DNA from: an uncultured Actinomycetes bacterium | Lineage (GTDB): Bacteria > Actinomycetota > Actinomycetes > S36-B12 | NCBI GenBank assembly: GCA_963755335.1 | Contig: CAVWJW010000008.1 | Coordinates: 1,305,684-1,369,683 of the forward strand | Reading direction: 5' to 3' | DNA: 64,000 nucleotides | Part shown: in pieces, positions 1 to 64,000 of the stretch | Layout of the letters: every line of letters starts with the position of its first letter | Numbering within the stretch: the first letter of the stretch is position 1 | Notes under the pieces: model-generated | Databases searched by the model: none | Seen by the model: the letters and a program-made list of their open reading frames with translations, nothing else | What the model was told of the DNA's origin: nothing | Program-made: the position numbers and the translations under genes

Positions 1-123
1 CGGGCACGGCGACATCGAGGTGGAGCGGAGCCCTGGTGTACCAGTGGGCGTGCGGTGACGTCTCGAGCGACGCCGTGCGTCAGCTCGTTCTCGACGCGGT
101 CGTCACGGCGACGATCGACGGCC

Positions 124-604
124 TCACTCGGGATCGGTGACGTCGGCCACCTGAGCGCCCAGGGCCGCGATGGCGTCGTCGGCCTGCACGATGACGGCGA
201 CTCCATGCCCGCCGGCGCCCAGGGCGACCTCGCGCCCCTGGACGCGCTCGTCGGCGATCACGGGCAGGGCATGCAGCGGTGCCGAACGGCGTGATGGTTC
301 CCCGCTCGAATCCCGTGACGTCCTTGGCGGTGGCCGCATCCGGCATCGACAGCCGGCTGACTCCGAGGAGGGCGCGCAGCTTCGGCCATGAGATCGTCCG
401 GTCGCCGGGGACGAGGACGAGCAGGAAGTCGTCCTCGGCCCGACGCACCACGATCGTCTTGACGACGTCCTGCACGGCGACGCCGCGGGCCTCGGCCGCC
501 TCGGCGAGGCTCGACACCCGACCGTGGGTGACGGTGCGGTGCGCGATGCCCGTCGCTTCGATGGCCTGCGCGGCACGCTGCTGGGGGTTCGACGGCTCGC
601 TCAT
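124..604 (-). CDS. YbaK/ProX-type aminoacyl-tRNA editing (deacylase) domain protein, frame broken once
   Basis: From Met at 604 (MSEPSNPQQ...[62 protein letters not shown]) in the 80..823 frame. The C-terminus ([27 protein letters not shown]...) continues in the 124..576 frame. Shift near 290. Confidence 0.6.
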
Positions 605-671
605 GCGAACAGTGTGCAGGAGCGGTTCCCCCTGTCTGGCACAGGTCCGGGAGGAATGGCAGGATCGCGCC

Positions 672-1604
672 ATGCGAATCGCCAACGACGTCACGGAGCT
701 CATCGGCAACACCCCCCTCGTCCGGATCCGCAAGGTGACGGACGGAGCAGGCGCCGAGGTCGCCGCGAAGCTGGAGTTCTTCAATCCCGCCCACTCGGTC
801 AAGGACCGCATCGGGGTGGCCATGATCGATGCCGCTCAGGCCGCCGGTCTCATCGGGCCCGACACGATCGTGGTCGAGCCGACGTCGGGCAATACGGGCA
901 TCGCCCTCGCGATGGTGTGCGCGGCGCGGGGGATCAAGATCGTCCTGACGATGCCCGAGACGATGTCGATCGAGCGGCGCGCTCTGCTGCGCGGCTACGG
1001 CGCTGAGCTGATCCTCACCCCGGGTCCCGAGGGGATGGGCGGCGCGATCGCCCGCGCGACCGAGCTCGCCGAGTCCGACCCCAAGTACTTCATGCCGCAG
1101 CAGTTCAAGAACCCGGCCAACCCCGCCATCCATCGGGCCACCACCGCCGAGGAGATCTGGAACGACACCGACGGCAAGGTCGACATCTTCATCGCGGGCG
1201 TCGGCACGGGCGGCACGATCACCGGCGTCGGCCAGCTGCTCAAGGAGCGCAACCCGGGCGTGCAGGTGATCGCCGTGGAGCCTGCGGCCTCGCCCGTCCT
1301 CGCGGGTGGTCAGAAGGGACCGCACCCGATCCAGGGCATCGGCGCGGGCTTCATCCCGGCGATCCTCGACACCGACGTCTACGACGAGGTCATCGGCGTC
1401 GCGGCCGACGAGGCACTGGCCATGGCGCGTCGTGCGGCGGTCGAGGAGGGCCTGCTCGTCGGCATCTCCTCGGGTGCGGCGCTGTGGGCGGCCCGCGAGG
1501 TCGCACAGCGACCGGAGAACGCCGGCAAGCTGATCGTCGTCATCATCCCGTCCTTCGGCGAGCGCTACCTGTCCACGGCACTGTTCGCCGGACTGTCCGA
1601 GTGA
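672..1604 (+). CDS. cysK: Cysteine synthase A (O-acetylserine sulfhydrylase)
   Basis: [19 protein letters not shown]...[13 protein letters not shown]...GTGGTITG...ISSGAA are classic PLP-dependent CysK motifs. The internal Met at 672 of ORF 279..1604 gives the usual ~310 aa length. Confidence 0.9.
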
Positions 1605-2373
1605 CCCAGGGTCGCACCGTGCTGGGCGGGTTACGGCGGCGGGCCGCCCGCGCGCTGACGACCATGCGCAGCGACCTTCGGTCCGTCGTGGAACGCGATC
1701 CTGCCGCACGTACCGAGGTCGAGGTCGCCCTCCTGTACCCGGGAGTCCACGCGGTGTGGGCCCATCGGGTCAGCCACGCGCTCTGGCGCAAGGGGGCGCA
1801 CCTGCCCGCCCGCACGATCTCCCAGGGCGCTCGCTTCCTCACCGGGATCGAGATCCACCCGGCGGCCGACGCTCGGCCCGCGGCTCTTCATCGACCACGG
1901 CATGGGCGTGGTCATCGGCGAGACGGCGATCGTCGGCGCCGACGTCACGATCTACCACGGCGTCACCCTCGGCGGCACGAGCCTGGCCACGGCAAGCGCC
2001 ACCCGACCGTCGGCGACCGCGTGACGATCGGCGCGGGGGCCAAGGTCCTGGGCAACCTCGTCGGTGGGCGACGACTCACGGATCGGCGCGAACGCGGTGC
2101 TGGTGCGATCCGTCGATGACCACTCCGTGGTCGTCGGCGTACCGGGCCAGGTCATCGCGCACGGCATCACGTCGGAGCCCGATACCCGCCCGAAGCAGGA
2201 CTCGCCCGACGGCTCCCGATCCGGTGGGCCTGGCCGTCTCGACGCTGCTCACGCGGGTGGATCGACTGGAGGAGGAGGTGCTCGGTCACGAGCACGAGCA
2301 CCACAAGAGCCCGCAGAAGACCGCCAGCGGTGAATGGGAACTCGACTGGCGGGTCAGCGACTTCTCGATTTGA
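1601..2373 (+). CDS. cysE: Serine O-acetyltransferase, frame broken about 4 times
   Basis: GTG 1601 overlaps the cysK stop (GTGA). Hexapeptide-repeat blocks [54 protein letters not shown] and [29 protein letters not shown] lie in different frames. Single-base indels near 1868, 1985, 2062 and 2216. Confidence 0.75.
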
Positions 2374-2382
2374 CGCCCGGGC

Positions 2383-2406
2383 ACGCTCCACCGCAGCGTG
2401 GAGCGT
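2383..2406. terminator. Hairpin between convergent cysE and transporter genes (candidate bidirectional terminator)
   Basis: Perfect 9-bp arms ACGCTCCAC / GTGGAGCGT with a 6-nt loop, located between the two stop codons. No clear U-tract. Confidence 0.35.
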
Positions 2407-4050
2407 CAGAACCGACCGATGAGGGGTGCCACGATCACCTTGACGATCATCGCGGCGGGGTACACGAGCGCATAGCCGAGGTTTACCCTCGCGTCGTCAT
2501 GCGTCTGCTCGTTCGAGTAGGCGAGCACGGCGGGCTGGGTCTGGCTGCCGGCGAGGATGCCGCCCATGCGCGGACCGTAGATGCCAGCCAGCAGTCGTCC
2601 GCCGATGAGGATGGTCGCGGCCGTGATGGTCGTGACGACGATGCCGACCGCGAACAGGCGCAGTCCGGTCGGACCGGCCAGCGCGTCCGCCAGGGCCGCA
2701 CCCGAATTCGATCCGGCGTAGGCGAGGAACAGGCTCATGCCGAGGGCGGTGAGGGTGGCCGCGACCGCGTGCGGGATCGTCCACAGGACCGGCCCGGTGC
2801 GCTGGAGGCGACCGACGATCAGGCCTACCACCAGGGGACCGCCTGCCATGCCGAGGGCGAAGTGGCCGCCGCCGGGCAGCGGGAACTGCAGCAGGCCGAT
2901 GAGGACGCCGAGTGCCAGGCCCAGGGCAAGGCTGGTGATCGAGTAGGCCGAGGCGCCCTTCTCGGAGTCGCCCAGGAAGTCCGCCACGTCGTCCATGCGC
3001 CGTCGCGGGGCGACGATCCGGACGCGGTCACCGACCTGCAGCACGAGGTCGTCGGTAGCCAGGAGATCGACGTCACCGCGACGAACGCGGGTGGCGACGG
3101 CGCCGAACTTGCGACGCAGGTGCAGGTCGCCCAGGTGCTGCCCGGCGATCTTCCGGTTCGATACGGCGATGCGGCGATAGTCGACGAGGGAACGGTCCAA
3201 GGTGAGCGCGACGCTCGACAGGATGCCCCACCTGGGCGGTGAACCGCTCCACGGCCTCCTGCTCGCCGATGACGGTGATGATGTCACCGGGCATGGGAAC
3301 GCCGTCATCGGTCGCGACGTCAACGATGCCTGGATGGCCGGGGGTGTCGCCGCGCATGATGCGGGAGAAGACGATGTGGTGGTCGTACTGGTCGGCCAGG
3401 ACTCCGAAGTCGGGCAGTCCGGCCGTCTCGACGCGGACGGTCGTTCCGTCCAGCTGGGGCGGCAGCGGGTCTTCGACGACGGGCGCGAGGGCCTTGTTCG
3501 GGGCCGACATCCGCAGCCCGATCGCGGCGGCGAGCAGCATGCCGAGCACGCCGAACAGGTACGTCACCGAGTAGCCGACGGTCGGGCAGGTCGGAGGCCC
3601 AGGCCTCGGTGGCGGCGGCCAGCGCGGGGGTGTTGGTCAGCGCGCCGGCGTAGATGCCCGACAGGATCGGGCCCTCGAGGCCGAGTGAGTGCGCTGCCGA
3701 GCACGGTCACGACGGCGCCCAGCAGGAGGCCGCCGATCACCACGCCCAGGGCGCGACCACCCGTCTTCATGGCGGCGAAGAACGACGGTCCGGCCCCGAC
3801 CCCGATGACGTACGCGAAGACGGCGAGGCCGAAGGTGCCCAGGATGACGCGGCAGCTTGAGGCGGTCGTCGTACGCCGAGAAGGCCAGCGCGGTGAACAG
3901 CACCGCGGCCGGGCCGAGGGAGAAGCTGCCGATCTTGATGGCCCCGATCGCCCCGCCGATCGCGAGGATGACCATCAACAGCAGCAGTGGCTGCTCGGCG
4001 GCGATATCGGCGTACTGCTGCAAGATCTGGCTCACGTCCACGGGATTCAT
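2406..4050 (-). CDS. YidE/YbjL/AspT-family (AAE) transporter with two internal TrkA-C (RCK_C) domains, several frame breaks
   Basis: N-terminus MNPVDVSQILQQYADIAAEQPLLLLMVILAIGGAIGAIKIGSFSLGPAAVLFTALAF (3637..4050 frame). RCK_C-like segments TTVRVETAGLPDFG...GDIITVIGEQEAVERF and GQHLGDLHLRRKFGAVATRVRRGD...LQVGDRVRIVAP. C-terminal membrane half in 2406..3323. Pieces lie in at least 4 frames. Confidence 0.7.
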
Positions 4051-4133
4051 TATTGCGGGTCGACGCCTGCAAACGCTTACGTCACCGGCGTGACGTCACT
4101 CACGCGGCCCTGCATCGCCCGCCCGCCCGCACG

Positions 4134-5836
4134 TCAGCCGGCGGTGCCGGCGTCGTGGCCCTCGAGGACCAGCCCGTAGGCGACGGCCCATCGATGGTCG
4201 AGGGTCCCCGCGACTCTCGCCCGCCCGACCGTGACGTCGCGCAGGGTCGGTGCCAGGGCCTCGAGCAGCTCGTCATCGCCGGCCGGCCCACCGGTCACGA
4301 CGACCTGGCTGGGCCGCGCAGACGGGTCCACAGCAGCGAGGAGCCGGGTGAGGTTGTCGGCGAACACCCACCGCTTCAGGGACAGGCGCAGCGATCGCCA
4401 TTCGGCCAGCGACAGGCTGCGCGAGAACGGCAGGTCGCCGCTCGGCCCCCGCACGACGAGCCAGCCGACGGTGCCATGCGGCGCGGCGGAGTCCAGGAAG
4501 CGTCGCTCGCCGGACTCGTCGGAGACCACGTGCGGAGCGTCCACGCGGCTTGCCGGGCCGCGCTTCACCCACTCCGCGGCGCCACCAGAGATGGCGAGGG
4601 CATGACGGGTTGCGGCGGTCATCAGCTCGCCGCTGCCGGCCGCTGTGGCGCTGCGGCCATGGGAGTCGATGAGGTCGACCGTGCCGCCCCCGAGGTCGAG
4701 CACCCACGCGTCCGCGCTCGCGCCGGGGGTCGTGAGCGAGCCGCGTCGGCTCGCGGTTCCCTCGTCGCTGATCACCTCGACGGCTCCGCTCCACTCGCGG
4801 GCGAACGCGTCCGTGCCCTCCGTGGACCAGCGGTCGGCTGCGAGGGACGACACGACGAGGGACTGCTCGCGCACCGTGCCGGCTCGAAGCCCCGGCAGAT
4901 CGCTGACGTCGGTGAGGTCCACCAGCCACAGGTCGTCGACCCGCTCGTGCGCGCCCCCAGGTGCGCGCAGCGACCGAACCGCCGGGAGGGTCAGCTGCAG
5001 GAGGATAGACCGGGCCGACGGCAGGTCGACCTCGCGGTCGTCCCGCAGCAGCACGCTGCCGCGGTCGGCGACGACCGCGCCCTCCGGCGCCGCCGACTGG
5101 CGAAGCCGCCCGATCACCGCGTCACGGTGCCCGCGGGTAACGGCCGCCGCAGACACGGCATGACGCTGCTCGTCGAGGGCCAGCTCCAGGGCGTGCACCA
5201 GCCAGAGCGGGTCGGCGAGCGTCGTGACGAGCTGCCCCGACCCGGCGACCTCCAGCGCGATGAGGTCGCAGGCGAGGGCCTGCGAGGGGTCGACGCAGTC
5301 GGCCACCGGCAGGGATCGCTCGAGGCGGGCAGCCACCAGGGCCGCCTCGTCCCCGGCCAGCAGCACGCCGGCGATGTCGCTGCGACGTGACTGCCAGGCG
5401 ACGATCGCGGCTGTCGTGGCCCGGAACCCCAGTGGATCCTCGGCGACGAGCACCAGCGGTCCGGCGCCGACCGTGGCGGGATCCGAATCGACCCGAACCG
5501 GGCGGCCGACGCCGCTGCCGGATCCTGCCGGGGTCGAGGCGCCGGTGGACAGGACCGTCAGACGACCTAGGTCGGCGGGGGCCTCAGGGACGTCGATCCG
5601 ACCGGTGTGCACGGGCCGCTGCGGGGTGACGAACACCGTCTCGATCTCGAGCGTTCCTCGTCTGGCCGCCCGCGCCAGCAGTGCGGCCGCCGCTCGCGCC
5701 GGACTCTGCCGAGCCCTTCCGGCCTCGAGTGGGAGCCCGTTCGGTCGACGACGACATGGGGAGGTGACGCCGAGACGTCGGCGACGACGACCTCGGTGGT
5801 CGAGTTCCCGATGTCGACACCGGCGACGAGCTTCAC
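4134..5836 (-). CDS. Diol/glycerol dehydratase reactivase, large (ATPase) subunit, 2 frame breaks
   Basis: N-terminus MKLVAGVDIGNSTTEVVVA matches the DdrA/PduG-type start (xIAGIDIGNSSTEV). The long C-terminal ORF 4134..5636 has LDLGGGTVDLID and VVVTGGPAGDDEL actin-fold ATPase motifs. GTG 5836 overlaps the upstream stop. Shifts near 5745 and 5700. Confidence 0.8.
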
Positions 5837-6189
5837 GCCAGCAGGCCGCGCGCCAGGTACGCCTGGGCTGCCTCCCGCACCAGTGCGGCGTTCAGCGGAG
5901 CGTCCCGCGCATCGAGGTCGCGCGCGATCTGCTCGAGCTGCGCGCCCGTGGACCGACGCGGGCGGAGTGCCTCGTAGATGGCCAGCACGAGGTCGTCAGG
6001 CAGGACGGACAGTTCCGCTGCGCGCCGGAAGTTCGCCGCCAGCTGCGGGTTGCCGTGGCTGGCCGCCACCTCTGCCTGGTGCTCGAGGGTCGACGGGTCG
6101 ATGCGGATGTCGTCCACGGCGACATCGCCACCGCGTACGGCGTCGAGCGTGATGTCGTCGACGGATCGACCGGACTTCGCGCGGGTCAC
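5833..6189 (-). CDS. B12-dependent diol/glycerol dehydratase small (gamma) subunit
   Basis: VTRAKSGRSVDDITLDAVRGGDVAVDDIRIDPSTLEHQAEVAASHGNPQLAANFRRAAELSVLPDDLVLAIYEALRPRRST aligns by eye with the PduE/PddC core (LDDLTLENV...MRITPETL...NFERAAEL...PDDRILEIYNALRPYRST). GTGA overlap with the beta stop at 6186. Confidence 0.8.
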   Translation of the reverse strand: MTRAKSGRSVDDITLDAVRGGDVAVDDIRIDPSTLEHQAEVAASHGNPQLAANFRRAAELSVLPDDLVLAIYEALRPRRSTGAQLEQIARDLDARDAPLNAALVREAAQAYLARGLLA

Positions 6190-8439
6190 GATCGCACCAC
6201 CTCCATCTCCTCCGGTCCCGCAGTCGGGTCGCACCACTGCCGTTCGATCGCCACCAGCGACACGACGGTCGTGTGGTACCGGGCCTCGATGGCCTCGTCG
6301 GAGTAGGGATTGCGCTCCGGCTCGGGCGTGGCCCCCTTCGCATGCCGACCTGCGTTGACACCGAGCTGGCGATAGGACTCCCGGCTCAGGCTCGGCGCGA
6401 CGGAGTACAGCTCGAGGTTCGCCAGCGGCGAGAGGTCGCGTCGGTGGATCAGGGCAGTGCCCTTGGCCTGCAGGCCGACGCCGATGCCGGAGCCCGAGAG
6501 GCGGGCGGCCGTCAGGCCGATGAGGCCGAGATCGATCGTGTCGTTGATGCGGACCACGCGGCCGACGCAGCCTTCCTCCTCTAGGCCGGCGAGCAGCTCG
6601 TCGAGTGCGTCGTCGACGGTGAGACCCGCTCAGGGTCTGCCAGATCGCCCGACCGGCCGCGGGGGAGACACCGATGACGACGTCACGGGGGTCGTCCCGG
6701 CGTTCGGCGGGACCGGTCGCCCTCAGGGTGCTGGAGGCGTGCTCCTGCTGCTGGGCGCGAAGGTCGTCGACGGATCGCTGCTGACGGATGGCGTCGATCT
6801 CCCGCTGCCGCTGCGGCGTCGGCTCGTAGCCGGTGCCGGGGCCGGAGTAGTCGTTCGGATCCGTGACGAGGGACAGGATGTCCATCTCCTCGTTGAAGAT
6901 CGCCGCAGTCTGGAGATAGTCGCCGTGCACGCGGGCGTGCAGCATCTGCAGCATCCGCTCGGCCTCGACCTCGTAGCCGGCCTCGTCGAGGGCCCGGATG
7001 ACGTCGATCATGGTGATGTTGGTGTCGCGGATCAGGCGGGACGCCGACAACGGAGTCATCAGATCGGCGTCAGGGACGTCCTTCGAGCCCGCCGCGTCGA
7101 CCGCCTGCGCCGCCCAGGCATCGGTGAAGTCGCCGAGACCGAGGATGCGGTACACGTCGCGTACCGCGGCGACGGCCCGTTCGCGCAGTGCGGCAACGTG
7201 CGGTTCGGCCGCTGTGCGCAGTCCGGCATCGACTCCCCAGTCGCGTTGCATGGCCAGGAAGTCGTCGATGTCCTCGGAGTTCCACTGGCTGGGCCCGAAC
7301 ATGTTGTCGTAGCGCTGGATGGAGCCGAAGCCGCTGCAGATGAAGTCGGAGCCGCCGATGAAGATCGGGTGCGTGCGTGACGTGCGCCGCACGTCGGACT
7401 CGCTCATCAGGGCGTCGTTGCCGGTGCAGGCCTCGAGGTTGCGCACCATCACCATGAGGTTCTCGGCCATCAGGCTGCGCACGCCACCGGGCACGGCGCC
7501 GGCGACAGACGCGGAGTCGATCCCGCCGTTCTGGACGCCCTGCGAGCCGATCGCCCGGGCGAGGGCGACGCAGCGGGACTCGAGGTAGAACATCGAGCAG
7601 CCTTCGGCGCTGCCCATCAGGGCCTCCGCGCCCCCGCCTGACGTCACGCGCATCTTGATGCCCCGGCTGGCATACGCCGAGGTCAGGAAGGCCTTCGACC
7701 ATGGGGTGTCGTCGCCGTCGATGAAGATCTGCTCGGTGCCGTACAGGGACACCGTCTCGGCGTACGACACGAGGCCGCGCATGCCCATCTCGAGCTCGAG
7801 GGCCTCCTCGACCGAGCACTGGACGAGGATCCCTGGCGAACCGACGGCCGCGCCGATGCTGACGGCGATGGCATTGGACGGAGCATCGCCGAGGACGGGA
7901 ACGGTCGTCTCGATCTCCCGGAAGCCGAAGGCGGCCGCGGTCGCGGCGTCCGCGGCCAGCAGCAGTGGGTCATCGGACCTGTTCGTCACATGGGCCTGGT
8001 TGCTCGGCGTGCGTCGGGCCCGGCACTTGGTCATCGCGAGGGTGAGCTCGGCCGGCCGCAGCAGGGTGAGGACGCAGGCGAGCTTGGCCGGCGTCATGCC
8101 GCTGGCCAGCCGCACGATCTCGGATCGTGGGACGCCCGGATCCACGATCATGCGGGCGAAGGCGAGGTCCGGGACGCCCATGGCCTCGTCGGCCACCGTG
8201 AGGTCGAGGCCGTGAGCGGCGATGAACGCGTCCAGGAGGTCGAAGTCCGCCGCCGCGCGCGAATCCATCTCCGTGACGCGGCCGTCGGTGATGACCAGCG
8301 AGGGTGCGGGATCCGCGGGGGAGGCGAACGCCATCAGTCCGAGTGCGGCGTCCTCGACGGCGAAGCCGTCGAGGTTCACGCGCTGCTCGTCCATGAAACG
8401 GAAGCGGCCGATCGGCCGCCGACCATCGCCCTCGCTCAT
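6186..8439 (-). CDS. B12-dependent diol/glycerol dehydratase, large (alpha) and medium (beta) subunits in one reading frame, 1 frame break
   Basis: Alpha part: FMDEQRVNLDGFAVED...VQCSVEEALELEMGMRG...SRGIKMRVTSGGG...FYLESRC...GNDALMSESD...QRDWGVDAGL. It runs without a stop into the beta motifs DVVIGVSPA...TLSG. After a shift near 6624 it continues ...RVVRINDTIDLGLIGLTAARLSGSGIGVGLQAKGTALIHRRDLSPLANLELYSVAP (6186..6557 frame). Confidence 0.8.
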
Positions 8440-8870
8440 GCGTCACGCTCCGTCTCGAAGGCAGCCCGTGCGGCCTCGGCGGCTGAACGGTCCTGGTTGG
8501 CCGAGCCACCGCTGACACCGACGCCGCCGACGACACGGTCACCGTCCCACAGCGGCAGCCCGCCGGCGAACGCGATGTAGCGGCCGGAATCGGCGGAGTT
8601 CATGCCGGCGAGCTCGGCACCGGGGGAGACCAGCGCCGTGAGCTCGTGCGTCGCGGACCTGTGCGCCACCGCCGTGAAGCCCTTGTCGCGGGCGAGGACC
8701 GGACCGGCGATCTCTGCTCCGTCCATGCGCTGGAACGCGATCAGGTGCCCGCCCCCGTCGACCACCGCCACGGAGACGAGGGCGCCGGCGGACGCGGCGC
8801 TGTTCAGTGCCGCCGCGCACATGCGTTGCGCCAGGGCCAGATCCATCTCGAAACGAGTCACCCGCGCCAT
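8436..8870 (-). CDS. DUF336 / GlcG / PduO-C-terminal-like (haem-degrading fold) protein
   Basis: 144 aa with VSVAVVDGGGHLIAFQRMDGA...ARDKGFTAVA...GGLPLWDGDRVVGGVGVSGG, typical of DUF336. ATGA overlap with the dehydratase start. Confidence 0.75.
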   Translation of the reverse strand: MARVTRFEMDLALAQRMCAAALNSAASAGALVSVAVVDGGGHLIAFQRMDGAEIAGPVLARDKGFTAVAHRSATHELTALVSPGAELAGMNSADSGRYIAFAGGLPLWDGDRVVGGVGVSGGSANQDRSAAEAARAAFETERDA

Positions 8871-9877
8871 GCTGCTGCGACCTTCCGCATCTGTTCATGC
8901 ATGCCGTTCATGGGTTGGACGGCTCCGAGCACGCTCTTCGGCACCTTGCACACGACTGTGTAGTTCGTGTCGACGACATTGGCGATCGGGGTGAGGGCCG
9001 CCTGCGACACGAGCTGGTAGGCGTCGATGATCGTCTGTCCGGTCAGCTCGGAGACCCACAGGACCATCTGCTGGTGCGCGATGCGGAAGGCGTCCTCGAG
9101 CGGGCGCGCCGATCCCGTCGTCATGACGAAGTCGTCGCTCTCGATGCGCGGCCAGGGAGTGGGGTGTCCGTGCACGATGTCGAGGACCACCGTGCTGTCC
9201 ATGGCGCACTCCACCGCCACGCCGCATGTCTCGCCCTCCCCCTGCCGGGCATGGCCGTCGCCCAGGCTGAACATCGCTCCGTCGACGTTGACACCCAGGT
9301 AGCAGGTGACCCCTACGCGCATCTCCGGCGTGTCCATGTTCCCGCCCCAGTCGCCGGGGGCCAGCGAGGAGCGCACTTCGCCGAGGGCGGGCGCCACACC
9401 GACGGTTCCGTGCATCGGATCGAGGGGGAGCGCGGCCGTGAAGGGAGTGTCCGCGGCCATGTAGCGGACCAGGGCCTCGGCCCGGTCGATCTCGTAGATC
9501 CAGGTGCGTTCCAGCAGTGCGCCGTGCAGCATCGCCGTCGTAGGTGTGGCCGTCAGCGACCCGAAGAACGGCACGGTGCTGCTGACACCCCACGCCTCGC
9601 GGGGCTCGATGGACACGAAGTGGACGGCGAGGGTGTCACCGGGTTGTGCGCCCTCGACGTAGAAGGGGCCGGACTGGGGGTTGAGCAGGCGCGGGTCGCA
9701 GACCTGGCTGGCGAGGTCGGACGTGCTGCGCACGCGGCCGCCGAAGCAGTCCATCGTCCACGTCGACAGGACCGTCCCGGGGCGGACGGACGCGACGGGG
9801 GGCACCCCGCCGAACGTGTAGGTGTAGGTGGTCGGATCAGCGTCGGCGTCGGGCTCCCAGCGAAGCTCCTCGGGCAC
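8858..9877 (-). CDS. Acetamidase/formamidase (FmdA_AmdA) family amidohydrolase
   Basis: LNPQSGPFYVEGAQPGDTLAVHFVSIEP...GDWGGNMDTPEM...GAMFSLGDGHARQGEGETCGVAVE are family hallmarks. Preferred start is GTG 9877, preceded by GAGGAGG. ORF 8858..9937 extends slightly further upstream. Confidence 0.8.
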   Translation of the reverse strand: MPEELRWEPDADADPTTYTYTFGGVPPVASVRPGTVLSTWTMDCFGGRVRSTSDLASQVCDPRLLNPQSGPFYVEGAQPGDTLAVHFVSIEPREAWGVSSTVPFFGSLTATPTTAMLHGALLERTWIYEIDRAEALVRYMAADTPFTAALPLDPMHGTVGVAPALGEVRSSLAPGDWGGNMDTPEMRVGVTCYLGVNVDGAMFSLGDGHARQGEGETCGVAVECAMDSTVVLDIVHGHPTPWPRIESDDFVMTTGSARPLEDAFRIAHQQMVLWVSELTGQTIIDAYQLVSQAALTPIANVVDTNYTVVCKVPKSVLGAVQPMNGMHEQMRKVAAAWRG

Positions 9878-9906
9878 GGTTCCTCCTCGCGAACGGTGGG
9901 GAAAGT

Positions 9907-9944
9907 CTGAGGGGTGCACGCCCGTCGGGCAATGCACCCCTCAG
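9907..9944 (-). other. Long perfect inverted repeat (RNA hairpin / attenuator candidate) between permease and formamidase genes
   Basis: CTGAGGGGTGCA (9907-9918) and TGCACCCCTCAG (9933-9944) are perfect 12-bp arms. The spacer holds a nested palindrome GCCCGTCGGGC (9920-9930). No U-tract. Confidence 0.4.
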
Positions 9945-9960
9945 CGAGTGTTTCAGCGGG

Positions 9961-11575
9961 TCAGCCCCGGCTGTGCGCTTCCTCGATCGTCGTCCGGCCG
10001 ATCTCGGCGTAGATCTCGGGGCGCTTCGCCTTCAGGTAGAGCGCGTACACGACGCCGATGAGGAACAGGCCGATGACGTAGTACGGCATCCACTGGAAGA
10101 CGAGGCTGTCGGCGGCCAGCCCGGCGGCGAAGCTGCGGTTGGACCACAGCAGGTAGAGGGCGTAGATCATGCCCGCGGCGCCGACGATCGGGGCGACGAG
10201 CGTCATGAGGAAGTTGCCCTTGTTCACCTTCTTGACCCAGAAGTACCAGATGACCGCGAAGGACGTGATCGTCTGGACGATGAGCACCATCGCCGTTCCG
10301 ATGAGCGCCAGGATGCCGTAGACGTTGACGTACGGAATCAGGTCAGGCGTGGCCTGCGGAACCCCGTTCGCGTCGGGCACGTACACGTTGGTGAACAGCA
10401 GGAACAGCACGCACAGCAGGAGCGTGATGCCGCTCTGCACGAACGACGCGATCGCCGGCGACCCGTGCTTGACGTTGACGTGGCCCAGGGTGTTGCGGAC
10501 CGAGGAGGCCACGCTCTCGCGTCCCATCGCGTAGAGGTACCGCGAGGCTGCGTTGTGGAAGGCCATCGCACAGGCGAACGAGCCGATCACGACGAGCAGC
10601 TTGTAGACGTTCTCGGCGAGGCCGCCGAGGTTCGCGTTGACGAGGTTGAGCCACAGGTCGACGGGCGAGGCTCCGGCGGAGACCTCGACCGAGGTCTTGG
10701 CGCCGTTGCCGACGACGACCATCCACGACATGAAGGTGTAGAACAGGCCGAGGCCGATGACTGCGATCATGGTGGCGAGGGGGACGTTGCGCTTCGGGTT
10801 CCTCGACTCCTCGCCGTAGACGGCGGTCGTCTCGTAGCCGACCCAGGACCAGAAGGCGAAGAAGATTCCGATGGCGGAGGCGCCTGCCGCGACGCTCGTG
10901 CCGAAGGCTCCTTCAGGCAGCGAGCTGAAGGCGGCTATCGGGTTCACCGTGTCGGCCGCCATGAAGCCGTCCGGACCGCCCTTGATCAGCACGGAGATGC
11001 CGAGGGAGGCGAGCAGCAGCACCTCGCACACCAGGGTCACGCTCAGCACGCTGGCCGCGAGGGAGATGGAGAAGTAGGTGAGGAGCGCGATCACGGCGAT
11101 GCCGAGGATGGCGATCCAGATCCAGTTGATGGTCAGGCCCATCGGGAGGAAGACGTACTGCGAGGCGAAGTAGGCGAACCCGCCGATCAGCGAGCCCTCG
11201 AAGATGATGTAGGCGACGGCGGCGAGCATGCCCGGAGGCCATGCCCCAGACCTGGCCGAGGCCCTGCGAGATGAAGCCGTAGAAGGCGCCGGCCGTGGTG
11301 ACGTAACGGGCCATGGCCACGAAGCCCAGCGTGAAGATCGTGAGGACGATCGTGGCGAACAGGAAGCCGCCCGAGACGGCGATGCCGTTGCCGTAGCCGA
11401 TCGCGATGGGGACGTTGAAGCTCATGGCGGTGATCGGCGCCGCGTTCGCGACCGCCATGAACAGGACGCCGACCAGACCGACTGCCCCGACCTTGAGGCG
11501 GGCAGCCTCCTTGGTGTTCAGCTGGTGATCACCGGGCAGCGCATGCGGCCCGTCCTCGAGGTTGCTCGTGCTCAT
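9961..11575 (-). CDS. APC-superfamily amino acid/amine permease, 1 frame break
   Basis: Twelve-helix-type hydrophobic profile. N-terminus MSTSNLEDGPHALPGD...GAVGLVGVLFMAVANAAPITAM (10913..11575 frame) continues in 9961..11229 (MLAAVAYIIFEGSLIGGF...). Extra G near 11231. RBS GGGAGGA lies before ATG 11575. Confidence 0.8.
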
Positions 11576-11624
11576 GAACCGTCCTCCCGTGGCCGACCCG
11601 CGTGATGCAGGTCACGATTCGCGG

Positions 11625-11653
11625 AGTATGGCGCCATCCTTGGACCGTTACAA
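11625..11653 (-). promoter_or_regulatory. Candidate sigma-A-type promoter of the permease/dehydratase operon
   Basis: On the minus strand: TTGTAA, 17 nt, CATACT, about 50 nt upstream of ATG 11575. Located in the only AT-enriched stretch of the locus. Confidence 0.3.
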
Positions 11654-11670
11654 GCATTTCCACGTATTCC

Positions 11671-11817
11671 GGTCTGGAATTATCCCGATGGAAACACCGA
11701 AACGGTCTGTTAACCGTCCGGCAACACGCCAGAGACCACACCGATACGTTGAACATCCGGATTCGTTCACGAGGGGGCGAGGACTTTAGTCCTCGTTTAC
11801 GGTATTGATTTGGTCTG
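11671..11817. promoter_or_regulatory. Three GGTCTG boxes (candidate GntR/HutC operator half-sites) in the divergent BMC control region
   Basis: GGTCTGGAATT (11671), ACGGTCTGTTAACCGT (11702-11717, arms ACGGT/ACCGT) and TTGGTCTGCCAA (11811-11822, arms TTGG/CCAA). The third box lies in the spacer of the plus-strand promoter. TGGTCT is the half-site I recall for the HutC-subfamily regulator DasR. Confidence 0.35.
11778..11795. promoter_or_regulatory. 18-bp near-perfect palindrome upstream of the BMC operon promoter
   Basis: CGAGGACT-TT-AGTCCTCG with 8-bp perfect arms, ending 10 bp upstream of the candidate -35. Confidence 0.35.
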
Positions 11818-11832
11818 CCAATTCGGTATGGT
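11805..11832 (+). promoter_or_regulatory. Candidate promoter of the BMC enzyme/shell operon; implies a leaderless mRNA
   Basis: TTGATT (11805-11810), 16 nt, TATGGT (11827-11832). The in-frame GTG at 11839 lies 7 nt after the -10, and GTG 11833 abuts it. No Shine-Dalgarno sequence is present. Confidence 0.3.
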
Positions 11833-13153
11833 GTGCGGGTGACCGACCAGGCCGAAGCGGCGCCGGAGTACGACTACGGGCTGTTCACGTTCTCCTCCAA
11901 GGCCGAGGTTCTCGACAAGGCGAAGGAGTACTGGAACCCGGGCAAGACCCAGTTCTGGATCGACTCCGGGGTGCCCCTGGTGATCGACCGGCGCGAGGGC
12001 TACTTCCTCTGGGACATGTCCGGCAAGCGGCTCATCGACCTGCATCTCAACGGCGGCACCTACAACATCGGCCATCGCAACCCTGAGGTCGTCCAGGCGC
12101 TCACCGTGGCGATGCAGCACTTCGACATCGGCAACCACCACTTCCCGGCGCTGGCCCGCACCGCGCTCGCCGAGGCGCTGATCGCGTCAGCACCGGCCGG
12201 CCTCTCGAAGGTGATGTACGGCAGCGGCGGCGGCGAGGCGATCGACATCGCCCTGAAGACGGCGCGCAACGCCACGCAGAAGCGCAAGATCGTCTCGATC
12301 ATCAAGGCCTATCACGGTCACACGGGCCTCGCCGTCGGCGCCGGCGACGAGCGGTTCTCCAAGTTCTTCCTCGCCGACCAGCCGGAGGACTTCCCGCAGG
12401 TTCCCTTCAACGACCTCGAGGCGATGGAGGACGCGCTGCGCGGGCGCGATGTCGCCGCCGTGATCATGGAGACGATCCCTGCGACGTTCGGCTTCCCGCT
12501 GCCTGAGCCCGGCTACCTGCGGGCCGTCAAGGCACTGTGCGAGCAGTACGACGCGCTGTACATCGCCGACGAGGTGCAGACCGGACTCATGCGCACGGGC
12601 GAGCTGTGGGGCATCACCAAGGAGGGCATCGAGCCCGACATCATGGTGACCGGCAAGGGCATCTCCGGCGGCATGTACCCGATCGCCTGCGTGCTGGCCA
12701 GTGACGCCGCCGCTGGGTGGCTCACCGAGGACGGCTTCGCGCACATGTCGACGTTCGGCGGGGCGGAGCTCGGCTGCATCGCGGCGATGAAGGCCCTGGA
12801 GATCTGCTCGCGCACCGAGACCCGCTCGATGGTCCACTACATCGCCGACCTGATCGGCTCGGGCCTGCGCTCGATCCAGGCCGACGTACCCCGACTGGTT
12901 CATCGGCATCCGCCAGAACGGCGTCATCTTCGGACTGGAGTTCAACGACCCGCAGGGCGCCAAGTACGTGATGCGGCGGCTGTACGAGAACGGCGTGTGG
13001 GCGATCTTCTCCACCCTCGACCCGCGGGTGCTGCAGTTCAAGCCGGGGATCCTGCTCAAGCCGGAGGTCGCCGAGGAGGTCCTCGACCGCGTGGAGGTCG
13101 CCATCGGCCTGGCCTACCGCGACGTGACGGGTGCCGGGGGTGGTCGTCGATGA
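11833..13153 (+). CDS. Class-III aminotransferase-fold PLP enzyme (putative 1-amino-2-propanol O-phosphate phospho-lyase), 1 frame break
   Basis: LWDMSGKRLIDLHLNGGTYNIGHRNPEV...GSGGGEAIDIALKTAR...YHGHTG...ADEVQTGLMRTGELWG...DIMVTGKGISGG (PLP-Lys context). The true C-terminus YPDWFIGIRQNGVIFGLEFNDPQGAKYVMRRLYENGVWAIFS...GGGRR is in the 12968..13153 frame (shift near 12886). The real start may be GTG 11839. Confidence 0.8.
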
Positions 13154-14710
13154 CCGCGCTGCTGGCGGACATACCACTGGAGCCGGCCGGCGTGCCGCGC
13201 GGTCGGGCCATGGTCGAACGCGCCGAGTGGGCCGCCCGGGCGTTCGCCTCCTACGACATCGAGACCGTGCGTCGCATCGCCAAGGCCGCGGCAGAGGCGG
13301 GCGAGAAGCATGCGCGGACGTTCGCCGAGGACGCGGTCGCCGAGACCGGCTTCGGCGTCGCGGAGCACAAGGTCCTCAAGAACGTGGCCTGCTCCATCGG
13401 CATCTGGAACACCTACGGCGGCAATGACTACGTGACACCCGTCGTCCACGACGACCAGCGGGTAGTCGAGATCCCGCGACCGGCGGGAGTCGTCTTCGCC
13501 CTCACGCCGTCGACCAACCCCGTGGCCACCACCTACTTCAAGATCATGCTCGCCCTCCTGACGCGCAACGCGATCATCATCAGCCCGCATCCCTATGCCA
13601 AGAAGGTCTGCGCCGCGGCAGCACGGGTCATGGGCGACGCCGCCATCGAGGCGGGCGCACCCGACGGGTGCATCCAGGTCGTCGAGGAGCCTTCCGTCCC
13701 GCTGATCGATGCGGTGATGTCGGATCCCCGCGTCGATGTCATCGTCGCGACGGGTGGGACCCCGATGGTCCGGGCGGCCTATCGAAGCGGCAACCCCGCG
13801 CTCGGCGTCGGTCCGGGCAACGTCCCCGTCCTGGTCGATGCCACGGCCGACCTGGCGATGGCGGCGCGTCACCTGGTCGCGAGCAAGGCGTTCGACAACT
13901 CGATCCTGTGCACCAACGAGTCCGTCGTGATCGTCGAGGAGAAGGTGGCCGCACCGTTCGCCGCCGCCCTTCGGCGTGAGGGCGCCTACGTCCTCGAGGG
14001 TGAGGAGATCGATGCCGTCCGGGGGGTGATCTTCGAGGGAGACCACTTCAACGTCGCTTGGGTCGGCCGCTCGGCCCGCCAGATCGCCGAGGCCGCCGAG
14101 GTCAAGGTCCCGGCGAACACGCGGATCCTCGTGGCGCCGTTCCCGATCGTGGTGCCGGAGGAGATGCTCGCCCACGAGAAGCTCTGCCCGGTTCTCGGCC
14201 TGGTGACGGTGCCGAGTGCATCGCGAGGGATCGACGCCGCCAGGGCCGTCCTGCGCATCACCGGCGCCGGGCACAGCGCGGCGATCCACAGTGCGGATCC
14301 GGGCACGGTCATGGCCTTCGCGGCCGCCGTACGGGTGCTTCGCGTGTCCGTGAACGTCGGCAACAGCCTGGGCGGCGCGGGCATCGAGACGAACCTGGCC
14401 CCGTCGATGACCATCGGCACCGGGTTCTTCGGCGGCTCGTCGCTGGGCGAGAATCTCGAGCCCAAGCACCTCGTCGACATGACCCGTATCGCGTACAACG
14501 CGGACACCCGTGTGCCCATGCCGAGCTTCGCCGACCTGACGCCCTGGGCGGCGCCCACGGGGGTCGTCCCGGCGTACCCGTTCGCGTCGAACCTGGCCGA
14601 CGCGCCGCGCCTGGTGCCCCCCACCCCGACCCGATGACGGGACCGGCGAGCTCCGCGAGGAGATCCGCCGACTCGTCGTCGAGGAACTACGACAGATCAT
14701 CAAGGGCTGA
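13150..14710 (+). CDS. CoA-acylating aldehyde dehydrogenase (EutE/PduP-like) with C-terminal encapsulation-peptide-like helix, 1 frame break
   Basis: ATG 13150 overlaps the upstream stop (ATGA). ALTPSTNPVAT...VATGGTPMV...GVGPGNVP...AFDNSILCTNES (catalytic Cys). After the C-run at 14617-14622 the frame shifts, and the gene continues PTPDDGTGELREEIRRLVVEELRQIIKG to the stop at 14708-14710. Confidence 0.8.
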
Positions 14711-14714
14711 CACC

Positions 14715-15317
14715 GTGGCTGAACTGCGCTCCTTCATCTTCCTGGACCGGCTCCAGCCGCAGACCATGTGCTACCTCGGCACCTGGGTCCGTGGCGCACT
14801 GCCGCGGGCGGACTACGCCGCCCAGATCATCGAGGTGGCGCCGGGGCTCGACATCGAGCCGCTCACCGACGTGGCGCTCAAGCATGCCCACGTGGGGGCC
14901 GGGATCCTCTTCGTCGAGCGGCAGTTCGGGTACCTCGAGATCCACGGCCCGACGAGTGCGGTGCGCAGTGCGGCGGACGCCGCCCTCGAGCAGCTGGGAG
15001 CCACCGCGCACAGCGCGATGCGCCCGCAGATCCTCGCCTCACGCATCGTGCCGAAGATCGACCGTCAGCACGCGTTCCTCATCAACCGGAACAAGATCGG
15101 GTCGATGGCGCTGCCGGGGGAGTCGATGTTCGTCCTCGAGATGCAGCCGGCCAGCTACGCCATCCTCGCCGCGAACGAGGCGGAGAAGGCCGCTCGCGTC
15201 AAGGTCGTCGACTACCGCATGGTCGGTGCCACTGGTCGCGTGTACCTGACCGGGACCGAGTCCGAGGTGCGGGCCGCGGCCGAGGCCGCCGAGGCCGCGC
15301 TCCAGGCGGTGGCGTGA
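14715..15317 (+). CDS. Two-domain BMC shell protein (BMC-T-like, EutL/PduB-type permuted fold), paralogue 1
   Basis: GTG 14715. About 200 aa with two similar halves (IIEVAPGLDIEPLTDVALKHA...[16 protein letters not shown] and [42 protein letters not shown]). The second half resembles the EutL C-terminal domain by eye. Sits between cargo and shell genes. Confidence 0.6.
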   Translation: MAELRSFIFLDRLQPQTMCYLGTWVRGALPRADYAAQIIEVAPGLDIEPLTDVALKHAHVGAGILFVERQFGYLEIHGPTSAVRSAADAALEQLGATAHSAMRPQILASRIVPKIDRQHAFLINRNKIGSMALPGESMFVLEMQPASYAILAANEAEKAARVKVVDYRMVGATGRVYLTGTESEVRAAAEAAEAALQAVA

Positions 15318-15662
15318 TGACGACTAGCGGTCCTGTCTCGAACGACCTGCTGCGGGAGGTGATCCGCGACGTCGTCCGCGAGGTCATCCGGGAGGTGGTG
15401 GCCGAGGAGATCGCCGCGGCGTCCCTCGCCCGCACGGTCAGCCCAGGAGCCCCCACGCCGGCGAGCGGCGGTCGCCTCGGGCAGCCCGGCAGGTTCCGTG
15501 TCAGGCGCGACCCGGCTCGAGCGCGGGGCGCTCACCGAGCGGCATGTCCGCGCCGCCGGTCCGTCCGCCACCATCACCATCACGCGGGCCGTCGTGGTCA
15601 CGCCGCTCGCCAAGGAGCGCGCCAAGGCCATGGGCGTCGAGATCATCCGGATCGAGGAGTAG
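15317..15662 (+). CDS. Small (~114 aa) BMC-locus protein with N-terminal encapsulation-peptide-like amphipathic helix, 1 frame break
   Basis: ATG 15317 (TGATG overlap). N-terminus MTTSGPVSNDLLREVIRDVVREVIREVVAEEIAAAS, then a P/G/A-rich linker. The C-terminus lies in another frame (shift about 15485-15500): ...LERGALTERHVRAAGPSATITITRAVVVTPLAKERAKAMGVEIIRIEE, stop at 15660-15662. Confidence 0.55.
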
Positions 15663-15670
15663 GAGTCACC

Positions 15671-15928
15671 ATGCTGCGTGCACGAGTGGTCGGAAACGTG
15701 TGGTCGACCCGCAAGGTGTCGTCGATCCCCAACGGCGCCTTCCTGGAGGTCGAGGTGGAGCCGGGCGGCTCCCGCCTCATCGCGTTCGACGTGCTCGGAT
15801 CCGGCATCGGCGAGGCGGTGCTCGTGTCCACGGGCTCGGTCGCCGCGTCCTGGTTCCCCGGCGAGGCACCGCCCATCGACGCCCTCATCATCGGCTCCAT
15901 CGACGAGAGCGGCAGCCCGACTGCGTGA
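15671..15928 (+). CDS. BMC-P pentameric vertex protein (EutN/CcmL family)
   Basis: [29 protein letters not shown]...[23 protein letters not shown]. 85 aa. RBS AGGAG at 15661-15665. Confidence 0.85.
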
Positions 15929-15977
15929 CCGCAGCGGCCACGAACATCCACGAGCTCATCAACAGAAGGGAAGCACC

Positions 15978-16259
15978 ATGTCCAACAACGCGATCGGCAT
16001 GATCGAGACCAGGGGATACGTCGCGGCGCTCGCCGCGGCCGACGCCATGGTCAAGGCGGCCAACGTGACCATCGTCAGTCGCGAGCAGGTCGGCGCCGGG
16101 CTCGTCGCGGTGACCATCTCGGGCGACGTCGGCGCCGTGAAGGCCGCCACCGAGGCGGGCTCCGAGGCCGCCAGCCAGGTCGGCGAGCTGGTCAGCGTCC
16201 ACGTCATCCCGCGCCCGCACTCCGAGCTCGCCAAGAACTTCAGCGTCAGCGCACAGTGA
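15978..16259 (+). CDS. BMC-H hexameric shell protein (single PF00936-type domain)
   Basis: [61 protein letters not shown]...VHVIPRPH is the canonical BMC-H sequence. 93 aa. Confidence 0.92.
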
Positions 16260-16915
16260 CCGCGAGCGGCCTCACCGCTTCCGCGTCGCCTGAGCTCCGG
16301 GTCTACCTGCAGCTGGAGGACCTCCAGCCGCAGTTCGCCGCCTACCTCGGCACGCCGACGCGGGCACGCGGCTACCCGCCCTACGCGGGCCAGCACGCGC
16401 TCATCGTCGAGGTCGCGCCGGGCCTGGCGATCGAACGGGTGACCGACCTCGCCCTGCGATCCGTGCCGGACGTGGTGCCGGGGATCCTGTTCGTCGAGCG
16501 CCAGTTCGGCGTCCTCGAAGTGCATGCCGACGACCTCGACCAGGTGCAGGCGGCCGGGCGGGCGATCCTCGACGGCATCCATGCCGAGGCCGACCATCAG
16601 CTGCGCCCGCGGATCCTCTTCCACGACGTCGTCGAGGACATCACCGACCAGCATGCCGTGATCATCAACCGCAACCGGCAGGCCTCCATGCTGCTTCCCG
16701 GGCAGAGCCTGCTCGTGTTCGAGATGACGCCAGCCCTCTTCGCTGCCATGGCGGCGAACGAGGCCGAGAAGGCGGCCCCCGACATCACGCTCGTGGATGT
16801 CCAGATGATCGGGGCTGCCGGCCGGGTCTACATCGGTGGCACGACGGAGTCCGTCGAGATCGCCCGCCAGGCCATCGGCGCGGCTTTGGCTGCGGTCATC
16901 GGTCGCGACCAGTAA
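16256..16915 (+). CDS. Two-domain BMC shell protein (BMC-T-like), paralogue 2
   Basis: GTGA overlap with BMC-H. Alignable over its full length with 14715..15317 (shared blocks [20 protein letters not shown], LRPx[19 protein letters not shown]). Confidence 0.6.
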
Positions 16916-16944
16916 CGTCCCGCACGAGTCGAAGGGGAGGGCCC

Positions 16945-17925
16945 GTGGACGATCCGGTGTCGTCGTTCGAGCAGTTCGCCCACGCGGCCCTGCCCGTGTA
17001 CGGCCTCGACCCGTCCGCAGAGGTCACCCTGCTGAACGTGTCGGAGAACGGCACCTTCCGCGTCGATGACCCCTCCCAGGGCAGATCGGTGCTCCGGGTG
17101 CATCGCACCGGGTACCACGCCAAGCAGGCCATCCGCTCCGAGCTGGCGTGGATCTCGGCGCTTCGCGCGGACGGCGTCGTCCGCACGCCGGCCTACCTGC
17201 CCACGCTCGGCGGGGACGACGTCGCGGCGGCGCGGCTGCCCGACGGGCAGGAGCGCTACGTCGTGCGGTTCGCCTGGGCGGACGGCATCGAGCCCACGGA
17301 GGACCGACTTGCGCAGGACTTCGAGCAGCTCGGGGCCATCACCGCCCGTCTGCACGAGCATGCGCGCCAGTGGCATCGGCCGACGGAGTTCACCAGGTTC
17401 GTCTGGGACTTCGACACCTCGTTGGGCGAGCGGGGCCACTGGGGGCGTTGGCAGGACGGCCTCGCCGTCGGGCCGCAGGAGGAGGAGATCCTCGGCAGGT
17501 GCGCCGACCTGCTGAGGAGTCGGCTGGCCCTCTACGGCACCGGACCGGATCGGTTCGGCCTCGTGCATGCCGACATGCGGCTGGCCAACCTCCTCGTGAA
17601 GGGAGACGACGTCACCGTCATCGACTTCGACGACTGCGGACTGTCGTGGTTCATGTACGACCTCGGCTCGTCACTGTCCTTCATCGAGCATGAGCCCTAC
17701 GTTCCCGAGCTGATCGACGCGTGGGTGCGCGGCTACCGAACGGTCACGACGCTGCCCGCCGACGACGAGGCGGAGCTGCCGACGTTCGTCATGCTCCGAC
17801 GGCTTCTGCTGGTGGCGTGGATCGGCTCGCACGCCGCCACCGAGACGGCGCAGTCCATGGGCGAGGAGTTCACGGCCACCAGCTGCACACTCGCCGAGGA
17901 GTACCTCAGCACAATGTCCCGGTGA
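16945..17925 (+). CDS. APH-fold (aminoglycoside phosphotransferase-like) small-molecule kinase; predicted 1-amino-2-propanol kinase
   Basis: Brenner/APH motifs [13 protein letters not shown] and VIDFDDCG. 326 aa. Position next to the shell genes and the SDR matches what I recall of the M. smegmatis RMM locus. Confidence 0.75.
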
Positions 17926-17936
17926 GAGGGGAAGGC

Positions 17937-18719
17937 ATGTTCACATCCATCGCGGGCCGCTCGGTGGTCGTCACCGGCGGGACCAAGGGCATCGGCAAGG
18001 GCATCGCGCGCGTGATGGCGAAGGCGGGCGCGCACGTCCTGGTGACCGGGCGCAACCGCGAGGACGCCGAGAGGGCCGTGCGCGAACTCGACGAGCTCGG
18101 CGCCGGCAAGGTGGCCTACTTCCTCGGGGATGTGGCCGACGCAGCCGACTGCCGGGCGATGGCGCAGGCGGCCGTCGACGCGTTCGGCGGTATCGACATC
18201 CTGTGCGCGAACGCGGGCATCTTCCCCGACGCCAAGCTGGTCACCATGACCGAGGCCGACATGGACCAGGTGTTCGACACGAACATCAAGGGCACCTTGC
18301 TGTCGGTCCAGGCATGCATCCCCGCGCTCACGGCCTCCGGGCGCGGGCGGGTGATCCTGACGTCTTCGATCACCGGACCGATCACCGGCTATCCCGGCTG
18401 GGCGCACTACGGCGCGAGCAAGGCGGCGCAGCTGGGCTTCATGCGGACCGCGGCCATCGAGCTGGCGCCCCGGGGAATCACCGTCAACGCCGTGCTGCCC
18501 GGCAACGTGGCCACGGAAGGCCTGGCCGAGCTCGGCGAGGAGTACCGCACGGCCATGGAGATGTCGATACCGCAGCGACGGCTCGGCGAGGTCGAGGACA
18601 TCGGGAACGCCGCGCTGTTCTTCGCCACTGACGAGGCCGCGTACATCACCGGGCAGGCCCTCGCGGTGGACGGCGGCCAGGTCCTGCCGGAGTCGCTGGC
18701 CGCGCTGGAGGCGATGTAG
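17937..18719 (+). CDS. Short-chain dehydrogenase/reductase; predicted aminoacetone / 1-amino-2-propanol oxidoreductase
   Basis: [15 protein letters not shown] (cofactor site), NAG, SSITG...YGASKAA (catalytic Tyr-Lys). 260 aa. Internal Met at 17937 of ORF 17721..18719. Confidence 0.75.
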
Positions 18720-18722
18720 CCC

Positions 18723-19540
18723 ATGGCCGATGCAGGGCTGGACGATCTCGGGGCCATCGGCCCCACCGGCGAGGAGGTGCGTCGGCGGATCGTCGGGATG
18801 GTCGAGCGCGGCACGCTTGCAGCCGGGCCAGAAGCTGGGTGCCGAGCGGGAGCTCGCCGTGAAGCTCGGGCGTCAGCCGGTCCACCCTTCGCCAGGCGCT
18901 CGCCTCCCTCGAGGAGGCCGGGATCGTCCGGCGTGTTCCGGGCCGCGGCGGCGGCACGTTCATCGCGTCCGCGAAGGTCGAGCGCGACCTGTCCCGCATC
19001 GTCGGGATCCCGATGCTCCTGCGCGACCAGGGCTTCACCGCCGGCTCCCGCGTCGTCAGCGTCAGCGTCACCACGGCCGGTCCCGATGCGGCCGAGGCGC
19101 TGGGCATCGCGGAGGCCGACTTCGTCGTGGACCTGGTGCGCATCCGGCTGGCCGACGGCGTCCCGATCTCGCTCGAGCACGCGGTGTTCCCGGCCGAGCT
19201 CGTACCGGGGCTTCCCGAGCGGGGTCTCGGCGGCTCGATCTACGAACTGTGCGACCGCGAGTACGGCCTTCGCCCGGACGAGGCGATCGAGCACATCGAG
19301 GTCGTCGCCGCATCACCCGACGAGGCGTCGATCCTGGCGATCGACGCCGGTGCGCCGCTGCTGTCCGTCACTCGCACCACCCGCACGGCCGAGGGGATCG
19401 CCTTCGAGTACTCGCACGACCTGTTCCGTGCCGACCGCACGCGCATCAGCGTCAAGGTGAAGGGCTCGCCGACCACCGAGAAGGCACGGCTGCGCGGTCG
19501 GGTCATGGAGCTCGTTCCGCCGCACGACATCGATCAGTAG
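18723..19540 (+). CDS. GntR/HutC-family transcriptional regulator (wHTH + UTRA domain), 2 frame breaks
   Basis: LQPGQKLGAERELAVKLG and EEAGIVRRVPGRGGGTFIA (GntR wHTH), followed by the UTRA-like region ...DLVRIRLADGVPISLEHAVFPAEL...LLSVTRTTRTAEGIAFEYSHDLFRADRTRI. Shifts near 18815 and 18880. Confidence 0.75.
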
Positions 19541-19558
19541 TCAGGGCACGCTGGATAC

Positions 19559-20983
19559 ATGAACGCCACGCCCCGCGTCTGCGCGGTCCGGGATGACGCC
19601 CTGGGGGAGCACGATGCCGTCGGCCTCGTGAAGGCGGTCCACGCCCGCCAGGTCACGGCGGCCGAGCTGGTGGCGGCGGCCATCGACAGGGCCCGAAGCG
19701 TCGACCCGGCACTTCATGCCGTGGTCGCCTGGGCGGCGGACCCGACGTCGGCCACGGGGCCCTTCGCGGGGGTGCCGACCTTCATCAAGGACAACGAGGC
19801 GGTGGCCGGCCTCCCCTCGCGCTCGGGTTCGCGAGCGACCTCGGCCCGTCCGGTGGCGCAGTCCTCCGCCTTCGTCGAGCAGTGGCACGACTTGGGGCTG
19901 AGCATCCTGGGCACCTCAGCGATGCCGGAGTTCGGGCTGACGGCGTCGACCGAGTCTCTGCTGTCCGGTCCGACGCGCAATCCCTGGGACCTCACCCGGT
20001 CACCGGGCGGCTCGTCCGGAGGGTCCGCGGCGCTCGTGGCAGCAGGCGCGGTGCCGATCGCCCATGCGAACGACGGAGGCGGTTCCATCCGCATCCCCGC
20101 AGCATGCTGCGGGCTCGTCGGCCTTAAGCCCTCGCGCGGCCGGCTGCTCCTGCCCCAGGGACATGAGCGGCTCCCCGTCGCGATCGCCACGCAAGGACTC
20201 CTGACGCGCAGCGTCCGCGACACGGCGCGGTTCTATGGCGAGGCGGAGAGGCAGGCCCAGGCCGGCTCCGCACTGCCGCCTGTCGGCGAGGTCGTCGGGG
20301 CGAGCCGCCGACGCCTGCGGATCGCCTTCGCTCCTGAAGGCCCGCCCGGGCTGCCCGTGGATCCCGACGTGCAGGCGGCGGTCGTCGGTGCCGCCCGCCT
20401 CCTTGATGCGATGGGGCATCATGTCGAGCAGGTGGCCTATCCGTTCGGTGAGCAGCTCGGTCGCGACTTCCTGCGCTATTGGGCTGCCCTGGCCTTCGCA
20501 TTGCAGTTCGGCGGGACTCCGGTGCACGGCCCCGACTTCGACGCTCGCCAGCTGGAGCCGTTCACGCTGGGCATGAGCAGGTTCTTCCGCTCCGTCGCGC
20601 CGCGCATGCCGGCGAGCATCCGGCGGCTTCGGCGGTTCGTGGACGAGTACCCGATCGCACTGGGTAAGGCCGACGTGCTTCTCACCCCTGTGACGTCGCA
20701 GGTGGCACCCATCATCGGGTTCCTCGCGCCGGACCTGGACCTCACCACTCACCTTGTGCGCCTGCTGCGCTACGCCTCCTTCACGATGGTGCAGAACGTC
20801 TCCGGCGCTCCGGCGATCTCGCTGCCGCTCGGCAGGAGTACCGACGGCCTGCCGATCGGCGTGCAGGCAGCCGCGCGACGAGGTGATGACGCGATGCTCA
20901 TCGAGCTCGCGTTCGAGCTGGAGGCGGCCGCCTCGTGGGGGAGGGCGCTCAGCGACGAAGGGCTGGCGCCATCGTCACCTTGA
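19559..20983 (+). CDS. Amidase-signature (AS) family amidohydrolase
   Basis: GVPTFIKDN...GGSSGGSAALVAAGAVPIAHANDGGGSIRIPAACCGLVGLKPSRGR is the canonical AS signature with the Ser-cisSer-Lys context. 474 aa, intact. Confidence 0.85.
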   Translation: MNATPRVCAVRDDALGEHDAVGLVKAVHARQVTAAELVAAAIDRARSVDPALHAVVAWAADPTSATGPFAGVPTFIKDNEAVAGLPSRSGSRATSARPVAQSSAFVEQWHDLGLSILGTSAMPEFGLTASTESLLSGPTRNPWDLTRSPGGSSGGSAALVAAGAVPIAHANDGGGSIRIPAACCGLVGLKPSRGRLLLPQGHERLPVAIATQGLLTRSVRDTARFYGEAERQAQAGSALPPVGEVVGASRRRLRIAFAPEGPPGLPVDPDVQAAVVGAARLLDAMGHHVEQVAYPFGEQLGRDFLRYWAALAFALQFGGTPVHGPDFDARQLEPFTLGMSRFFRSVAPRMPASIRRLRRFVDEYPIALGKADVLLTPVTSQVAPIIGFLAPDLDLTTHLVRLLRYASFTMVQNVSGAPAISLPLGRSTDGLPIGVQAAARRGDDAMLIELAFELEAAASWGRALSDEGLAPSSP

Positions 20984-22139
20984 GGCTCTCCGGGCTCATG
21001 CTCGTGCGCATCGCGAGATCGACGTCGTCGAGCGCGAACTCGTGGCTGACCATCTCCGCGAACGGGTAGCGGTCGGCGTAGCGCTCGAGGAGGTCGAGAG
21101 CGGGGACGTAGCCCGTGGACGGGTGGTTGGTCAGGCCGATCAGCCGGATGTTCTTGCTGCAGATGTGTCGATGCACGTTGATAAGGACGTCGCCCACGTC
21201 CGCGAACACACCCATCTCCAGCATCATCCCGCCACGCTTGAGCATCTCGATGCCCTCGACGAATGAGGCCGTCCCGTTGGCCATGTGCAGGACGACATCC
21301 GCACCGCGGCCGCGCGTGAGTTGACGAATGAGGTCGACGCGCTCCTCAGTCGACGTTGTCGACACGTTGACCGTGTGGTCGGCGCCCATCTGCTTGGCGA
21401 ACGCCAGCCGCGTCTCGCTGAGGTCGGTCACGACGATCTGGCCGGCGCCCATCATGTCGGCCTTGGCGACGTGGAGCAGGCCCAGCGGCCCAGCGCCGAT
21501 GACGACGACGGTCGCACCGGAGTTGAAGCCCTCGTAGGACATGGACGAGAACTCCTTCAGCTTGTCGAGCGACGCGGCGCAGGCCATGAGTTCGGCCAGC
21601 ACGGCGATGCGCGGTGACAGGCCGCTCGGAACCTTGTACACGAACGTGTCAGGACGGATGTACATCTGCTCCGCCCAGCCGCCCATCAGATGCGGCCACT
21701 CGGCCGACGAGTACGAGTTGCCGTAGCAGCGGCTGTTCTCGCACCACACGTAGCCCATGACGTGCTTGCACTCGTAGCAGTGTCCGCACACGACGTCGGG
21801 ACACATGACGATGCGGTCGCCGACTGCGAGCGCCTGCCCGGAGAACTCGAGGTGCCGAGCTGCCAACGGAGTGATCTCGGACACGACGCCAACGTTCTCG
21901 TGACCCTGGATGATCGGGAACGGGGTCGTCGACTCCGCCTTCGTCCCGGCGTACTGCTTCGTCTCGCCCTGATAGGTGTGCTTGTCGGTGCCGCAGATGC
22001 CGGACAGCTCGATCTCCATCATCAGCGCGCCATCGGGCAGAACCGGCCGGTCGAACTCCTGGATCTCGTACCTGCCTGGTGCCGTGAGGACAGCAGCCCG
22101 CACCTTCTCGCCGATGCCGTCCACCTCTATTCCCGTCAA
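20949..22139 (-). CDS. Zinc-dependent medium-chain alcohol/polyol dehydrogenase (MDR family)
   Basis: GICGTDKHTYQGE...QGHENVGVVSEI (catalytic Zn), CGHCYECKH (structural Zn), VVVIGAGPLGLL (Rossmann fold). 396 aa. Tail overlaps the amidase end by 35 nt (convergent genes). Confidence 0.8.
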   Translation of the reverse strand: MTGIEVDGIGEKVRAAVLTAPGRYEIQEFDRPVLPDGALMMEIELSGICGTDKHTYQGETKQYAGTKAESTTPFPIIQGHENVGVVSEITPLAARHLEFSGQALAVGDRIVMCPDVVCGHCYECKHVMGYVWCENSRCYGNSYSSAEWPHLMGGWAEQMYIRPDTFVYKVPSGLSPRIAVLAELMACAASLDKLKEFSSMSYEGFNSGATVVVIGAGPLGLLHVAKADMMGAGQIVVTDLSETRLAFAKQMGADHTVNVSTTSTEERVDLIRQLTRGRGADVVLHMANGTASFVEGIEMLKRGGMMLEMGVFADVGDVLINVHRHICSKNIRLIGLTNHPSTGYVPALDLLERYADRYPFAEMVSHEFALDDVDLAMRTSMSPESLKVTMAPALRR

Positions 22140-22226
22140 GCATGCGCCCTGAGAACGTGTGGAGTCTCACGGTAGTCCCGTTCCGCGTGGGTCGAATGGC
22201 CCTACTGAGCCGCCACGTGCCGACTA

Positions 22227-25200
22227 GTGTCGAAATGTCAACAACTGAAGGGTGCGGACGTGGCGTTGTGGGAATGTCTTGATGGCAACGAGGCGGTGGC
22301 TCTGGTAGCCCACCGCCTCAGTGATGTGTGCGCCATCTACCCGATCACGCCATCGTCGGCGATGGGGGAGTTCGCCGACGCGTGGAGCGCAGCGGGACGG
22401 ACGAACCTGTGGGGCACCGTGCCCCAGGTGGTGGAGATGCAGTCGGAGGGCGGCGCGGCGGGAGCGCTTCATGGTGCCCTGCAGAAGGGCACCCTGGCCA
22501 CGACATTCACCGCCTCGCAGGGCCTGCTGCTCATGCTGCCGAACATGTTCAAGATCGCCGGCGAGCTCACGCCTGCCGTGATCCACGTCGCGGCCCGTGC
22601 CCTGGCGACGCATGCACTCTCCATCTTCGGCGACCATTCCGACGTCATGGCGGCGCGCGGCACCGGCTTCGCCCTGCTGTGCTCGTCCTCTGTCCAGGAG
22701 GCGCACGACTTCGCGCTCGTCTCGCACGCCGCGACGCTGCGCACCCGCGTCCCCTTCCTCCACTTCTTCGACGGGTTCCGGACCTCGCACGAGGTCGACA
22801 AGATCCAGCTGCTCGACGACGAGGACCTGCGGGCAGTCATGCGCTACGGCGATGTCCTCGACCACCGCGCCCGCGGCCTGACGCCCGAGCGTCCGGTGCT
22901 GCGCGGCAGCGCGCAGAACCCCGACGTGTTCTTCCAGGCGCGGGAGGCGGCCAACCCGTACTACGACGCCGTCCCCGGCGAGGTCCAGGCCGTCTTCGAC
23001 CAGCTCGGCGAGCGGACAGGACGCCGCTACTCCCTCGTGGAGTACTACGGCGCCGCCGACGCCGATCGCGTCGTCGTGCTCATGGGCTCTGCCGCCGGCA
23101 CCGCCCAGGAGGTCGTCGACGCCCTCAACGCGACCGGGGAGAAGGTCGGTCTCATCACCGTCCGCCTGTACCGTCCGTTCCCCATCCAGGCCTTCCTCGA
23201 AGCCCTGCCTTCGACCGTCACGTCCATCGCGGTGCTCGATCGCGTGAAGGAGCCGGGTGCCCCGGCCGAGCCGCTCCACCTCGATGTCGTCCTCGCCCTG
23301 CATGAGTCCCAGCGCGCCGTTCGCGTGATCGGGGGCCGCTACGGCCTGGGGTCCAAGGAGTTCACGCCCCAGGATGTGGCCGCGGTGTTCACCGAGCTTG
23401 CGTCGGACCACCCCCGTCCGCGGTTCACCTCGGGCATCGTCGACGACGTGACGCACCTGTCGCTGCCCCGCGACCCCGACTTCCACGTCCAGGGCACCGC
23501 CAGCAGCGCCGTGTTCTACGGCCTCGGCAGCGACGGCACCGTGGGAGCGAACAAGTCGAGCATCAAGATCATCGGCGACAACACCGACCTGTGGGCCCAG
23601 GGCTACTTCGTCTACGACTCGAAGAAGTCCGGCTCCGTCACCGTCTCGCACCTGCGCTTCGGTCCCGACCCGATCCGCTCGACCTACCTGATCGATGACG
23701 CCGACTTCGTCGCGTGCCACCAGTTCGGTCTTCTCGAGCGGTTGAACGTCCTTGATGCTGCCCGCCCGGGCGCGACCTTCCTCGTCAACGCCCCCCAGGC
23801 GCCCGATCAGGTGTGGGAACACCTCCCGATCGAGGTCCAGCAGCAGGTGATCGCGAAGGGGCTCGATGTCTGGGTCGTCGACGCGACGAAGATCGCCCGC
23901 GAGGTCGGTCTGGGGGGACGTATCAACACCGTGATGCAGCCCTGCTTCTTCGCCCTGTCCGGAGTGCTCGATCGCGACGCCGCGGTGCACCTGATCAAGG
24001 AGAGCATCGAGAAGACGTACAAGAAGCGGGGCCGCACGGTCGTGGAGCGCAACCACGCCGCTGTCGACCGCGCGATCCTGGAGATGCATCAGGTCCAGGT
24101 GCCGACGACGGCGGACTCGACACTGCGACGGCTCCCGCCGGTTGCTGCCGGCGCGCCCGACTTCGTGCGCGAGGTCACCGCTCGCATGCTCGCCGGCGAG
24201 GGCGACCTGCTGCCGGTGAGCGCCCTGCCCATCGACGGGACGTTCCCGACGGGCACGGCCAAGTGGGAGAAGCGCGGCCTCGCCGACGACATCCCGATCT
24301 GGGACGCCGACCTGTGCATCGACTGCGGCAAGTGCGCGATCGTGTGTCCGCACGCCGCGATCCGATTGAAGGTGTATCCGGAGGCGGCGCTCGCCGACGC
24401 CCCCGACTGGTTCAAGAGCAAGCCGTACGGGGGCAAGGAGCTTCCCGCGGGCACGCGCCTCACGGTCCAGGTCGCGCCGGATGACTGCACGGGCTGCGGG
24501 ATCTGCGTCGACGTCTGCCCGGCTCGCAGCAAGTCGGAGGTCAAGCACAAGTCGATCGACCTGCTGCCGGCCGCCGAGCATCGCGACGCCGAGCGCGTCC
24601 AGTACGACTTCTTCCTCGGGCTTCCCGAGGTGGACCGCTCAGCGGTGCGGCACGACACGGTCAAGGGGTCGCAACTGCTCCAGCCGCTCTTCGAGTTCTC
24701 GGGGGCATGCTCGGGATGCGGCGAGACCCCGTACCTGAAGCTGCTGACCCAGCAGTTCGGCGACCGGATGGTCGTGGCCAACGCCACGGGCTGCTCGTCG
24801 ATCTACGGCGGCAACCTGCCCACGACGCCCTGGGCGACCGACGCCGCCGGCCGCGGCCCGGCCTGGAGCAACTCGCTGTTCGAGGACAACGCGGAGTTCG
24901 GCCTGGGGATGCGGCTCGGAGCGGACGCCCAGCGCGACGAGGCGCGGCGACTGCTGTTCGAGCTGTCCGACGAGGTCGGCACCGACCTGGCTGCCAGCCT
25001 GCTCGAGGACGAGCCCGGTCCGGCCGATGAGCCCGGCATCGCCCAGCAGCGACGCGAGGTCGGAGAGCTGCGCGAGCGGCTGCGCGGGTCCGTCAACCCG
25101 AAGGCCCGCATCCTCGAGAGCCTCGCCGACGCGCTCGTGCCGGTCTCGGTGTGGATCGTCGGCGGCGACGGTTGGGCCTATGACATCGGCTTCGGCGGCC

Positions 25201-25863
25201 TCGACCACGTGCTGTCGAGTGGCCGCAACATCAACATCCTGGTGCTCGACACCGAGGTGTACTCCAACACCGGTGGCCAGGCGTCGAAGTCGACCCCGCG
25301 CGGCGCCACGGCGAAGTTCGCGTCGCAACGGCAAGGTCACGCGCAAGAAGGATCTCGGGCTGCTCGCCCAGGCCTACGGCGACGTGTACGTGGCCCAGAT
25401 CGCCCTCGGCGGAAACGAGACGCAGACGGTCCGGGCGATGCGTGAAGCGGCGGCCCACGAGGGGCCCAGCCTGATCATCGCCTACAGCACCTGCATCGCC
25501 CACGGCATCGACATGGCGACGTCGATGACGCACCAGAAGCAGGCGGTGGCCTCGGGCTACTGGCCGCTGTACCGCTACCACCCCAGTCCCGAGGCGGGCA
25601 CCCATCCGTTCAGCCTCGACTCCAAGAAGCCGACGGTGCGCCTGCACGAGTTCCAGGAGCAGGAGACCCGCTTCGCCGTCCTCGAGCGCTCGGATCCCGC
25701 GCGGGCCGAGCACCTGCAGGCGCTGGCCCAGGCCGACGTCGACGAGCGATGGCACTACTACGAGCAGCTGGCCGGCGTCGAGCGGAACATCCCGATCGAC
25801 GAGAACGAGAACGCCAGCCATCCGGATCACGAGGAGGAGCTTGCGGAGAGGGGCGAGACGTGA
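22227..25863 (+). CDS. nifJ: Pyruvate:ferredoxin/flavodoxin oxidoreductase, single-polypeptide type, 1 frame break
   Basis: DGNEAVALVAHRLSDVCAIYPITPSS...EMQSEGGAAGALHGAL..., two 4Fe-4S motifs (CIDCGKCAIVCP, CTGCGICVDVCP), and GCGETPY...GGDGWAYDIGFGGLDH (TPP domain). The C-terminus continues in the 25027..25863 frame after an extra base near 25326. The start could be GTG 22260. Confidence 0.85.
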
Positions 25864-25865
25864 AC

Positions 25866-26855
25866 ATGGAGTCGGTCTACCTGGGCATGACGTTGAGGTC
25901 CCCGCTGGTGGCGTCGCCGTCACCGCACACTGGGCGCCTCGACACTCTGCTGCGACTCGATGACGCCGGCGTCGGCGCCGTGGTCCTGCCGAGCCTCTTC
26001 GAGGAGGAGGTCGAGACCGAGTCGATGACGCTCACCACCCGCATGGAGGCTGGGTCGGGCGTGTTCGGCGAGGCGCCGGGGTACTTCCCCGACCTGGACC
26101 TCGACCACCTGGGCCTCGAGCGGCACCTCATGCTGGTGGAGGAGGCGAGCCGTCGGCTGTCGGTCCCCGTCATCGCCAGCGTGAACGGCCGGTCCGCCGG
26201 CGGCTGGGTGCGATACGCGCAGGACATGGTCGAGGCGGGCGCGCGCGCAATCGAGCTGAACATGTACGACGTCGCCGTCGATCCGACGATGACCGGGGCC
26301 GAGGTCGAGGCCGGATACCTCGATCTCGTGCTTGCCGTGTGCTCAGCCGTGGACGTACCGGTCACCGTCAAGCTGTCGCCGTACTTCTCCTCCTTCGCCA
26401 ACTTCGCGCGACGGGCGGTCGAGCACGGAGCCAGCGGCCTGGTGCTGTTCAACCGGTTCTACCAGCCGGACCTGGACCTCGAGACCCTCGACGTGACACC
26501 GAAGCTGGAGCTCTCGCGGCCTGGCGAGCTGCGACTGCCCCTGCGGTGGATCGCCGTGCTGCGGACACAGCTGCCGAAGACGAGCCTGGCGTTGACGTCC
26601 GGCGTTGCGGCCGGCAGCGACGTGGCCAAGGGCCTGCTGGCCGGAGCCGATGTGGTCATGAGCACCTCTGAGCTCCTGCGCCAGGGACCGGAGCGGGCCC
26701 GCGAGCTCCTTGCCGACCTTCGGGCGTGGATGGAGGAGCACGACTACGAGTCGGTCGACCAGTTGCGGGGCAGCGTGGCCCAGCACGCCGTGCCGGATCC
26801 CGGAGCGTACGAGCGCGCCCAGTACCAGAAGGTGCTCAAGTCCTGGCACAACTGA
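25866..26855 (+). CDS. Dihydroorotate dehydrogenase-like TIM-barrel flavoprotein
   Basis: MESVYLGMTLRSPLVASPSP...IELNMYD...VTVKLSP...LVLFNRFYQPDLD...GGVAAGSDVAKGLLAGADVV. Starts 3 nt after the PFOR stop. Confidence 0.65.
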   Translation: MESVYLGMTLRSPLVASPSPHTGRLDTLLRLDDAGVGAVVLPSLFEEEVETESMTLTTRMEAGSGVFGEAPGYFPDLDLDHLGLERHLMLVEEASRRLSVPVIASVNGRSAGGWVRYAQDMVEAGARAIELNMYDVAVDPTMTGAEVEAGYLDLVLAVCSAVDVPVTVKLSPYFSSFANFARRAVEHGASGLVLFNRFYQPDLDLETLDVTPKLELSRPGELRLPLRWIAVLRTQLPKTSLALTSGVAAGSDVAKGLLAGADVVMSTSELLRQGPERARELLADLRAWMEEHDYESVDQLRGSVAQHAVPDPGAYERAQYQKVLKSWHN

Positions 26856-26902
26856 ACGTCGCCTGAACCTTCGTTCGGGCGCGGGTGTGCTGGAATGGAC
26901 GG

Positions 26903-28406
26903 ATGAGCCCGAAGCGAACCGCCCGCCGATCAGTCGTCAGCGTCCTCACCCTCCTGGCCCTCGCCGTGGCCGCGCTCGTCGGCGCCCGACCGGCCAGCGC
27001 GGCAGTGTTCGTGACCCTGACGGTCGCGAACGGCACGGTCGGGGTCGCGCAGAAGGTGACCGCGGCCGTCGACTCGTCGGCCATCGGCTCCCCGCCCGGC
27101 ACCGTCGTCATCACGGCCGACGGCACGCAGATCGGCACTCAGAGCGTCGGAGGCTCGAGTGGCGGCACGGTCGATCATCTCGTGGACACCCACGTCCGCC
27201 AGGAACTCGGTGATCGTGGCAGCGTTCACGGCCGACACCGGCGACCTCGCCTCGGCGACCAAGACGGTGACCATCGCGAAGGTCGACACGGTCACGGACA
27301 CGACCGTTCCCGGCTCGGCGGCGACGAACACCCAAGTGACCCTCGCGGCTGTGGTCCGCGTACGGGACGGGAACTACGTTCCGACCGGCGGCGTGACGTT
27401 CTACCGCAGTGACGGCAGCACGCTGGGAACCGCCCAGCTCGACCGCAACGGGCGAGCAAGTGCGACCTATCGCACGCCCAGCTCGGCGGGCACGGTCAGC
27501 CTCTACGCGATCTACAACGGCGACGCGAGTGCGAATGCTTCACCACGTAGCGCAACGGACACGATAAGGGTCACCACGGTCGCCGCGACAGTCGCGCTCA
27601 GCGCGCCGCAGACCAACTACGTCAACTCACCCGTCGTGCTGACGGCGAGGATCACCCCGACGTCCGGCACCGGCACCGTGGACTTCTCGGTCAACGGGAA
27701 GTACATCGGCACCGGCAGGGTTGCCGGCGGCGTGGCGACGCTCACGTGGGTGCCGAGCGCCTTGGGCACGTTCACGGTCACGGCGAACTACAGCGGTGGG
27801 AACGGCGTGGGCACGGGAACCGCGTCCAACCGTGTCAGCGTGACGATGCCGCAGAAGCCCGACCTCATCACGCTCGCCCTGGCCGGCACGTCGACCGTGT
27901 GGCCCGCCGGCTCGACCCACCCGCTGTCCAACGGTGCGACGCAGTCCTTCACCGTCACCAGCTCGTCCGGCCTGCCGGTGACCTTGTCCGTCACGGGGCC
28001 GTGCGCGATGACGGCACCCACGACGCTGCACGTGCGCGGCGTCGGCGCACCGTGCGTCCTGTCGGCGTCCACGGCCGGTGGCAACGGCTACTCGCCGACC
28101 ACCCAGAAGTACACGATCGTCACCGCCTCGGGTCCCCAGACCGCCAAGGTCAGCGCGCCGAAGTCCGGCACCTACAAGCGCGGTGCGACGCTCAAGCTCA
28201 GCAGGACCTCCACGGTGACGAACCTGAACAAGCCCGTCACGTGGAAGGTCACCAAGGGCACCAGTGTCTGCAAGGTGGCCCGCGCCGGCTCCTGGTACAA
28301 GCTGAAGCTGGTCAAGCGGGGGACCTGCAAGGTCCGTGGCTCGGCACCGGCGATCCCCGGCCAGTGGACCGCCTTCACGACCAATCGCACGTATACGGTG
28401 CGGTGA
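26903..28406 (+). CDS. Secreted protein with repeated bacterial Ig-like domains, 1 frame break
   Basis: Signal peptide MSPKRTARRSVVSVLTLLALAVAALVGARPASA. Repeated ~90-aa beta-rich T/V/S/G units (VTFYRSDGSTLGTAQLDRNGRASATY..., VDFSVNGKYIGTGRVAGGVATLTW...). Shift near 27170. Confidence 0.6.
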
Positions 28407-29032
28407 TGACCACCCTTGCCCTCCGATCCGCCATCCTCGTCGTCTCGACGATCTTGGTCGCCGGCTGCTCGTCCTCTGGCACCACCGCCGAGAGCACGCC
28501 GACCCCCACCCCCACGCCCACGCCGCCCTCGGTCGTATGGGCCGGTGACGTGTGCGTGGGCTTCGATCGCGTCAAGACCAGCGTCGGCGCCCTCGGGCAC
28601 AACCTCACCTTCAAGACATCCACGGACGCCTCGCTGATCGATCAGGCGAGCAGGCAGCTGCGCATCCAGGTGCTCGCGGTGGCGGACGCTGCCGACTCGC
28701 TGATGACCACGCTGCGCGAGGTGCCCGTCGACTTCGTCGCTGCCAACGACATGGTCGTGTCGCTCACCCAGCCGAGCCAGGCGACCAAGTCCGCCATCAC
28801 CGAGGTCACCGCGCACCTCGACGCGGCCGGCAGCGCCGGAAACGTGATTGCGGCCGCGGGCGAGGTCGGACAGGCGATCGCCGCCGCAGGAACCGCCTTC
28901 GAGTCGGGCAAGCAGCTGGTCTCGGCGATTGGAGACGCGACCACACAGGCGAAGGGCGAGCTGCAGGACGCCTTCGCCGCCGCGCCAGCGTGCGCAGCGC
29001 TCACGGGGTCGCCGTCACCGTCGGCATCGTGA
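28406..29032 (+). CDS. Lipoprotein of unknown function
   Basis: MTTLALRSAILVVSTILVAGCSSS (lipobox L-V-A-G-C), a TPTPTPTPTP linker, then an alanine-rich helical domain. TGATG overlap with the upstream gene. Confidence 0.65.
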   Translation: MTTLALRSAILVVSTILVAGCSSSGTTAESTPTPTPTPTPPSVVWAGDVCVGFDRVKTSVGALGHNLTFKTSTDASLIDQASRQLRIQVLAVADAADSLMTTLREVPVDFVAANDMVVSLTQPSQATKSAITEVTAHLDAAGSAGNVIAAAGEVGQAIAAAGTAFESGKQLVSAIGDATTQAKGELQDAFAAAPACAALTGSPSPSAS

Positions 29033-29045
29033 CCTCGCCGCCGGC

Positions 29046-29076
29046 TTGACCCTGACGCGGCGTGAGGCCGTAGCGT
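29046..29076 (+). promoter_or_regulatory. MerR-type promoter with 19-bp spacer and internal imperfect dyad; leaderless start
   Basis: TTGACC (29046-29051), 19 nt, TAGCGT (29071-29076). The spacer holds CCTGACGC/GGCGTGAGG, an imperfect dyad. The GTG start at 29084 lies 8 nt after the -10. Confidence 0.4.
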
Positions 29077-29083
29077 CATCGAT

Positions 29084-29849
29084 GTGAACGACCACCTGCG
29101 CAGTGTCAGCGAGCTGGCCAGGCTGTCCGGCGTCACCGTCCGGACGCTGCACCACTACGACGAGATCGGCCTGCTGGTGCCGACCGACCGCAGCCGTGCC
29201 GGCTATCGGCTGTACGACGATAGCGACGTGCAGCGGCTGGCCCAGATCGTCGCGTACCGGGCCACCGGGATGTCCTTGACGGACATCGACACCGTGCTGT
29301 CCACTGACGGCGAGGTGCGCGCCGGTCATCTGCGTCGTCAGATCGAGCTGCTCGACGAGCGCCGCGAGCTGCTGGCCCGCCAGCGGCAGGTGCTGATCAA
29401 GGCATTGGAGGCGATGGGAATGGGCATCAACCTCGATCCCGAGGAGATCTTCGAGGTCTTCGGCGAGGACGACCCCCGGCGAGTACGAGGCGGAGGCAGC
29501 GGAGCGCTGGGGGGAGACGGACGCCTACGCCGAGTCGTGGCGACGGACGTCCTCGTACACGAAGGAGGACTGGCAGCGCGCGCAGGCGGACGCCGAGGCG
29601 GTCGTGGAGGGCTTCATCGACTGCAAGGCGGCCGGTCTGTCGCCTGAGTCGGCGGAGGCGATGCGCGCCGCAGAGAGTCATCGCGAGAACATCACGCGCT
29701 GGTACTACGACTGCACCTACGAGATGCAGGTGGGGCTGGCCGACATGTACCTGGCCGACCCTCGATTCATGGCGAACTACGAGAAGCGGATGCCGGGACT
29801 CACCCAATACGTCCACGACGCGATCATGGCCAACGCACTGCGCGACTGA
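29084..29849 (+). CDS. MerR-family regulator with TipAS-like C-terminal domain (TipAL/Mta type), 1 frame break
   Basis: SVSELARLSGVTVRTLHHYDEIGLLVPTDRSRAGYRLYDDSDVQRLAQIVAYRATGMSL (MerR HTH). The C-terminus ...AERWGETDAYAESWRRTSSYTKEDW...RWYYDCTYEMQVGLADMYLADPRFMANYE is TipAS-like. Shift in the C-run near 29475. Confidence 0.8.
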
Positions 29850-29871
29850 GCCCGTCGCCTAAGGTCGCAGG

Positions 29872-30468
29872 GTGGGCACCTCCGGGACCGTGGTCGGCGA
29901 GGACGGCGTGGCGCGCTGCGCCTGGGGCGACTCGACTGCCGACTACCGGCGCTACCACGACGGCGAGTGGGGCCATCCCGTCCACGGCGACAGCGCGTTG
30001 TTCGAGCGGATCACGCTCGAGGCCTTCCAGTCGGGACTGTCGTGGCTGACGATCCTGCGCAAGCGCCCGGCATTCCGCGCGGCGTTCGCGGAGTTCGATC
30101 CGGAGCAGGTGGCGGCCTTCGACGACCAGGACGCCGAACGGCTGCTCGCCGACGCCGGCATCGTCCGCAACCGGCGCAAGATCGAGGCGACCCTCGTCAA
30201 TGCCCGGGCGGTCCTGGCCCTGCAGGACCGCGACGGTCCTGAAGCGCTCGACACCCTGGTCTGGTCCCATGCCCCGGCCCGCCACCGACGTCCGGCATCG
30301 CTGGAGCAGGTGCCCTCGCAGACGCCGGAGTCGCAGGCGCTCAGCAAGGCGCTCAAGAGGCAGGGCTTCGTGTTCGTCGGTCCGACAACGATGTACGCGG
30401 CGATGCAGGCGTGCGGGCTGGTCGATGACCACGTGCGCGGCTGTCACCGCGCCGGCGGAACCGGCTAG
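29872..30468 (+). CDS. tag: DNA-3-methyladenine glycosylase I
   Basis: ARCAWGDSTADYRRYHDGEWGHPVHGDSALFERITLEAFQSGLSWLTILRKRPAFRAAF...GFVFVGPTTMYAAMQACGLVDDH is a near-textbook Tag sequence. Confidence 0.9.
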   Translation: MGTSGTVVGEDGVARCAWGDSTADYRRYHDGEWGHPVHGDSALFERITLEAFQSGLSWLTILRKRPAFRAAFAEFDPEQVAAFDDQDAERLLADAGIVRNRRKIEATLVNARAVLALQDRDGPEALDTLVWSHAPARHRRPASLEQVPSQTPESQALSKALKRQGFVFVGPTTMYAAMQACGLVDDHVRGCHRAGGTG

Positions 30469-31571
30469 GCGCTGACCGCCGGAGCGGGTTCGACCACTGG
30501 TGGCGGGAACGGTCGTTCGGGATCGCGGCCGGTGAGGTACTTGGCGACGGAGTAGATCGCCCCCGCCACGGGAACGGCGATCAGTGCGCCGACGATGCCC
30601 ATGGCGATCCCGCCGGCGGCGATGGCGAAGACGATGGCCAGCGGATGCAGGCTGACCGCCTTGCCCATGACGAGTGGCTGAAGCACGTCACCGTCGAACG
30701 AGCCGACGACGACGGTGAGCGCGATCACCAGGAGAGCGACGACGGGTCCTCGCTCCGCCAGGGCCACGACCGCCGCGAAGAAGGTCGCCACCGGGGCGCC
30801 GATGACCGGGATGAAGGCGCCGAGGAAGACCACGGCTGCCAGCGCAGGCGCGAGTGGTACTTGAAGGATCGTCAGGCCGATGAACACGAGCACGGCGTCG
30901 GCGAAGGCGACGATGACGATGCCGCGGGTATAGCCGGAGATCGCATCCCAGGCCAGGTGCCCGGAGACATCGATCGGGCTCTGGGTCCGCTTGGGCATCC
31001 ACGAGACGACCCATCCCCAGATGGTCTCGGGCGTCATCATGAAGAACACGACGCCGTACAGGAACACCGACGCGGCGATGACGAGCGTGCCGACGGATCC
31101 GAGCGCGCCCATGGCGTCGCCGAGCAGCCCCGTGGCCACGGTCTTGCCCCAGGACTGCGCCTGCTGCAGGAGGTTGTGGATGCTGGCATCGCTCAGCTGC
31201 AGCGGTCCGGTCCGCAGCCAGGTCTCGAGGTCGTTGAAGCCGCTGGTGAGCGACGCGACCAGCTTGGGCCCCTCCTGGATGGTGGCACGCACCACGACGG
31301 CGAGGATGACCACGACGGCGGCACCGATGACGATCAGCGCCAGCGCCATGCTGATGACCTTGGGCAGGAACCGCTGGAGCAGGTGCATGAGCGGCTGAGC
31401 CCACGCGGTCATCAGCATCGCGAAGAAGATCGCGAAGGCAACGGGGAGGATCTTGTTGAGCACGGCGCCGGCCAGTGCGACGCCGGCGAGGACGACCAGG
31501 ACTCGCCAGGTGATGCCGGCCAGCAGGCGGAGCGTGTCAGGGACTTGCGCCGCCGGCGTCTGGTCGCTCAT
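30465..31571 (-). CDS. AI-2E family (PerM/YhhT-like) membrane transporter
   Basis: 368 aa and multi-pass. Has ...GYTRGIVIVAFADAVLVFIGLTILQVPLAPALAAVVFLGAFIPVIGAPVA...GDVLQPLVMGKAVSLHPLAIVFAI typical of the family. Confidence 0.75.
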   Translation of the reverse strand: MSDQTPAAQVPDTLRLLAGITWRVLVVLAGVALAGAVLNKILPVAFAIFFAMLMTAWAQPLMHLLQRFLPKVISMALALIVIGAAVVVILAVVVRATIQEGPKLVASLTSGFNDLETWLRTGPLQLSDASIHNLLQQAQSWGKTVATGLLGDAMGALGSVGTLVIAASVFLYGVVFFMMTPETIWGWVVSWMPKRTQSPIDVSGHLAWDAISGYTRGIVIVAFADAVLVFIGLTILQVPLAPALAAVVFLGAFIPVIGAPVATFFAAVVALAERGPVVALLVIALTVVVGSFDGDVLQPLVMGKAVSLHPLAIVFAIAAGGIAMGIVGALIAVPVAGAIYSVAKYLTGRDPERPFPPPVVEPAPAVSA

Positions 31572-31584
31572 GCCCTGAGGCTAC

Positions 31585-31944
31585 TCACGCATCGAGATGG
31601 AGGGCCGCGCGCTCGCCGACGTCGGGGACGGTGATCTCGTCGTCATTGGATCGCGCCACGAGGTAGCTCGCATCGTCGAGGAACTTGACGGAGAAGAAGC
31701 CGCCGGGCGCGCGATAGCGGCCAGCGTCACCCGGGCCGAGGATGGTTCCGTCGATCTCGATGCGGCCGGACACCACGTACGTGACGCAGCCCTTGCTGTA
31801 TCCGTGGGCCGGGACCACGTCGCCCTTGCGGCCGTGGACGATCGTCATCATGGCGCCGTCGGTGCGCAGGCGGGTCACCTCGGAGCCGAGGACGTTGCGC
31901 TCCCAGGTCATCTCGTCGGCGCGCACAGTGGTGAAGCCAGCCAT
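31585..31944 (-). CDS. Cupin-domain protein
   Basis: 119 aa. The beta-barrel-type pattern ...IVHGRKGDVVPAHGYSKGCVTYVVSGRIEIDG...GDAGRYRAPGG is consistent with a single cupin fold. No specific function can be assigned. Confidence 0.45.
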   Translation of the reverse strand: MAGFTTVRADEMTWERNVLGSEVTRLRTDGAMMTIVHGRKGDVVPAHGYSKGCVTYVVSGRIEIDGTILGPGDAGRYRAPGGFFSVKFLDDASYLVARSNDDEITVPDVGERAALHLDA

Positions 31945-31974
31945 GGTGTTCCTTCCGGTCTGAGGTGACGAACG

Positions 31975-32610
31975 CTAGTCGATCCGCACGGATCCATGCG
32001 GGGTGGAGAACCACACGGCGTTGACGCCCGGGTCACCGTCGTCGACCCAGTCGACCTTGATGCCGTCGAGTGGCACCTCGTGATCGGCGCCCAGCCAATC
32101 GGAGATGGTGTCGGGGTCGCCGTTCATCTCGACGCTCTCGATCCCGACCGCGCCCCCGCCAGTGGACGGGTGGTGGTCGGTCGGGGTGGTCCACTGGATG
32201 AAGAAGGGGAGCTGCGGATCGTCGAGGACGTCGAGCACGCCGATCTGCTTCCAGCACAGCTCGAAGCCGTCCGGGCGGATGCGGTGGCCGGGGCGTCCGT
32301 CGCGGCCCAGCCGGGACTCGACGACGGCGAGGTCATCGACGGAGACGGTCCAGCTCATCCATCCGCCGCCGTCCTCGGCGCGCCGGGCGACCGCACGGCC
32401 GAACGGGGCCTTGTCGGCCGCGGGGTGGTCGAGCGCCGACACCACCTCGAGGTAGCAGCCGTTGGCCAGGGGGAGGATGAAGTTGCGAGTGCCGAACGAC
32501 GGGTGCCGTCCGCCGTCGACGAACGTCGCCCCCAGATCGGAGCCGATGCGCTGGACGACGTCGGGCAACTCGGCGGTCGTGCACGCGTACGAGATGTGAT
32601 CAAGCCGCAT
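31975..32610 (-). CDS. VOC/glyoxalase-like domain protein
   Basis: From the internal Met (MRLDHISYACTT...GGRHPSFGTRNFILPLANGCYLEVVSALDHP...FFIQW) typical of Glyoxalase-like/VOC proteins. The upstream part of ORF 31975..32793 looks non-coding. Confidence 0.6.
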   Translation of the reverse strand: MRLDHISYACTTAELPDVVQRIGSDLGATFVDGGRHPSFGTRNFILPLANGCYLEVVSALDHPAADKAPFGRAVARRAEDGGGWMSWTVSVDDLAVVESRLGRDGRPGHRIRPDGFELCWKQIGVLDVLDDPQLPFFIQWTTPTDHHPSTGGGAVGIESVEMNGDPDTISDWLGADHEVPLDGIKVDWVDDGDPGVNAVWFSTPHGSVRID

Positions 32611-32686
32611 AGTCGCATCCTGCCCAATGACCCGAAGGCACGTGCAGTTGCCCCCCACATCCTCCGTTTGTGGCAGGCTCGGCGCC

Positions 32687-33769
32687 ATGAGTGATCCCTC
32701 CGCATCCCCGATGGCCAAGCTCGACAAGAAGAAGTCGATCATCCTCGGCGTCATCGGCCTGGCCATCGTCGTGATCATCTTCGTGAAGGTCATTCCGCAG
32801 ATCGGCGACTACGCCGCTGCTGCAGAAGCGTTGCAGGCCATGGGCATCGGCGCGATGATCGTGGTCGGCGTTGCTGTCGTCATCTACCTGTTCGCCTACG
32901 GCTTCCCGTTCATGGCGGCCACCCCGGGCCTGAAGTACTGGAAGTCGCAGCAGGTCAACCAGGCGGCCTTCGCGATCAGCAACGGCGTTCCCGCCGGTGG
33001 CGCGTTCGGCCTCGCCGTCCAGTTCGCGATGCTGACGTCCTACGAGGTCCCGGGCACGACGGCGACGGCGGCGATCACGGCAGTCGGCCTGTGGAGCATG
33101 TTCGTGAGCCTGGGCCTGCCCATCTTCGGAGTCGCGGCGCTGGCCGCCTCCGGTGGCGACCTCGCCTACGCGTGGGTCGCACCCGTCGGCCTGGCGATCC
33201 TCGTGGTCGGCATCACGCTCTTCGTGCTCGTCATGCGCTCGGAGAAGCTGGCCGTCAAGATCGGGAACCTGGCCAACCGGATGCTCGGGCCGGTCCGCGG
33301 AAAATTCAAGGTGCCCAAGGACCTCGACGCGTCGGCCCCCATCATCAAGTTCCGGTCCGACATGTACGGCCTGCTCAAGAAGCGCTGGGGTCGCATCACG
33401 GTGGCGCAGCTGTCCGTGATCATGACCCAGTTCCTGATCTTCTACGTCGCCCTGCGCGGTGTGCAGGGCTGGGACGAGCCGGGCGCCTCGGTGCTGGCCG
33501 CGTTCGGCGCCTTCGCCACCGCGCAGATCATGCTGATGGTCCCCATCACCCCGGGTGGATTGGGCACCGTCGACGCGCTGATGATCTCGCTGCTCGTCAG
33601 CATGGGCGTCTCCGAGGGAGACGCGACCGCGGCCGACCTCGTGTGGCGCGCAGCGTCCTACGTGCCGCAGATCATCATCGGCATCATCGCTCTCATCTCG
33701 TGGTTCCGGAAGGCGGGCCAGACCTACGCGGCTGCCGCACCGACCGAGGATCCCGCCCCGGCGGCGTGA
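32687..33769 (+). CDS. UPF0104 / lysylphosphatidylglycerol-synthase-TM-region-like (flippase-like) membrane protein
   Basis: From MSDPSASPMAKLDKKKSIILGVIGLAIVVIIF... Eight or more TM segments. The C-terminal PITPGGLGTVDALMISLL motif is characteristic of the family. Confidence 0.6.
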   Translation: MSDPSASPMAKLDKKKSIILGVIGLAIVVIIFVKVIPQIGDYAAAAEALQAMGIGAMIVVGVAVVIYLFAYGFPFMAATPGLKYWKSQQVNQAAFAISNGVPAGGAFGLAVQFAMLTSYEVPGTTATAAITAVGLWSMFVSLGLPIFGVAALAASGGDLAYAWVAPVGLAILVVGITLFVLVMRSEKLAVKIGNLANRMLGPVRGKFKVPKDLDASAPIIKFRSDMYGLLKKRWGRITVAQLSVIMTQFLIFYVALRGVQGWDEPGASVLAAFGAFATAQIMLMVPITPGGLGTVDALMISLLVSMGVSEGDATAADLVWRAASYVPQIIIGIIALISWFRKAGQTYAAAAPTEDPAPAA

Positions 33770-33914
33770 CGCACGGCGTGTCGTCGGCCGACCTCTGACG
33801 TCACGCGCCTAAGGTTGCACCGACCTGGTCGTCGCGGGAGGGGAAGCCTTCGGCGGCCAGGTCTCTTCACGTCCCGGTACGTCCGGGCGGCGCCGGATTT
33901 CCTATAGTGACGCC

Positions 33915-34719
33915 GTGCGATCCGCGGGGGACACTCGGCGCTGGGCGCGTTATGCAGCCCTCGGTGACAGCTTCACCGAGGGACTGTGCGACGACGTCGG
34001 CCCCGACGGCCGGCATCGCGGCTGGGCCGATCTCGTGGCCCTCGATCTCGCCGCCCGATGGGGCGGGATCGACTACGCGAATCTCGCCGTCCGCGGCCGG
34101 CTGATCCGGGAGGTCGTTGCTGAGCAGGTGCCCGACGCGATCGCGCTGAAACCCGACCTGACCAGTCTCGCCGTCGGGATCAACGACACCCTGCGCAGGT
34201 CGTTCGACGTCCACCAGGCAGCCACTGACCTCGAGAACGGAGTCCGGGCCCTGCGGCAGGCGGACAGCGACGTGCTCATCTTCGCCTTCGGCGATCCGGC
34301 CCGACGCTCCCGCGTCGTGGGCCTGATCCGCGAGCGCATCCGCCTGTACAACACGGCGGTCGAGGCCATCGCCCGGCGCTACGACTGCTTCGTCGTCAGG
34401 TACTGGGATGTCGCCGTGATGGACGACGACCGACTGTGGGCCGACGACCGGCTGCACCTGTCCCCGGCGGGGCACGTGGTGGCCGCCGACAGCGCCCTCG
34501 AGGCACTGGGCCTGATCGACGGCTCATGGCGCACGCCGCTGGTTCCGGAGCCGCGGCCCAGTGCCCTCGATCGCAGGCGCCGGCCACGCCCGGTGGGTGC
34601 GCGGGCACCTCGGACCCTGGCTGGCTCGTCGCGCGCGTGGGATCTCCTCGGGCGACGCCGTCGTGGCGAAGCATCCGGGCTGGGTCCGGGTGACCGCGGG
34701 GGAGTTCATCGACCCCTGA
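33915..34719 (+). CDS. SGNH/GDSL hydrolase-family protein, 1 frame break
   Basis: YAALGDSFTEG (block I), NLAVRG, GINDTLR (block III), DRLHLSPAGH (block V). The C-terminus RWVRGHLGPWLARRARGISSGDAVVAKHPGWVRVTAGEFIDP lies in another frame (shift near 34580). Confidence 0.75.
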
Positions 34720-34812
34720 CCGGGTTTGCCGCCCAGGCGCGGCGTGACGTAGCGTGAGGAAACCTGACAATTCTTCCCGGCCTCGGCCGGGTCGACTGCA
34801 ACCGGAGGATCA

Positions 34813-35319
34813 ATGCCACGACCCAAGGTCTCCACGGATCGCCCGGGCGAGCGCCAGGGCCGTCCTCAGCTGACGCGCGAGGGCTGGGCCCGACTGCAGG
34901 ATCGGATCGTCGACATCCGGGAGCGCCAGCTGCCCGACCTGCGGCCCCTGCTTACCGAGACCGAGCGTGACGAGCGCATGGTGGCGGACTTCGAGCGGCT
35001 GATGGAGGAGGCCGACGCCATCGACGCGCTCCTCGGCACGGCCGACGTCATCGTGATCGACCCGGTGTCGGTCGACGGGCGGGTCGAGCTCGGGATGCGC
35101 GTGCAGGTGGTGCTCGCCGACGGCACGACCACGTGGGTCCGACCGGTGCACCCGGACGAGGCGTTCCTCGACGACGAGCGCGTGTCGGCGACCTCGCCGC
35201 TGGCGATCGCGCTCATCGGTGCCCGAGCCGGGCACACGGTGTGGGTGGACGCTCCCACAGGCGCATGGCCGTGCGAGGTCCTGGGCATCGACCTCGACGG
35301 CGTCGCGCTCGAGGACTAG
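34813..35319 (+). CDS. GreA/GreB-family (Rnk-like) transcription factor homologue
   Basis: LTREGWARLQDRIVDIRERQLPDL... followed by the C-terminal FKBP-like segment VELGMRVQVVLADG...VHPDEA...ERVSATSPLAIALIGARAGHTVWVDAPTG. Confidence 0.65.
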   Translation: MPRPKVSTDRPGERQGRPQLTREGWARLQDRIVDIRERQLPDLRPLLTETERDERMVADFERLMEEADAIDALLGTADVIVIDPVSVDGRVELGMRVQVVLADGTTTWVRPVHPDEAFLDDERVSATSPLAIALIGARAGHTVWVDAPTGAWPCEVLGIDLDGVALED

Positions 35320-35417
35320 GCGTCGACGACCGGTCCGCCGTCGTCCACAGGAGCTCCGCACAGGGGCGGCCTTCCCCAGACCGCGTGAGGCAGGACCTGT
35401 AGGCCAGCAGCGGGCCA

Positions 35418-36489
35418 ATGCTCGCGAGCATGGCAACCTCTCCTGTAGGCGATTCCCTTGTCCTGCGCAGTCCCGATGCGATGGTCGCTGCACTGCCGTA
35501 CCTCGTGGGGTTCACGCCCCATGAGAGCGCGACGGCGGTGTGGATCGCTGCGGGTCGACTGCTGCTCACGCAGCGGATGGACCTGGCCGGCTGGCTCGTG
35601 GACTCGCGCGCGTGGCTTGCCGCGCTCTTCGAGCATCCGTCCGCAAGGGCCGCCGACCAGCTGATCATGGTGCTGACCAGCAGCAGCGAGGTCCCCACTT
35701 CCCTCGTGGACGAATTGCGCGCCGGCGGCGGAGCATCGCGAGGTACTGGTCCGCGACATCCTGATCGTGGACGATGGCAGGTGGCGCAGTGCCATGTGCA
35801 CGGACGAGGCCTGCTGCCCACAGGTGGGCCGGCCCATCGATCCGCAGGTCCTCGTCGAGGTCTCGGCCGAGTTCACCGTCATGGGTGCCGCCCCCCTGGC
35901 GGATCGCGACGAGCTCCTCGCCTCCCTGTCGGCCGACCCCGGGCGGATCCGGCAGGTCGAGGCCAGCGCCGCCAGTGCCCGTCGACCCCGGAGGGGCCGC
36001 GACATCGAGGGATGGCGTGACGAGTCCATCGAGCGGACCGTGCGGCTTCTCCTGCCCGACTCGCGCGTACACGGCACGAAGGCTCCCGGCGGGCTCGCGG
36101 ACATCGCCGACGTGGCCGCGCTGCTGCACGGCCTTGCCGACATCCGGGTACGCGACACGGTCCTCTGGGAGCTCGCGGCCGCACATCCGGATGCGCTCCG
36201 TGGTGCGCTGGCCCAGCTGACCGCGGGAGTGCGGGCCGCGCCGGAACCGCTGGTCGCGCCAATCGCGACCACGTGCGCGGTGGCCGCGTGGCTCCTCGGC
36301 GATGGCGCCCGTGCGTCGATCGCCGCCGAGCGGGCCCTGTCGGCCCGCCCGGACTACACGCTCGGACAACTCGTCCTTCAGTCCCTGCGCGGCGGACTGC
36401 CGCCGACGACGTGGCGCTCGGCGATGGCCGGCGTCTCCCGCGATGAGTGCCGCCACGGCATCACGAACGCGGACCGGCAGGCCGGCTGA
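35418..36489 (+). CDS. DUF4192-family actinobacterial protein, 1 frame break
   Basis: LRSPDAMVAALPYLVGFTPHESATAVWI...CCPQVGRPID...VRDTVLWELA are patterns I associate with DUF4192. Shift near 35730. Confidence 0.55.
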
Positions 36490-36539
36490 GGTCGGCACGT
36501 CCGCTGCACGGACCGGCTCGACAGGCCCCAAGCGGGGTT

Positions 36540-36568
36540 TTGTCAAGACGCAAGGCTCTGGCTATAGT
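36540..36568 (+). promoter_or_regulatory. Strong sigma-A-type promoter of the metY-metX leader
   Basis: TTGTCA (36540-36545), 17 nt, TATAGT (36563-36568). The predicted TSS is about 7 nt before the riboswitch 5' end. Confidence 0.5.
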
Positions 36569-36575
36569 TCGCGGA

Positions 36576-36682
36576 GGTCAAGAGTTCCAGCGCTCAGCTC
36601 CGGCTTGCTGGACGGCAACCCTCCACCGCGGTGGGGTGCTCCGGATGAAGACCTGGCCCGGACTTTCGGGCAAGCGCGGGTC
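36576..36682 (+). promoter_or_regulatory. SAM-IV riboswitch aptamer
   Basis: GGUCAAGAGUUCCAGCG...CCGGCUUGCUGGACGGCAACCCUCCACCGCGGUGGGGUGCUCCGGAUGAAGACCUGGC...GGCAAGCGCGGGUC follows the SAM-IV consensus as I remember it. It lies upstream of metY-metX, the usual actinobacterial context. Confidence 0.75.
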
Positions 36683-36747
36683 TTGCGCAGGGCAAGACCC
36701 CGGAGATATTGCGAGGTCTGAATGCGCTGTTGTTGTCGAATGCCTAA

Positions 36748-39386
<2,639 letters not shown>

Positions 39387-39461
39387 GGACCAGTGCAGCC
39401 GTTGTCCACAGGCGCCGGTGCGACCCTGACGTGCTGACGACGATTCGCCTACCGTCGACAG

Positions 39462-40316
39462 GTGAGCTCGACTCCACCCTCCCCTGCGATGCGGCTGGTC
39501 CGCGCCGTCCTGGCAGTGCTCGCCGCTGCCGTCATCGTCGTGCTGGTGCTGCAGTCAGGCGGTACGGCTCGAGCCGCTGACGTCCGAGGCGACAACGGCC
39601 AGGATCGCTACGTCGGGACGGGCGGTCTGATCCTTCCCGGCGGGGTGGACTCGCGCACGCGCGTCGAGGTGGCCGGCTGCGGCGGCTGCCGCTGGAGACT
39701 GTCGGCGCCGTGTGCCCTCGAACTGCCCGGCACTCCCTTCCCCGGCCAGTCCGCGTGCCTGAGCGTCGCTCGCGGCTGCCCGGTGTCCGGCGAGCTGCTG
39801 CGCGTGTGGTTCGAGCCCTCCGGCGGGGCGTGGACCGATCGCGGGCTGATCTGCCTGCGGGACGGCGGTCCGGTGACCGTCGCACGGCTCGCCGGGACCG
39901 CGAGGGAGCGCTTCGCCCACGATCTTCCGCCCGTCGCGATCGGCGTCACCCCCGCCAGCGGCGTCCTTGCCCAGATCCCCGTCGTCTTCGCCAGTGGACA
40001 ACCCGCCGGTGTCTTCACCGCCCGCTACGACCTGCTGGGGGAGGAGGTCCACCTCGTTGGGCAGCCGCGCTGGTCGTGGACGTTCGGCGACGGAGCCACG
40101 CTGGTCACCGACGATCCGGGCGGCTCGTATCCGCACCTGGCGGTCAGCCACGCCTACCGGCGGGCCGGGCGCGAGCCCGTCGACCTGCGGACCGACTGGT
40201 CGGCCTCCTTCACCGCGGCGGGCCTTGGGCCCTTCCCGATCACCGAGCCCGTGAGCCAGACGGCGAGCCGATCCGTGGCGGTCGGCGAGGGCCGGGCGCT
40301 GCTCGCCGTGCGGTAG
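39462..40316 (+). CDS. Membrane-anchored/secreted hypothetical protein with PKD-like motif
   Basis: N-terminal hydrophobic anchor LVRAVLAVLAAAVIVVLVL. Cysteine cluster CGGCRW...C...C. C-terminal WSWTFGDGATLVTDDPGGSYPHLAVSHAYRRAG resembles the PKD WxFGDG...HxY motif. Confidence 0.45.
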   Translation: MSSTPPSPAMRLVRAVLAVLAAAVIVVLVLQSGGTARAADVRGDNGQDRYVGTGGLILPGGVDSRTRVEVAGCGGCRWRLSAPCALELPGTPFPGQSACLSVARGCPVSGELLRVWFEPSGGAWTDRGLICLRDGGPVTVARLAGTARERFAHDLPPVAIGVTPASGVLAQIPVVFASGQPAGVFTARYDLLGEEVHLVGQPRWSWTFGDGATLVTDDPGGSYPHLAVSHAYRRAGREPVDLRTDWSASFTAAGLGPFPITEPVSQTASRSVAVGEGRALLAVR

Positions 40317-40440
40317 GCCCCCTGATTACTCGTTCGGCGGTCGGCGTGGCACAATGGCGGGAATACCGGCCCGTTTCCAAGCCTTGTGCTTGACACGGGC
40401 CCTTGTCGTGGGTCAACGCGAGAAAGGCACCCCCACCTCG

Positions 40441-41962
<1,522 letters not shown>

Positions 41963-41967
41963 CAGCA

Positions 41968-42777
41968 GTGCCGATAATGCCTAGCCTGATCAAGGTCAGG
42001 GCGATCGGCGACGGCGGCGCGCCGAGCGTCGTCGAGGTCACGATGGCCAACGCCGATCGTCGCAACGCAATGGGCGCCGAGATGCTCGCCGAGCTGGGGG
42101 AGGCACTCCACGAGGCAGAGGACGCCGGGGCTCGCGCCCTCGTGTTCCGGGCCGAGCCGGGAGTCAGCACGTGGTCGGCGGGCTACGACATCGCCGAGCT
42201 GCCGACGGACGGATCCGACCCGCTCACCTGGACCAACCCCCTCGAGGGGTTCCTCCACGCGGTGCGCGAGGCGCCCTTCCCGGTGATCGCCGCCGTCGAG
42301 GGCGGGGTGTGGGGCGGCGCCTGTGAGTTCGTGCTCACCTGTGACCTGATCGTCGCCGTCCGCACCGCGACCTTCGCCATCACGCCGGCGAGGCTCGGCG
42401 TTCCGTACAACACCGCGGGGGTCGCCCACCTGCTGAGCGCGCTTCCGCTCAATGTGGCCAAGGAGATGTTCTTCACGGCGCTGCCGATCTCGGCGGAGTC
42501 GGCTGCCGAGCACGGCGTCGTCAACCGGCTGGTGGCCGACTCGCAGGAGCTCACCGACACCGCCACCGACCTGGGCCGGCGAATCGCCTCGCTGGCGCCC
42601 CTGGCGATCCGCGCGATCAAGGGCGAGATGACGGCATTGACGAACGTGCGCTCACTGACCAGTGACGACTTCGAGAGGCTGACGGCACTGCGGCGCGCGG
42701 CCTGGCTGAGTGAGGACTATCAGGAGGGCATCCGTGCATTCGCCGAACGCCGGCAGCCGAGCTTCGAGGGGCGTTAG
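41968..42777 (+). CDS. Crotonase-superfamily enzyme resembling methylmalonyl-CoA decarboxylase (ScpB/YgfG-like)
   Basis: STWSAGYDIAEL...DPLTWTNPL...VEGGVWGGACEFVLTCDLIVA...TPARLGVPYN...SEDYQEGIRAFAERRQPSFEG parallels the E. coli YgfG sequence as I recall it. Start is GTG 41968 or ATG 41977. Confidence 0.6.
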   Translation: MPIMPSLIKVRAIGDGGAPSVVEVTMANADRRNAMGAEMLAELGEALHEAEDAGARALVFRAEPGVSTWSAGYDIAELPTDGSDPLTWTNPLEGFLHAVREAPFPVIAAVEGGVWGGACEFVLTCDLIVAVRTATFAITPARLGVPYNTAGVAHLLSALPLNVAKEMFFTALPISAESAAEHGVVNRLVADSQELTDTATDLGRRIASLAPLAIRAIKGEMTALTNVRSLTSDDFERLTALRRAAWLSEDYQEGIRAFAERRQPSFEGR

Positions 42778-42977
42778 CCCTTCTCGGTGAGTCGATGGGT
42801 CTCGTCGAGGATCTCGACTGCCTGCGGACGCAGGACGGCCTCGTGACGGTTCCAGTGGTGGCTGCAGAACAGCAGGTCGGTGCCCCCGGGCAGAACGACC
42901 CGCACGAATGCCTGCGCGCTGCAGCGATCGCAACGATCGGTGGCGCTGAGGGCTGGCGCGGTCAGTGTCGGGGTCAT
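42774..42977 (-). CDS. Small conserved Cys/His-motif protein
   Basis: 67 aa. CDRC...(19 aa)...CSHHWNRH suggests a zinc-binding knuckle. Sits between sigA and parE. Confidence 0.45.
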   Translation of the reverse strand: MTPTLTAPALSATDRCDRCSAQAFVRVVLPGGTDLLFCSHHWNRHEAVLRPQAVEILDETHRLTEKG

Positions 42978-43125
42978 CGCCCGGTACCTCCCTGTCTCGT
43001 CGTCCTGCGTCGTGGTGCTCTGTCACTTGCTACTAACAGTCTGACACGGTTCGGATGTTCCCCCCGCACCATGCGGCGTGGGTTCGCCCACAGCGAAGAA
43101 CGTATCCGAGCACAAGGGCACAAAT

Positions 43126-43158
43126 GTGACACGCGGCGTCGAACGTCCGGCGTGTCAC
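43126..43158. promoter_or_regulatory. Inverted repeat in the parE-like upstream region
   Basis: GTGACACGC (43126-43134), 15 nt, GCGTGTCAC (43150-43158), ending 23 nt upstream of GTG 43181. Confidence 0.3.
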
Positions 43159-43180
43159 GGTCCGCGGCTAGGTTGAGGGG

Positions 43181-45289
<2,109 letters not shown>

Positions 45290-45298
45290 CCATGACCG

Positions 45299-45856
45299 GT
45301 GCCGGCACTGGCTAGGCTGCGGTCCGTGGCAGAAGCAGCAGAATCACGACCGTTCCCGACCGACGCCTTTGCCGATGTCATGTCGGCCAACGCCACGTAC
45401 TCCGAGCACTTCAGCGCCTCCGAGCTCAGTGGCTGGGCGAATGAAGGGCTGGCCGTGGTCACGTGCATGGACTCGCGGATCGATCCGCTGTCCGTCCTTG
45501 GCATGAAGGCCGGGGACGTGAAGATCCTGCGGAACGCCGGCGCCCGCGTGACCGAGGACGTCCTGCGCACGCTCGTCCTCGGCGCCTACCTGCTCGGGGT
45601 GACCCGCGTCCTGATCATGCCGCACACGGACTGCAAGATGGCCGGGGCGACCGAGGACGAGATCCACGCCATCATCGCGGAGCGCTTCGGAGTCGACACG
45701 CGCAGCGCCGAGTTCCGCACGGTGACCGACCAGACGTCAGCCCTGGCCACCGACGTCACCCGCGTGCGCGCGTACCCGTTGCTGCCCCGTGACCTCGTGG
45801 TCGGCGGGGCCCTCTTCGACGTGCGAACCGGGCGGCTCCTGCCCGTCGATATCTGA
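45299..45856 (+). CDS. Beta-class carbonic anhydrase
   Basis: VVTCMDSRIDP...LRNAGARVTEDVLRTLVL...VLIMPHTDCKM shows the Cys-Asp-Arg...His-x-x-Cys zinc-site pattern. The start may lie downstream of 45299. Confidence 0.75.
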   Translation: MPALARLRSVAEAAESRPFPTDAFADVMSANATYSEHFSASELSGWANEGLAVVTCMDSRIDPLSVLGMKAGDVKILRNAGARVTEDVLRTLVLGAYLLGVTRVLIMPHTDCKMAGATEDEIHAIIAERFGVDTRSAEFRTVTDQTSALATDVTRVRAYPLLPRDLVVGGALFDVRTGRLLPVDI

Positions 45857-45861
45857 CCCGC

Positions 45862-46059
45862 TCAGCCGTTCGGGCGCACCTTTGCGTACGGCTCCCCGCC
45901 GATGCCCCAGTCATCCGCACTGACCTCGTAGATCGCCACCCGCACCCGCGAGTGGTCGGTGCCGAGGGCGTCATGAACGGCCTGGGTGAGCTGCTTGATG
46001 AGGTCGTGCTTCTGCTCGACGGTGCGGCCTTCGACCATCGTGACTTGGACCAGTGGCAT
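45862..46059 (-). CDS. 4-oxalocrotonate tautomerase family enzyme (XylH-like)
   Basis: MPLVQVTMVEGRTVEQKHDLIKQLTQAV... Pro-1 follows the initiator Met. 65 aa. Confidence 0.8.
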   Translation of the reverse strand: MPLVQVTMVEGRTVEQKHDLIKQLTQAVHDALGTDHSRVRVAIYEVSADDWGIGGEPYAKVRPNG

Positions 46060-46094
46060 CGGATGCTCCTGAGGTGTCGGTGAACGGGGGGGGG

Positions 46095-46880
46095 TCAGAC
46101 GCAGGCGATCTCGACGGTGCCGAGACGATCGAATCGGGCGACCACGCTGTCACCGGGCTGCACGGCCACCGCTTCGGTGAGCGCTCCGCACATGACGACA
46201 TGGCCCGCCTGCAGGCCCCGGCCGCGCGCGGCCAGCTTGCGCACGAGCCAGGCGACAGCCCCAGCCGGGTGACCCATGACAGCAGCACCGGCGGCCGTGT
46301 GCATGAGCTGGCCGTTCTTCTCCAGCGTTGCACCGACCAGGCGCAGGTCGAACCCTCGAGGATCGACGCCCTGCCCGCCTAGGACGAAGCCCGCGCAGGA
46401 GCAGTTGTCGGCGATGACGTCCTGGTAGGTGAACTTGTATCCGGTGAACCGCGAGTCGATCACGTCGACGGCGCCGAACACGAGATCGGTGGCCGCGATC
46501 ACGTCGCGCGCCATGACCTGAGGGCCCTCGAGATCCTTCTTCAGGAGGAACGCGATCTCGACCTCGCATCGGGGCTGGATGAAGCGCGAGCAGACCAGGG
46601 GCTCGCCCACGTCGATCTGCATGTCGTCGGTGAGGATGCCGGACAGCGGCTCGCCCACGTTCATCTGCAGCTGCTTTGCCTTGCTGGTGAGTCCCGTCTT
46701 CGCACCCACGACGACCTGGCCCGCGTCGACGCGCGCCTGCACCACCGCGTCCTGGATCTCATACGCAGTGACGGGGTCGAGGTCAGGCCATGTGTTCGTC
46801 AGCGGCTCGATGCCGTGGACGTTGGCGGCCGCCTCGATGAGGGTGCGCGCCAGGACTTCCCTGTTGATCGGCTCAGACAT
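46095..46880 (-). CDS. 4-oxalocrotonate decarboxylase (XylI-like; 2-oxopent-4-enoate hydratase/decarboxylase family)
   Basis: Starts at internal Met [14 protein letters not shown]... Contains ...YEIQDAVV...GAKTGLTSKAKQ...EVEIAFLL... Assigned as the decarboxylase from its position in the xylJQKIH-type gene order. Confidence 0.65.
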   Translation of the reverse strand: MSEPINREVLARTLIEAAANVHGIEPLTNTWPDLDPVTAYEIQDAVVQARVDAGQVVVGAKTGLTSKAKQLQMNVGEPLSGILTDDMQIDVGEPLVCSRFIQPRCEVEIAFLLKKDLEGPQVMARDVIAATDLVFGAVDVIDSRFTGYKFTYQDVIADNCSCAGFVLGGQGVDPRGFDLRLVGATLEKNGQLMHTAAGAAVMGHPAGAVAWLVRKLAARGRGLQAGHVVMCGALTEAVAVQPGDSVVARFDRLGTVEIACV

Positions 46881-47904
46881 CTGCCAACTCCGCCTCTGCA
46901 TGCTTGCGGGCCAGCTCGAGGGCCACGTCGATGATCATGTCCTCCTGGCCGCCCACGACCTGGCGACGTCCGAGTTCGAGCAGGATCTCGGCCTGCGACA
47001 CGTTGTAGCGCTTCGCCGCTCGTTCGGCGTGCAGCAGGAAGGATCCGTAGACCCCCGCGTACCCGAGGATGAGGCCAGCGCGGTCGATGACCTGCTGGCG
47101 AGGCATCAGCGGACGCACGATCTCCTCCGCCACGTCCATGAGGGCCAGCGGATCCACGCCCGTCTCGATCCCGTACTTCGCGCTCACGGCGGCGAGGATC
47201 TCCGTGGGGCAGTTGCCCGCGCCGGCGCCGAGCCCGGCCGACGTGCCGTCGAGGTTCTTGGCGCCCTCCTGGTAGGCCGCGATCGAGTTGGAGACGGCCA
47301 TGGCGAGGTTGTTGTGCGCATGGACGCCGAGCGGGACGTCGAGGGCGTTGACGAGGGCATTCACCCGCACCTTGACGTCCTCGGTGGTCATGGCTCCCGC
47401 CGAGTCGGCGATGTAGATGGTGTCGGCCCCGTAGGACTGCATGAGCAGCGCCTGCTCGACGAGTCCCTCGGGCGAGTTCATGTGGGCCATCATCAGGAAG
47501 CCGATGGCCTCCATGCCCAGGCCCTTGGCCACCTTGATGTGCTGCTCGGTGATGTCGGCCTCGGTGCAGTGCACCGCGATGCGTGCCACCGAGACGCCCA
47601 TCTCGTTGACCTCGCGAAGGTCATCGGCCAGGCCGATGCCGGGCAGGAGGAGGCATGCGATCTTGGCGTTCTCGGTGACTTCGCAGGCCTTCGCGATGAG
47701 TTCCTTCTCGGGGACCGCGGAGAATCCGTAGTTGAAGCTCGAGCCGCCGAGACCGTCGCCGTGCGCGATCTCGATCACCTGCACGCCGGCGCGGTCGAGG
47801 CCCTGGACGATCTTGATGACGTCCTCGGCGTAGTACTGGTGGCTCAGCGCGTGCGACCCGTCGCGCAGGGTGGAGTCGATGAGGCGGTAGTCCGTCGTTG
47901 TCAT
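46873..47904 (-). CDS. 4-hydroxy-2-oxovalerate aldolase (DmpG/BphI/XylK type)
   Basis: [12 protein letters not shown]...[18 protein letters not shown]...[16 protein letters not shown]...[12 protein letters not shown]. 343 aa. Confidence 0.9.
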
Positions 47905-48821
47905 GCCTGGGCTCCTTGCGTGCGATGGGCGGCGATGGCCTCGCCGACGCGCTGGGCGGCGGCCGTCATGATGTCGAGGTTGCCCGCGTAGGGGGGCAGG
48001 TAGTCGCCGGCACCCTCGACCTCGAGTAGGACGACAGCCCGATGGGGGACCTCGCCGCCTGGCGTGAGGAACGGACCCTCCTCGATGACCGGGGGGTTCT
48101 TGAGCCGGTAGCCCGGCACATACTGCTGGACGGCCTTCTCCATCTCGTAGACGGACGAGAGGACCGCGTCGTGATCCGTACCCTCGGGGAGGGCGCCGAA
48201 CACCGTGTTGCGCATCATGATGGGCGGCTCAGCCGGGTTGAGGATGATGATGGCCTTGCTCAGGTTCGCTCCGCCGATCTCGCGCAGGGCCGTGGAGGTC
48301 GTCTTGGTGAACTCGTCGATGTTCTGGCGCGTGCCGGGGCCGGCCGACTTCGACGACACGGTCGACACCATCTCGGCATAGGGCAGGTCCGCGACGGCCC
48401 GCCGGATCGCGTAGACCATCGGCGTCGTGGCCTGACCGCCGCACGTGACCATGTTGATGTTCGGTGCGTCGAGGTGCTCGAGCAGGTTCACCGCGGCGAT
48501 GACCTTCGGGCCGATAGCGGCGGGCGTGAGGTCGACGGCCATGATGCCCGCGTCCTCGTAGTTCTGGGCCTGGGCCTTGTGCACGTAGGCGCTGGTGGCG
48601 TCGAACACCATGTCGATGTCGTCGGCGTGGTCGAGGACCCACTGCGGGCCCTCGTGCGGGCCGTCAATGCCCAGCTTGCGAGCACGGGCGAGGCCGTCGC
48701 TGTTGGGATCGATGCCCACGAGGGCGACGAGCTCGAGTGCCGAGCCCTCGGCGTTCAGCAGCTTGATCATCAGGTCCGTGCCGATGTTGCCGGAACCGAG
48801 GATGGCGCATCTCATCGTCAT
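47901..48821 (-). CDS. Acetaldehyde dehydrogenase (acylating) (DmpF/BphJ/XylQ type)
   Basis: [16 protein letters not shown]...[13 protein letters not shown]...[12 protein letters not shown] overlap with the aldolase gene. Confidence 0.9.
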
Positions 48822-48826
48822 CGTGC

Positions 48827-49627
48827 CTACTCCTTCGCCATGCGGATGGTGATCGGACCGAGTCGATCGAACTCGGCCCGGAAGACGTCGCCGGGACTGA
48901 CGGGCACCATCGCGTGCAGGGCCCCGGTCATGATCACGCTGCCTGCGGGCAGCGTCACGCCCATCGGGGCGAGGGTGTTGGCGAGCCAGGCCACAGCGGC
49001 CATGGGATCGCCGAGGGCGGCGGCGCCGGCCCCCGTGGCGATCAGCTCGCCGTTGCGGGTGACGACCATGCCGACGAGGCGCGGGTCGATCCCGTCGAGG
49101 GGGACAACCTGGCTGCTGAGGGCGATGGCGCCGTTGCTGGCCAGGTCGGCCACCGTGTCGGCCAGCTTGATCTTCCAGTCCTTGATGCGCGAGTCGACGA
49201 TCTCCAGCGCGGCGACGAGGCCACGGGTGGCCTGGCTTGCAGCAGCCGGGGTGCAGTTCGGCCCGGCGAGATCCTCGCCGAGAACCACGCCGATCTCCGC
49301 CTCGATCCGTGGCGCGATGAAGCGATCGACGGGGATCTCCACCCCGTCGCCGTACACGGTGGACGCGAACACCGGACCGAAGTCGGGGGAGCCGACGCCC
49401 AGAAGCTGCTGCATCGCGGCCGAGGTGAGCCCCAGCTTGTAGCCGGAGATGGTCTCGCCGTCGTCGAGCAGCATCCGGACCAGGTGTGTCTGGATCGCGT
49501 AGCCGTCCTCCATGCCGAGATCGGGCAGCGCCTCGGTGAACGCGGCGATCGGCTCTCGATCACGGCGGGCGGTGTACAACGCGGCAGCGAACGACTTCGC
49601 CTGGTCGTCGGTCACGATGACCGTCAT
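48827..49627 (-). CDS. 2-oxopent-4-enoate (2-keto-4-pentenoate) hydratase (XylJ/MhpD/BphH type)
   Basis: From internal Met [20 protein letters not shown]...GYAIQ...[12 protein letters not shown]...EAEIGVVLG. First enzyme gene downstream of the IclR regulator. Confidence 0.75.
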
Positions 49628-50463
49628 GGTTGGTCCCTCTCGTTCGATGGGGGTCGGTATCCAAGCCTTCTCGAGATGGCGGCCGCTGCGTCCTGGCACG
49701 GCCGCGGATAGCGCTTCAGTGCGTCGCCGTCGAGGCCGGCCGTCGGCACGACCACGGAGATCGCCGCGACCACGGCCCCGTCGGCGTCGCGGATCGGGGC
49801 AGCCACGCTGGCGACGCCCATCTCGGCCTCGTTCACGTTCTCGGACCAGCCGCGCTCACGGATCTCCGCCAGCTGCGCACGCAGGACGGTGACGTCGGAC
49901 ACCGATGCCTCCGTGCGTCCGGTCAGCTCCCAGCCGTCGAGGAGCTCCTCGAGCCGCGACGGCGGCAGGAACGCGAGCAGCGCCTTGCCTGAGCCCGTGC
50001 AGTTCGCGGGGAAGCGATGCCCGACCCGGCCGAACATCCGCAGCGTGGAGGCCGTCTCGCGCCGTTCCACGTAGACGACCTCGCGTCCGTCGAGCACGGA
50101 CACCTGGACGGTCGCCTTGGTGGCCGCTCGCAGCTGATCCATGACCGGTACGCAGACCTCGTGCAGGATGCTGTACGTCGACACCGAACGGCCGAGCTCG
50201 AACATGGCCAGGCCCAGCCGGTAGGCACCGGTGCGGGGGTCGCGCTCGAGCAGCCGCTCCTCGGTGAGCGTGTTGAGCAGACGGTGAGCGGTGCTCTTGC
50301 CCAGGCCAAGCCGGCGGGCCGCCTCGGTGACGCCCATCTCCCGGCGCTCACCGGCGAACTCCTTGAGCAACCGGGCTGCACTGGCGACGCTCGACAGGCT
50401 CGAATGGTGTCGATGGCTCACGGAATCGGTGCGTACGGCACCGTCCGTGGCCTCAGGCTGCAT
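49624..50463 (-). CDS. IclR-family transcriptional regulator
   Basis: HTH GVTEAARRLGLGKSTAHRLLNTLTEERLLERD. The effector domain ...GHRFPANCTGSGKALLAFL...GWSENVNEAEMGVASVAAPI is typical of IclR proteins. ATGA overlap with the hydratase gene. Confidence 0.85.
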   Translation of the reverse strand: MQPEATDGAVRTDSVSHRHHSSLSSVASAARLLKEFAGERREMGVTEAARRLGLGKSTAHRLLNTLTEERLLERDPRTGAYRLGLAMFELGRSVSTYSILHEVCVPVMDQLRAATKATVQVSVLDGREVVYVERRETASTLRMFGRVGHRFPANCTGSGKALLAFLPPSRLEELLDGWELTGRTEASVSDVTVLRAQLAEIRERGWSENVNEAEMGVASVAAPIRDADGAVVAAISVVVPTAGLDGDALKRYPRPCQDAAAAISRRLGYRPPSNERDQP

Positions 50464-50486
50464 GCTTCAGGACGCTAGCACCGGGT

Positions 50487-50503
50487 TTCCCGCATCGCGG
50501 GAA
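50487..50503. promoter_or_regulatory. Palindrome in the IclR / PEP-utilising-enzyme divergent region (operator candidate)
   Basis: TTCCCGC-ATC-GCGGGAA with 7-bp perfect arms, located 24 nt upstream of the IclR start codon. Confidence 0.35.
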
Positions 50504-50610
50504 GCCGTTTCATCCTGCGGAACGGTACCTGCGCAACGGCGTCCGACGGGGCATCGCTTTCGCCGTTCGCGAGAGTCCGTCGACCGGTCCGGACACAATG
50601 GCCGGGGGAG

Positions 50611-53469
50611 GTGCGCGTGCCGGACGTGCTGTGGCTGCAGGAGGTTTCCTCCGCCGACGTCGCACTGGTCGGGGGCAAGGCCTCGAGCCTCGGCGAACTC
50701 ATCGGCGCGGGGCTGCCCGTGCCGGCGGGCTTCGCGGTCACGATCGAGGCGTACGTCGAGAGCCGGGACACATCCGGCCGAGGACTGGCCCTCGGCGACC
50801 TCCTGACACGGGCGCACGGTTCTGACCTGACCGTTACCGCCTCCGCCTGTGAGGCGGCCCGCGAACTCGTCCGCACGATGCCCATCGCGCGGCATATCGA
50901 CGAGGCGATCCGCGGCGCCTACCGACAGCTCGGGGCGCTGATGGACGACCCCCGCGTCCCGGTCGCCGTTCGCTCGTCGGCCACCGGGGAGGACTCCCTG
51001 GACGCCTCGTTCGCAGGAGAGCACGACACGTACCTGTGGGTGCGCGGCGAATACGACGTCGTCGACGCGGTCCGGAACTGCTGGGCGAGCCTGTTCACGG
51101 CGCGAGCCGTGTCGTACCGGACGGAGATGGGACTGGACCATCAGGGCCTGGCCATGGGCGTGGTCGTCCAGGCGATGGTGCACCCGGTGAGTGCTGGCGT
51201 CGCCTTCACGCTCAACCCGTCCAACGGCGACCGCTCCGTCACGGCCGTCGACTCCTCGTGGGGATTCGGCGAGGCGGTCGTGTCCGGAGAGGTGACGCCC
51301 GACAGCTTCCTCGTCGACAAGGTGACCAACGCCGTGGTCCTGCGGGTCATCTCGGACAAGAGGCACGAGTTCGCGCTCAGCCAGGACGGCACCGTGGCGC
51401 GGGTGAGCGTGCCGCCGCCGCGGTCGACACAGCCGAGCCTCGATAACCGCGAGATCCTCGAGATCGCGCGACTGGCGCGGGCCTGCGAAGGGCATGCCGG
51501 TTGTCCGCAGGACGTCGAGTGGGCGCTTGTCGCGGCTCCCGGCGAGGGGACTGCTGTCGTGCTGCTGCAGACCCGGCCGGAGACGGTGTGGAGCCGATTC
51601 AAGCGGGACGGCGTCGTGGCACCCGCGCCTCGATGGACGCCGGTGGCCGACCTTCGAGTGGCCGACCGGTTCCGCAGCCCGTTCGACGTCGAGACACCGC
51701 CGGGTGCCGAGGGCTGGCCGGACCTCTACACGTACTCGACGCTGTTCAGCGAGGGTCGCAGGGCGAGCGAGGAGGCGAAGTTCTGGTTTCAGGACGGTGT
51801 GCACTGGCCGGACCCACTACCTCCGTGGGATGCGACCTTGATGGAGTTCGCCCTCGCCGCCCTGTCGCAGTACAACACGCGTCAGCTCCTGCTGCCGTCG
51901 ACCAACGGGATCGAGTTCCGGGTGCTCAACGGGTACGTCTACCTATCGCCGGTCGGCGTCCGCGCCGACGAGGTCGAGGCGCGCGTGCTGGAGTTCGCCG
52001 AGCGAGCCGACTTCTACTACACGCACTGGGACGAGCTGTACCAGCGATGGATGGGCAAGATCACCACACTGGTCGACGCCCTGCACGCGCTGAGGTTCGA
52101 GCCCCTTCCGGACGTCGAGGACGTGGACGAGGTCGTCCGGTCCGGTTCAGGGGTCGGATCCGGATTCGCCCTCCTGTCGGACTATCGCCGGCTCGTCGAC
52201 CTCGCCATGCAGCTGTGGCAGTACCACTTCGAGTTCCTCAACCTGGGCTATGCCGCCTACCTGGAGTACTTCGGCTTCTGCAAGAGCGCCTGGCCGAGCA
52301 TCCCGGACCTGTCGATCGCGACCATGGTGGCCGGCGTCGAAGTCGACCTGTTCCGTCCCGACGACGAGCTCAAGAAGCTGGCCGGGCTGGCCGTCACCGG
52401 CGGGCTGGCTGCGGCATTCGACAAGCCCGACGCCGCAGCCGTCACGGCGGTGCTCGCGAGGACCGAAGCCGGTCGAACCTGGCTGGCCGCGTACCAGGAC
52501 TGCTCCGAGCCGTGGTTCAACTTCTCCACCGGTTCGGGCTTCTACCACTCCGACTGCATCTGGATCGAGTCGCCGGACGTCCCCTTCGGCTTCATCCGGG
52601 ACTACATCGCGCGCCTGCAGCGCGGCGAGGTGCTGGATCGCCCGGTCGCCGCGATCCGCGCCGAACGGGACCGGCTTGTGGAGGAGTACGTCGCGTTCCT
52701 GCCGGACGAGGCATCACGACGCGAGTTCCGGACGAGGCTCGACCTCGCACGAAAGGTCTTCCCCTACGTCGAGAACCACAACTTCTACGTCGAGCACTGG
52801 TGTCACTCCGTCATCTGGCGGCGGATGCGCGAACTCGGCGGAGTGCTGGCCGACCGAGGCTTCTGGCCGCGGGCCAACGACATCTTCTACCTCAAGCGGA
52901 CCGAGGTGGAGGACGCCCTGTGGGACTACTACGCCGCCTGGGCAACGCCGTCCCAGCCCGCGGGCCCGGCGTACTGGCCGACCATCGTCGAACGCCGACG
53001 CGCGGTTCTCGCCGTCCTGCGGGCGGCATCGCCCGATCCGGCGCTCGGGGCGCCGCCCGAGGTGGTGACCGAGCCCTTCACCGTCATGCTCTGGGGCATC
53101 ACCTCCCAGAGCGTCAGCAACTGGCTGGGCGGCACGACGTCGTCCGACGGTGAGCTCACCGGGTTCGCGGCCTCGCCGGGGCTCGTCGAGGGCACGGCGC
53201 GGGTGATCATGTCGGCGGACCAGATCAGCGATGTGCAGGACGGTGAGATTCTGGTGGCCCCCCTGACGGCACCGAGCTGGGCGCCGCTGTTCGGCAGGAT
53301 CGCCGCAACCGTCACCGACACCGGCGGAATCATGAGCCACGCAGCAATCGTGTGCCGCGAGTACGGACTCCCGGCGGTGACGGGCACGGGGGTCGCCACC
53401 ACCATGATCGCGACCGGCATGAGGCTGCGGGTGGACGGGGCACGCGGCACGGTCACGATCCTGGGCTGA
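50611..53469 (+). CDS. PEP-utilising-family phosphotransferase: PPDK_N ATP-grasp + ~480-aa unassigned central region + phospho-His swivel domain (no PEP/pyruvate TIM barrel)
   Basis: N-terminus VGGKASSLGEL...VAVRSSATGEDSLDASFAGEHDTYL...NCWASLFTARAVSYR...GVVVQAMV...DSSWGFGEAVVSGEVTPD. C-terminus GEILVAPLTAPSWAPLFGRIAATVTDTGGIMSHAAIVCREYGLPAV (catalytic His). 952 aa, intact. GTG 50617 is better spaced from the GGGGGAG RBS than 50611. Confidence 0.75.
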   Translation: MRVPDVLWLQEVSSADVALVGGKASSLGELIGAGLPVPAGFAVTIEAYVESRDTSGRGLALGDLLTRAHGSDLTVTASACEAARELVRTMPIARHIDEAIRGAYRQLGALMDDPRVPVAVRSSATGEDSLDASFAGEHDTYLWVRGEYDVVDAVRNCWASLFTARAVSYRTEMGLDHQGLAMGVVVQAMVHPVSAGVAFTLNPSNGDRSVTAVDSSWGFGEAVVSGEVTPDSFLVDKVTNAVVLRVISDKRHEFALSQDGTVARVSVPPPRSTQPSLDNREILEIARLARACEGHAGCPQDVEWALVAAPGEGTAVVLLQTRPETVWSRFKRDGVVAPAPRWTPVADLRVADRFRSPFDVETPPGAEGWPDLYTYSTLFSEGRRASEEAKFWFQDGVHWPDPLPPWDATLMEFALAALSQYNTRQLLLPSTNGIEFRVLNGYVYLSPVGVRADEVEARVLEFAERADFYYTHWDELYQRWMGKITTLVDALHALRFEPLPDVEDVDEVVRSGSGVGSGFALLSDYRRLVDLAMQLWQYHFEFLNLGYAAYLEYFGFCKSAWPSIPDLSIATMVAGVEVDLFRPDDELKKLAGLAVTGGLAAAFDKPDAAAVTAVLARTEAGRTWLAAYQDCSEPWFNFSTGSGFYHSDCIWIESPDVPFGFIRDYIARLQRGEVLDRPVAAIRAERDRLVEEYVAFLPDEASRREFRTRLDLARKVFPYVENHNFYVEHWCHSVIWRRMRELGGVLADRGFWPRANDIFYLKRTEVEDALWDYYAAWATPSQPAGPAYWPTIVERRRAVLAVLRAASPDPALGAPPEVVTEPFTVMLWGITSQSVSNWLGGTTSSDGELTGFAASPGLVEGTARVIMSADQISDVQDGEILVAPLTAPSWAPLFGRIAATVTDTGGIMSHAAIVCREYGLPAVTGTGVATTMIATGMRLRVDGARGTVTILG

Positions 53470-53561
53470 TTCGGCCCTGAGTGACGGCCCGGGCGGTCCA
53501 CGTCGCGGCAGCCCAGCCACTAGGTTTGACCGGTTACCGCCCATCACGTCGAGGAGAGCGC

Positions 53562-54917
53562 ATGTCACGCCCAGTTCGGGTTGCCGTCATCGGTTCGGGT
53601 CCTTCTGGGATGTATGCGGCGGACGCACTGGTCAACCAGACCGACGTGCCGGTAGAGGTCGACGTCATCGACCGGCTGCCCGTGCCCTTCGGACTCGTGC
53701 GCTACGGCGTGGCTCCGGACCACCTCAGCATCCGCTCGGTGCGCGACACGCTCAACAAGACGCTCGACAAGCCGGGTGTCCGCTTCCTCGGCAACGTGAC
53801 AGTCGGTCGCGACGTCAGCCTCGACGACCTCCACCGGTGCTACGACGCGATCATCTTCAGCTACGGCGCATCGCGGGACCGTCGGCTCGGCATCCCCGGC
53901 GAGGACCTCGCCGGCAGCGTTGCAGCCACTGACCTCGTGGAGTGGTACTGCGGCCATCCCGACGCGGATCGGGCCACCTTCGAGGCCCTGCTGCCGAGCA
54001 CCACCAGCGCGGTCGTCGTCGGCGTCGGCAATGTCGCGGTGGACGTCACGCGCGTCCTGGCCAAGACGGTCGCGGAGCTCGATCACACCGACATGCCGCA
54101 GTACGTCTTCGACACTCTCGCGAAGTCGCAGGTCACCGACATCCACGTGCTGGGTCGCCGTGGACCGGCTCAGGCGGCCTTCACCACCAAGGAACTGCGT
54201 GAGCTCGGGGAGCTCACGGACGCCGATGTCATCGTCTCAGTCGCCGATATGGAGCTCGACGACGTCAGCCGGGCAGCTGCCGAGAGCGACCGCGCCGTCC
54301 TGCGCAACGTCGACGTGATGCGGGAGTGGTCCACGCGTTCGCCAGCCGGCAAGCCGCGCCGCATCCACCTGCACTTCTTCGCGCGCCCCGTCGAGCTGCT
54401 CGGCGAGGGACGCGTCCAGATGGTCGTCGTGGAGCGCACGGCGCTCACTCCCGAGGGCGGGGCGGCCGGCACGGGTGAGTTCTTCGAGCTCGCCGCCGAT
54501 CTCGTCGTGCGCAGCGTCGGCTACCGCGGCACCGCCATCGACGGCGTTCCTTTCGATTCGGGCCGCAACGTCATCCCGCACACGGACGGGCGCGTGCAGG
54601 CCGACGCGGCGAACGTGGCGGGGGAGTACGTGGCCGGCTGGATCAAGCGGGGACCCACCGGGATCATCGGCACCAACAAGAAGGACGCGGCAGCCACCGT
54701 CGCCTCGCTCCTCGCCGACGTCGCCGCCGGCGTCCTGCCCGAGCCGGCAGCACCAGGCGGGATCGACGCACTGCTGTCCGAGCGCGGTGTCGATGTCGTG
54801 ACGACCGAGGGCTGGCGGGCGATCGATCAGGCCGAGCGCGATCTCGGGGCGACCCGCGGTCGTGACCGCACGACCATCCACGAGCGGGGGAGCCTGCTCG
54901 ACGCCAGCAAGGCCTGA
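53562..54917 (+). CDS. fprA: NADPH:ferredoxin reductase (adrenodoxin-reductase type)
   Basis: VAVIGSGPSGMYAA...FGLVRYGVAPDH...GRRGPAQAAFTTKELRELGEL...LVVRSVGYRG...GWIKRGPTGIIGTNKKDA closely parallels M. tuberculosis FprA as I recall it. Starts at the internal Met of ORF 53481..54917. Confidence 0.85.
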   Translation: MSRPVRVAVIGSGPSGMYAADALVNQTDVPVEVDVIDRLPVPFGLVRYGVAPDHLSIRSVRDTLNKTLDKPGVRFLGNVTVGRDVSLDDLHRCYDAIIFSYGASRDRRLGIPGEDLAGSVAATDLVEWYCGHPDADRATFEALLPSTTSAVVVGVGNVAVDVTRVLAKTVAELDHTDMPQYVFDTLAKSQVTDIHVLGRRGPAQAAFTTKELRELGELTDADVIVSVADMELDDVSRAAAESDRAVLRNVDVMREWSTRSPAGKPRRIHLHFFARPVELLGEGRVQMVVVERTALTPEGGAAGTGEFFELAADLVVRSVGYRGTAIDGVPFDSGRNVIPHTDGRVQADAANVAGEYVAGWIKRGPTGIIGTNKKDAAATVASLLADVAAGVLPEPAAPGGIDALLSERGVDVVTTEGWRAIDQAERDLGATRGRDRTTIHERGSLLDASKA

Positions 54918-54921
54918 GGGC

Positions 54922-55881
54922 CTAGAGCCAGGGCTCCGTCGGCGTCAAGCCCACGCAGAGCCACTCGATGCCGGGCACGGGGGTCTTGCCGCACGACTCG
55001 AGCCGGTCGCGTTCTAGCGATCTGGACACGACAGTCGTGCGCCACGCTCGGCCATCGGCATGGCGAACCTCCACGTCGATCGAACCCAGTCCCTCCGGCA
55101 GGCTCATCGGCACCCGCACCGCCCGGGCGGTTCCTTCGGTGACGCGCAGCACGTCAAGCGCGTCGACGTCGCCGACGCCGTACTCCCGCTGCACCTCGGC
55201 GGCCGCCACCTGGCCCGGCGGAAGCAGCGAACTGCGCCCACGGAAGTGATCGAGGACGACTCCGTTCACGGAGGCCCGATGGTGCACTGTCATCGCGGCC
55301 TCGAGATCGAGGCGGCCGTGGACGGTCCCGGCGGGCAGTGTGAGGCAGACGGGGGCGAATCGATGCCCGCCGATGTGGCTGCACTCCCACACCTCGCGGC
55401 GTACCTCCGGTTCCAGGTGCTGCATCATCTCGGTCACGAGGGCGCGGCCGTGGAGCGCACAGCAGCGGTCGCGGCCGCTGTGGGTGCAGACGAACATCAC
55501 CGGCGTGCGGACGATGTCGCCGAATCCGGGCAGGCTGCCCTGGCCGATCGCGGTGAGGTCCCAGGCGAGGAGTTCGCTGAGCGAGTCGACCTCGGCGTGG
55601 CGCATGAGCAGGCCGCCGGCCGCGGACCGGGCGATCCACACGTGGCGGCTGGACGCCTGCGAGCGTTCTGGTCGATCCGGATGCCGAGCCAGGAGCACGG
55701 ACACCCCGGTGCCCTTGTGCTGGGCCAGGTGCGCGGCCACTGCTGGGTCGAGGTGGCTGTCGGTGAGGGCATCGCGACCCCAGGGCCCCGGCTGCTCGAT
55801 GACGATCCAGGCCGTGGCGTACGGCGCCGTCCCGGTCAGCGGCTCGTGCGCGGCGAGGGCGTCGATGGAGCAGGTGCTCAC
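54922..55881 (-). CDS. Sucrase/ferredoxin-like (thioredoxin-like [2Fe-2S]) family protein
   Basis: WIVIEQPGPWGRDAL...VCTHSGRDRCCALHG...ECSHIGGHRFAP shows the characteristic Cys/His pattern. Confidence 0.65.
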   Translation of the reverse strand: MSTCSIDALAAHEPLTGTAPYATAWIVIEQPGPWGRDALTDSHLDPAVAAHLAQHKGTGVSVLLARHPDRPERSQASSRHVWIARSAAGGLLMRHAEVDSLSELLAWDLTAIGQGSLPGFGDIVRTPVMFVCTHSGRDRCCALHGRALVTEMMQHLEPEVRREVWECSHIGGHRFAPVCLTLPAGTVHGRLDLEAAMTVHHRASVNGVVLDHFRGRSSLLPPGQVAAAEVQREYGVGDVDALDVLRVTEGTARAVRVPMSLPEGLGSIDVEVRHADGRAWRTTVVSRSLERDRLESCGKTPVPGIEWLCVGLTPTEPWL

Positions 55882-58333
55882 AGCGCGCCGCCCAGCCCCG
55901 CCATCGGGGCTGCGCCTGGGGTGCCGGTGCCGTCACGGCGCGGATCGACCTCGGGGAGTGACACCGGAACGCCCGATGCGGTCGCCGCCCGGGCGGGACC
56001 CTTGCCCACCCACGCGAGCAGCAGCCGATCCTCGCCGGAGCGGAACTTGTGGCAGCGCACCCCGCCGGTGGCACGGCCCTTCCCCGGGTACTCGGCGAAC
56101 GGCGTGACCTTCACCGTGCCCACCTCGGTGCCCGGCAGGGCGGCACCGCTGCCGGCCACCGTCACGACCACGGCGTCGTCCGCGGGGATGAACGCACGTG
56201 AACGCGATCACCTCGGACCCGCGGGCCAGCTTGATGCCGGCCATGCCGGCCGCCGCGCGGCCCTGCGGTCGTACGCTGGCCGCCGGAATCCTGAGCAGCT
56301 GGCCGTCGGACGTCACGAACACCAGCTCGGCGGCCTCGGCGTCCGACTCGGCCAGGCGGGTTGCTCCGACCACGCGATCGCCCTCGTCGAGCCGGATGAC
56401 CTCCCAGGAATCCTTGTTCAGCAACGAATCCGGGATCACCCGCTTGACCACGCCGGTGGCCGTGGCAAGCGCCAGGCCGCCACTCTCGTCGAGCGTGGTC
56501 AGGGCGAGGGCCACCTCGTCGCGGGGCAGGTCGACGAAGGCGCCCAGTGGCGCACCGGCCGACAGGGCCGGCACTCCGGAGACGGCGGGGATGCTCGGCA
56601 GATCGATGGCGCTCAGGCGCAGCGACCCGTCCGGCACTGGTGACGAGCCCGAACTCGCCGCGGGTGGTCGCCGGGATCGCGCTGATGACGACGTCGTGGG
56701 TCGAGCGCTGGGCATGCGAGCTGTCCGGGGCCGTTGAGGTGTCGGACGTGCGCGCGAGCAGCCCGGTGCTCGACAGCAGGATCACGCACGGCTCGTCATT
56801 GACCTCGAGCGGCACCCGGGCGACCACGGGGGCTGCGGAACCCTCCATGAGCAGGGTCCGGCGCGGCGTCGCGTGTGCCTGCGCCACGGCGCCGATCTCG
56901 TCGGCCACGGTGGCGCGAAGGACCGTCTCGTCCTCGATGATCGCCGTCAGCGCCTCGACCTCGCGTCGCAGGTCATCGCCCTCCTTCTCCAGCTCGATGC
57001 GGGAGAACTTGGTGAGGCGGCGAAGCGGCATGTCGAGGATGTAGGTGGCCTGGACATCGGACAGGTCGAAGACGGTGATCAGCCGGGTCTTCGCCGAGGC
57101 GGCATCGTCGGACTCGCGGATGAGCTGGATGACCTCGTCGATGTCGAGGATCGCGACGAGGAGGCCCTCGACCAGGTGCAGCCGGTCCAGGGCCCGGGCC
57201 CGCCGGTAGACGCTGCGTCGGCGCACCACCTGGAGCCGGTGGTCCAGCCAGACGCGCAGCATCTGCACCAGGCCCATCGTCTGCGGCTGGCCCTCGACGA
57301 GGGCGACCGCGTTCACGTTGACCTGGTCCTCCATCGGCGTCAGCTTGAACAGGTGCTCCAGCACCGCCTCGGGATGGAAGCCGTTCTTGATCTCGATGAC
57401 CAGTTGCAGGCCGCTGTCGCCGTCGGTCAGGTCGACCACGTCGGAGATGCCCAGCAGCTTCTTGCCCTGCACGGCGTCCTTGATGCGATCGATGACGCGC
57501 TCGGGCCCGACGTTGTAGGGCAGCTCGGTGACCACGATGCCGCGACGTCGCGGCGTGATCTGCTCGACCCGTGTGCGGGCGCGGACCCGGAAGGTGCCGC
57601 GACCGGACTCGTACGCATCGCGGACGCCGTCGAGACCGACGATCACGCCACCGCCGGGGAAGTCGGGACCGGGGATGAAGGTCATCAGGTCGGCGAGGGT
57701 CGCCTCCGGATGCTGCAGGAGGTGCCGCGCGCCGTTGAGGACCTCGCCGAGGTTGTGCGGGACGAGGTTCGTCGCCATGCCCACCGCGATGCCCGACGCG
57801 CCGTTGACCAGGAGGTTCGGGATGGCGGCGGGCAGCACGGCGGGCTCGGTCTCGCGGCCGTCGTAGTTGGGCCCGAAGTCGACGACGTCCTCGTCGAGCC
57901 CCGCGGTCATGTCCATGGCCGGCGCGGCCAGCCGCGCCTCGGTGTAGCGCATCGCAGCGGGACCGTCGTCGAGGGAGCCGAAGTTGCCGTGGCCGTCGAC
58001 CATCGGCAGCCGCAGCGAGAACGGCTGCGCCATCCGCACCAGCGCGTCGTAGATGGCCGAGTCGCCATGCGGGTGCAGCCGGCCCATCACCTCGCCGACC
58101 ACGCGGGCGCTCTTGACGTGACCGCGGTCTGGGCGCAGGCCCATCTGCGCCATCTGGAACAGGATGCGGCGCTGCACCGGCTTCAGGCCGTCGCGCGCGT
58201 CGGGCAGCGCCCGCGCGTAGATGACCGAGTAGGCGTACTCGAGGAACGAGCCCCGCATCTCATCCGAGACGTCGATATCGACGATCCGGCCGTCGCCGGG
58301 CGCCTGTGCCGTGCGGCTGGAGCGGCGGGCCAT
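55878..58333 (-). CDS. parC: Type IIA topoisomerase A subunit (topoisomerase IV ParC-like / GyrA paralogue), 2 frame breaks
   Basis: [30 protein letters not shown]...[20 protein letters not shown]...AMRYTEARL (catalytic Tyr)...[14 protein letters not shown]-terminal beta-pinwheel pieces lie in the 55933..56715 and 55878..56171 frames (shifts near 56640 and 56195). Confidence 0.85.
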
Positions 58334-58399
58334 GCAGTGTCTCCTCGAGCGCCCCGGCGGGGCCTGGTCGTGCGGGCGGGTGCGGAACGATTCTCCGGC

Positions 58400-59305
58400 T
58401 CAGCGGGGTGGCGGGCCCGCTCCGACACGGCTGCAGGCCTCGGCGGCCAGCGCGAGCGCGGCAGCCAGCGCCTCACCGAGGGGCGCGCCGGACAGCCAGG
58501 CGGGCAGGAAGCCCGCTGCGAAGGCGTCGCCTGCCCCGGTCGTGTCGACGATCTCCGCGGTGGCGGCCGGCAGCTCGAGCCGGTCGTCGGGCGTCGCCGC
58601 GACCGCACCGCGAGGTCCCAGCTTGATGACGACCACGGGGACCAGTTCGTGCAGCACCTCGAGGGCATGCTCCGGGTCGTCGGTGCCCACCAGGACGGCC
58701 GCCTCTGCGGCGTTCGCGAGCAGGACGTCGACGCGGGGCAGTGCCGACATGATGAGGTCGACATTGGACTCGAGCGGGCCCACGGAGGCGGTGTCGAGGC
58801 TCACCGTGCAGCCACGTTCGTGGGCCAGGTCGAGGACGGCCAGGCCGGCGGCCCGGCTGGCCGGGTTGAGCAGCGTGTAGCCCGACAGGTGGACGTGGTC
58901 GACGTGCTCGCCCAGCAGCGCCGAGACGTTCTCGGGGGTGAGCAGCGAGTTGGCACCTGGGTCGGGGAACATCGTGCGCTCGCCGCTGCCGTCGACGATC
59001 ACGACGCACGTGCCGGTGGGGCGCTCGGTGGCCCGGTGCACGCGGCAGTCGACGCCGGCACCGCGCAGGCTGGCGGTCAGGGCCGCGCCGAACGCATCGG
59101 AGCCGACCGCACCGATGTAGGCGACCGGGACGCCCTTCGCCCCCAGCCAGGCCGCGGTGTTCGCGCCGCTGCCGCCCGGCTGCAGGCTGATGCCCGCCGG
59201 GGTGTCGCTCGCATAGACGATGTCGGAGTCGATGCGCGCGGTGACGTCCATCATGGCGTCGCCGATGACTGCCACGCGCGCGCGGCCGGGCAGGCGAAGG
59301 GTCAT
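58400..59305 (-). CDS. psuK: PfkB-family carbohydrate kinase, probably pseudouridine kinase
   Basis: GGSGANTAAW...DTTGAGDAFAAGF (PfkB signatures). Directly downstream of psuG with a 1-nt gap. Confidence 0.65.
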   Translation of the reverse strand: MTLRLPGRARVAVIGDAMMDVTARIDSDIVYASDTPAGISLQPGGSGANTAAWLGAKGVPVAYIGAVGSDAFGAALTASLRGAGVDCRVHRATERPTGTCVVIVDGSGERTMFPDPGANSLLTPENVSALLGEHVDHVHLSGYTLLNPASRAAGLAVLDLAHERGCTVSLDTASVGPLESNVDLIMSALPRVDVLLANAAEAAVLVGTDDPEHALEVLHELVPVVVIKLGPRGAVAATPDDRLELPAATAEIVDTTGAGDAFAAGFLPAWLSGAPLGEALAAALALAAEACSRVGAGPPPR

Positions 59306-59306
59306 G

Positions 59307-60266
59307 TCAGCTCACGCCGGATGCGGACTCGGTGGCGGCGATGCGCGCAGCGAGCTCGGCGTTGCGCACGATGATGCGCTCGTTGACCATGAGGCTGGCG
59401 CCGTGCGTGGCTCGGTGGAAGTGATCGAGCAGGAACGGCGTGACGTCCTTGCCGCGGATGTTCCGCGCGGACGCAAGGCGCAGTCCCTCCTCGAGCACCT
59501 GGTCGTGCAGGTCCGGGTCGAGCTGCTCGGACTCCGGCAGCGGGTTCGCGACCACGAGGGCAGCGGGGATGCTCAGGGCGTCGCGGGCGCGCATGATCGC
59601 CGCGATGTCGTCGACGTTGTTGACCGACCAGTCGCAGGTGAAGCCTGAGTCCGACAGGTAGAAGCCGGGGAACTGGTTCGTGCCCATGGTCAGGATGCCG
59701 ACGTTGAGGGTCTCCAGCCGTTCGAGGGTCGCCCCCACGTCGAGGATCGACTTCACGCCGGAGCACACCACGGTCATCGCCGTGATGGCGAGGGTGTTGA
59801 GGTCGGCGGACTCATCCCAGCTGTCGCGCGCTTCGCGGTGAACGCCGCCGAGTCCACCGGTCGCGAACACGCGGATGCCAACGAGCGAGGCGAGGTGGCT
59901 GGTGGCCGCGACGGTCGTGGCCCCGCTCCCGCCGCGGGCGACGAGGGTCGCCAGGTCGCGCATGCTGACCTTCACGACGTCGTCGCGGTTCGCGACCTGC
60001 TCGAGCAGCGGCTCGTCGAGGCCGATGAGGACGTGGCCGTCGAGGATCGCGATGGTGGCGGGAATCGCACCGCGGGAGCGAACGATGTCCTCGACCTCGG
60101 TGGCCACCCGCAGGTTCTCCGGACGGGGCAGTCCGTGACTGATGATCGTCGACTCCAGGGCGACCACCGGGTGACCGTCGGCGAGCGCCTGGCGGACCTC
60201 GGGGGCGACCACGAGGAGGTCGGAGTCGAGCAGGGCTGTGCCCGCGAGCTGCTGCGTCGATGTCAC
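59307..60266 (-). CDS. psuG: Pseudouridine-5'-phosphate glycosidase (IndA family)
   Basis: VVALESTIISHGLPRPEN...ATIAILDG...GATTVAATSHLA...VFATGGLGGVHR...DESADL...VVCSGVKSILD. Confidence 0.88.
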   Translation of the reverse strand: MTSTQQLAGTALLDSDLLVVAPEVRQALADGHPVVALESTIISHGLPRPENLRVATEVEDIVRSRGAIPATIAILDGHVLIGLDEPLLEQVANRDDVVKVSMRDLATLVARGGSGATTVAATSHLASLVGIRVFATGGLGGVHREARDSWDESADLNTLAITAMTVVCSGVKSILDVGATLERLETLNVGILTMGTNQFPGFYLSDSGFTCDWSVNNVDDIAAIMRARDALSIPAALVVANPLPESEQLDPDLHDQVLEEGLRLASARNIRGKDVTPFLLDHFHRATHGASLMVNERIIVRNAELAARIAATESASGVS

Positions 60267-60344
60267 GCACCGACCCTACCCGCGCATCGCGGGGACGGAA
60301 CCCTGACGGTCGCTTCGTCTCGCGTCCCCGACCACAATGGCCCC

Positions 60345-62785
60345 ATGACCGAGCCGGGGCCCGACTCCTACCCGGCGCGCTGGGAGGCGGACGTCCTTCT
60401 GCGCGATGGTCACCCTGTTCACCTGCGCCCCATCACCCCCGCGGACGGGGATGCCCTCCGGCTCTTCCACACCTCGCTGTCGGACCGGACCGTCTACTTC
60501 CGGTTCTTCTCCGCCAAGCCGGCCCTCACCGACGCCGACGTTCGGTACTTCACCCACGTCGACCACACCACGCGGGTGGCGCTGATCGCCCTCGACGCCG
60601 GCGTGATCGTCGGCGTGGGCCGATTCGACGCCCTCGGGGACGGCAGCGCCGAGGTGGCCTTCGTGATCCGGGACGACGCCCAGGGCCTGGGCCTGGGCTC
60701 GGTCCTGCTGGAGCACCTGGTCGCCGCCGCCCGTGAGCTTGGCCTGACCCGGTTCGTGGCCGAGGTCCTGCCCGAGAACGCCCGCATGCTCGCCACCTTC
60801 CGTGAGGCGGGCTTCGAGGTCCGGCAGCGTCGCGAGGAGGACGTCCTCGCGGTGTCCTTCGCCATCGAACCGACGCAGTCGAGCCTGGCCGTGATGGAGG
60901 CCCGCGAGCACCGTGCCGAGGCGCGTTCGGTGCACCGGCTCCTGCATCCCGCGCGCGTCGCCGTCGTCGGAGCCTCCCGCCGGCCGGGCGGCCTGGGCCA
61001 TGCGCTGCTGCGCCACCTCGTCGGCGCGGGCTTCACCGGCGACCTCGTCGCCGTGCATCCGGAGGTGGACGTGATCGCCGGCGTCCGCTGCGTGCGCTCG
61101 CTTACCGAGCTGACCGACACCATTGACCTTGCCGTCGTGGTCGTGCCGGCCGATGGCGTCGGCGCGGTGATCGAGGATGCCGAGAGCGCCGGCGTCCACG
61201 GACTCGTCGTCATCTCCGGCGGCTTCGGCGACGCCGGCGAGGCCGGCCTTCGGATGCAGGCGGAACTCGTTGCGCTGGTCCATCGCACGGGCATGCGGCT
61301 CGTGGGTCCGAACGCACTGGGCCTGATGAACACCGACCCGCAGGTGCGCCTCAACGCATCCTTGGTGCCGCGGCTGCCCGATCGCGGGCGGATCGGGTTC
61401 TTCTGCCAGTCCGGAGCACTCGGCGACTCGATCCTCGCGAGGTTCAGCCGCCGGGGCCTCGGCCTCTCCAGCTTCGTGTCCGCCGGCAACCGCGCCGACA
61501 TCTCCGGCAACGACCTCCTCCAGTACTGGGAGGAGGACCCCGACACCGACCTCGTCCTCCTGTACCTCGAGACGATCGGCAACGCGCGCAAGTTCGCCCG
61601 TATCGTGCACCGGCTCTCGCGCAGCAAGCCCGTGGTGATGGTCCGTGCCGGCGGGGCCGGGCAGCGGCATCCGCTCGGCCATGCCGTCCGCAGTACGGAG
61701 CTGAGCCAGAAGGCGGTCGATGCCATCCTCGGCGACTGCGGGCTGATCATCGTCGAGAGCATCCACCACCTGCTCGACGTCGCGCAGGTGCTCGCCAGCC
61801 AGCCGCTGCCCAGCGGACCGGGCCTGGCGATCGTGAGCAACAGCGACGCCCTGGCGGTCATGGCGGCCAATGCCTGTGAGCGCACCAGCCTTGCCGTGGT
61901 CGGCGAGCCGGTGACCTTCGCCCGTCAGGAGTCGGCCGAGTCGTACGAGCGCGCCATCGACGCTGCTATGGCCGACGAGCGGGTCGGCTCGGTGCTGGCC
62001 ATCTTCGTGCCGCCCATCGAGCATCCCTCGGGGGATGCCATCCGCTCGGCTCTCGGGCGCTACGCCGGTCGGATCGGCGATGACCGCGGCGGCAAGCCCG
62101 TGGTGGCGCTCATGGTCGGCGACGCTTCCGACGAGGCCAGGGGCGATGGACCCACCGGCGCTCGAACGAGCATCCCGTCGTTCAGCGACATCGAGGACGC
62201 GGTTCGGGCCCTCGATGCCGTCACGCGGTACGCCAACTGGCGCAGGTCGCCGTCGAGCGGGCGCCCGTCGTTGGTCGACCACGTGATCGACGTTCCGGAC
62301 CTCGCGCCCGGTTCGCTCGCGGGGGAGCCTGCCGTGGAGGCGTGCCGAGCCCTCGGCGTCGAGGTGACCCTCGACGAGGCCGCCGACGCGTCACCGGGGC
62401 TGCGGGTGCGTCTCAGCGAGGATCCGCTCTTCGGTCCCGTCATCAGTGTCGGGGTAGACGATCCCGTTGCCGACCTGCTCGATGATCGGGCGTACCGACT
62501 GGCGCCCGTTACGCCTGCCGGTGCGCGACTCATGCTGGCCTCAGTCGCCTCCCTTGGCGCGATACCTGAGGAGGAGCGGCCGCGAACGACGCCTTGCTGG
62601 AGCGGCTGGCCGACCTGATCAGTGCCGTGAGCCGGACCGTGGCACACCGACCCGACATCGCCGAGATGGACCTGCGACACGTTCACACCGCCGAAACGGC
62701 CACTGCCTCACTCGGGGCGGCGGAGGCCCGGATGACGCTCGCGCAGTCCGCCACTACCCCGGAGCCTTCGGCCCGGCGCATCTGA
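60345..62785 (+). CDS. GNAT acetyltransferase fused to NDP-forming acyl-CoA synthetase-like domains (PatA-type protein acetyltransferase architecture), 1 frame break
   Basis: N-terminal GNAT (AFVIRDDAQGLGLGSVLLEHLVAAARELG). It is followed by CoA-binding/ligase-like regions (VAVVGASRRPG...LVGPNALGLMN...FCQSGALG...VSAGNRADISGNDLLQYW). The C-terminus continues in the 62594..62785 frame (shift near 62590). Confidence 0.75.
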
Positions 62786-62832
62786 ACTGGTGGCCGGGTG
62801 CCACTGGCCGCCGTAGATGGAACAATGCGGGA

Positions 62833-63417
62833 ATGACCGACGCGGCACTTGCCCAGCAATTGCGCTCCGACATCCAGAGGTCCGGCTACTACCCGGACCT
62901 CGTCGCTGACGCCCTGGACACCGCGCTCGCCGGCGAGCCGCTCGCCTCCTATGTCGTCCACCACGAGGCCACCTTCGACCGCGACGAGCTGCGACGGCAC
63001 GTCACCGTGCTGGCGCTGACCCCGACGCGGCTCATCGTCGGGCACACGGACGAGCACCCGGTGGACGAGGGCAACCCCCAGGCGTATGCGTCGGCCTCCA
63101 CTGAGGCGGTCCGCATCGAGCGCGTGGACTCCGTTGTCGTCACCCGCGTCGTGAGCGACCCCGCGGTGCACAAGCCCGGCGGCCCCGCCGCCGAAGTGGT
63201 CCTGACGATCGGGTGGGGAGCGGTGAGCCGCATCGACCTCGAGCCGGCCACCTGCGGTGATCCCCAGTGCGAGGCCGACCACGGCTACACCGGAACGGCG
63301 TCCAACGACGATCTCTCCGTGCGCGTGTCCGAGGCCGCGGATGGTGCGGACGTCGTCCGCCAGGTCCTCGCCTTCGCCTCCGTGCTGTCCTCGTCGACCG
63401 CCGCTCGCGCTCGCTGA
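62833..63417 (+). CDS. Conserved actinobacterial protein (DUF5998-like)
   Basis: MTDAALAQQLRSDIQRSGYYPDLVADALDTALAGEP...LTPTRLIVGHTDEH... Precedes a phosphodiesterase-family gene, the context I recall for this family. Confidence 0.45.
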   Translation: MTDAALAQQLRSDIQRSGYYPDLVADALDTALAGEPLASYVVHHEATFDRDELRRHVTVLALTPTRLIVGHTDEHPVDEGNPQAYASASTEAVRIERVDSVVVTRVVSDPAVHKPGGPAAEVVLTIGWGAVSRIDLEPATCGDPQCEADHGYTGTASNDDLSVRVSEAADGADVVRQVLAFASVLSSSTAARAR

Positions 63418-63422
63418 CCTGC

Positions 63423-64000
63423 GTGCCTCGCCTGGGGCTGACGGACGTCAGCACGTCCGCGGCTGCCGCCGTGGGCGTGGCGGGCTTCGCCGACACCCTC
63501 GGGATCGGCCCGTGCCGGCAGGTGGTCGTCCTTCTCGTGGACGGCCTGGGCTGGAACCAGCTGCAGGCCCGCCCCGACCTCGCACCCGTGCTCACGGCCA
63601 TGTCCGCCGTGCCGATCGACGCTTCGTTCCCGACGACGACACCGGTGGGCCTTGGCTCGTTCGGCACGGGGCTGCTCCCCGGCGCCCACGGACTGGTCGG
63701 CGCGTCGTTCTGGCTGCCGGAGTCCGAGGCGATCCTCAGCCCGCTGCACTGGGGCAATGACCCGCTGCCGGTGGCCGTCCAGCCGGAGCCGACGGTGTTC
63801 GAGGTCGTGGCCCGGTCGGGTGTGACGACGTCGACCGTGTCGCCGGCTGCCTACGCCGACTCGGGACTCACCCGGGCCGTCCTGCGCGGCCCCGTCTACC
63901 GCCCCGCCGACGACGTCGATGACCGGATCCGGGAGGTGAGCGCGATCCTCGCCCGCGGAGGGGCATCCTTCACGTACGTCTACTGGCCCGAGCTCGACCG
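63423..64000 (+). CDS. Alkaline-phosphatase-superfamily (nucleotide pyrophosphatase/phosphodiesterase-like) protein, 3'-truncated by the window edge
   Basis: VVLLVDGLGWNQL...DASFPTTTPVGLGSFGTGLLPGAHGLVG is the typical metal-site/nucleophile (T-T) context. The start at GTG 63423 is tentative. Confidence 0.6.
   Translation, partial: MPRLGLTDVSTSAAAAVGVAGFADTLGIGPCRQVVVLLVDGLGWNQLQARPDLAPVLTAMSAVPIDASFPTTTPVGLGSFGTGLLPGAHGLVGASFWLPESEAILSPLHWGNDPLPVAVQPEPTVFEVVARSGVTTSTVSPAAYADSGLTRAVLRGPVYRPADDVDDRIREVSAILARGGASFTYVYWPELD

Follow-up and report, generated by a model that had tools for sequence, protein, structure and literature searches.

Two divergent operons lie within positions 4134-20983 of the 64,000-nucleotide stretch of DNA analysed here (the window): on the plus strand, a microcompartment operon of RMM/AAUM type that is complete, and on the minus strand, a second operon. 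The former encodes a class-III aminotransferase, an acylating aldehyde dehydrogenase (ALDH), two BMC-T proteins, a small protein, BMC-P, BMC-H, an APH kinase, an SDR and a GntR regulator; the latter encodes a permease, an FmdA-family hydrolase, an HbpS-like protein, a B12 dehydratase and a reactivase. The best explanation, to which we assign a probability of about 0.6 as a whole, is that an uncultured member of the Actinomycetes encodes a metabolosome of RMM1/AAUM type here, and that the dehydratase would most likely be coupled in function to the aminopropanol pathway and regulated together with it, not placed beside it by chance. The locus type is already catalogued, as an actinobacterial microcompartment cluster for amino-alcohol breakdown; the dehydratase operon had been set aside as incidental, yet it recurs as an operon-linked partner of the amino-alcohol pathway. 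The features are:

4134-5836, minus: diol-dehydratase reactivase alpha-like protein, ~565 aa (PF08841, PF18427)
5833-6189, minus: B12 dehydratase small (gamma) subunit, 118 aa (PF02287)
6186-8439, minus: fused large and medium (alpha-beta) B12 propanediol/glycerol-family dehydratase, 750 aa (PF02286, PF02288)
8436-8870, minus: HbpS-like/DUF336 protein, 144 aa (PF03928, 1.9e-31)
8858-9877, minus: acetamidase/formamidase-family (FmdA) hydrolase, 339 aa by orthologous gene call, alternative start 9937 (PF03069)
9961-11575, minus: APC-family amino acid/amine permease, 537 aa, at the head of its operon (PF13520, PF00324; intact in L091)
11576-11832: divergent control region between the two operons, 257 bp, lower G+C
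11833-13153, plus: class-III aminotransferase-fold enzyme, 439 aa, proposed aminopropanol-phosphate phospho-lyase (PF00202; intact in L091, L092)
13150-14710, plus: CoA-acylating ALDH, 519 aa (PF00171)
14715-15317, plus: BMC-T, double-stacking type, orthologue of MSM0275 (PF00936; 5L39 at 9e-96)
15317-15662, plus: 114-aa protein (clean copy L091:10603-10947; in all close loci)
15671-15928, plus: BMC-P pentamer, orthologue of MSM0273 (PF03319; 5L37 at 2.3e-34)
15978-16259, plus: BMC-H hexamer, orthologue of MSM0272 (PF00936; 5L38 at 5e-42)
16256-16915, plus: second BMC-T, orthologue of MSM0271 (5SUH at 1.6e-95; orthologues carry PF27545)
16945-17925, plus: APH-fold kinase, orthologue of the M. 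smegmatis (S)-1-amino-2-propanol kinase (PF01636; 6EF6 at 1.5e-93)
17937-18719, plus: SDR, orthologue of the M. smegmatis 1-amino-2-propanol dehydrogenase (PF00106, PF13561; 6CI8/6CI9 at ~1e-100)
18723-19540, plus: GntR/HutC-family regulator, HTH and UTRA (PF07702 (UTRA) at 19013-19540)
19559-20983, plus: amidase-signature enzyme, 474 aa (PF01425, 2.2e-84)

Gene content and relation to known microcompartment loci

Every gene of the preliminary description is present where that description had placed it, and both its RMM/AAUM classification and its divergent two-operon layout stand. The region read there as encoding the shell (14715-16915) carries PF00936 at 14715-15317 and 15978-16259 and PF03319 at 15671-15928, while no Pfam family matched the second two-domain shell protein (16256-16915) when the window was scanned. 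The solved proteins of the M. smegmatis RMM system include close homologues of the kinase, the SDR and each of the four shell proteins. Plus-strand genes are separated by 0-29 nt or overlap by 1-4 nt, except for 49 nt between BMC-P and BMC-H. The minus-strand genes overlap or are closely spaced (the HbpS-like stop overlaps the dehydratase start), and their operon begins at the same 257-bp control region as the plus-strand operon. This region contains four GGTCT/AGACC half-sites, against 1.5 per kb in the window, and a block, CGGTATTGATTTGGTCTGC..ATTCGGTATG (11797-11829), that is kept in relatives (aligned with L091, L095 and L098); as a sign that both arms may be co-regulated, these operator-like motifs are only suggestive.

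For the individual proteins, an NCBIfam search returned no equivalog for the aminotransferase-fold enzyme, best matches of AdhE N-domain and EutE types for the ALDH, a formamidase match far below cut-off for the FmdA-family hydrolase and ‘diol dehydratase small subunit’ matches below cut-off for the gamma subunit. The ALDH ends in an encapsulation-peptide-like helix with the motif ‘..LREEIRRLVVEEL..’, conserved in both phyla surveyed below. The 114-aa protein combines an N-terminal encapsulation-peptide-like helix with a small C-terminal domain, and a Pfam scan of its clean copy assigned it to no family. The FmdA-family gene occupies the same position in L091 and L095-L099, the HbpS-like gene is kept in these and in L044, and reactivase orthologues are intact (564-565 aa) in L091, L095 and L099. 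The nearest named relatives of the locus are MAGs labelled Actinomycetes, Kineosporiaceae and Nanopelagicales.

The closest known system is RMM1/AAUM1 of Mycobacterium smegmatis mc2 155 (MSMEG_0267-0277; Mallette & Kimber 2017, 2018; Sutter 2021). Both loci share the order aminotransferase, ALDH, BMC-T, small protein, BMC-P, BMC-H, BMC-T, kinase, SDR, GntR, with a divergent permease, and the RMM1 catalogue entry likewise has one BMC-H, one BMC-P and two BMC-Tdp. The permease, which the preliminary description counted among the additions of the second arm, is instead a conserved RMM1 component (Axen 2014). Unlike in M. smegmatis, it heads a six-gene operon that adds the FmdA-family hydrolase, the HbpS-like protein, the fused dehydratase and the reactivase alpha; the window locus showed none of the alpha/beta hydrolases with which RMM1 is catalogued. 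A further difference is the amidase-signature gene, which lies 18 nt 3′ of GntR on the same strand, inside the span of the preliminary description but unnamed there; none of the other RMM-type loci surveyed was found to have it after GntR, and there is no exact-match contig on record.

Pathway assignments follow the proposal of Mallette & Kimber, as outlined where PMC8156839 and Sutter 2021 Suppl. Data 2 cite it. The SDR would interconvert aminoacetone and (S)-1-amino-2-propanol, the APH kinase would phosphorylate the latter, and the aminotransferase-fold enzyme would eliminate phosphate and ammonia to yield propanal; the ALDH, carrying its C-terminal encapsulation peptide, would then convert propanal to propionyl-CoA inside a shell of one BMC-H, one BMC-P and two BMC-T proteins, with the GntR/HutC repressor presumably governing the system.

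A dehydratase-bearing variant was named RMM2 in 2014, and the idea of a bifunctional compartment was stated there (Axen, Erbilgin & Kerfeld 2014), the authors favouring non-use of the dehydratase by the compartment. Like the window locus, RMM2 in this sense (Mycobacterium) combines the RMM1 gene set with diol dehydratase homologues on the opposite strand, an arrangement shared by four loci of Mycolicibacterium (L018, L030, L035, L037), in which the permease precedes the dehydratase. The window lineage differs in having FmdA-family and HbpS-like genes between permease and dehydratase, and belongs to another actinobacterial order. RMM2/AAUM2 sensu Sutter et al. 2021 has the same enzyme and shell families, but its defining gene order is another one, and it occurs in Proteobacteria and Marinimicrobia; because the window locus has the gene order of RMM1, it is not RMM2 in the 2021 sense. 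In agreement with the preliminary description, which called the class catalogued and its dehydratase-bearing form experimentally uncharacterised, a literature search found no experimental study of that form.

Fusion, active site and targeting of the dehydratase

The dehydratase had been recognised before, but not that its large and medium subunits form one fused 750-aa protein and that the reactivase small subunit is missing: no DdrB-like ORF was found nearby. In the clean orthologue (P0121/L091), PF02286 and PF02288 lie within one ORF; the fused protein scores 818 bits against NCBIfam NF011979 (cut-off 788), and its PDB homologues include 1DIO/1IWP. The PDU metabolosome (Salmonella PduCDE, PduGH, PduP) shares a B12 dehydratase of this family and an acylating ALDH with an encapsulation peptide. 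Unlike in PDU, alpha and beta are fused in the window dehydratase, its gamma subunit is short and N-terminal targeting extensions of the PduD/PduE type are missing, the reactivase lacks its beta subunit, the encapsulation peptide of the ALDH is C-terminal, and PduL, PduQ, PduS/O and a Pdu-type shell set were not seen in Pfam scans of the locus. Single-polypeptide large and medium subunits are described for glycerol/diol dehydratases of M. smegmatis, Mesorhizobium loti and Hyphomicrobium; where PMC7674605 and PMC4777399 take up these enzymes (citing Liu et al. 2010), they are treated as dha-regulon glycerol dehydratases with a ‘slightly different’ active site and an often missing reactivase, and those passages draw no tie to aminopropanol genes or microcompartments.

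The active site also differs from that of PDU. A column-by-column comparison (K. oxytoca numbering) shows Ser301 replaced by Asp and Gln336 by Ala in the window; these residues line the substrate pocket at its C3 end. Every RMM-linked copy has alpha and beta fused, Asp in place of Ser301 and another residue in place of Gln336, and pathway-linked copies retain the Ca2+-binding and catalytic residues; in two PDU-like loci from the same scan the dehydratase is unfused with canonical residues. Most probably, the enzyme would convert a vicinal diol to an aldehyde used by the ALDH, with 1,2-propanediol as the default candidate; a second route to the same aldehyde, as the preliminary description had it, is plausible, but 1,2-propanediol is not assured as the substrate, because the pocket residues of the fused clade are altered.

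A rather unlikely alternative is that the Asp301 enzyme would act on another vicinal diol, one whose C3 or a more distant position bears a cationic or polar group; 3-amino-1,2-propanediol is an example. The permease could import such a diol, the co-encoded hydrolase possibly first removing an amide, and the amino-aldehyde formed from it might be handled alongside the aminopropanol pathway. The invariant Asp and the loss of Gln336 in every pathway-linked copy would fit such a substrate, as Ser301 of known enzymes faces the C3-OH of glycerol in the account given in PMC7674605. So would the recurrence in the module of a hydrolase of varying family (FmdA here, isochorismatase-family in L107) and the tie to amino-alcohol enzymes, which persists without a shell. 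Against this substrate, the canonical enzyme reportedly still uses 1,2-diols when engineered to carry S301A or Q336A (Yamanishi 2012); moreover, a natural source of such a diol is not established, and the Asp could instead confer resistance to glycerol inactivation.

No dehydratase or reactivase terminus carries an encapsulation-peptide-like extension, the gamma subunit lacks the PduE-type N-terminal extension, and alpha-beta fusion leaves no free beta N-terminus of the kind used by PduD. This absence is not decisive, because the aminotransferase, kinase and SDR likewise have no encapsulation peptides. In other clusters (L107 among them), which have neither shell genes nor an ALDH gene, the same dehydratase clade also lies beside the genes for kinase, lyase and SDR, and coupling therefore needs no shared shell. 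Together, the missing signal and the shell-less clusters leave the earlier idea that both arms share one shell unsupported.

Recurrent linkage to amino-alcohol genes

Among 38 species-representative RMM-type loci flanked on each side by 9 kb or more, 17 contain the dehydratase (12/20 in Actinomycetota, 5/18 in Proteobacteria), and in 21 it is absent within 10 kb. Conversely, among 22 metagenome loci that span 15 kb or more and carry this dehydratase clade, 15 have an orthologue-level SDR, kinase or aminotransferase within 10 kb; both surveys were ranked by similarity to the query and are hence not unbiased samples. Placements fall into at least five arrangements, some within the shell operon: divergent and adjoining the aminotransferase (L011); after the permease (Mycolicibacterium); behind GntR in the same orientation, either directly or separated by up to ~110 bp (L012-L017, L025, L062); convergent (L044); and after BMC-T2, starting 23 bp past its stop in the same operon (L061) or across a comparably short gap (L042). 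The adjacency of the two arms is conserved in related genomes, as the preliminary description required: the layout is identical in five close relatives, whether searched from the dehydratase or the shell side, and the genes beyond the reactivase are unrelated.

Such recurrence speaks against the judgement prevailing in the field, preferred by Axen 2014 and also the view of Sutter 2021, that the dehydratase operon adjoins the locus without any functional relation to it, the compartment serving only amino alcohols and the dehydratase an independent cytosolic diol/glycerol pathway. That view could draw on the opposite strand of the dehydratase in the window, its lack of an encapsulation peptide, the surveyed loci without it, the occurrence of PDU enzymes in only 4/32 RMM2 loci (Sutter 2021) and the presence of the fused type in Mesorhizobium and Hyphomicrobium, genera not known for microcompartments. 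We regard it as decidedly unlikely: the linkage spans two phyla and includes same-operon positions behind BMC-T2 or GntR as well as behind the permease of RMM loci, AAUM-type enzymes reappear when the search starts from the dehydratase, and in the window the dehydratase shares one operon with the conserved RMM permease and a common divergent control region.

More doubtful still is a salvage role, in which 1,2-propanediol would arise as a by-product of the amino-alcohol pathway. It would account for the linkage to pathway enzymes irrespective of shells, and a corresponding scenario is published (scenario 2 of Ravcheev 2019: transamination to lactaldehyde, then reduction to 1,2-propanediol; PMC6620236); but its authors call the required second SDR activity ‘not very likely’, and the kinase orthologue (6EF6) favours the kinase/phospho-lyase route, which makes propanal directly.

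Frameshifts in the window

About 11 single-base insertions occur in the interval (5697, 5749, 6624, 9958, 11231, 11577, 12885, 14629, 15457, ~18800 and ~18877). They break the frames of the reactivase (5697 and 5749), dehydratase (6624), permease (11231), aminotransferase (12885), 114-aa protein (15457) and GntR regulator (the last two, its frame switches mapped against orthologues), and the insertion at 14629 destroys the window reading of the ALDH C-terminal helix. The insertions are absent from contigs that share 96-97% identity with the window (L091, L099, L001), where every frameshifted gene is intact, and this comparison argues that the frameshifts are noise, not decay, and that the genes function in this lineage. 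That the locus is a decaying pseudogene array with real frameshifts, as this number of insertions within 17 kb might suggest, is very improbable: every change is a +1 insertion, spaced ~1-1.5 kb, insertions also fall in intergenic DNA and in a neighbouring transporter outside the locus, and stop codons and deletions are absent. With the insertions taken out, the codons that differ between L091 and the window favour synonymous changes 4.5:1 (333 synonymous, 74 non-synonymous).

Gene content and class of the locus

When the long ORFs of 4134-20983 were scanned with Pfam, every family named in the preliminary description was recovered, together with an amidase-signature enzyme on the plus strand that is absent from that description's gene list.

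Genes of the locus, with the M. smegmatis RMM counterparts (PDB entry, E-value) of the shell proteins
Plus-strand arm: class-III aminotransferase-fold enzyme, aldehyde dehydrogenase (ALDH), two-domain BMC protein, small protein, BMC-P, BMC-H, second two-domain BMC protein, APH-fold kinase, SDR, GntR/UTRA regulator, amidase-signature enzyme
14715-15317 (+), BMC-T1; MSM0275 (5L39), E=9e-96
15317-15662 (+), small protein of 114 aa
15671-15928 (+), BMC-P; MSM0273 (5L37), E=2.3e-34
15978-16259 (+), BMC-H; MSM0272 (5L38), E=5e-42
16256-16915 (+), BMC-T2; MSM0271 (5SUH), E=1.6e-95
16945-17925 (+), APH-fold kinase
Minus-strand arm, outward from the centre: APC permease, acetamidase/formamidase-family protein, HbpS-like (DUF336) protein, B12 propanediol/glycerol-family dehydratase large, medium and small subunits, reactivase alpha
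5833-8439 (-), dehydratase genes (PF02286, PF02288, PF02287), divergent from the operon starting at 11833 (+)

In a search against the PDB, the four shell proteins pair one to one with solved M. smegmatis RMM proteins, and the locus Pfam scans yielded no PF00936 or PF03319 ORF beyond these four genes. The kinase matches 6EF6 (E=1.5e-93) and the SDR 6CI8/6CI9 (E ~1e-100), the entries in which Mallette & Kimber described the (S)-1-amino-2-propanol kinase and dehydrogenase from M. smegmatis. The aminotransferase-fold enzyme (PF00202) adjoins a CoA-acylating ALDH (PF00171), which is nearest to the AdhE-N and EutE acylating types in NCBIfam; in L091, a clean near-identical copy of the locus, stop and start codon of the two genes overlap. 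An amino acid permease (PF13520) is also present, as is a GntR regulator with a UTRA domain (PF07702), whose HTH is regained once the frames are corrected.

The secondary source PMC8156839 cites a proposed pathway from aminoacetone through aminopropanol, aminopropanol phosphate and propanal to propionyl-CoA. The aminotransferase-fold enzyme would act as the phospho-lyase, converting aminopropanol phosphate to propanal. The kinase also weakly matches the N-terminal part of PRK06149, a 972-aa NCBIfam ‘aminotransferase’ model that presumably stands for proteins in which an APH domain and a class-III aminotransferase domain are naturally fused; if so, such fusions are consistent with kinase/phospho-lyase coupling.

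In clean copies, the C-terminus of the ALDH consists of a Pro-rich linker and an encapsulation-peptide-like helix (..GELREEIRRLVVEELRQIIKG), as recognized by sequence pattern. This helix (..LREEIRRLVVEEL..) is kept in all 14 RMM-type loci inspected, from Actinomycetota and Proteobacteria, and we judge the ALDH from this pattern to be a core enzyme bearing a predicted encapsulation peptide. The 114-aa protein (L091:10603-10947 in the clean copy), conserved in all RMM-type loci, has no Pfam family in the Pfam scan; its N-terminal encapsulation-peptide-like amphipathic helix (NDLLREVIRDVVREVIREVV) is joined by a Pro/Ala/Gly linker to a small C-terminal domain (~45 aa), and the protein may possibly be an adaptor or scaffold for cargo without a peptide of its own. 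The ALDH C-terminus and the N-terminus of the 114-aa protein are the only such elements seen: none was found at the termini of the dehydratase, reactivase, aminotransferase, kinase or SDR. Since the aminotransferase, kinase and SDR also have no peptide, this test cannot place the dehydratase inside or outside the shell.

The assignment to the RMM class in the preliminary description, including its comparison with M. smegmatis, proved correct: gene order and content equal those of RMM1/AAUM1 (Sutter 2021 Suppl. Data 2). Shell set, aminotransferase and ALDH, kinase and SDR, GntR and permease, and the encapsulation peptide of RMM1/AAUM1 are all recognizable in the sequence. In the definition of Axen et al. 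2014, RMM2 is an RMM1 locus with added diol dehydratase genes that run on the other strand, which is the composition found here. For Sutter et al. 2021, gene order instead became the defining feature of RMM2/AAUM2, and in this sense (an order unlike RMM1, in a proteobacterial or Marinimicrobia host) the locus is not RMM2; its order is that of the near-identical loci L001 and L091 and of M. smegmatis-type Mycolicibacterium loci, and the window has ~70% G+C with Actinomycetes as closest relatives. The locus can be described as the RMM1/AAUM1 gene order with an Axen-type dehydratase neighbour, a kind already catalogued. No experimental work on RMM loci with the dehydratase turned up in a literature search. 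Paracoccus yeei TT13, a case cited in PMC8156839, was considered as experimental evidence that an RMM2 organism uses propanediol and was rejected: according to its genome paper, the strain lacks a pdu operon and its catabolism runs via lactate.

Frameshifts in the window

Many genes of the window are split across frames, and all of them are intact in contigs 96-97% identical to it (L001, L091, L092 and L099, sampled from peat, fen and wood). Relative to these contigs, single-base insertions occur at 5697, 5749, 6624, 9958, 11231, 11577, 12885, 14629 and 15457; GntR has two further +1 shifts at ~18800 and ~18877, and the transporter gene at 2409-4041 (-), outside the locus, at least four frame switches. 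Such +1 insertions recur about every 1-1.5 kb, in genes as well as in intergenic DNA. With the insertions removed, the codons of the window and L091 differ by 333 synonymous and 74 non-synonymous changes (75:6 in the dehydratase and 41:1 in the aminotransferase), and this synonymous excess implies that the locus genes are under purifying selection. A reading of the frameshifts as gene decay is made very unlikely by the intact near-identical contigs together with this excess, and we regard the insertions as sequence errors or added noise. As written, they hide both the targeting helix at the ALDH C-terminus (14640-14710 (+), just behind the insertion at 14629) and the fusion of the dehydratase alpha and beta subunits; ORF-based reading elsewhere in the window should likewise expect broken frames.

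The dehydratase arm and its substrate pocket

In L091, the minus arm forms a tight operon: a gap of 82 bp follows the permease, and the genes for the FmdA-family hydrolase, the HbpS-like protein, the dehydratase, its small subunit and the reactivase are joined by overlaps of 4-13 nt. Minus arm and plus operon start from one common control region of 257 bp, which is enriched in GGTCT/AGACC half-sites. The block CGGTATTGATTTGGTCTGCCAATTCGGTATGG (11797-11829), just upstream of the aminotransferase start, is conserved in L091 and in the related loci L095 and L098, and in further actinobacterial loci the aminotransferase gene has related TTGACA...GGTC...TTTGGTC elements in front of it; the block is a candidate promoter or HutC-type operator. 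A stricter operator pattern exceeds chance only weakly: it matches twice where 0.43 matches are expected, and 6 of 100 shuffles also reach 2. We take these motifs as no more than a suggestive lead to a possible GntR operator in the 257-bp region. The Rfam scan of the window detected no cobalamin riboswitch near the B12 operon. On the same strand, ~60-90 nt 3' of the reactivase, lies the transporter gene of 2409-4041, which belongs to the Asp-Al_Ex/TrkA_C family; it also follows the reactivase in L095 (14354-15985), the closest long contig with 88-92% identity, and is not found there in L096-L098. The transporter may extend the minus operon in the sub-lineage of the window and L095.

The large and medium dehydratase subunits form a single polypeptide of 750 aa with PF02286 and PF02288. 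Its large-subunit part scores 818 bits with the NCBIfam model NF011979 (cut-off 788) and, as estimated visually in the alignment, is ~55% identical to the Klebsiella enzymes. The Ca2+-binding and catalytic residues Gln141, His143, Glu170, Glu221, Gln296, Asp335 and Ser362 (K. oxytoca numbering) are conserved seven out of seven, as are the catalytic and Ca2+-binding residues in all copies aligned, and these features assign the protein to the B12-dependent propanediol/glycerol dehydratase family. The arm differs from a PDU metabolosome (PduCDE with N-terminal peptides on PduD/PduE, PduGH, PduL/PduQ): the fusion leaves no free beta N-terminus, and the small (gamma) subunit comprises 118 aa without an N-terminal extension. 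PTAC or Fe-ADH families, which belong to the cofactor-recycling core of PDU, did not appear in the locus Pfam scans. A reactivase beta subunit (DdrB/PduH-like; a second PF02288-like ORF) was found neither in the window nor in close loci: actinobacterial loci have reactivase alpha without beta, and proteobacterial loci with the same fused dehydratase have no reactivase at all within 10 kb. Fused alpha-beta dehydratases are described in PMC7674605 and PMC4777399 for M. smegmatis, Mesorhizobium loti and Hyphomicrobium; their active site is called ‘slightly different’, their reactivase is often missing, and they are treated there as glycerol dehydratases.

All RMM-linked copies are alpha-beta fused; L078 and L079, two PDU-like loci from the same scan, have separate subunits. 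The canonical pocket pair Ser301/Gln336 is replaced by Asp/Ala in the locus dehydratase. Throughout the pathway-linked clade, Asp is invariant in place of Ser301, Gln336 is replaced by Ala (Asn in Mycolicibacterium), and more changes occur nearby; Ser and Gln are retained in L078, L079 and the Klebsiella enzyme (KpGDHt). According to PMC7674605, Ser301 of the known enzymes points towards the C3 hydroxyl of glycerol. Other fused clades retain Ser301 in a representative-library search whose matches are mostly fragments, so that the Asp is not a simple by-product of fusion. Given Asp301/Ala336, a C3-substituted, possibly amino, diol would be a live alternative as substrate.

Linkage of the dehydratase to the amino-alcohol pathway

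Two surveys, both similarity-ranked samples, approached the linkage from the shell and from the dehydratase side. On the shell side, a BMC-T alignment was run against one genome per GTDB species, giving 80 loci with 10-kb flanks, 54 of which contain an RMM-type core. Among the 38 RMM-type loci whose flanks reach 9 kb or more on each side, the dehydratase is present in 17 (12/20 in Actinomycetota, 5/18 in Proteobacteria), in positions that vary by lineage.

Position of the dehydratase in loci of the shell-side survey
L011: divergent, directly adjoining the aminotransferase
Four Mycolicibacterium/Mycobacterium loci: part of the divergent operon, downstream of its permease gene
L012-L017, L025, L062: directly after GntR on the same strand, gap from none to ~110 bp
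L044: convergent, at the far end
L061, L042 (Rhodospirillales): downstream of the stop codon of BMC-T2, preceded by a Shine-Dalgarno sequence, gap 23 bp (L061) or similarly short (L042)

The two Rhodospirillales loci consist of a single ~10-kb string of SDR, kinase, aminotransferase, ALDH, shell genes and dehydratase. Owing to such same-strand and same-string placements, it does not hold in several lineages that dehydratase and RMM genes could not be transcribed together. The adjacency of the two arms, on which the preliminary description had staked its two-armed reading, is conserved: all five close dehydratase homologues on long contigs have the layout of the window, and beyond the reactivase these contigs continue with unrelated genes.

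On the dehydratase side, metagenome contigs were collected by the clade-specific motif QG[TV]QNGGI, giving 80 loci of the proteobacterial branch; 22 of these are at least 15 kb long and were counted, with orthology of the pathway enzymes judged by identity levels. An orthologue-level SDR (55-65% identity), kinase or aminotransferase lies within 10 kb of the dehydratase in 15 of the 22 loci, and two or more of them in nine. Shell genes are in range in only one, and eight have two or more pathway enzymes with neither a shell nor an ALDH match. Shell-less clusters joining fused dehydratase, APC permease, SDR, APH kinase and class-III aminotransferase occur in L107, L108, L116, L121, L123, L128, L129 and L142. 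In L107 (9161-18302), dehydratase, small subunit, an isochorismatase-family hydrolase, APC permease and SDR are followed by convergent kinase and aminotransferase genes; the hydrolase takes the place of the FmdA-family hydrolase of the window lineage, and a hydrolase of changing family recurs in these modules. This linkage in shell-less loci ties the dehydratase to the aminopropanol enzymes as such.

The current catalogue (Sutter et al. 2021) dismisses a B12 dehydratase adjoining RMM loci as incidental, and Axen et al. 2014 favoured a compartment not using the dehydratase, naming a bifunctional organelle as the alternative. The comparative evidence, as we read it, contradicts the present dismissal: a fused clade with an altered pocket stands repeatedly beside or inside aminopropanol operons, in two phyla, with or without shell genes. 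We conclude that the dehydratase arm can be expected to act as a functional partner of the amino-alcohol pathway. In the simplest model, both arms would converge on propanal, in agreement with the preliminary description, which saw in the second arm another route to the same aldehyde, and with the ‘bifunctional’ alternative of Axen et al. A bolder proposal, to which we give roughly one chance in five, is that the fused Asp301 dehydratase belongs specifically to amino-alcohol catabolism and is no generic propanediol dehydratase: either its substrate would be a vicinal diol with an amino substituent or another cationic group, or the AAUM organelle would be a metabolosome in which two signature enzymes feed one ALDH. 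The module of permease, hydrolase, dehydratase, SDR, kinase and lyase would then predate the shell and be separable from it, as the shell-less clusters suggest.

The locus itself, unsurprising to a specialist, adds one lineage, uncultured Actinomycetes of peat, freshwater and wood, to a catalogued microcompartment type; the comparative result weighs more. It provides a testable handle on what RMM/AAUM compartments process, on whether a single shell could accommodate two aldehyde-generating enzymes and on the role of fused dehydratases. Cultured strains with the arrangement include Mycolicibacterium sphagni ATCC 33027, M. austroafricanum DSM 44191 and Oricola nitratireducens, and the Kineosporia isolates A_224 and R_H_3 carry the same dehydratase clade.

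At the outer end of the plus arm, the amidase-signature gene (19559-20983 (+)) begins 18 nt after GntR, and a convergent Zn-dependent alcohol dehydrogenase gene (20949-22139 (-)) runs 35 nt into its 3' end; the other RMM-type loci examined conserve neither of the two genes, and exact-sequence look-ups of the window amidase and SDR returned no match on record. Farther downstream, the window contains a SAM-IV riboswitch (36576-36682 (+); 104.8 bits, gathering score 38), its sole Rfam match, as well as a GyrB/ParE-like gene (43181-45289 (+)) and a GyrA/ParC-like gene (56162-58333 (-)), the latter with an ORF shorter than expected for a full-length subunit, possibly due to another insertion.

Follow-up and report, generated by a model that had tools for sequence, protein, structure and literature searches.

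A probable RMM2-type diol-dehydratase module with a fused alpha-beta subunit and a lone large reactivase subunit

The dehydratase genes of the window (the whole 64-kb stretch of DNA analysed here) probably form the diol-dehydratase module of an RMM2-type locus, with a fused AdoCbl enzyme and a single-subunit reactivase, the dehydratase likely not being an obligate shell cargo. RMM2 is the Rhodococcus/Mycobacterium microcompartment subtype with diol dehydratase genes, as defined by Axen et al. 2014. The finding is largely ordinary, since both the alpha-beta fusion, described for Mycobacterium (Liu et al. 2010; Martins-Pinheiro et al. 2016), and the missing small reactivase subunit are already on record. 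What is new is that genes for an amino-alcohol kinase, phospholyase and permease accompany the module also at loci lacking a shell, that it leaves no room for terminal encapsulation peptides, that the substrate pocket is changed throughout the clade (Ser301 to Asp and Gln336 to Ala/Asn), and that a Solirubrobacterales sister clade retains the small reactivase subunit.

The dehydratase string lies on the minus strand and is transcribed divergently from the shell operon. Its first gene encodes an APC-family amino-acid/amino-alcohol permease (9967..11575; PF13520/PF00324, tblastn match in two frames, one frameshift), behind which stand five genes with overlapping stop and start codons: an FmdA/AmdA-family amidase (8861..9877; PF03069, 90.6% identity to the orthologue in locus L001), upstream of and overlapping a DUF336/HbpS-like protein of 144 aa (8436..8870; PF03928, 109 bits), the fused alpha-beta subunit (6186..8439), the gamma or small subunit of 118 aa (5833..6189; PF02287, 130 bits, model positions 17-132 of 133), and a DdrA/GdrA/PduG-like reactivase large subunit (4134..5836; PF08841 and PF18427). 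The DUF336 stop overlaps the alpha-beta start (ATGA), the GTG start of gamma at 6189 overlaps the beta stop (GTGA), and the GTG start of the reactivase at 5836 overlaps the gamma stop. The last gene of the string is an Asp-Al_Ex/TrkA_C transporter of the AspT/YidE type (~2409..4041; Pfam and tblastn, split over at least four frames in this assembly), rightly called an unrelated transporter in an earlier, sequence-only reading of this DNA, and an intact 543-aa orthologue lies directly 3' of the reactivase in L001-L003.

The plus strand carries a class-III aminotransferase-like enzyme, a candidate for the RMM phospholyase (11839-13150), and an aldehyde dehydrogenase (13150-14707), both recognised by family match and tblastn and each with one frameshift. 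These are followed by BMC-T (14715-15314), a 108-aa protein (15317-15659; tblastn with L001 proteins and peptide motif scan), BMC-P/EutN (15671-15919), BMC-H (15978-16253) and a second BMC-T (16256-16912), the shell proteins being assigned by tblastn with L001 proteins and by Pfam matches of the L001-L003 orthologues. An APH-family kinase (16945-17919), a short-chain dehydrogenase (ending at 18719) and a GntR/UTRA regulator (18863-19540), all found by tblastn, complete the RMM gene set. The window shares with RMM2 the aldehyde dehydrogenase, aminotransferase, kinase and short-chain dehydrogenase (Axen et al. 2014; Sutter et al. 2021), as well as the permease, the GntR regulator, BMC-H, BMC-P, two BMC-T and adjacent diol dehydratase genes. 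The gene set matches RMM2 and not the Pdu system in which the sequence-only reading had framed the locus. The position of the dehydratase on the strand opposite the shell operon is also as in the accessible text of Axen et al. 2014, whereas that text has neither the arrangement of other lineages, with the dehydratase on the same strand right after the kinase, nor the shell-less module.

The alpha-beta fusion is real and lineage-wide. Minus-strand frame 0 is open from the Met at 8439 through ...GYEPTPQRQREIDAIRQQRSVDDLRAQQQEHASSTLRATGPAERRDDPRDVVIGVSPAAGRAIWQTLSG, passing from alpha to beta without a stop, as had been noticed from the sequence alone. With one nucleotide corrected, the window gene encodes 750 aa, and an intact public protein of 750 aa (P0001) is 99% identical to it. 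Alignment with homologues, which the sequence-only reading had suggested, gave a single continuous match over residues ~10-747 in 79/79 retrieved genome loci, and the fused loci span Kineosporia, Nocardioides, Streptosporangiaceae, Mycolicibacterium, Thermoleophilia and Solirubrobacterales. All of the top 120 protein matches are 708-764 aa long and have both domains (PF02286 and PF02288), more than 100 being intact at 735-764 aa. The junction has a constant length of 62-64 aa in 13 representative sequences.

In 84 fused sequences the catalytic and Ca2+-binding residues Q141, H143, E170, E221, Q296, D335 and S362 do not vary. P0001 reaches 818 bits with NF011979 (cut-off 788). Beta, gamma and the reactivase all fall under the NCBIfam curated cut-offs, gamma being below every small-subunit cut-off. 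PDB matches for the dehydratase and reactivase include 1IWP, 1DIO, 2D0O and 1NBW. An engineered 754-aa K. pneumoniae fusion (9VII/9VI2) can be aligned with the window protein over its full length (E 2e-198). Such engineered fusions (PDB 9VI2, 9VII and others; Wang 2009, Gibson 2013 and Maddock 2017, as cited in PMC7674605) have the same architecture, solved structures and reported activity, whereas the fusion in the window is natural. The enzyme belongs to the AdoCbl- and Ca2+-dependent vicinal-diol dehydratases typified by PddABC, PduCDE and DhaB123, and in it alpha and beta form one chain by an end-to-end join of about the length of both native termini, presumably assembling with gamma as (alpha-beta)2 gamma2.

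The mycobacterial clusters MSMEG_6321/6320/6318, Mflv_1245-1247 and Mvan_5563-5561 show the same order of alpha+beta gene, gamma and large reactivase, with ~60% identity of the fused protein to that of the window, and the Mycolicibacterium loci of the retrieved set share this order and the Asp301 signature. Unlike the mycobacterial clusters, the window has the Asp-Al_Ex transporter after the reactivase; in the retrieved mycobacterial loci the DUF336 and FmdA genes are missing, as are shell genes in many of them. K. pneumoniae DhaB123, like the window, has short beta and gamma subunits without Pdu-type extensions, and the dha genes likewise include a DUF336 gene upstream and a large reactivase gene after gamma. 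The differences are the pocket (Asp301 and Ala336 in the window, Ser and Gln in K. pneumoniae), the absence in the window of GdrB, unlike GdrAB, and the setting, an aerobic actinomycete beside a microcompartment locus as against the dha regulon. PduCDE (PddABC) of Salmonella and Klebsiella oxytoca, with PduGH (DdrAB), belongs to the same enzyme family, with the same catalytic residues and type of reactivating ATPase, but the window lacks PduH, PduO and PduS and has a different shell gene set.

The missing small reactivase subunit is also real and shared across the lineage. The large subunit, 566 aa after removal of two bases, has DDR and DDR_swiveling domains and matches 2D0O_A (E 9e-36) and 1NBW_A (E 1e-30), but it is distant from the Klebsiella large subunit and ~40 aa shorter, and it scores 177 bits against TIGR04491, whose cut-off is 400. 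Across 55 orthologues (33-66% identity) its ATPase motifs are preserved. An HMM of 122 DdrB/GdrB-family sequences matches only the beta domain in the 64-kb window, in line with the sequence-only reading, and the 92-nt gap at 4042-4133 is too small for the DdrB gene that might have been sought there. Across the retrieved loci, in which alpha-beta, gamma and reactivase are contiguous almost everywhere, GdrB/DdrB phmmer and the same HMM matched nothing but beta domains and one free-standing ORF in L080, apart from two weak stray matches in L077 and L043 (E 0.007-0.06) that were judged to be chance. No conserved ORF was found 3' of the reactivase.

A published genome-wide table lists dhaF as present and dhaG as empty for three complete Mycobacterium genomes, which thus have no dhaG anywhere (Liu et al. 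2010; Martins-Pinheiro et al. 2016). A large subunit without an adjacent DdrB is not odd in itself, since dhaG also lies apart from dhaF in the Klebsiella dha regulon, judging from locus tags. The Solirubrobacterales/Thermoleophilia clusters L080, L084 and L085 share gamma, a large reactivase subunit of 562-568 aa and an alpha-beta fusion that has Asp301, measures 748-749 aa and is 57% identical, but, unlike the window, they have a PF02288 small subunit of 103-106 aa directly after the large one; a 149-aa ORF lies between gamma and reactivase, and shell genes are not nearby. In the clade of the window, the DdrA-like ASKHA ATPase encoded directly downstream would exchange the damaged cofactor of suicide-inactivated enzyme without a small DdrB/PduH/GdrB subunit.

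The best PDB matches of the DUF336 protein are 2A2L (K. pneumoniae OrfY), 5CX7 (C-terminal domain of PduO) and 6BWS (EfgA), which bears out its earlier assignment to the PduO C-terminal type. Its gene precedes the fused one in 10 of the 53 loci with full flanks, the set used, with a 10-kb radius, for all neighbourhood counts. The adenosyltransferase reported as absent nearby was not found either, as no Cob_adeno_trans or CobA family member occurs in the ORFs scanned across 64 kb; cob(I)alamin would be adenosylated by a housekeeping enzyme elsewhere in the genome.

The short N-termini noted before are confirmed. The alignment of beta with the 224-aa PddB begins at residue 48 of the latter, leaving the N-terminal targeting region of PddB without a counterpart in the window; gamma, which begins at the core in all lineages, lacks the ~55-aa Pdu extension (NF011972 aligned from model position 55); alpha has ~10 additional N-terminal residues. 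Alpha-beta, gamma and reactivase are essentially without terminal extensions able to hold an encapsulation peptide. For Pdu, the earlier statement that the extensions of both PduD and PduE carry encapsulation peptides needs a correction, since targeting is established for that of PduD but reportedly (Fan and Bobik 2011) not for that of PduE. A motif scan for encapsulation peptides was positive for PduD and for the N-terminal helix of the 108-aa shell-operon protein, the sole match in the locus, and negative for alpha-beta, gamma, reactivase and DUF336 in any lineage. The C-terminus of the aldehyde dehydrogenase (...ELREEIRKLVVEELRQIIKG in L001) is a second peptide-like helix, identified by eye.

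Since there is no terminal extension for such a peptide, the dehydratase most likely need not be packaged in the shell, and a cytosolic location would follow. The two options left by the sequence-only reading, outside the shell or targeted by another mechanism, were already posed for RMM2 by Axen et al. 2014; neither is provable from sequence, but the peptide-free termini and the 23 of 53 loci that carry the trio without a shell gene within 10 kb favour the former. It is possible, though we doubt it, that the dehydratase is a second signature enzyme packaged in the RMM2 shell without a terminal peptide, giving a bifunctional compartment for diols and amino alcohols, for example by piggy-back on the peptide-bearing aldehyde dehydrogenase or on the 108-aa protein with its peptide and domain, or by binding through the conserved alpha-beta junction. 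Shell genes do occur within 10 kb in 30/53 loci, and Streptosporangiaceae-type loci have a permease on the other strand and then aminotransferase, aldehyde dehydrogenase, shell genes, kinase, alpha-beta, gamma and reactivase on one strand. The phospholyase candidate, the other aldehyde-forming enzyme, has no obvious peptide either, so there must be a way into the shell that does not need one. The junction sequence RQxEIDxIRQQRSVxDLR is conserved and does not look like a linker, but in its first half it lines up with the helix that ends the native alpha subunit of K. pneumoniae, DhaB1 (ERWAEIKNIP), and the termini and shell-less loci speak against packaging. An aldehyde produced outside the shell undercuts the usual metabolosome logic, and the co-directional dehydratase right behind the kinase in Streptosporangiaceae-type loci favours a role with the compartment.

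We propose that the dehydratase would turn a 1,2-diol (1,2-propanediol, ethylene glycol or glycerol-like) into its aldehyde, that the amino-alcohol branch of dehydrogenase, kinase and phospholyase would yield the same aldehyde class, and that the locus aldehyde dehydrogenase would oxidise the aldehyde from both. The pocket differs from those of characterised enzymes, so the substrate may be neither 1,2-propanediol nor glycerol: position 301 is Asp instead of Ser in 83 of 84 fused sequences, position 336 is never Gln but Ala, Asn, Thr or Ser, and position 337 changes from Thr to Leu. Ser301 and Gln336 face the substrate C3 and control glycerol handling, and other natural fusions (P0244, P0247, P0290) retain Ser301. 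In 41/53 loci, 11 of them shell-less, a kinase or aminotransferase gene is found within 10 kb, and in many loci a co-directional permease is immediately upstream. We nevertheless consider it unlikely that the clade has given up propanediol and glycerol for another substrate, possibly a cationic vicinal diol such as 3-amino-1,2-propanediol, which would tie the enzyme functionally to the amino-alcohol permease, kinase and phospholyase. The Ca2+- and diol-binding residues are all unchanged, so ordinary diols should still bind; neither a natural source nor a downstream route for the amino-diol product is evident in the locus; and convergence on the same aldehyde explains the linkage equally well. 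Literature on activity, substrate or localisation in this clade yielded only annotations.

In the window copy a single nucleotide is inserted at three places, once in beta and twice in the reactivase (near 5749 and 5697). These insertions are most likely assembly errors rather than gene decay, as contig L004 (94.7% identical) has none of the three and housekeeping genes across the window are also frameshifted. It is very unlikely that the cluster is a decaying pseudogene relic whose frameshifts are genuine and whose module no longer functions, for although the three insertions in 4.3 kb are uncompensated and none extends a long homopolymer run, many unrelated window genes have a similar frameshift density, in-frame stops and deletions are absent, the corrected alpha-beta is nearly identical to an intact protein, the short string genes (amidase, DUF336, gamma) are intact, and the frameshifted permease and transporter are in the company of many other window genes. 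The first 18 kb of the window contain at least 14 frameshifts, and further splits affect a hydrolase gene and one resembling topoisomerase IV/gyrase A elsewhere in it. The beta insertion, which the sequence-only reading did not mention, is one extra T at ~6624 (6623..6625, minus strand, GGG[T]CTC) that moves the remaining beta to another frame and so creates an 868-aa ORF (5833-8439) of alpha, the start of beta, ~150 aa of Arg/Pro-rich out-of-frame sequence and gamma. Removing it restores the 750-aa alpha-beta, with a corrected beta junction, WQTLSG|LTVDDALDELLAGLEEEG, that agrees with intact homologues.

The window, with a G+C content of about 70%, comes from an error-rich assembly of a freshwater-type actinomycete and carries an RMM2 locus (the Rhodococcus/Mycobacterium microcompartment subtype with diol dehydratase genes), whose dehydratase module pairs a fused diol dehydratase with a large-subunit reactivase. 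Four minus-strand genes with overlapping stop and start codons lie between 8870 and 4134: a DUF336/HbpS-like protein of 144 aa (8436-8870), an alpha subunit of the PduC/DhaB1 type, which begins at 8439 and runs without a stop into the start of beta (...DVVIGVSPAAGRAIWQTLSG), a gamma subunit of 118 aa (6189-5833), whose GTG start overlaps the stop of beta in the bases GTGA, and a DdrA-like large reactivase subunit (5836-4134), whose GTG start likewise overlaps the stop of gamma. The 868-aa ORF found at 5833-8439 is an artefact of a single inserted base: past WQTLSG it consists of about 150 out-of-frame Arg/Pro-rich residues, and the real continuation of beta (LTVDDALDELLAGLEEEG...MEVVRS, then a stop) sits in the next frame. 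When one T is dropped from GGG[T]CTC near 6624, a 750-aa alpha-beta protein results. The reactivase frame is broken by two single-base insertions, near 5749 and near 5697. For annotation, the true products are the 750-aa alpha-beta and the 118-aa gamma, with all pieces of the reactivase belonging to a single gene.

We conclude that the assembly is most likely rich in single-base indels and that the locus is probably not decaying, since the public metagenome contig L004, whose DNA is 94.7% identical over 4.4 kb, is without exactly these three inserted bases, frame changes occur across the window, and there are no in-frame stops or deletions. The alpha-beta protein of L004 is intact, has 750 aa and shares 99% identity with the corrected one of the window. 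With the proteins of L001, a 90%-identical relative (Kineosporia sp.), as tblastn queries, at least 14 frame changes are observed in the first 18 kb, affecting the transporter, a hexapeptide-repeat protein, the permease, the aminotransferase, the aldehyde dehydrogenase and a 108-aa shell-operon protein, among others. The Asp-Al_Ex/TrkA_C transporter gene downstream of the reactivase (2409-4041, minus) is spread over at least four frames, an alpha/beta hydrolase gene (38203-39383, plus) is split into two pieces, and in a topoisomerase IV/gyrase A-like gene (55881-58399, minus) the C-terminal beta-propeller repeats fall into two further frames. A GC3 frame-tracking count, in which gene boundaries and frameshifts are inseparable, was used only to choose cases for Pfam checking.

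The window protein matches alpha subunits of known structure (1IWP_A, E 2.5e-160; 1DIO_A, E 7.6e-159), its beta domain matches 1IWP_B (E 1.4e-33), and P0001, an intact database protein 99% identical to the corrected sequence, scores 818 bits with NF011979 (cut-off 788). Gamma scores 130 bits with PF02287 (cut-off 25); the stricter NCBIfam cut-offs are missed by both the PF02288-type medium part (159 versus 248) and the small subunit (138 versus 183). The corrected alpha-beta query retrieved 7,931 relatives, the best 120 of which are 79-99% identical and 708-764 aa long, each with PF02286 and PF02288. NCBI names these best 120 'propanediol/glycerol family dehydratase large subunit'; by labelling the fusion 'large subunit' only, automated pipelines hide the beta domain. 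When one genome per species was scanned, relatives were found in 586 genomes, and in every one of the best 79 loci examined alpha-beta is one continuous match over residues ~10-747. The taxa include Kineosporia, Nocardioides, Phycicoccus, Microtetraspora, Streptosporangiaceae and Trebonia, together with many Mycolicibacterium/Mycobacterium, Acidimicrobiaceae, Thermoleophilia and Solirubrobacterales; the closest match in the genome collection is 83% identical. Complete genomes with the module include OZ241368.1 (Kineosporiaceae) and NZ_CP192587.1 (Mycolicibacterium psychrotolerans). The stop-free fusion described in the sequence-only reading is thus real, being one ORF in the window and in 79/79 related loci and intact in L004 and P0001, whereas PddABC, PduCDE and DhaB123 each consist of three separate polypeptides (alpha2 beta2 gamma2). 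The locus conforms to the natural fusions of Liu et al. 2010, with one ORF for the large and medium domains and a separate small subunit.

The stretch from GPGTGY to VVIGVSPA measures 62-64 aa in 13 representative sequences, and the junction is partly conserved in sequence (RQxEIDxIRQQRSVxDLR). Among solved structures, the nearest to the window protein are alpha-beta fusions of 754 aa engineered from K. pneumoniae (9VI2, 9VII and others); the alignment with them runs over the full length (E 2e-198), and its only gaps are three short ones at the junction. Judged from these alignments, the natural fusion consists of short-form subunits joined end to end, with no linker inserted, because the helix that natively ends DhaB1 (ERWAEIKNIP) lines up with the first half of the conserved junction and the beta part starts about where short DhaB2 starts. 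The engineered fusions are reportedly more stable and inactivated more slowly (PMC7674605), and natural ones are of interest to engineers of glycerol and diol dehydratases.

According to PMC7674605, Liu et al. 2010 described naturally fused alpha-beta proteins in Mycobacterium smegmatis and Mesorhizobium loti; Martins-Pinheiro et al. 2016 (PMC4777399) reported such fusions a second time, with Hyphomicrobium added. In the S1 table of PMC4777399, dhaF (large reactivase subunit) is listed and the dhaG (small subunit) column is empty genome-wide for M. gilvum, M. smegmatis and M. vanbaalenii, all of them complete genomes, and unfused actinobacteria, among them Geodermatophilus, Modestobacter and Propionibacterium, have both dhaF and dhaG. 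As the fusion, the empty dhaG column and the RMM2 setting were already published, the main points of the sequence-only reading are correct and this kind of system is already on record. Experiments might be worthwhile only on the atypical pocket, on the reactivase that lacks a small subunit and on the lasting linkage to amino-alcohol genes.

The reactivase scores 138 bits with PF08841 and 62.7 bits with PF18427, and 177 with the PduG equivalog model, below its cut-off of 400. The corrected 566-aa protein matches both halves of DdrA (2D0O_A, E 9e-36) and GdrA (1NBW_A, E 1e-30), with ~25 fewer residues between the halves. Its 55 orthologues are only 33-66% identical, and they keep the ASKHA phosphate-1, phosphate-2 and adenosine motifs (AG.D.GN.TTE, D.G.GT.D and GG.A.D.E are conserved). 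For the small subunit (DdrB/GdrB/PduH), the queries were GdrB, in a sequence identical to 1NBW_B, and DdrB, in a sequence that agrees with the part of 2D0O_B compared, and the search covered every six-frame ORF in the window and in 83 loci. These queries retrieved only beta domains, save one ORF in the Solirubrobacterales locus L080. This 106-aa ORF (...GFEEEGVP...GIGIG...FGRNAARIA...) lies immediately downstream of the large subunit and has 243 PF02288 relatives, some of them named 'glycerol dehydratase reactivase beta/small subunit family protein'. A family HMM that combined GdrB, DdrB and 120 of the 243 relatives found a free-standing small subunit only in L080, with no such protein in the 64-kb window and 78 of the 79 related loci; weak matches in L077|2-451 (E 0.007) and L043 (E 0.06) were judged to be chance, and a weak DdrB-like match at L049|3854-4186(-) is out-of-frame Arg/Ser-rich junk that was left out of the final HMM. 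A DdrB/PduH-like ORF at 4051-4133 or within the broken reactivase was likewise dismissed, as the gap is 92 nt, the three frames rejoin as one 566-aa protein and the family HMM is empty there, in line with the earlier description of a large reactivase subunit only.

A PF02288 small subunit of the ~100-125-aa class is present in L080, L084 and L085, the last two having the order fused alpha-beta, gamma, 149-aa ORF, large subunit, small subunit. The 149-aa ORF (MTREETIARRQLETLAGDERGRQLL...), which belongs to no Pfam family, lies between gamma and the reactivase in all three (L080 12642-13091; L084 5863-6312; L085 5863-6312). The small subunit has thus either disappeared from the cluster or relocated within the fused lineage. 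A strict coupling of this loss to the fusion is ruled out, and the two are separate events, because Solirubrobacterales fused clusters retain the small subunit. In the other loci, no conserved ORF that could replace the small subunit was found downstream of the reactivase, where the genes differ between loci, and alpha-beta, gamma and reactivase adjoin one another. DdrB is said, in work by Shibata et al. 2005, to fold like the dehydratase beta and to be displaced by it during reactivation. A DdrB-free large subunit would, in our view, expose the docking face for beta permanently. Loci with large and small subunits, with the large subunit only and with no reactivase nearby form a natural comparative set for how fusions are reactivated, a question raised in PMC7674605.

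The residues Gln141, His143, Glu170, Glu221, Gln296, Asp335 and Ser362, among the Ca2+/substrate and catalytic residues whose roles are tabulated in PMC7674605, are invariant in 84 fused sequences, including that of the window. Ser301 and Gln336, which face substrate C3 and control glycerol-dependent inactivation (PMC7674605), are replaced: position 301 is Asp in the window and in 83 of the 84 fused sequences (Glu in one), and position 336 is Ala in the window (Ala 49, Asn 29, Thr 5 and Ser 1 of 84). Position 337, Thr in characterised enzymes, is Leu in all 84, and position 338, Phe in characterised enzymes, is Met, Ile or Val across the fused clade. Asp301 as an outcome of fusion is ruled out; it is rather a signature of the actinobacterial clade, because the other natural fusions found in an exhaustive representative search (P0244, P0247 and P0290) retain Ser301. 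P0244 resembles the Mesorhizobium type, with gamma before alpha-beta and no reactivase nearby. L087 (2927-5570) has a natural fusion of a different type, with gamma before alpha-beta, Ser301 kept and no reactivase nearby; it adjoins malate synthase and a GntR/FCD regulator and resembles the arrangement published for Mesorhizobium. Liu et al. 2010, as relayed in PMC4777399, reportedly called the active site 'slightly different', and the literature searched yielded no biochemical report on any fused actinobacterial member.

Upstream of the dehydratase string lie an FmdA/AmdA amidase (8861-9877, minus), which overlaps the DUF336 gene, and an APC permease (9967-11575, minus). A divergent plus-strand operon starts with a class-III aminotransferase-like gene and an aldehyde dehydrogenase, continues with BMC-T, the 108-aa protein, BMC-P, BMC-H and a second BMC-T, and ends with an APH kinase, a short-chain dehydrogenase and a GntR/UTRA regulator. 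All members of the RMM core (aldehyde dehydrogenase, class-III aminotransferase, APH phosphotransferase, short-chain dehydrogenase, amino-acid permease and GntR regulator) are thus in the window, as are the RMM2 shell genes BMC-H, BMC-P and BMC-T and the adjacent diol dehydratase. The shell genes (14715-16912) are 88-96% identical to the L001 shell proteins by tblastn and, compared with the Pdu shell, form an RMM-type set of BMC-H, BMC-P and two CsoS1D-like BMC-T. The 263-bp divergent control region that separates the permease/dehydratase string from the shell operon (11576-11838) has three GGTCTG half-sites and the palindrome CGGTCTGTTAACCG at 11660-11830, which may serve the regulator encoded at 18863-19540 as operators of the GntR/HutC type.

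All 79 related loci keep alpha-beta, gamma and reactivase in this order, nearly always without other genes between them. Among the 53 loci with full 10-kb flanks, shell genes are present in 30; a kinase and/or aminotransferase accompanies the module in 41, of which 11 are shell-less, and neither kind of gene is found in 12. The window dehydratase (4134-8439) diverges from the shell operon. Axen et al. 2014 define RMM2 as an RMM locus with diol dehydratase genes, note the opposite-strand arrangement, and offer two options, a dehydratase unused by the compartment or a bifunctional compartment. That arrangement, the basis of their argument against co-transcription, differs from the Streptosporangiaceae-type loci, where the dehydratase is on the same strand, directly 3' of the kinase, at the end of the shell operon. 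The question of whether the RMM2 compartment uses the dehydratase is sharpened by these operon-embedded and shell-less versions of one module.

The dehydratase is probably not an obligate shell cargo. The N-terminal encapsulation extensions are indeed missing, as first noted: beta, which lacks a free N-terminus, aligns with the 224-aa PddB only from PddB residue 48 onwards, whereas the Pdu medium subunit has an N-terminal amphipathic peptide (PduD residues 1-18); alpha has only ~10 residues ahead of its conserved start; and gamma opens at position 17 of the Pfam model and position 55 of the 174-position PduE-like NCBIfam model, being equally short in operon-embedded loci. A simple doubled-hydrophobic motif scan, with PduD as control, gave no match in alpha-beta, gamma, reactivase or DUF336 and was positive for PduD and the 108-aa protein; the missing room for a peptide is the stronger evidence. 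The alpha-beta junction (QRQREIDAIRQQRSVDDLRAQ) was rejected as an internal encapsulation peptide, its first half aligning with the DhaB1 C-terminal helix and the doubled-hydrophobic pattern of PduD and the 108-aa protein being missing. Gamma extensions in operon-embedded loci with wider beta-gamma gaps were also rejected: the upstream in-frame residues are overlap or short tandem repeats, and gamma begins 3-5 residues before its core. In some Streptosporangiaceae-type loci such repeats occupy the whole space from the beta stop to the gamma start, as in L082 and L024 (~12230-12330), with the in-frame translations GQAQAGQAQAGQAQ and SPGRPSPGRPSPGRP. The L001 aldehyde dehydrogenase has a peptide-like amphipathic helix at its C-terminus after a Pro/Ser-rich linker (...ELREEIRKLVVEELRQIIKG). 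The 108-aa protein (window 15317-15659, plus; L001 2793-3119) has a strong N-terminal encapsulation-peptide-like helix DLLREVIRDVVREVIREVV, then a Pro/Ser linker and, at its C-terminus, a small domain that matches neither Pfam nor NCBIfam; the protein is a candidate adaptor or scaffold of the RMM shell. The phospholyase candidate shows no clear peptide, so the absence of a peptide alone does not rule out packaging.

The enzyme is predicted, as its most likely function, to turn a small vicinal diol into an aldehyde of the class that the amino-alcohol branch also makes. We think it improbable that the clade is a distinct enzyme system, in which the Asp301/Ala(Asn)336/Leu337 pocket would serve another substrate, possibly an amino-substituted vicinal diol, and a single-subunit reactivase chaperone would dock directly on the tethered beta, without the DdrB-for-beta swap that has been proposed for DdrAB. 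A different substrate would explain the tight linkage to amino-alcohol kinase, phospholyase and permease genes, whether shells are present or not.

The DUF336 protein has 2A2L, 5CX7 (the PduO C-terminal domain) and 6BWS (EfgA) as its best solved relatives, and the match to 5CX7 bears out its earlier assignment to the PduO C-terminal type. We take 2A2L to be K. pneumoniae OrfY, encoded just upstream of dhaB1. A locus-tag gap in the S1 table of PMC4777399 is consistent with this position. DUF336 is found in just 10 of the 53 full-flank loci and is therefore an accessory gene. No adenosyltransferase family was detected in the ORFs scanned across the 64-kb window, as had been noted for the nearby genes, and its absence here is not remarkable for an actinomycete with a housekeeping PduO-type enzyme. 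The pdu operon includes PduGH, PduO and PduS, whereas the scanned ORFs of the window contain no PF02288 singleton, adenosyltransferase or PduS-type family. No cobalamin riboswitch was found in the window by Rfam, whose sole match is a SAM-IV riboswitch.

Immediately after the RMM regulator, we observe an Amidase-family gene (19541-20983), a zinc alcohol dehydrogenase (20949-22166, minus) and a large gene of the pyruvate:ferredoxin oxidoreductase type (22209-25445), which is unusual in an aerobic actinomycete. The SAM-IV riboswitch (RF00634, 36576-36682, plus; 104.8 bits versus a gathering threshold of 38) precedes an ORF for a Cys/Met-metabolism PLP enzyme (37064-37909).

Follow-up and report, generated by a model that had tools for sequence, protein, structure and literature searches.

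The window analysed here, a stretch of 64,000 nucleotides with a G+C content of 69.6%, very likely encodes a normal 519-aa aldehyde dehydrogenase (ALDH) of an RMM/AAUM locus, with a C-terminal helix that resembles an encapsulation peptide (EP). The apparent truncation of this enzyme is best explained by a single spurious base, A14629. The protein would consist of three parts: an acylating EutE/AdhE-like core (residues 1 to approximately 450), a disordered linker of approximately 50 aa and a conserved helix of 19-20 aa (ELREEIRRLVVEELRQIIKG). The apparent stop codon at 14635-37 would then be an error of the sequence record caused by A14629, and neither a mutation nor a recoding signal. The coordinates of the features discussed below are listed in Table 1.

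As written, the ALDH reading frame begins at an ATG that overlaps the stop codon of the preceding phospho-lyase gene (ATGA) and its terminal residues are ...ADAPRLVPPTPTR. The initial annotation gave this end as ...LVPPTPTR, and the sequence does read ...RLVPPTPTR before the TGA. Past this TGA, the next frame encodes ...PDDGTGELREEIRRLVVEELRQIIKG, up to a stop at 14708-10. From 14540 onwards this frame (frame 2) is open, giving ...PPPRPDDGTGELREEIRRLVVEELRQIIKG before the TGA at 14708-10, in agreement with the tail and stop that had been proposed one frame over from the written end. Upstream of the helix, frame 2 lacks ATG, GTG and TTG codons and the ORF list has no entry for it, so the tail is not translatable on its own. 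For this reason, the helix was ruled out as an independent small ORF.

The position of the break was determined by comparison with related contigs. L001 and L002 (ENA contigs) and L086 (a JGI contig) are from independent metagenome assemblies and match the window over 5-6.7 kb at approximately 96% identity. Where the window has CCCCG-A-CCCGATG, all three have CCCCG-CCCGATG. This is a difference of one base: the flanks around A14629 are identical and the last 23 codons of the gene are 100% identical. In these alignments the extra A sits between G14628 and C14630, outside any homopolymer. When it is removed, the core and tail fall into one frame of 519 aa, and the junction becomes ...LVPPTPPDDGTGEL..., the same as in the closest orthologue (P0001). 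The tail is not encoded in frame with the ALDH as written, and A14629 accounts for this mismatch. A pattern scan of metagenomes found only an allele lacking the insertion.

The break had originally been placed in the C-run at 14617-14622. A run of six C is present at this position, but a break inside it was ruled out: the relatives keep the run region (CCCCCT or CCCCCC) and differ only by A14629, and a shift inside the run would yield PPPRPDDG rather than the PTPPDDGTG of the repaired protein. Similarly, the extended peptide that was first proposed had the correct tail, while its PTPDDGTG junction is one proline short of the PTPPDDGTG of P0001. The observation that the next gene begins 5 nt past the stop was accurate, as its GTG at 14715 lies 5 nt from the last base of the stop codon, with a spacer of 4 nt. 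This gene encodes a BMC-T shell protein and is colinear with the L003 gene at 11571-12173, which is annotated with CsoS1D_N and BMC domains.

Table 1. Features of the ALDH region and sites of frame breaks in the window
Feature	Coordinates	Strand	Remarks
Phospho-lyase-like class-III aminotransferase	11833..13153	+	Extra C at 12885, frame 1 to frame 2; 439 aa when repaired
ALDH ORF as written	13150..14637	+	495 aa, frame 1; ATG at 13150, premature TGA at 14635-37
Predicted linker coding region	14494..14644	+	Residues ~449-498, ~50 aa, P/T/A/G-rich; contains the extra base
Extra base A, very probably spurious	14629	+	Absent from L001, L002, L086 and L003
Predicted EP-like helix GELREEIRRLVVEELRQIIKG	14645..14707	+	Repaired residues 499-519; frame 2 of the window
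Probable true ALDH stop codon, TGA	14708..14710	+	
BMC-T shell protein (double-permuted, CsoS1D_N-type)	14715..15317	+	200 aa, intact; Pfam BMC
Small conserved gene between the first BMC-Tdp and BMC-P	15317..15662	+	Extra G at 15457; 114 aa when repaired
Frame-break sites (~20)	1870, 2216, 3223, 3583, 3698, 3850, 6627, 11231, 12885, 14629, 15457		
Frame-break sites, continued	18815, 18871, 25326, ~29473, ~35717, ~37123, ~38081, ~40769, ~56191, ~56637		

Orthologues of the ALDH carry the tail as part of the protein. At least 120 were found among the matches listed. All of these 120 are 480-536 aa long; their alignments cover 89% or more of the repaired 518-aa query and, for 117 of them, 98% or more. 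P0001, the closest of those listed (98% identity, 519 aa), has the C-terminus ...LVPPTPPDDGTGELREEIRRLVVEELRQIIKG and reads ...RLVPPTPPDDGTGELREEIRRLVVEELRQIIKG around the junction; the C-terminus of the repaired window protein is identical. The tail is in frame in each of the 14 orthologues whose sequence was inspected. An alignment of ALDH orthologues had been suggested as a check on the extended reading, and in it the C-terminal helix is conserved in frame and is not missing from the orthologues. Judging from these sequences, the tail belongs to the ALDH.

Within the tail, five residues (R502, I505, R506, E512 and L513) do not vary among 38 orthologues, and three more (L501, E504 and E511) are nearly invariant. 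The motif can be written as xLR[ED]E[IL]RRL[IV][IV]EEL..[IL][IVM][KR]. It is conserved in approximately 70 genome loci and terminal in most of the 80 considered, which are spread over many actinobacterial lineages and the Proteobacteria. For example, the tail of the Mycolicibacterium ALDH is ALRAELRALVVEELAQLIKR and that of a proteobacterial ALDH is IRAEIRRIILEELKELTAR. Distant homologues from Brevibacillus and Anaerolineae (approximately 42% identity) have other amphipathic helices at the same position, and the linker ahead of the motif varies widely in both length and sequence among the approximately 70 loci. Codon comparisons point in the same direction. The tail codons of L013 differ from those of the window by 8 synonymous and 4 non-synonymous changes and those of L064 by 10 and 6, respectively; this number of synonymous differences over conserved residues indicates that the tail frame is under purifying selection.

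The domain structure of the protein was defined from profile and structure alignments. The Pfam Aldedh match covers residues 20-405, and alignments to PDB and NCBIfam profiles stop at residues 449-461, which places the end of the core at approximately residue 450. Beyond residues 449-461, no alignment was obtained with the solved homologues or with the TIGR02518 and PRK13805 models. AlphaFold2, run with an alignment of 38 sequences, predicted a core extending to approximately residue 448 and a helix (residues 499-517, pLDDT approximately 65) preceded by a stretch with pLDDT below 50 (residues 468-497). An AlphaFold model had been recommended at the outset, and this one predicts the helix behind a disordered linker. 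The hydrophobic moment of the helix is 0.51 at 100 degrees and 0.66 at 90 degrees. Because 8% of shuffled sequences reach 0.51, amphipathicity alone is not convincing: the i/i+3/i+4 hydrophobic pattern described in the initial annotation can be seen, but it is only moderately above chance, and conservation is the stronger evidence. Specifically, helix positions L2, I6, L9, V10, L14, I17 and I18 stay hydrophobic in the orthologues.

We used the definition of an EP given by Aussignargues et al. 2015 (PMC4594438), and the ALDH tail agrees with it in three respects. First, the helix is terminal in an enzyme of a BMC locus, as it forms the last 20 residues once A14629 is removed. Second, it is a predicted alpha-helix of 15-20 residues. 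Third, it is separated from the catalytic domain by a flexible, poorly conserved linker. The predicted architecture of the conserved tail, a linker followed by a terminal helix, fits that of a C-terminal BMC encapsulation peptide; this is the type of feature that had been suspected from the sequence, and both conservation and the AlphaFold2 model are in agreement with it.

A peptide at this end of the protein is also to be expected from the class of the enzyme. The best NCBIfam matches of the ALDH are to the AdhE N-terminal domain (PRK13805) and TIGR02518, with the latter scoring 372 bits compared to 264 bits for PRK15398 (EutE/PduP type). Among PDB entries, 3my7, 3k9d and 5j78 have E-values of approximately 1e-108 to 1e-117, while those of PduP structures are approximately 1e-62; the structure matches include the AdhE N-terminal domains 3my7 and 6ahc and the EutE-like 3k9d. 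Based on these scores, the ALDH can be assigned to the EutE/AdhE-like type I AldDh, closer to TIGR02518 (which we take to correspond to IPR013357) than to the PduP type. Which terminus of a BMC aldehyde dehydrogenase carries the EP varies with its subfamily (Aussignargues et al. 2015, PMC4594438): in type I AldDh (IPR013357, EutE-like) the EP is at the C-terminus, while in type II it is at the N-terminus (Sutter et al. 2021, PMC8217296). As the enzyme matches type I, a C-terminal EP is its expected state.

The ALDH tail does not differ in kind from the EPs of type I AldDh enzymes (PMC4594438, PMC8217296). Like them, it is located at the C-terminus of a pfam00171 AldDh, forms a helix of approximately 19 aa with a hydrophobic face and is preceded by a poorly conserved, disordered linker. 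What distinguishes it is that the motif of the RMM lineage, LREEIRRLVVEEL..II, is conserved within that lineage. The tail is therefore a known kind of feature and is nothing new. On this point, the text and supplements of Sutter et al. 2021 do not go beyond the general rule for types I and II and descriptions of RMM loci, and in the literature consulted we found the RMM ALDH EP nowhere named explicitly and no experiment on the tail. The tail may also be compared with the N-terminal EPs of PduP and PduD, which likewise consist of a short amphipathic helix and a linker and target cargo to shells. PduP is a type II AldDh and PduD is the medium subunit of a diol dehydratase. In hydrophobic moment, the ALDH tail is close to the PduD peptide. 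Unlike these EPs, the ALDH tail is at the opposite terminus and in a different ALDH clade.

By analogy with the EPs of type I BMC aldehyde dehydrogenases, the helix would target the ALDH to the shell, docking it to the shell or to the cargo core during assembly. The lineage motif LREEIRRLVVEEL..II would be a candidate tag by which cargo could be loaded into RMM shells, an extension of known biology. It is conceivable but unlikely that the C-terminal helix, while real, serves instead in oligomerisation of the ALDH or in binding another cargo protein. The tail motif is more conserved in sequence than is usual for EPs across BMC types, its amphipathicity is only moderate and the neighbouring small protein (15317-15662) has a similar helix that makes it a possible partner. 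Against this, the terminal position, length, disordered and variable linker and BMC-locus context are those of the published EP definition (PMC4594438), and the different amphipathic helices at the same position in type I ALDHs of 42% identity are what would be expected of EPs. Furthermore, EPs have also been proposed to drive cargo aggregation, such that targeting and cargo-binding roles are compatible.

The surroundings of the gene are those of an RMM/AAUM locus. Positions 3100-26126 of the window are colinear with the L003 locus (81% identity), which gives the gene order permease, class-III aminotransferase-like phospho-lyase, ALDH, BMC-Tdp, small ORF, BMC-P, BMC-H, BMC-Tdp, APH kinase, SDR and GntR. 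The L003 gene table contains the enzyme set together with one BMC-H, one BMC-P and two BMC-Tdp genes, and the Pfam hits for three window genes are consistent with the RMM/AAUM gene set. In the RMM/AAUM locus of M. smegmatis, msmeg_0276 encodes the ALDH and msmeg_0277 the aminotransferase (Axen 2014, PMC4207490; Sutter 2021, Supplementary Data 2). The window shares the gene set and order of this Mycolicibacterium smegmatis locus as well as the homologous ALDH tail (ALRAELRALVVEELAQLIKR), but it comes from an uncultured actinobacterial lineage and its ALDH is only approximately 60% identical. Upstream of the RMM genes, on the minus strand at approximately 4100-9900, colinearity with L003 identifies genes for the large, medium and small subunits of a diol dehydratase and for its reactivase, as well as for HbpS-like and FmdA/AmdA-like proteins. 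RMM genes accompanied by diol dehydratase genes on the opposite strand form the layout named RMM2/PDU2 (Axen 2014, PMC4207490).

In the written sequence, a 934-aa ORF extends from 11833 to 14637. This ORF results from the extra C at 12885, as the out-of-frame phospho-lyase sequence stays open by chance into the ALDH frame. The phospho-lyase, the kinase and the SDR had been described as having no comparable terminal helix, and a quick check of their intact L003 orthologues led to the same result. A second EP-like helix in the locus had been passed over: the product of the small gene at 15317-15662 starts with the amphipathic helix DLLREVIRDVVREVIREVVAEE, and in the L003 orthologue this N-terminal helix has a hydrophobic moment of 0.71. 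The helix is followed by a P/S/A-rich linker and a conserved C-terminal domain of approximately 45 aa (GAVTER...VLTPLARDRARALGVEI). The gene was found in 54 of 86 related loci (RMM-type), and the 114-aa protein has no significant match in Pfam, NCBIfam or the PDB. Its role may be that of an adaptor or scaffold, serving cargo proteins that do not have an EP of their own.

A14629 is one of many extra bases in the window. Relative to L001, L002 and L086, extra bases are present at 9958, 11231 (in the permease gene), 11577, 12885 (phospho-lyase), 14629 and 15457 (small gene), and no uncompensated deletion was seen. Relative to L003, the window has additional uncompensated +1 insertions at 3223, 3583, 3698 and 3850 (transporter), 6627 (diol dehydratase), 18815 and 18871 (GntR) and 25326 (PFOR), while uncompensated deletions occur in intergenic DNA only. 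For a frame scan, the whole window was also segmented with a hidden Markov model of three-periodic GC content, and the frame switches were then examined for stop codons. On the same strand, 20 switches have no stop codon in their vicinity, and 18 of these are of the +1 insertion type. The two others are a switch at 18817, which corresponds to a pair of +1 insertions close by (18815 and 18871), and an ambiguous one at 37969, which has very short segments on either side. Where a relative exists, the predicted switches are no more than approximately 55 nt from an aligned insertion and in most cases within 6 nt of it. All of the approximately 20 breaks are consistent with the insertion of a single base and none with a deletion; both coding and non-coding DNA are affected, at a density of about one insertion per 2-3 kb.

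Several of the broken genes are located outside of the RMM locus. The PFOR junction at 25327 falls inside the TPP_enzyme_C domain of this protein. Two breaks are located in the C-terminal part of a GyrA/ParC-like gene, one lies near 40769 in the gene for the principal sigma factor, and a CysE-like gene is also among those affected. When a MetY-like gene is stitched together from its five frame pieces, it produces a continuous match to Cys_Met_Meta_PP (positions 1-380 of 381). This gene (36900-38200, plus strand) contains about four breaks in 1.2 kb, the densest cluster of the window. An organism with all of these genes broken would not be viable. The breaks in housekeeping genes and the restriction to insertions together imply approximately one spurious base per 2-3 kb, with A14629 among them. 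Based on this pattern, A14629 and the other insertions are very probably sequence artefacts. They resemble the indel errors of genome and metagenome assemblies, in which scattered single-base indels break essential genes and are absent from the assemblies of relatives. They differ from the usual errors of this kind in that there are insertions only and in that about half of those mapped against close relatives, including A14629, lie outside homopolymers. Non-homopolymer insertions are atypical of the commonest long-read consensus errors, and their share here counts against a technical origin.

If the insertion were instead a genuine mutation, the strain would make a 495-aa ALDH with no targeting helix in a decaying RMM locus or genome. 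The written sequence does have the appearance of a dead operon, with truncation of the ALDH, phospho-lyase, permease, small EP-bearing gene and GntR regulator, and the position of A14629 outside a homopolymer is in keeping with a mutation. We nevertheless consider this explanation quite improbable for three reasons. First, breaks of the same type are found in the MetY-like gene (approximately four times) and in the PFOR, GyrA/ParC-like, principal sigma factor and CysE-like genes. Second, the breaks mapped against relatives are all +1 with no deletion, while natural decay gives both. Third, apart from the indels, the genes have no stop codons or signs of decay, and the DNA of the ALDH tail is 100% identical to that of intact relatives. 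Pseudogenisation specific to the RMM locus was ruled out, as the same type of break affects housekeeping genes in other parts of the window.

Programmed +1 ribosomal frameshifting, for which prfB is a known case, could in principle produce a regulated mixture of EP-tagged and untagged ALDH at CGA-UGA-C, where the frame-1 UGA followed by C is a weak termination context and the shift needed is indeed +1. We regard this as almost certainly not the case and rejected it, as the comparative data contradict it and the features expected of such a site are not found: the shift site is present in no relative, all of which encode the ALDH tail in frame; a P-site CGA, as read from the sequence, cannot re-pair on GAU in the +1 frame; the product would read PTPTRDGTG and not the conserved PTPPDDGTG; and no context similar to CGA-UGA-C surrounds the approximately 20 further breaks of this type. 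That the extra A is real at all, representing either a natural loss of the EP or a +1 shift at CGA-UGA-C that sets the ratio of targeted to free enzyme, is very improbable. Should it be real in either way, it would constitute a natural experiment, with EP dosage controlling cargo loading.

With A14629 taken as a spurious base, the result bears mainly on annotation. A literal reading of the window leads to an RMM locus with a truncated and untargeted ALDH, a 934-aa fusion ORF and many pseudogenes, all of which would be products of single-base insertion artefacts. Because the insertion errors appear to be systematic, any findings derived from ORF ends or pseudogenes in this window are suspect. 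In the long-read 'MFD' MAG loci L067, L074 and L075, the ALDH genes are also frame-broken or have lost the tail frame. This suggests that indel artefacts in this high-GC ALDH gene are common in public MAGs.

Follow-up and report, generated by a model that had tools for sequence, protein, structure and literature searches.

A small gene of RMM microcompartment loci encodes a predicted encapsulation-type helix and a terminal module related to parts of PduM and EutQ

PduM (NF011957, TIGR04493, PF15953) is a structural protein of the 1,2-propanediol utilisation (Pdu) microcompartment, which does not assemble properly without it. In the pdu operon, pduM is immediately upstream of the BMC-P gene pduN. 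Residues 1–23 of PduM are a functional signal sequence and are sufficient for targeting to the core (PMC12108088). Deletion of pduM, or of the signal sequence alone, results in partial separation of core and shell and in oversized compartments; pduN is described there as a nearby locus (PMC12108088). The same 2025 study states that there are no known PduM homologues outside Pdu loci or compartments (PMC12108088). A second protein of interest is EutQ (PF06249 / NF012001), an ethanolamine-utilisation cupin and acetate kinase. EutQ without residues 1–100 no longer binds or co-purifies with the shell protein EutM (PMC4827028), a deletion that is larger than the terminal module discussed below. A third is TIGR02536 ('eut_hyp', a 207-residue model), an uncharacterised Eut-operon and microcompartment-locus protein.

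The DNA analysed here, termed the window, is a stretch of 64,000 nucleotides from an uncultured Actinomycetes bacterium (GCA_963755335.1 CAVWJW010000008.1:1305684-1369683). It carries a small gene, designated RMM-X (or X), within a block of shell genes. The features of this region are as follows, with positions counted from the first base of the window.

13150..14710, + strand: ALDH gene, with its tail in another frame through a 1-nt insertion at about 14629
14630-14710, + strand, shifted frame: ALDH C-terminal encapsulation peptide GELREEIRRLVVEELRQIIKG
14715..15317, + strand: upstream BMC-Tdp (CsoS1D/CcmP-like) shell gene, NCBIfam CcmP match 8e-61 and a Pfam BMC match
15315..15319, + strand: TGATG, BMC-Tdp stop and RMM-X start in a 1-base overlap
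15317..15662, + strand: RMM-X, whole gene, 346 nt (114 codons, a stop and one surplus base)
15671..15928, + strand: downstream BMC-P (EutN/CcmL) vertex gene, starting nine bases after the RMM-X stop
15978-16259, + strand: BMC-H gene, part of the conserved T-X-P-H-T cassette
16256-16915, + strand: second BMC-Tdp gene, the end of that cassette (15978..16915 together with BMC-H)

RMM-X lies between the BMC-Tdp and BMC-P genes, as the earlier note had placed it. Like pduM, it is directly upstream of a BMC-P gene (end of X at 15662, start of BMC-P at 15671), but it belongs to a different operon and compartment type. Its start codon, ATG at 15317, shares one base with the TGA stop of the upstream shell gene, as the TGATG of the earlier note implies, and the same geometry is found in two related contigs, L001 and L003, and in a Logan contig. 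At the other end, the BMC-P ribosome-binding site GGAG overlaps the RMM-X stop codon. The upstream BMC-Tdp protein has 96% identity to its orthologue in L003.

The position of RMM-X is conserved. X is found between BMC-Tdp and BMC-P genes in all 24 contexts examined, an order that the window has too. The earlier note had held that absence of the gene from other RMM loci would count against it; it is present in 24 of the 24 loci. The order in each context inspected is ALDH, BMC-Tdp, X, BMC-P, BMC-H and BMC-Tdp, usually followed by aminopropanol kinase (APH), SDR and GntR genes. This cassette corresponds to the locus type RMM/AAUM (aminoacetone) of Axen 2014 and Sutter 2021. Two distant members retain the arrangement. 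X keeps its place in a Solirubrobacteraceae MAG, and in the second locus, L026, an ALDH-T-X-P-H-T cassette is beside a large glutamate dehydrogenase gene, with no adjoining aminotransferase, kinase or SDR genes. X therefore travels with the shell genes and not with a particular enzyme. Across loci the identity of X is 37–75%, compared to 72–96% for its neighbours, and this faster evolution is mainly due to the linker described below. A promoter and terminator scan of 11400–19600 gave no more sites than shuffled sequence, with none on the operon strand within 11833–19600, and a single operon is therefore not contradicted.

The Sutter 2021 HMM table assigns msmeg_0271, 0272, 0273, 0275, 0276 and 0277 and skips 0274; by gene order, the position of 0274 is that of X. 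This numbering lends indirect support to the small M. smegmatis gene mentioned in the earlier note. The small gene is not mentioned in the locus descriptions of the Sutter 2021 catalogue, and no description of the M. smegmatis gene was found in the literature searched, a set that lay outside the locus papers of Mallette and Kimber. A genome scan using patterns from close relatives returned no mycobacteria.

As given in the window, the two halves of RMM-X are in different frames. The frame opened by the ATG at 15317 reads MTTSGPVSNDLLREVIRDVVREVIREVVAEEIAAASLARTVSPGAP. It contains the N-terminal peptide SNDLLREVIRDVVREVIREVVAEEIAAAS, followed by a P/G/A-rich stretch, so that the encapsulation-peptide-like N-terminus and the P/G/A-rich linker of the earlier description are both read from this start codon. 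The C-terminal peptide LERGALTERHVRAAGPSATITITRAVVVTPLAKERAKAMGVEIIRIEE is in another frame, which ends at the stop codon TAG 15660–15662. At positions 15350–15440 of the first frame and 15560–15650 of the second, GC3 has a value of about 1.0, and thus each half looks coding in its own frame. The possibility raised before, that the halves belong to non-coding frames with no GC3 signal, does not agree with these values. Comparison with four orthologues, each half in its own frame, gives dN/dS values of 0.04–0.23 for the N-terminal helix and 0–0.28 for the C-terminal module. Judged by these ratios, selection on both halves is purifying and more than chance.

The break between the halves was localised by MAFFT alignment and blastn gaps against L001. 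This contig has 97.3% identity to the window over 2250 bp with two gaps only, at about 14629 and at 15455–15457, and both represent single surplus bases in the window. A map of frame breaks was also made by aligning the proteins of L003, a syntenic relative, onto the window. The breaks are listed below.

6626: dehydratase large subunit (L003 protein mapping)
11232: permease (L003 protein mapping)
about 12880: aminotransferase (L003 protein mapping)
14629: ALDH (L003 protein mapping and L001 gap)
15455..15457, + strand: surplus base causing the RMM-X frame break (MAFFT and blastn gaps against L001)
18842-18870: GntR, two breaks (L003 protein mapping)
25328: PFOR (L003 protein mapping)

The placement of the surplus base in RMM-X is ambiguous within the three nucleotides 15455–15457, directly after a run of five C residues at 15450–15454. 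The gap against L001 therefore puts the break about 35 nt upstream of 15490, the approximate site given in the earlier note. Removal of one base at 15455–15457 restores a 114-codon gene, and the corrected product is MTTSGPVSNDLLREVIRDVVREVIREVVAEEIAAASLARTVSPGAPRRRAAVASGSPAGSVSGATRLERGALTERHVRAAGPSATITITRAVVVTPLAKERAKAMGVEIIRIEE. A short Logan contig from an independent run, ERR15964289, encodes a BMC-P identical to that of the window together with an intact RMM-X of 114 aa, whose start again overlaps the upstream gene by 1 nt. The earlier estimate of about 114 aa is thus exact. Positions 6–26 kb of the window have at least eight frame breaks, seven besides that in RMM-X, or approximately one per 2.5 kb. 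The RMM-X break is one of these and is therefore an assembly indel, not biology.

Two other explanations of the break were considered. If the break were real and RMM-X a strain pseudogene in a decaying locus, the extra base in the window as given and the broken neighbouring genes would both be accounted for. This is highly improbable in view of the nature of the lesions, all of which are frame shifts; the two that were resolved against L001 (14629 and 15455) are single-base insertions, and the matched parts of the broken genes have no premature stop. Selection is purifying on either side of the RMM-X break. Some breaks, those in PFOR and the permease, are beyond the microcompartment locus, and a similar pattern is found in other long-read-style contigs, where RMM-X is split into 51–68-aa calls at the same position. 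The intact gene on the contig with the identical BMC-P also argues for an error in the window.

The second explanation is programmed ribosomal frameshifting, or two separate ORFs, one for the N-terminal helix as a peptide and one for a protein of 54 aa with its start at GTG 15498. A GTG-initiated 54-aa ORF is present at 15498–15662 and the first frame remains open into the BMC-P gene, but a G+C content of 70% leads one to expect long open frames. All homologues longer than 100 aa carry both halves in one frame, the gap is confined to the window, and the break falls where the gene is least conserved, at a site with no conserved slippery sequence. This explanation has next to no probability. The programmed frameshift, the two separate ORFs and the strain-specific pseudogene were all rejected on the grounds given. 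It is concluded that the frame break is a sequencing or assembly error in the G+C-rich linker, and that there is very little likelihood of a pseudogene or a programmed frameshift. The break is thus not a feature of the gene, which is an intact single ORF in two close contigs. RMM-X is almost certainly a single conserved RMM gene that was broken by an indel. The earlier observation therefore stands with respect to the gene itself, and is revised in the site of the break and in the description of the gene as an orphan.

The homologues show why the term orphan does not apply. A search with the conceptual join of the two RMM-X halves gave 51 homologues of 82–169 aa. Fifty of them are 103–169 aa in length and each has both halves in one ORF; the one shorter than 100 aa, P0038 (82 aa), has a recognisable C-terminal half only. 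The best homologue, P0001, is 89% identical to the provisional join (E 7e-50, 100% coverage), and its identity to the corrected RMM-X is 96% (alignment A4). The corrected protein has the family traits, a conserved amphipathic helix and a C-terminal module RGALTER...VVTPLAxERAxxxGV.I (alignments A1 and A4). A profile of the last 49 residues was searched against 1.84 billion proteins and matched 486 cluster representatives (50% identity) at E <= 1e-3. In all 150 of the representatives listed, out of the 486, the module is within about 35 residues of the protein C-terminus. Wherever a source gives a name, it is 'hypothetical protein'. Neither half of RMM-X has a family-level match in Pfam or NCBIfam, where only sub-threshold terminal matches were obtained, and Pfam gives no match for any of 128 diverse relatives. 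RMM-X has nothing unusual within its family, which is widespread but undescribed and lacks a Pfam or NCBIfam model.

An AF2 model of RMM-X, made with a 49-sequence alignment, displays three parts.

15341..15433, + strand: amphipathic N-terminal helix, residues 9–39, encapsulation-peptide-like (AF2, hydrophobic moment, A1 conservation)
15434..15509, + strand: variable P/G/A/S-rich linker, about residues 40–64, predicted disordered (pLDDT below 50 for residues 39–63)
15510..15659, + strand: C-terminal beta-alpha-beta-beta-alpha-beta module, residues 65–114 (AF2 pLDDT about 90)

The model and the alignments thus show a predicted three-part protein, in which an amphipathic helix of the encapsulation-peptide (EP) type is joined by a disordered linker, about 25 residues long, to an alpha/beta module of 45–50 residues. 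The sequence of the helix is nearly invariant (alignment A1), and its hydrophobic moment is 0.6–0.71 in 18-residue windows that start at residues 6–12 and span residues 6–29. On the basis of A1 conservation, AF2 and the hydrophobic moment, RMM-X is predicted to carry an encapsulation-peptide-type helix. The pattern of residues resembles that of the ALDH tail GELREEIRRLVVEELRQIIKG, which is encoded 600 nt upstream. This tail exists in the shifted frame of the ALDH gene and has a similar amphipathic pattern, in agreement with the resemblance pointed out earlier. Other encapsulation peptides of metabolosome cargo are those of PduP and PduD. The RMM-X helix differs from these peptides and from the ALDH tail in its length, about 30 residues compared to about 18, and in being joined to a 45-residue module and not to an enzyme. 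The linker shows no conservation and varies in length (alignments A1 and A4). The module is read in the frame of TAG 15660–15662, and the order of its elements in AF2 is (beta) beta-alpha-beta-beta-alpha-beta.

Searches for known relatives of the module gave matches in microcompartment proteins. The relatives of RMM-X show consistent sub-threshold matches in NCBIfam, always end-to-end in register. The C-terminal end of TIGR02536 is matched by 47 of the 128 relatives, at positions of about 138–206 of 207 and mostly 161–206 (best 2e-6), with scores of 12–27 bits against a cut-off of 152.6. RMM-X itself matches positions 169–205 of 207 at 12.2 bits (cut-off 152.6) and is not a full-length member. 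The C-terminal end of the PduM model is likewise matched by the relatives, with the best stretch starting at 117–132 and ending at 160–162 of 162. RMM-X matches residues 133–162 only, at 12.4 bits (cut-off 179), and again not the full length. The Pfam PduM model PF15953 matches neither RMM-X nor its relatives. The RMM-X module profile also matches residues 133–162 at the C-terminus of PduM itself, at 21.1 bits (p about 1e-8), where the PduM sequence used is not taken from a database record and is validated as a PduM only by its full-length match to the NCBIfam model at 249.5 bits (cut-off 179). In 200 shuffles the maximum was 9.7 bits, and the hhalign probability of the PduM match is 82%. Search for pduM in E. 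coli genomes through the dehydratase gene of the window led to the dha (glycerol dehydratase) locus, which has no microcompartment genes.

The match to EutQ is at the other end of the protein. The NCBIfam EutQ match of RMM-X itself covers positions 11–49 of 233, and hhalign of the RMM-X module with EutQ residues 4–47 gives a probability of 93.4% (P 2.6e-7) over 42 columns. The EutQ N-terminus profile was made from E. coli K-12 and enterobacterial relatives and is shallow, since the search returned only near-identical enterobacterial fragments. An AF2 model of the EutQ N-terminal fragment displays a beta-alpha-beta-beta-alpha-beta arrangement at residues 3–48 with pLDDT values of 87–95, the same order as in X. 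The cupin domain PF06249 has no match in RMM-X, which ends after the 50-residue module.

Homology of the module is well supported for all three regions, namely the C-terminal ends of PduM and TIGR02536 and the N-terminal end of EutQ. RMM-X is not a member of the PduM, TIGR02536 or EutQ families. The match extends over only about 40 residues and is far below the family cut-offs; function may not transfer. The C-terminal segment, described before as unassignable, thus belongs to no named family, but it can be assigned to a recurrent microcompartment module.

The structure searches bear on another proposal for the module, a small ligand- or cofactor-binding or regulatory domain with which X would deliver or sense a metabolite in the compartment. 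The Foldseek comparison that had been suggested for the frame-corrected protein was run with the AF2 model against PDB and gave nothing significant: no match is at E <= 1e-3, and the best is eIF5B/IF2 domain III (E 0.09). Sequence searches of PDB, whether by the protein or by the module profile, gave nothing beyond chance matches, which were with ribosomal protein L18a and with a viral capsid protein. The compact alpha/beta unit with its weak PDB resemblance to IF2/eIF5B domain III, together with invariant polar residues in the ER of the TER motif and in T-P-L-A, could suit a ligand domain. However, no ligand-binding family gives a significant match, a unit of about 45 residues leaves little room for a pocket, and the homologous region of EutQ is inside the N-terminal 100 residues that are implicated in protein binding. 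A ligand domain is accordingly quite improbable.

The comparison with PduM suggests a structural role. Both proteins are small and non-enzymatic with an N-terminal amphipathic helix, and their last 30–45 residues are homologous. In PduM there is a body of approximately 100 residues between helix and module, where X has the disordered linker instead. EutQ residues 1–50 are like X in the homologous module and in the order of predicted secondary structure. In EutQ the module is N-terminal and the cupin follows, whereas in X the module is C-terminal with an EP-type helix before it and no cupin. TIGR02536 is similar to X in its C-terminal 45 residues, but the terminal module alone matches and the locus type is different.

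CcmN of the beta-carboxysome is a non-catalytic organiser with an encapsulation peptide that links core and shell (cited in PMC12339742). X may be comparable to CcmN in all three respects, as a putative non-catalytic protein with an encapsulation peptide and a core-shell link. The two are unrelated in sequence and in fold; CcmN has a hexapeptide-repeat domain as its body and carries its peptide at the C-terminus.

By analogy with these systems, RMM-X may be a PduM-like, low-abundance structural tether from enzyme core to shell, and this interpretation is given a somewhat better than even chance. The helix would enter the EP-driven enzyme core along with the ALDH tail, and the C-terminal module would dock on a shell protein, either BMC-H or the adjacent BMC-P; both steps are drawn from the analogy to PduM and EutQ. 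RMM-X would then couple core to shell and influence closure or size, and would not act as an enzyme. A tether is the most economical model, as X shares with PduM its two ends and its place upstream of BMC-P, with a flexible linker between. The earlier view of a non-enzymatic protein with an EP-like helix inside the shell-gene block is supported. The interpretation built on it holds in part: the option of a shell-assembly factor is favoured by the homology to PduM and to the EutQ N-terminus, and the orphan status is not retained.

A cargo adaptor was the other option. Here the helix would anchor the protein in the lumen and the module would recruit an enzyme that has no EP, such as the class-III aminotransferase/phospholyase, the kinase or the SDR. 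In the locus, the ALDH alone shows an obvious terminal amphipathic tail, and an adaptor would suit the order of helix, linker and small binding module just as well. In MIC1 and MIC2 loci, according to the supplement of Sutter 2021, a dehydrogenase carries 'EutQ-like' extensions of about 70 aa; in other systems, therefore, cargo itself may bear a related module. The L026 cassette, without an adjoining aminotransferase, kinase or SDR gene, makes an adaptor less attractive, and the sole partner of the homologous region shown by experiment is EutM, a shell protein. An adaptor is thus unlikely, but is given more weight than a ligand domain.

The tether reading leads to a broader proposal for the module. 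The same supplement (Sutter 2021) lists a 'EutQ-type' protein of about 130 aa without a Pfam match in SPU6, and the EutQ-like segments of MIC1, MIC2 and SPU6 may be the same module as in X. It is possible, though doubtful, that the module is a general metabolosome shell-docking domain, which would be C-terminal in PduM, TIGR02536 and RMM-X and N-terminal in EutQ, and would probably also make up the MIC1, MIC2 and SPU6 extensions. RMM-X may then represent the minimal natural form of the dock, with an encapsulation helix, a linker and the dock itself. X and pduM adjoin a vertex-protein gene in RMM and PDU loci, and therefore, if the shell-docking proposal is true, the module might govern the coupling of core and shell, or else the closure of vertices, in many compartment types.

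The new point is that the family ties together PduM, the EutQ N-terminus and TIGR02536 through a shared terminal module, and provides a minimal PduM-like factor. If this link holds, the module at the functional end of PduM would be shared by at least four types of compartment, and RMM/AAUM would have a version reduced to 114 residues, in which just two elements are folded. RMM-X would be a simpler object for binding, for structure and for deletion genetics in M. smegmatis, and its natural design of targeting helix, linker and dock could be put to use in synthetic compartments. There is also an annotation gap, with the 486 representatives at 50% identity covered by neither a Pfam nor an NCBIfam model.

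The RMM-X of the window is a short form. Many relatives are 150–260 aa in length and have an extra conserved middle segment, D.DL..FV...P..R..L..GR.RF.L, which is missing from it. A search with a diverse module profile gave mostly products of 48–91 aa that have no useful names. Two of these short products whose context was inspected (68 and 51 aa) are truncated calls from frameshifted contigs.

The X gene at window positions 15317–15662 represents the shortest variant of the RMM-X family. Most members (P0040–P0051 and the majority of sequences in A5, the alignment of X relatives) are 150–260 aa in length and have a conserved middle segment, with the pattern D.DL..FV...P..R..L..GR.RF.L, which is located between the N-terminal helix and the C-terminal module. 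This segment shows no family match. Within the same set, one subgroup of the longer proteins has a VPAPPVAAVLRPSTW motif and a terminal cysteine.

In P0112, a predicted protein of 181 aa encoded on a very short ENA contig (654 bp), a complete BMC-H domain is joined directly to the X-family middle segment and C-terminal module. This may be a natural fusion, in which case it would support an association of the module with the shell, or it may be the product of a deletion or an assembly artefact. Outside the RMM loci, extensions of about 70 aa on a pfam02866 dehydrogenase in the MIC1 and MIC2 loci have been annotated as 'EutQ-like', and a SPU6 protein of about 130 aa that has no Pfam assignment as 'EutQ-type'; both are presented without further analysis (Sutter 2021, Supplementary Data 2). 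These extensions and the SPU6 protein may carry the 45-residue module of X.

The database search with a profile of the module listed mostly products of 48–91 aa. In the two contexts inspected (contig L028, positions 6001–6207, and contig L029, positions 5849–6156), the short products are truncated or split calls of X on frameshifted contigs. The G+C-rich linker of X seems to be a hot spot for indels, and this may be why the family was overlooked. Over approximately 20 kb of the window itself, the reading frame is broken in at least eight places where orthologues are intact, and two of these breaks have been resolved at the base level as single-base insertions:

6626, 11232, ~12880, 14629, 15455, 18842–18870 (two) and 25328: frame breaks, placed by comparison with intact orthologues
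14629–14710: ALDH C-terminal encapsulation peptide, GELREEIRRLVVEELRQIIKG, placed out of frame with the ALDH body by a single inserted nucleotide

The underlying assembly looks like an unpolished long-read type, and ORF-based readings of the window therefore require frame correction. For example, the long ORF at positions 11833–14637 of the raw sequence appears as an aminotransferase-ALDH fusion that lacks the tail, because the 1-nt insertion splits the ALDH gene.

A further gene group is on the opposite strand:

5836–8861, minus strand: B12-type diol dehydratase gene group, also present in relatives L002–L004 at positions 1–3550

The large and medium dehydratase subunits form one fused gene of 750 aa (PF02286 plus PF02288 in L002–L004), and the group also includes the small subunit, a reactivase, an HbpS-like gene and an FmdA/AmdA amidase. 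The arrangement resembles the 'RMM2/PDU2' type of Axen 2014. In contig L026 (positions 1701–10807), the cassette ALDH, BMC-Tdp, X, BMC-P, BMC-H, BMC-Tdp adjoins a gene for a 1601-aa NAD-glutamate dehydrogenase, with no aminotransferase, kinase or SDR genes nearby; this compartment may serve a different pathway. A complete RMM-type locus is also found in L008 (CAMDKJ010000002.1), from a MAG titled Bifidobacterium breve. It has 65–87% identity to loci of freshwater Actinomycetota MAGs, and the species label looks doubtful.

Follow-up and report, generated by a model that had tools for sequence, protein, structure and literature searches.

A likely single-chain form of the two-component phenolic dikinases, arising from a recent I-H gene fusion in a reduced locus of an uncultured actinomycete

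The 64,000-nucleotide stretch of DNA analysed here (the window) carries a gene that we consider likely to encode, as one chain, a counterpart of the ATP-dependent phenolic dikinases PpsAB, CreHI and HpeHI, which have two components; it was generated by a recent fusion of the I and H components within a reduced locus. The standing of phenolic dikinases as a two-component subfamily is a recent finding (HpeHI, 2025; PMC12167813), and by its sequence and inferred mechanism the window gene is an ordinary member of this known family. A preliminary description had proposed a three-domain small-molecule dikinase akin to phenylphosphate synthase and rifampicin phosphotransferase (RPH), acting on something other than pyruvate; the domain content, the NCBIfam match NF006150 and the all-alpha centre of the protein agree with this. 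The gene and its parts are laid out as follows.

50611..53469, plus strand: fused I-H dikinase gene (open reading frame call, Pfam, NCBIfam, an exact public 950-aa product, and the fused form in loci L001 and L093)
50662..51603, plus strand: ATP-grasp nucleotide-binding domain, residues 18-331 (PPDK_N), counterpart of the I component PpsB/CreI/HpeI
51604..51657, plus strand: fusion linker, residues ~332-349, standing in for the conserved I C-terminal tail, stop codon and spacer; predicted disordered
51658..53190, plus strand: predicted all-alpha substrate-binding domain, residues ~350-860, the N-terminal five-sixths of the H component (NF006150, predicted fold)
53191..53466, plus strand: phospho-histidine swivel domain (PF00391; Pfam residues 876-946)

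The longest open reading frame, 50611..53469 (+), begins with GTG and is intact at 952 aa, as the preliminary description had stated. Its span of 50464-53469 captured a real plus-strand gene but not the start, since 50464 takes in a 147-nt intergenic region. A second GTG, at 50617, is the likelier start and gives 950 aa: it lies 5 nt downstream of GGGGGAGG, and a public protein collection holds the exact 950-aa product in a cluster of four members, each 950 aa long. A scan of 50300-55000 for sigma-70 promoters and intrinsic terminators found nothing. The DNA comes from a high-GC (69.6%) uncultured actinomycete, and the nearest syntenic metagenome-assembled genomes carry the labels Actinomycetes or Candidatus Nanopelagicales.

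The N-terminal domain matches Pfam PPDK_N (PF01326) at residues 18-331 (E 3e-94), in line with the ATP-grasp N-terminus originally proposed. Its resemblance to HpeI (9GOJ) is strong (E 4e-72 by sequence; 40% identity by Foldseek) and extends to R121 and T140, which align with the ATP alpha-phosphate-binding residues R127 and T146 of HpeI. At the other end of the protein, PF00391 (PEP-utilizers) matches residues 876-946 (E 4.6e-22), and the swivel motif TDTGGIMSHAAIVCREYGLPAV was found there, reading T902-D-T-G-G-I-M908-S-H910; the C-terminal swivel domain with a catalytic histidine was thus correctly recognised at the outset. The predicted catalytic residue, His910, is encoded at 53338-53340. 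The motif T/S-x-x-G-G-x-x-x-H is that described for the H components HpeH, CreH and PpsA (PMC12167813), and as in CreH and PpsA a Met occupies position -2 in place of the regulatory Thr, with Ser at -1.

Between these domains, no Pfam model matches residues 332-875, and Pfam finds no PF02896 barrel, bearing out the claim that the PEP/pyruvate TIM barrel is missing. The further claim that the centre matches nothing holds only for Pfam: the NCBIfam model NF006150 (PRK08296.1-2) aligns its positions 4-605 (of 633) with residues 352-951 and scores 814 bits, above its cutoff of 650. In an AF2 model of the dikinase (pLDDT 88.5, pTM 0.82), DSSP assigns an almost all-alpha centre, and the linker is disordered (pLDDT <50 at residues 328-351). 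By Foldseek, RPH stands alone among solved structures in covering all three domains, its entry 5HV1 aligning with the whole protein across about 1000 columns (E 1e-40). It is likewise the sole PDB match to span the complete H part (E about 1e-17; the four best entries have TMq 0.54-0.57). A degenerate PEP/pyruvate barrel, which the preliminary description had entertained for the centre, does not fit this predicted fold. In the "H" components PpsA, CreH and HpeH, the substrate-binding domain is the counterpart of this all-alpha centre (PMC12167813), which is therefore not novel in itself.

By analogy with characterised relatives, ATP would be bound by the N-terminal ATP-grasp domain, and His910 on the swivel domain would attack its beta-phosphate, the gamma-phosphate leaving as Pi. 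The phospho-His domain would then swing to the all-alpha central domain and phosphorylate the hydroxyl of a bound phenolic substrate, the expected products being AMP, Pi and an aryl phosphate.

The junction between the I and H modules was mapped by comparison with loci L002, L006 and L007. In L002-L004 and L006, which are syntenic with the window and share its parE...parC context, separate genes encode I (346-359 aa) and H (603-606 aa), and this split form is found in 81 of 87 related loci. The window protein shares 63% identity over its N-domain with the stand-alone I protein of L002, and 72% over its H part with the stand-alone 603-aa H protein. The ancestral H start codon is the GTG at 51658 (V350). 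Aligned in this way, the in-frame fusion evidently deleted the stop codon, the spacer and the conserved I tail, which in split I proteins includes …MSSIVSTLLSPLH…. A phylogenetic tree places the window together with L001 as sister to the split L002 (99% bootstrap) and then the split L006 (100%), with other fused forms elsewhere; this topology shows a recent I-H fusion that happened separately from those in the other fused clades.

In the window, parC reads in three frames, reflecting indel errors or pseudogenes outside the dikinase gene. The frameshifted parC raised the concern that the fusion is an artefact of assembly, an explanation that we rejected because three other contigs share the junction. 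The same in-frame junction is common to the window and three other assemblies, with three locus contexts seen besides that of the window; the independent contigs L001 and L093 (short-read MEGAHIT) carry it, as do all four members of the public protein cluster.

The surroundings of the gene comprise a divergent regulator and catabolic operon, an intergenic palindrome and a downstream reductase.

49624..50463, minus strand: IclR-family regulator, divergent from the dikinase (Pfam HTH_IclR and IclR_C)
45862..49699, minus strand: lower meta-cleavage genes downstream of iclR, comprising the next five
48827-49699, minus strand: 2-oxopent-4-enoate hydratase (longest open reading frame; real start probably 49627)
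47901-48821, minus strand: acylating acetaldehyde dehydrogenase
46873-47904, minus strand: 4-hydroxy-2-oxovalerate aldolase
46095-46901, minus strand: 4-oxalocrotonate decarboxylase
45862-46059, minus strand: 4-oxalocrotonate tautomerase, 65 aa
50487..50503, no strand: 17-bp perfect palindrome TTCCCGC-ATC-GCGGGAA, predicted IclR operator, conserved in related loci
50517..50523, no strand: third half-site GCGGAAC, 13 nt 3' of the palindrome and within a conserved block, 50466-50523
53481..54917, plus strand: FprA-type NADPH-ferredoxin reductase (1LQT match; probable start about 53562, 451 aa)

The divergent IclR/meta-cleavage operon was proposed in the preliminary description and is confirmed; its lower-pathway gene order is identical in L001 and L002. 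The regulator is PcaR/PcaU/PobR-like, with a score below the cutoff. The palindrome, whose coordinates and sequence had been given exactly, is identical in L001, L002 and L004 despite diverged flanks. Its core, TCCCGC-N3-GCGGGA, occurs in 32 of the 44 related loci that have an IclR orthologue, where 45 sites were counted against 9.4 expected (P 5e-17). These patterns mark the palindrome as the predicted family-wide operator of the IclR regulon. Most likely, the IclR protein would bind the palindrome and the third half-site, repressing or activating expression.

The gene downstream of the dikinase matches M. tuberculosis FprA (1LQT; E 3e-98), as had been noted from the sequence. FprA and the dikinase co-occur only in parC-syntenic loci, and in syntenic full-operon genomes a Rieske gene and a 92-aa gene separate the two. 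Because of this separation we ruled out FprA as a redox partner of the dikinase; it is part of an FprA/Suc_Fer-like/parC chromosomal backbone.

Comparison with sister genomes points to a larger ancestral locus. Two catechol 2,3-dioxygenase (C23O) genes, a His_Phos_1 gene and a Rieske gene are present in 43-52 of 88 loci, including the syntenic L009, L012, L050, L053 and L064. As reconstructed from these genomes, the ancestral locus adjoined the lower pathway and was an IclR-controlled operon in which the dikinase was accompanied by a Rieske mono-oxygenase, a histidine phosphatase and two catechol 2,3-dioxygenases. A tblastn search of the entire 64-kb window found no phosphatase, Rieske, C23O, UbiD or HAD homologue, and nothing in the 64 kb encodes a ring-cleavage dioxygenase or semialdehyde dehydrogenase that could supply the lower meta-cleavage genes. 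On this reconstruction, the window's lineage no longer has the dioxygenases, phosphatase and Rieske protein at this locus but keeps the dikinase, IclR with its operator, and the lower pathway. The fusion joined I and H genes that were adjacent.

From the ancestral operon context, the substrate is probably a simple monocyclic phenol, which would be converted to catechol; this assignment draws only on context in sister genomes, a context lost in the window's lineage. We tentatively propose, while considering it rather doubtful, that the window enzyme is what survives, in self-contained form, of an as yet undescribed aerobic route whose opening step it catalysed. In that scheme a phenol would be phosphorylated, hydroxylated by the Rieske enzyme as its aryl phosphate, dephosphorylated to catechol by the histidine phosphatase and meta-cleaved. 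The downstream enzymes would since have been lost and the dikinase fused, leaving it with a stand-alone role (for example, phenolic detoxification or intracellular trapping) or a new substrate.

The dikinase has a dN/dS of 0.23, against 0-0.08 for its neighbours, and a dS of 0.08, equal to theirs. The ratio is 0.12-0.27 within its domains and 0.63 in the linker. A value of 0.23 indicates that the protein is constrained, though less tightly than its neighbours. Consistent with constraint, 118 of 120 family-invariant columns are kept (H, 68/70; N-domain, 50/50), among them the catalytic His and the ATP-binding residues. The dikinase is 63-72% identical to its L002 counterpart, compared with 83-97% for flanking genes, and two positions that do not vary in 84 other sequences are altered in the window protein (G467D and K738R). 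This faster evolution, together with the two substitutions, suggests that the function may have shifted or weakened. Moreover, the reduced-cluster lineages (window, L002 and L006) show distances to outgroups 25-30% longer than those of their full-operon sisters, and A431T/S and G711D/E, at positions at least 95% conserved, are common across the reduced lineage.

Such acceleration could signal that the enzyme, having lost its partners, has become a stand-alone kinase with a new substrate or role (phenolic trapping or detoxification, or modification of an antibiotic-like molecule) under retained IclR control. The lengthened outgroup distances and the shared changes at residues 431 and 711 would suit this explanation, as would an intact gene held under purifying selection without its partners, and RPH shows that the same architecture can serve resistance. 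However, relaxed constraint explains the acceleration equally well, the window shows no resistance-type context, and retention of IclR, the operator and the lower aromatic pathway argues for continuity of an aromatic-catabolic role. We regard a new function as unlikely.

The same data might also be taken to show a relic on its way to becoming a pseudogene after pathway loss, with the fusion a neutral by-product. The partner genes are indeed gone, dN/dS exceeds that of the neighbours at least threefold, two invariant positions have changed and the conserved I tail is deleted. Against decay, four independent assemblies, dS 0.08 apart, all preserve the 950-aa reading frame intact, the domain dN/dS values lie well below 1, nearly every family-invariant residue is kept, and the split orthologues in L002 and L006 have likewise stayed intact since partner loss. 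Together these observations make decay distinctly improbable.

We see very little chance that the protein belongs to the RPH family and phosphorylates rifamycin or another antibiotic, even though it shares the three-domain, single-chain architecture and RPH is its best full-length structural match. The tight RPH membership contemplated in the preliminary description is not borne out: the equivalog models score 351 bits against a cutoff of 999 (NF041857) and 275 against 1700 (NF000283), matching only N-domain residues 6-325. Moreover, the H part is 18-20% identical to RPH, compared with 72% to a separate H protein from aromatic-catabolic loci. The rifamycin-associated element upstream of actinomycete rph genes is a 19-bp element; the palindrome upstream of the dikinase co-occurs with an IclR orthologue across the family. 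The prodigiosin ligases PigC and RedH were considered and rejected, their models again matching only the N-domain (NF052631, 320 against 1300; NF052632, 300 against 1350). Finally, the N-domain resembles PEP synthase and parC in the window has indel errors, but the chance of an ordinary PEP synthase/PPDK with a degenerate barrel, or of two genes joined by misassembly, is negligible given the missing PF02896 match, subthreshold model scores (TIGR01418, 401 against 740; NF005057, 411 against 598), the all-alpha centre, Met in place of the regulatory Thr, and the recurrence of the same in-frame junction in L001, L093 and all four cluster members.

A fused member of the phenolic dikinase family, as favoured here, would have practical uses. 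The natural, recent fusion and its split orthologues (63-72% identity) form a ready pair for probing I/H docking and the role of the I tail, and making aryl phosphates could be simpler with a single-chain biocatalyst. A second outcome of the comparison is an operon, widespread in environmental Actinomycetota and apparently uncharacterised, that encodes C23Os, a histidine phosphatase, a dikinase and a Rieske oxygenase and may provide a phosphorylation-dependent aerobic route to catechol. A literature search on this operon found no relevant paper.

Among known systems, the dikinase shares with RPH (Listeria; 5FBS, 5FBT, 5HV1) a single chain ordered as ATP-grasp, all-alpha substrate-binding and His swivel domains, and by analogy the same swivel mechanism. 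This likeness is at the level of fold only (identity 18-23%), and unlike the resistance enzymes the window dikinase sits in a catabolic, IclR-controlled context and was fused independently and recently from split genes. With PEP synthase and PPDK it shares homologous ATP-grasp and swivel domains and phospho-His chemistry; it differs from them in lacking the TIM barrel and the regulatory Thr and in having its swivel domain at the C-terminus, after the substrate domain.

An older fused clade, represented by Pseudonocardia asaccharolytica (L005), contains an I-H fusion of similar length that is 55-58% identical to the window protein. The L005 protein is annotated only as "PEP/pyruvate-binding domain-containing protein". 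Unlike the window, this clade is separate in the tree, keeps a remnant of the I tail and adjoins genes for a soluble di-iron mono-oxygenase, an MBL-fold protein and acetoin-dehydrogenase-like proteins, which together point to an independent fusion event.

The closest comparison is with the two-component phenolic dikinases: PpsAB of Thauera/Azoarcus, CreHI of Corynebacterium glutamicum, which acts on 4-cresol, and HpeHI of Rhodococcus rhodochrous GD02, which acts on 4-hydroxyacetophenone and acetovanillone (PMC12167813). With annotated plasmid-borne clusters standing in for characterised CreH, PpsA and HpeH (Cre-type from Rhodococcus ruber, Pps-type from Azoarcus KH32C), we found the H part to be 50% identical to Cre-type H and 48% to Pps-type H; characterised H members share roughly 45% identity with each other (PMC12167813). 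Like these enzymes, the window dikinase combines an ATP-grasp I module with an H module made of all-alpha and His swivel domains, lacks a TIM barrel, carries the motif T/S-x-x-G-G-x-M-x-H and is linked to IclR regulators and aromatic catabolism. In contrast to their two polypeptides, its I and H modules form one chain from which the conserved I tail is deleted, and its locus encodes no carboxylase, oxygenase or phosphatase to process the aryl phosphate. By sequence comparison, it falls within a third, uncharacterised subclade of the Pps/Cre/Hpe family. The usual partners of this subclade are catechol 2,3-dioxygenases, a histidine phosphatase and a Rieske oxygenase, whereas those elsewhere are a UbiD-type carboxylase (Pps), a P450 and HD phosphohydrolase (Cre) and a biotin carboxylase (Hpe).

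The dikinase is encoded by the longest ORF of the flagged interval (50611..53469, + strand), which opens on GTG and specifies 952 aa; the left coordinate reported earlier, 50464, takes in an additional 147 nt of intergenic DNA. The probable start is another GTG, at 50617 and 5 nt past GGGGGAGG; the 950-aa product read from it has a residue-for-residue match in a public protein collection. Residue numbers used here count from 50611, not 50617. The features of the protein and its promoter region are:

Residues 18-331, + strand: PPDK_N domain (Pfam E 3e-94)
Residues 876-946, + strand: PEP-utilizers swivel domain (Pfam E 4.6e-22)
53338-53340, + strand: codon of the catalytic His, H910
50487-50503: 17-mer palindrome TTCCCGC-ATC-GCGGGAA, in block 50466-50523
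13 nt downstream of the 17-mer: third half-site GCGGAAC, inside the same block

The catalytic motif quoted in the preliminary description is exact (T902-D-T-G-G-I-M-S-H910), and the palindrome lies where it was placed. R121 and T140 align with R127 and T146, the ATP alpha-phosphate ligands of HpeI, the ATP-grasp subunit of a two-component phenolic dikinase.

The center of the protein had been considered unassigned. This holds for Pfam, in which residues 332-875 have zero matches, but not for NCBIfam, where NF006150 (PRK08296.1-2), a family that carries only the name 'hypothetical protein', matches residues 352-951 in full, scoring 814 bits where 650 is the cutoff. Homology search returned hundreds of proteins of 600-606 aa, labeled 'PEP-utilizing enzyme', that span exactly these residues at identities up to 73%. 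A confident AlphaFold2 model (pLDDT 88.5, pTM 0.82) renders residues 352-845 as nearly all helix, with disorder in a linker (328-351) and a loop (128-137). In Foldseek searches against the PDB, rifampin phosphotransferase (RPH; 5HV1) was the sole structure to align across all three domains (E 1e-40, 23% identity), and the N-domain matched HpeI of Rhodococcus rhodochrous GD02 (9GOJ) at 40% identity. When residues 350-952 were modeled separately, only RPH matched the whole length; its four best entries gave E values of ~1e-17 and TMq of 0.54-0.57 over 607-625 columns at 18-20% identity, and non-RPH matches were confined to the swivel domain (~120 residues). The seemingly unassigned region is the substrate-binding domain of the family. 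A degenerate PEP/pyruvate barrel is ruled out by the helical center and by the absence of PF02896 in the Pfam search. RPH itself, whose fold the protein resembles, is strongly disfavored, as the score is 351 bits against an equivalog cutoff of 999 and derives from the N-domain only. The earlier assignment to small-molecule dikinases thus stands.

In the two-component phenolic dikinases PpsAB, CreHI and HpeHI, the ATP-grasp subunit (I; PpsB/CreI/HpeI) is separate from a subunit bearing the substrate-binding and His swivel domains (H; PpsA/CreH/HpeH). Three related loci, L002-L004, have at the dikinase position a 359-aa PPDK_N gene and a 603-aa H gene 41 nt apart. As in the window, parE, carbonic anhydrase, tautomerase, decarboxylase, aldolase, dehydrogenase, hydratase and IclR lie to one side of this position, with FprA, the Suc_Fer-like gene, parC, PfkB and IndA to the other. 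The L002 I protein aligns with window residues 6-335 (63% identity), and window residues 350-951 are 72% identical to the H protein of L002-L004. The H start codon corresponds to V350 (GTG 51658; VADRFRSPF in the window, MARRFRSPF in L002), and a 14-residue linker replaces the last ~26 I residues, the stop codon and the spacer. A further relative, L006, is also split, with I and H overlapping by 4 nt. The lost I tail carries the motif [FLM]M[SDA]SIVSTL[LMV]xP[LV]H, which almost every split I protein keeps, whether from Actinomycetota, Proteobacteria or Bacteroidota (L002 and L006-L088; e.g., L002 9878-9959), and which is degenerate in the Pseudonocardia-type fusion. Its deletion from a covalently linked enzyme suggests that the tail normally helps I dock on H, making it a candidate docking element.

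We rejected an assembly artefact as the source of the fusion, as the 90% cluster of the fused protein holds four members, all of 950 aa, and the short-read contigs L001 and L093 share both the in-frame junction and its gene context, with L001 separated from the window by a dS of 0.08. I and H are split in 81 of the 87 related loci, which were drawn from GTDB species representatives and from metagenomes; only L001, L005, L025 and L055 look genuinely fused, and two others scored as fused in the scan (L036 and L083) are probably frameshifts. A neighbor-joining tree of the H part places the window and L001 as sister to split L002 (99% bootstrap), joins this group to split L006 (100%), and nests them all among split enzymes in a clade (97%) whose genomes share the parC synteny. 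Elsewhere in the tree lie a Pseudonocardia-type fused clade (L005 and L025) and a Kocuria fusion (L055). Because fused forms are scattered and the window pair sits within split enzymes, fusion must have taken place several times, and recently in the window's lineage.

As previously described, the dikinase diverges from an IclR gene that precedes meta-cleavage genes. These encode a hydratase, an acylating acetaldehyde dehydrogenase, an aldolase, a 4-oxalocrotonate decarboxylase and a tautomerase of 65 aa, and the reductase downstream of the dikinase matches M. tuberculosis FprA (E 3e-98). With the genes of one related locus (L007), assigned Pfam domains, as tblastn queries against all loci, we found a fixed-order dikinase operon in 43-52 of 88 related loci, exemplified by L007 5057-13417 (= L074) and present also in L009-L016, L050, L053 and others. 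Its order runs from a 235-aa hypothetical gene, which is on the minus strand, through two extradiol dioxygenases, a His_Phos_1 phosphatase of 365 aa, I, H and a Rieske/LigXa_C-VanA_C oxygenase of 422 aa to a 92-aa ORF; the divergent side carries IclR with the hydratase, dehydrogenase, aldolase, decarboxylase and tautomerase genes, frequently joined by an aldehyde dehydrogenase. Both dioxygenases score above the catechol 2,3-dioxygenase equivalog TIGR03211 (375 and 342 bits versus 320). Five loci (L009, L012, L050, L053 and L064) combine the full operon with the window's FprA/Suc_Fer-like/parC backbone, and there FprA lies 3-4 kb past the dikinase, beyond the Rieske gene. We therefore rejected FprA, the Suc_Fer-like gene and parC as dikinase partners and regard them as chromosomal backbone. 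The dioxygenases, phosphatase, Rieske oxygenase and small ORF have zero tblastn matches within the 64-kb window, whose remaining genes have functions unrelated to the dikinase. Since the clade comprising the window, L001, L002-L004 and L006 is nested among full-operon loci, it has lost these partners. No description of this dioxygenase/phosphatase/dikinase/Rieske operon was found in a literature search; although outside the window, it is a more intriguing object than the dikinase itself and may encode an aerobic route from a phenol via an aryl phosphate to catechol.

The 17-mer palindrome recurs unchanged in L001, L002 and L004, and block 50466-50523 is otherwise well conserved, whereas other intergenic sequence has diverged. 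The block is missing from L006, which also has no IclR gene. Scanning 1.2 kb upstream of iclR starts for the core TCCCGC-N3-GCGGGA (up to 2 mismatches), we found it in 32 of 44 non-redundant loci with an IclR orthologue, in the divergent promoter region before the dikinase operon (45 sites versus 9.4 expected; Poisson P 5e-17). This conservation makes the palindrome the likely operator of the IclR regulon. Together with the third repeat, it is reminiscent of PcaU/PobR-type IclR sites.

Between the window and L001, the dikinase has a dN/dS of 0.23 (dS 0.084), with regional values of 0.27 (N-domain), 0.19 (center), 0.12 (swivel) and 0.63 (linker); neighboring genes match it in dS (0.07-0.09), and all but the Suc_Fer-like gene (0.26) have dN/dS values of 0-0.08. 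The dikinase shares 63-72% identity with its L002 counterparts, versus 83-97% for IclR, FprA, hydratase, dehydrogenase, aldolase, parE and parC. All three reduced-cluster lineages are 25-30% more distant from outgroups than their full-operon sisters. Of columns invariant in all other sequences, the window keeps 68 of 70 in the H part and 50 of 50 in the N part; the two departures, G467D and K738R, are confined to the fused pair (L006 has K738Q), and A431T/S and G711D/E are common to all reduced-cluster members. Lineage-specific changes fall at residues 431, 467, 709, 711 and 738 (nt 51901-52824), where conservation among 84 other H sequences is at least 95%. These patterns show purifying selection that is nonetheless weaker or shifted after partner loss.

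Several other genes merit comment. The window parC (topoisomerase IV subunit A; 55878-58333, - strand) is in three frames relative to an intact 817-aa L001 orthologue, with a 1-nt insertion near 56195; because the gene is essential, these are probably assembly indel errors in the 2-Mb contig, not a real pseudogene. A Cys/Met-metabolism PLP enzyme (36447-37909, + strand; profile positions 73-284 of 381 only) and a DUF4192 protein (35316-36489; 111-320 of 321 only) may be frameshifted or truncated. An 868-aa ORF (5833-8439, - strand) has large and small subunit domains of a B12-type diol/glycerol dehydratase and adjoins a diol dehydratase reactivase (4134-5636, - strand), and a 934-aa ORF (11833-14637, + strand) has class-III aminotransferase and aldehyde dehydrogenase domains. 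In L002, the nearest relative with split genes, carbonic anhydrase and tautomerase are separated by genes for an SbtA-type bicarbonate transporter and a P-II (SbtB-like) protein (2806-4108), both absent from the window (45856-45862).

By analogy with the biochemistry of PpsAB, HpeHI and RPH, ATP would bind the grasp domain and pyrophosphorylate H910 at the beta-phosphate, Pi would leave, and the swivel domain would carry the phosphate to a phenolic hydroxyl in the helical domain, yielding AMP, Pi and an aryl phosphate. The ancestral partners (two catechol 2,3-dioxygenases, a phosphatase, a Rieske mono-oxygenase and a complete catechol meta-pathway) suggest, as our most likely guess for the substrate, a simple phenol whose phosphate ester is converted to catechol.

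To represent the characterized Pps and Cre types, we used two annotated plasmid clusters: that of Azoarcus sp. KH32C (ppsA/ppsB/CBS plus ppcBDAG) and that of Rhodococcus ruber, in the cre arrangement (IclR, P450, I, H, SDR, ferredoxin, reductase, HD hydrolase, aldehyde dehydrogenase). On Rhodococcus plasmids, conjugative or mobilizable (L090 5665-15300 and L091), a Cre-type cluster directly adjoins a toluene-4-monooxygenase-type cluster, suggesting that such plasmids carry a route leading from toluene via p-cresol into the phosphorylated cresol pathway. The window H part shares 48% identity with the Azoarcus stand-in and 50% with that of R. ruber, and lies in a third large clade. Its motif resembles those of CreH and PpsA in placing Ser at -1. 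HpeH is equivalent to the RIF-binding-like and swivel domains of RPH, and in HpeH-type enzymes the phospho-His motif is T/S-x-x-G-G-x-x-x-H, with Met replacing the regulatory Thr of PEP synthase (PMC12167813). The window H part presents the same picture, with an RPH-like fold over its full length and Met in the motif. The dikinase is therefore not an unknown protein type but a new architectural variant, single-chain, tail-less and orphaned, of a known kind of enzyme.
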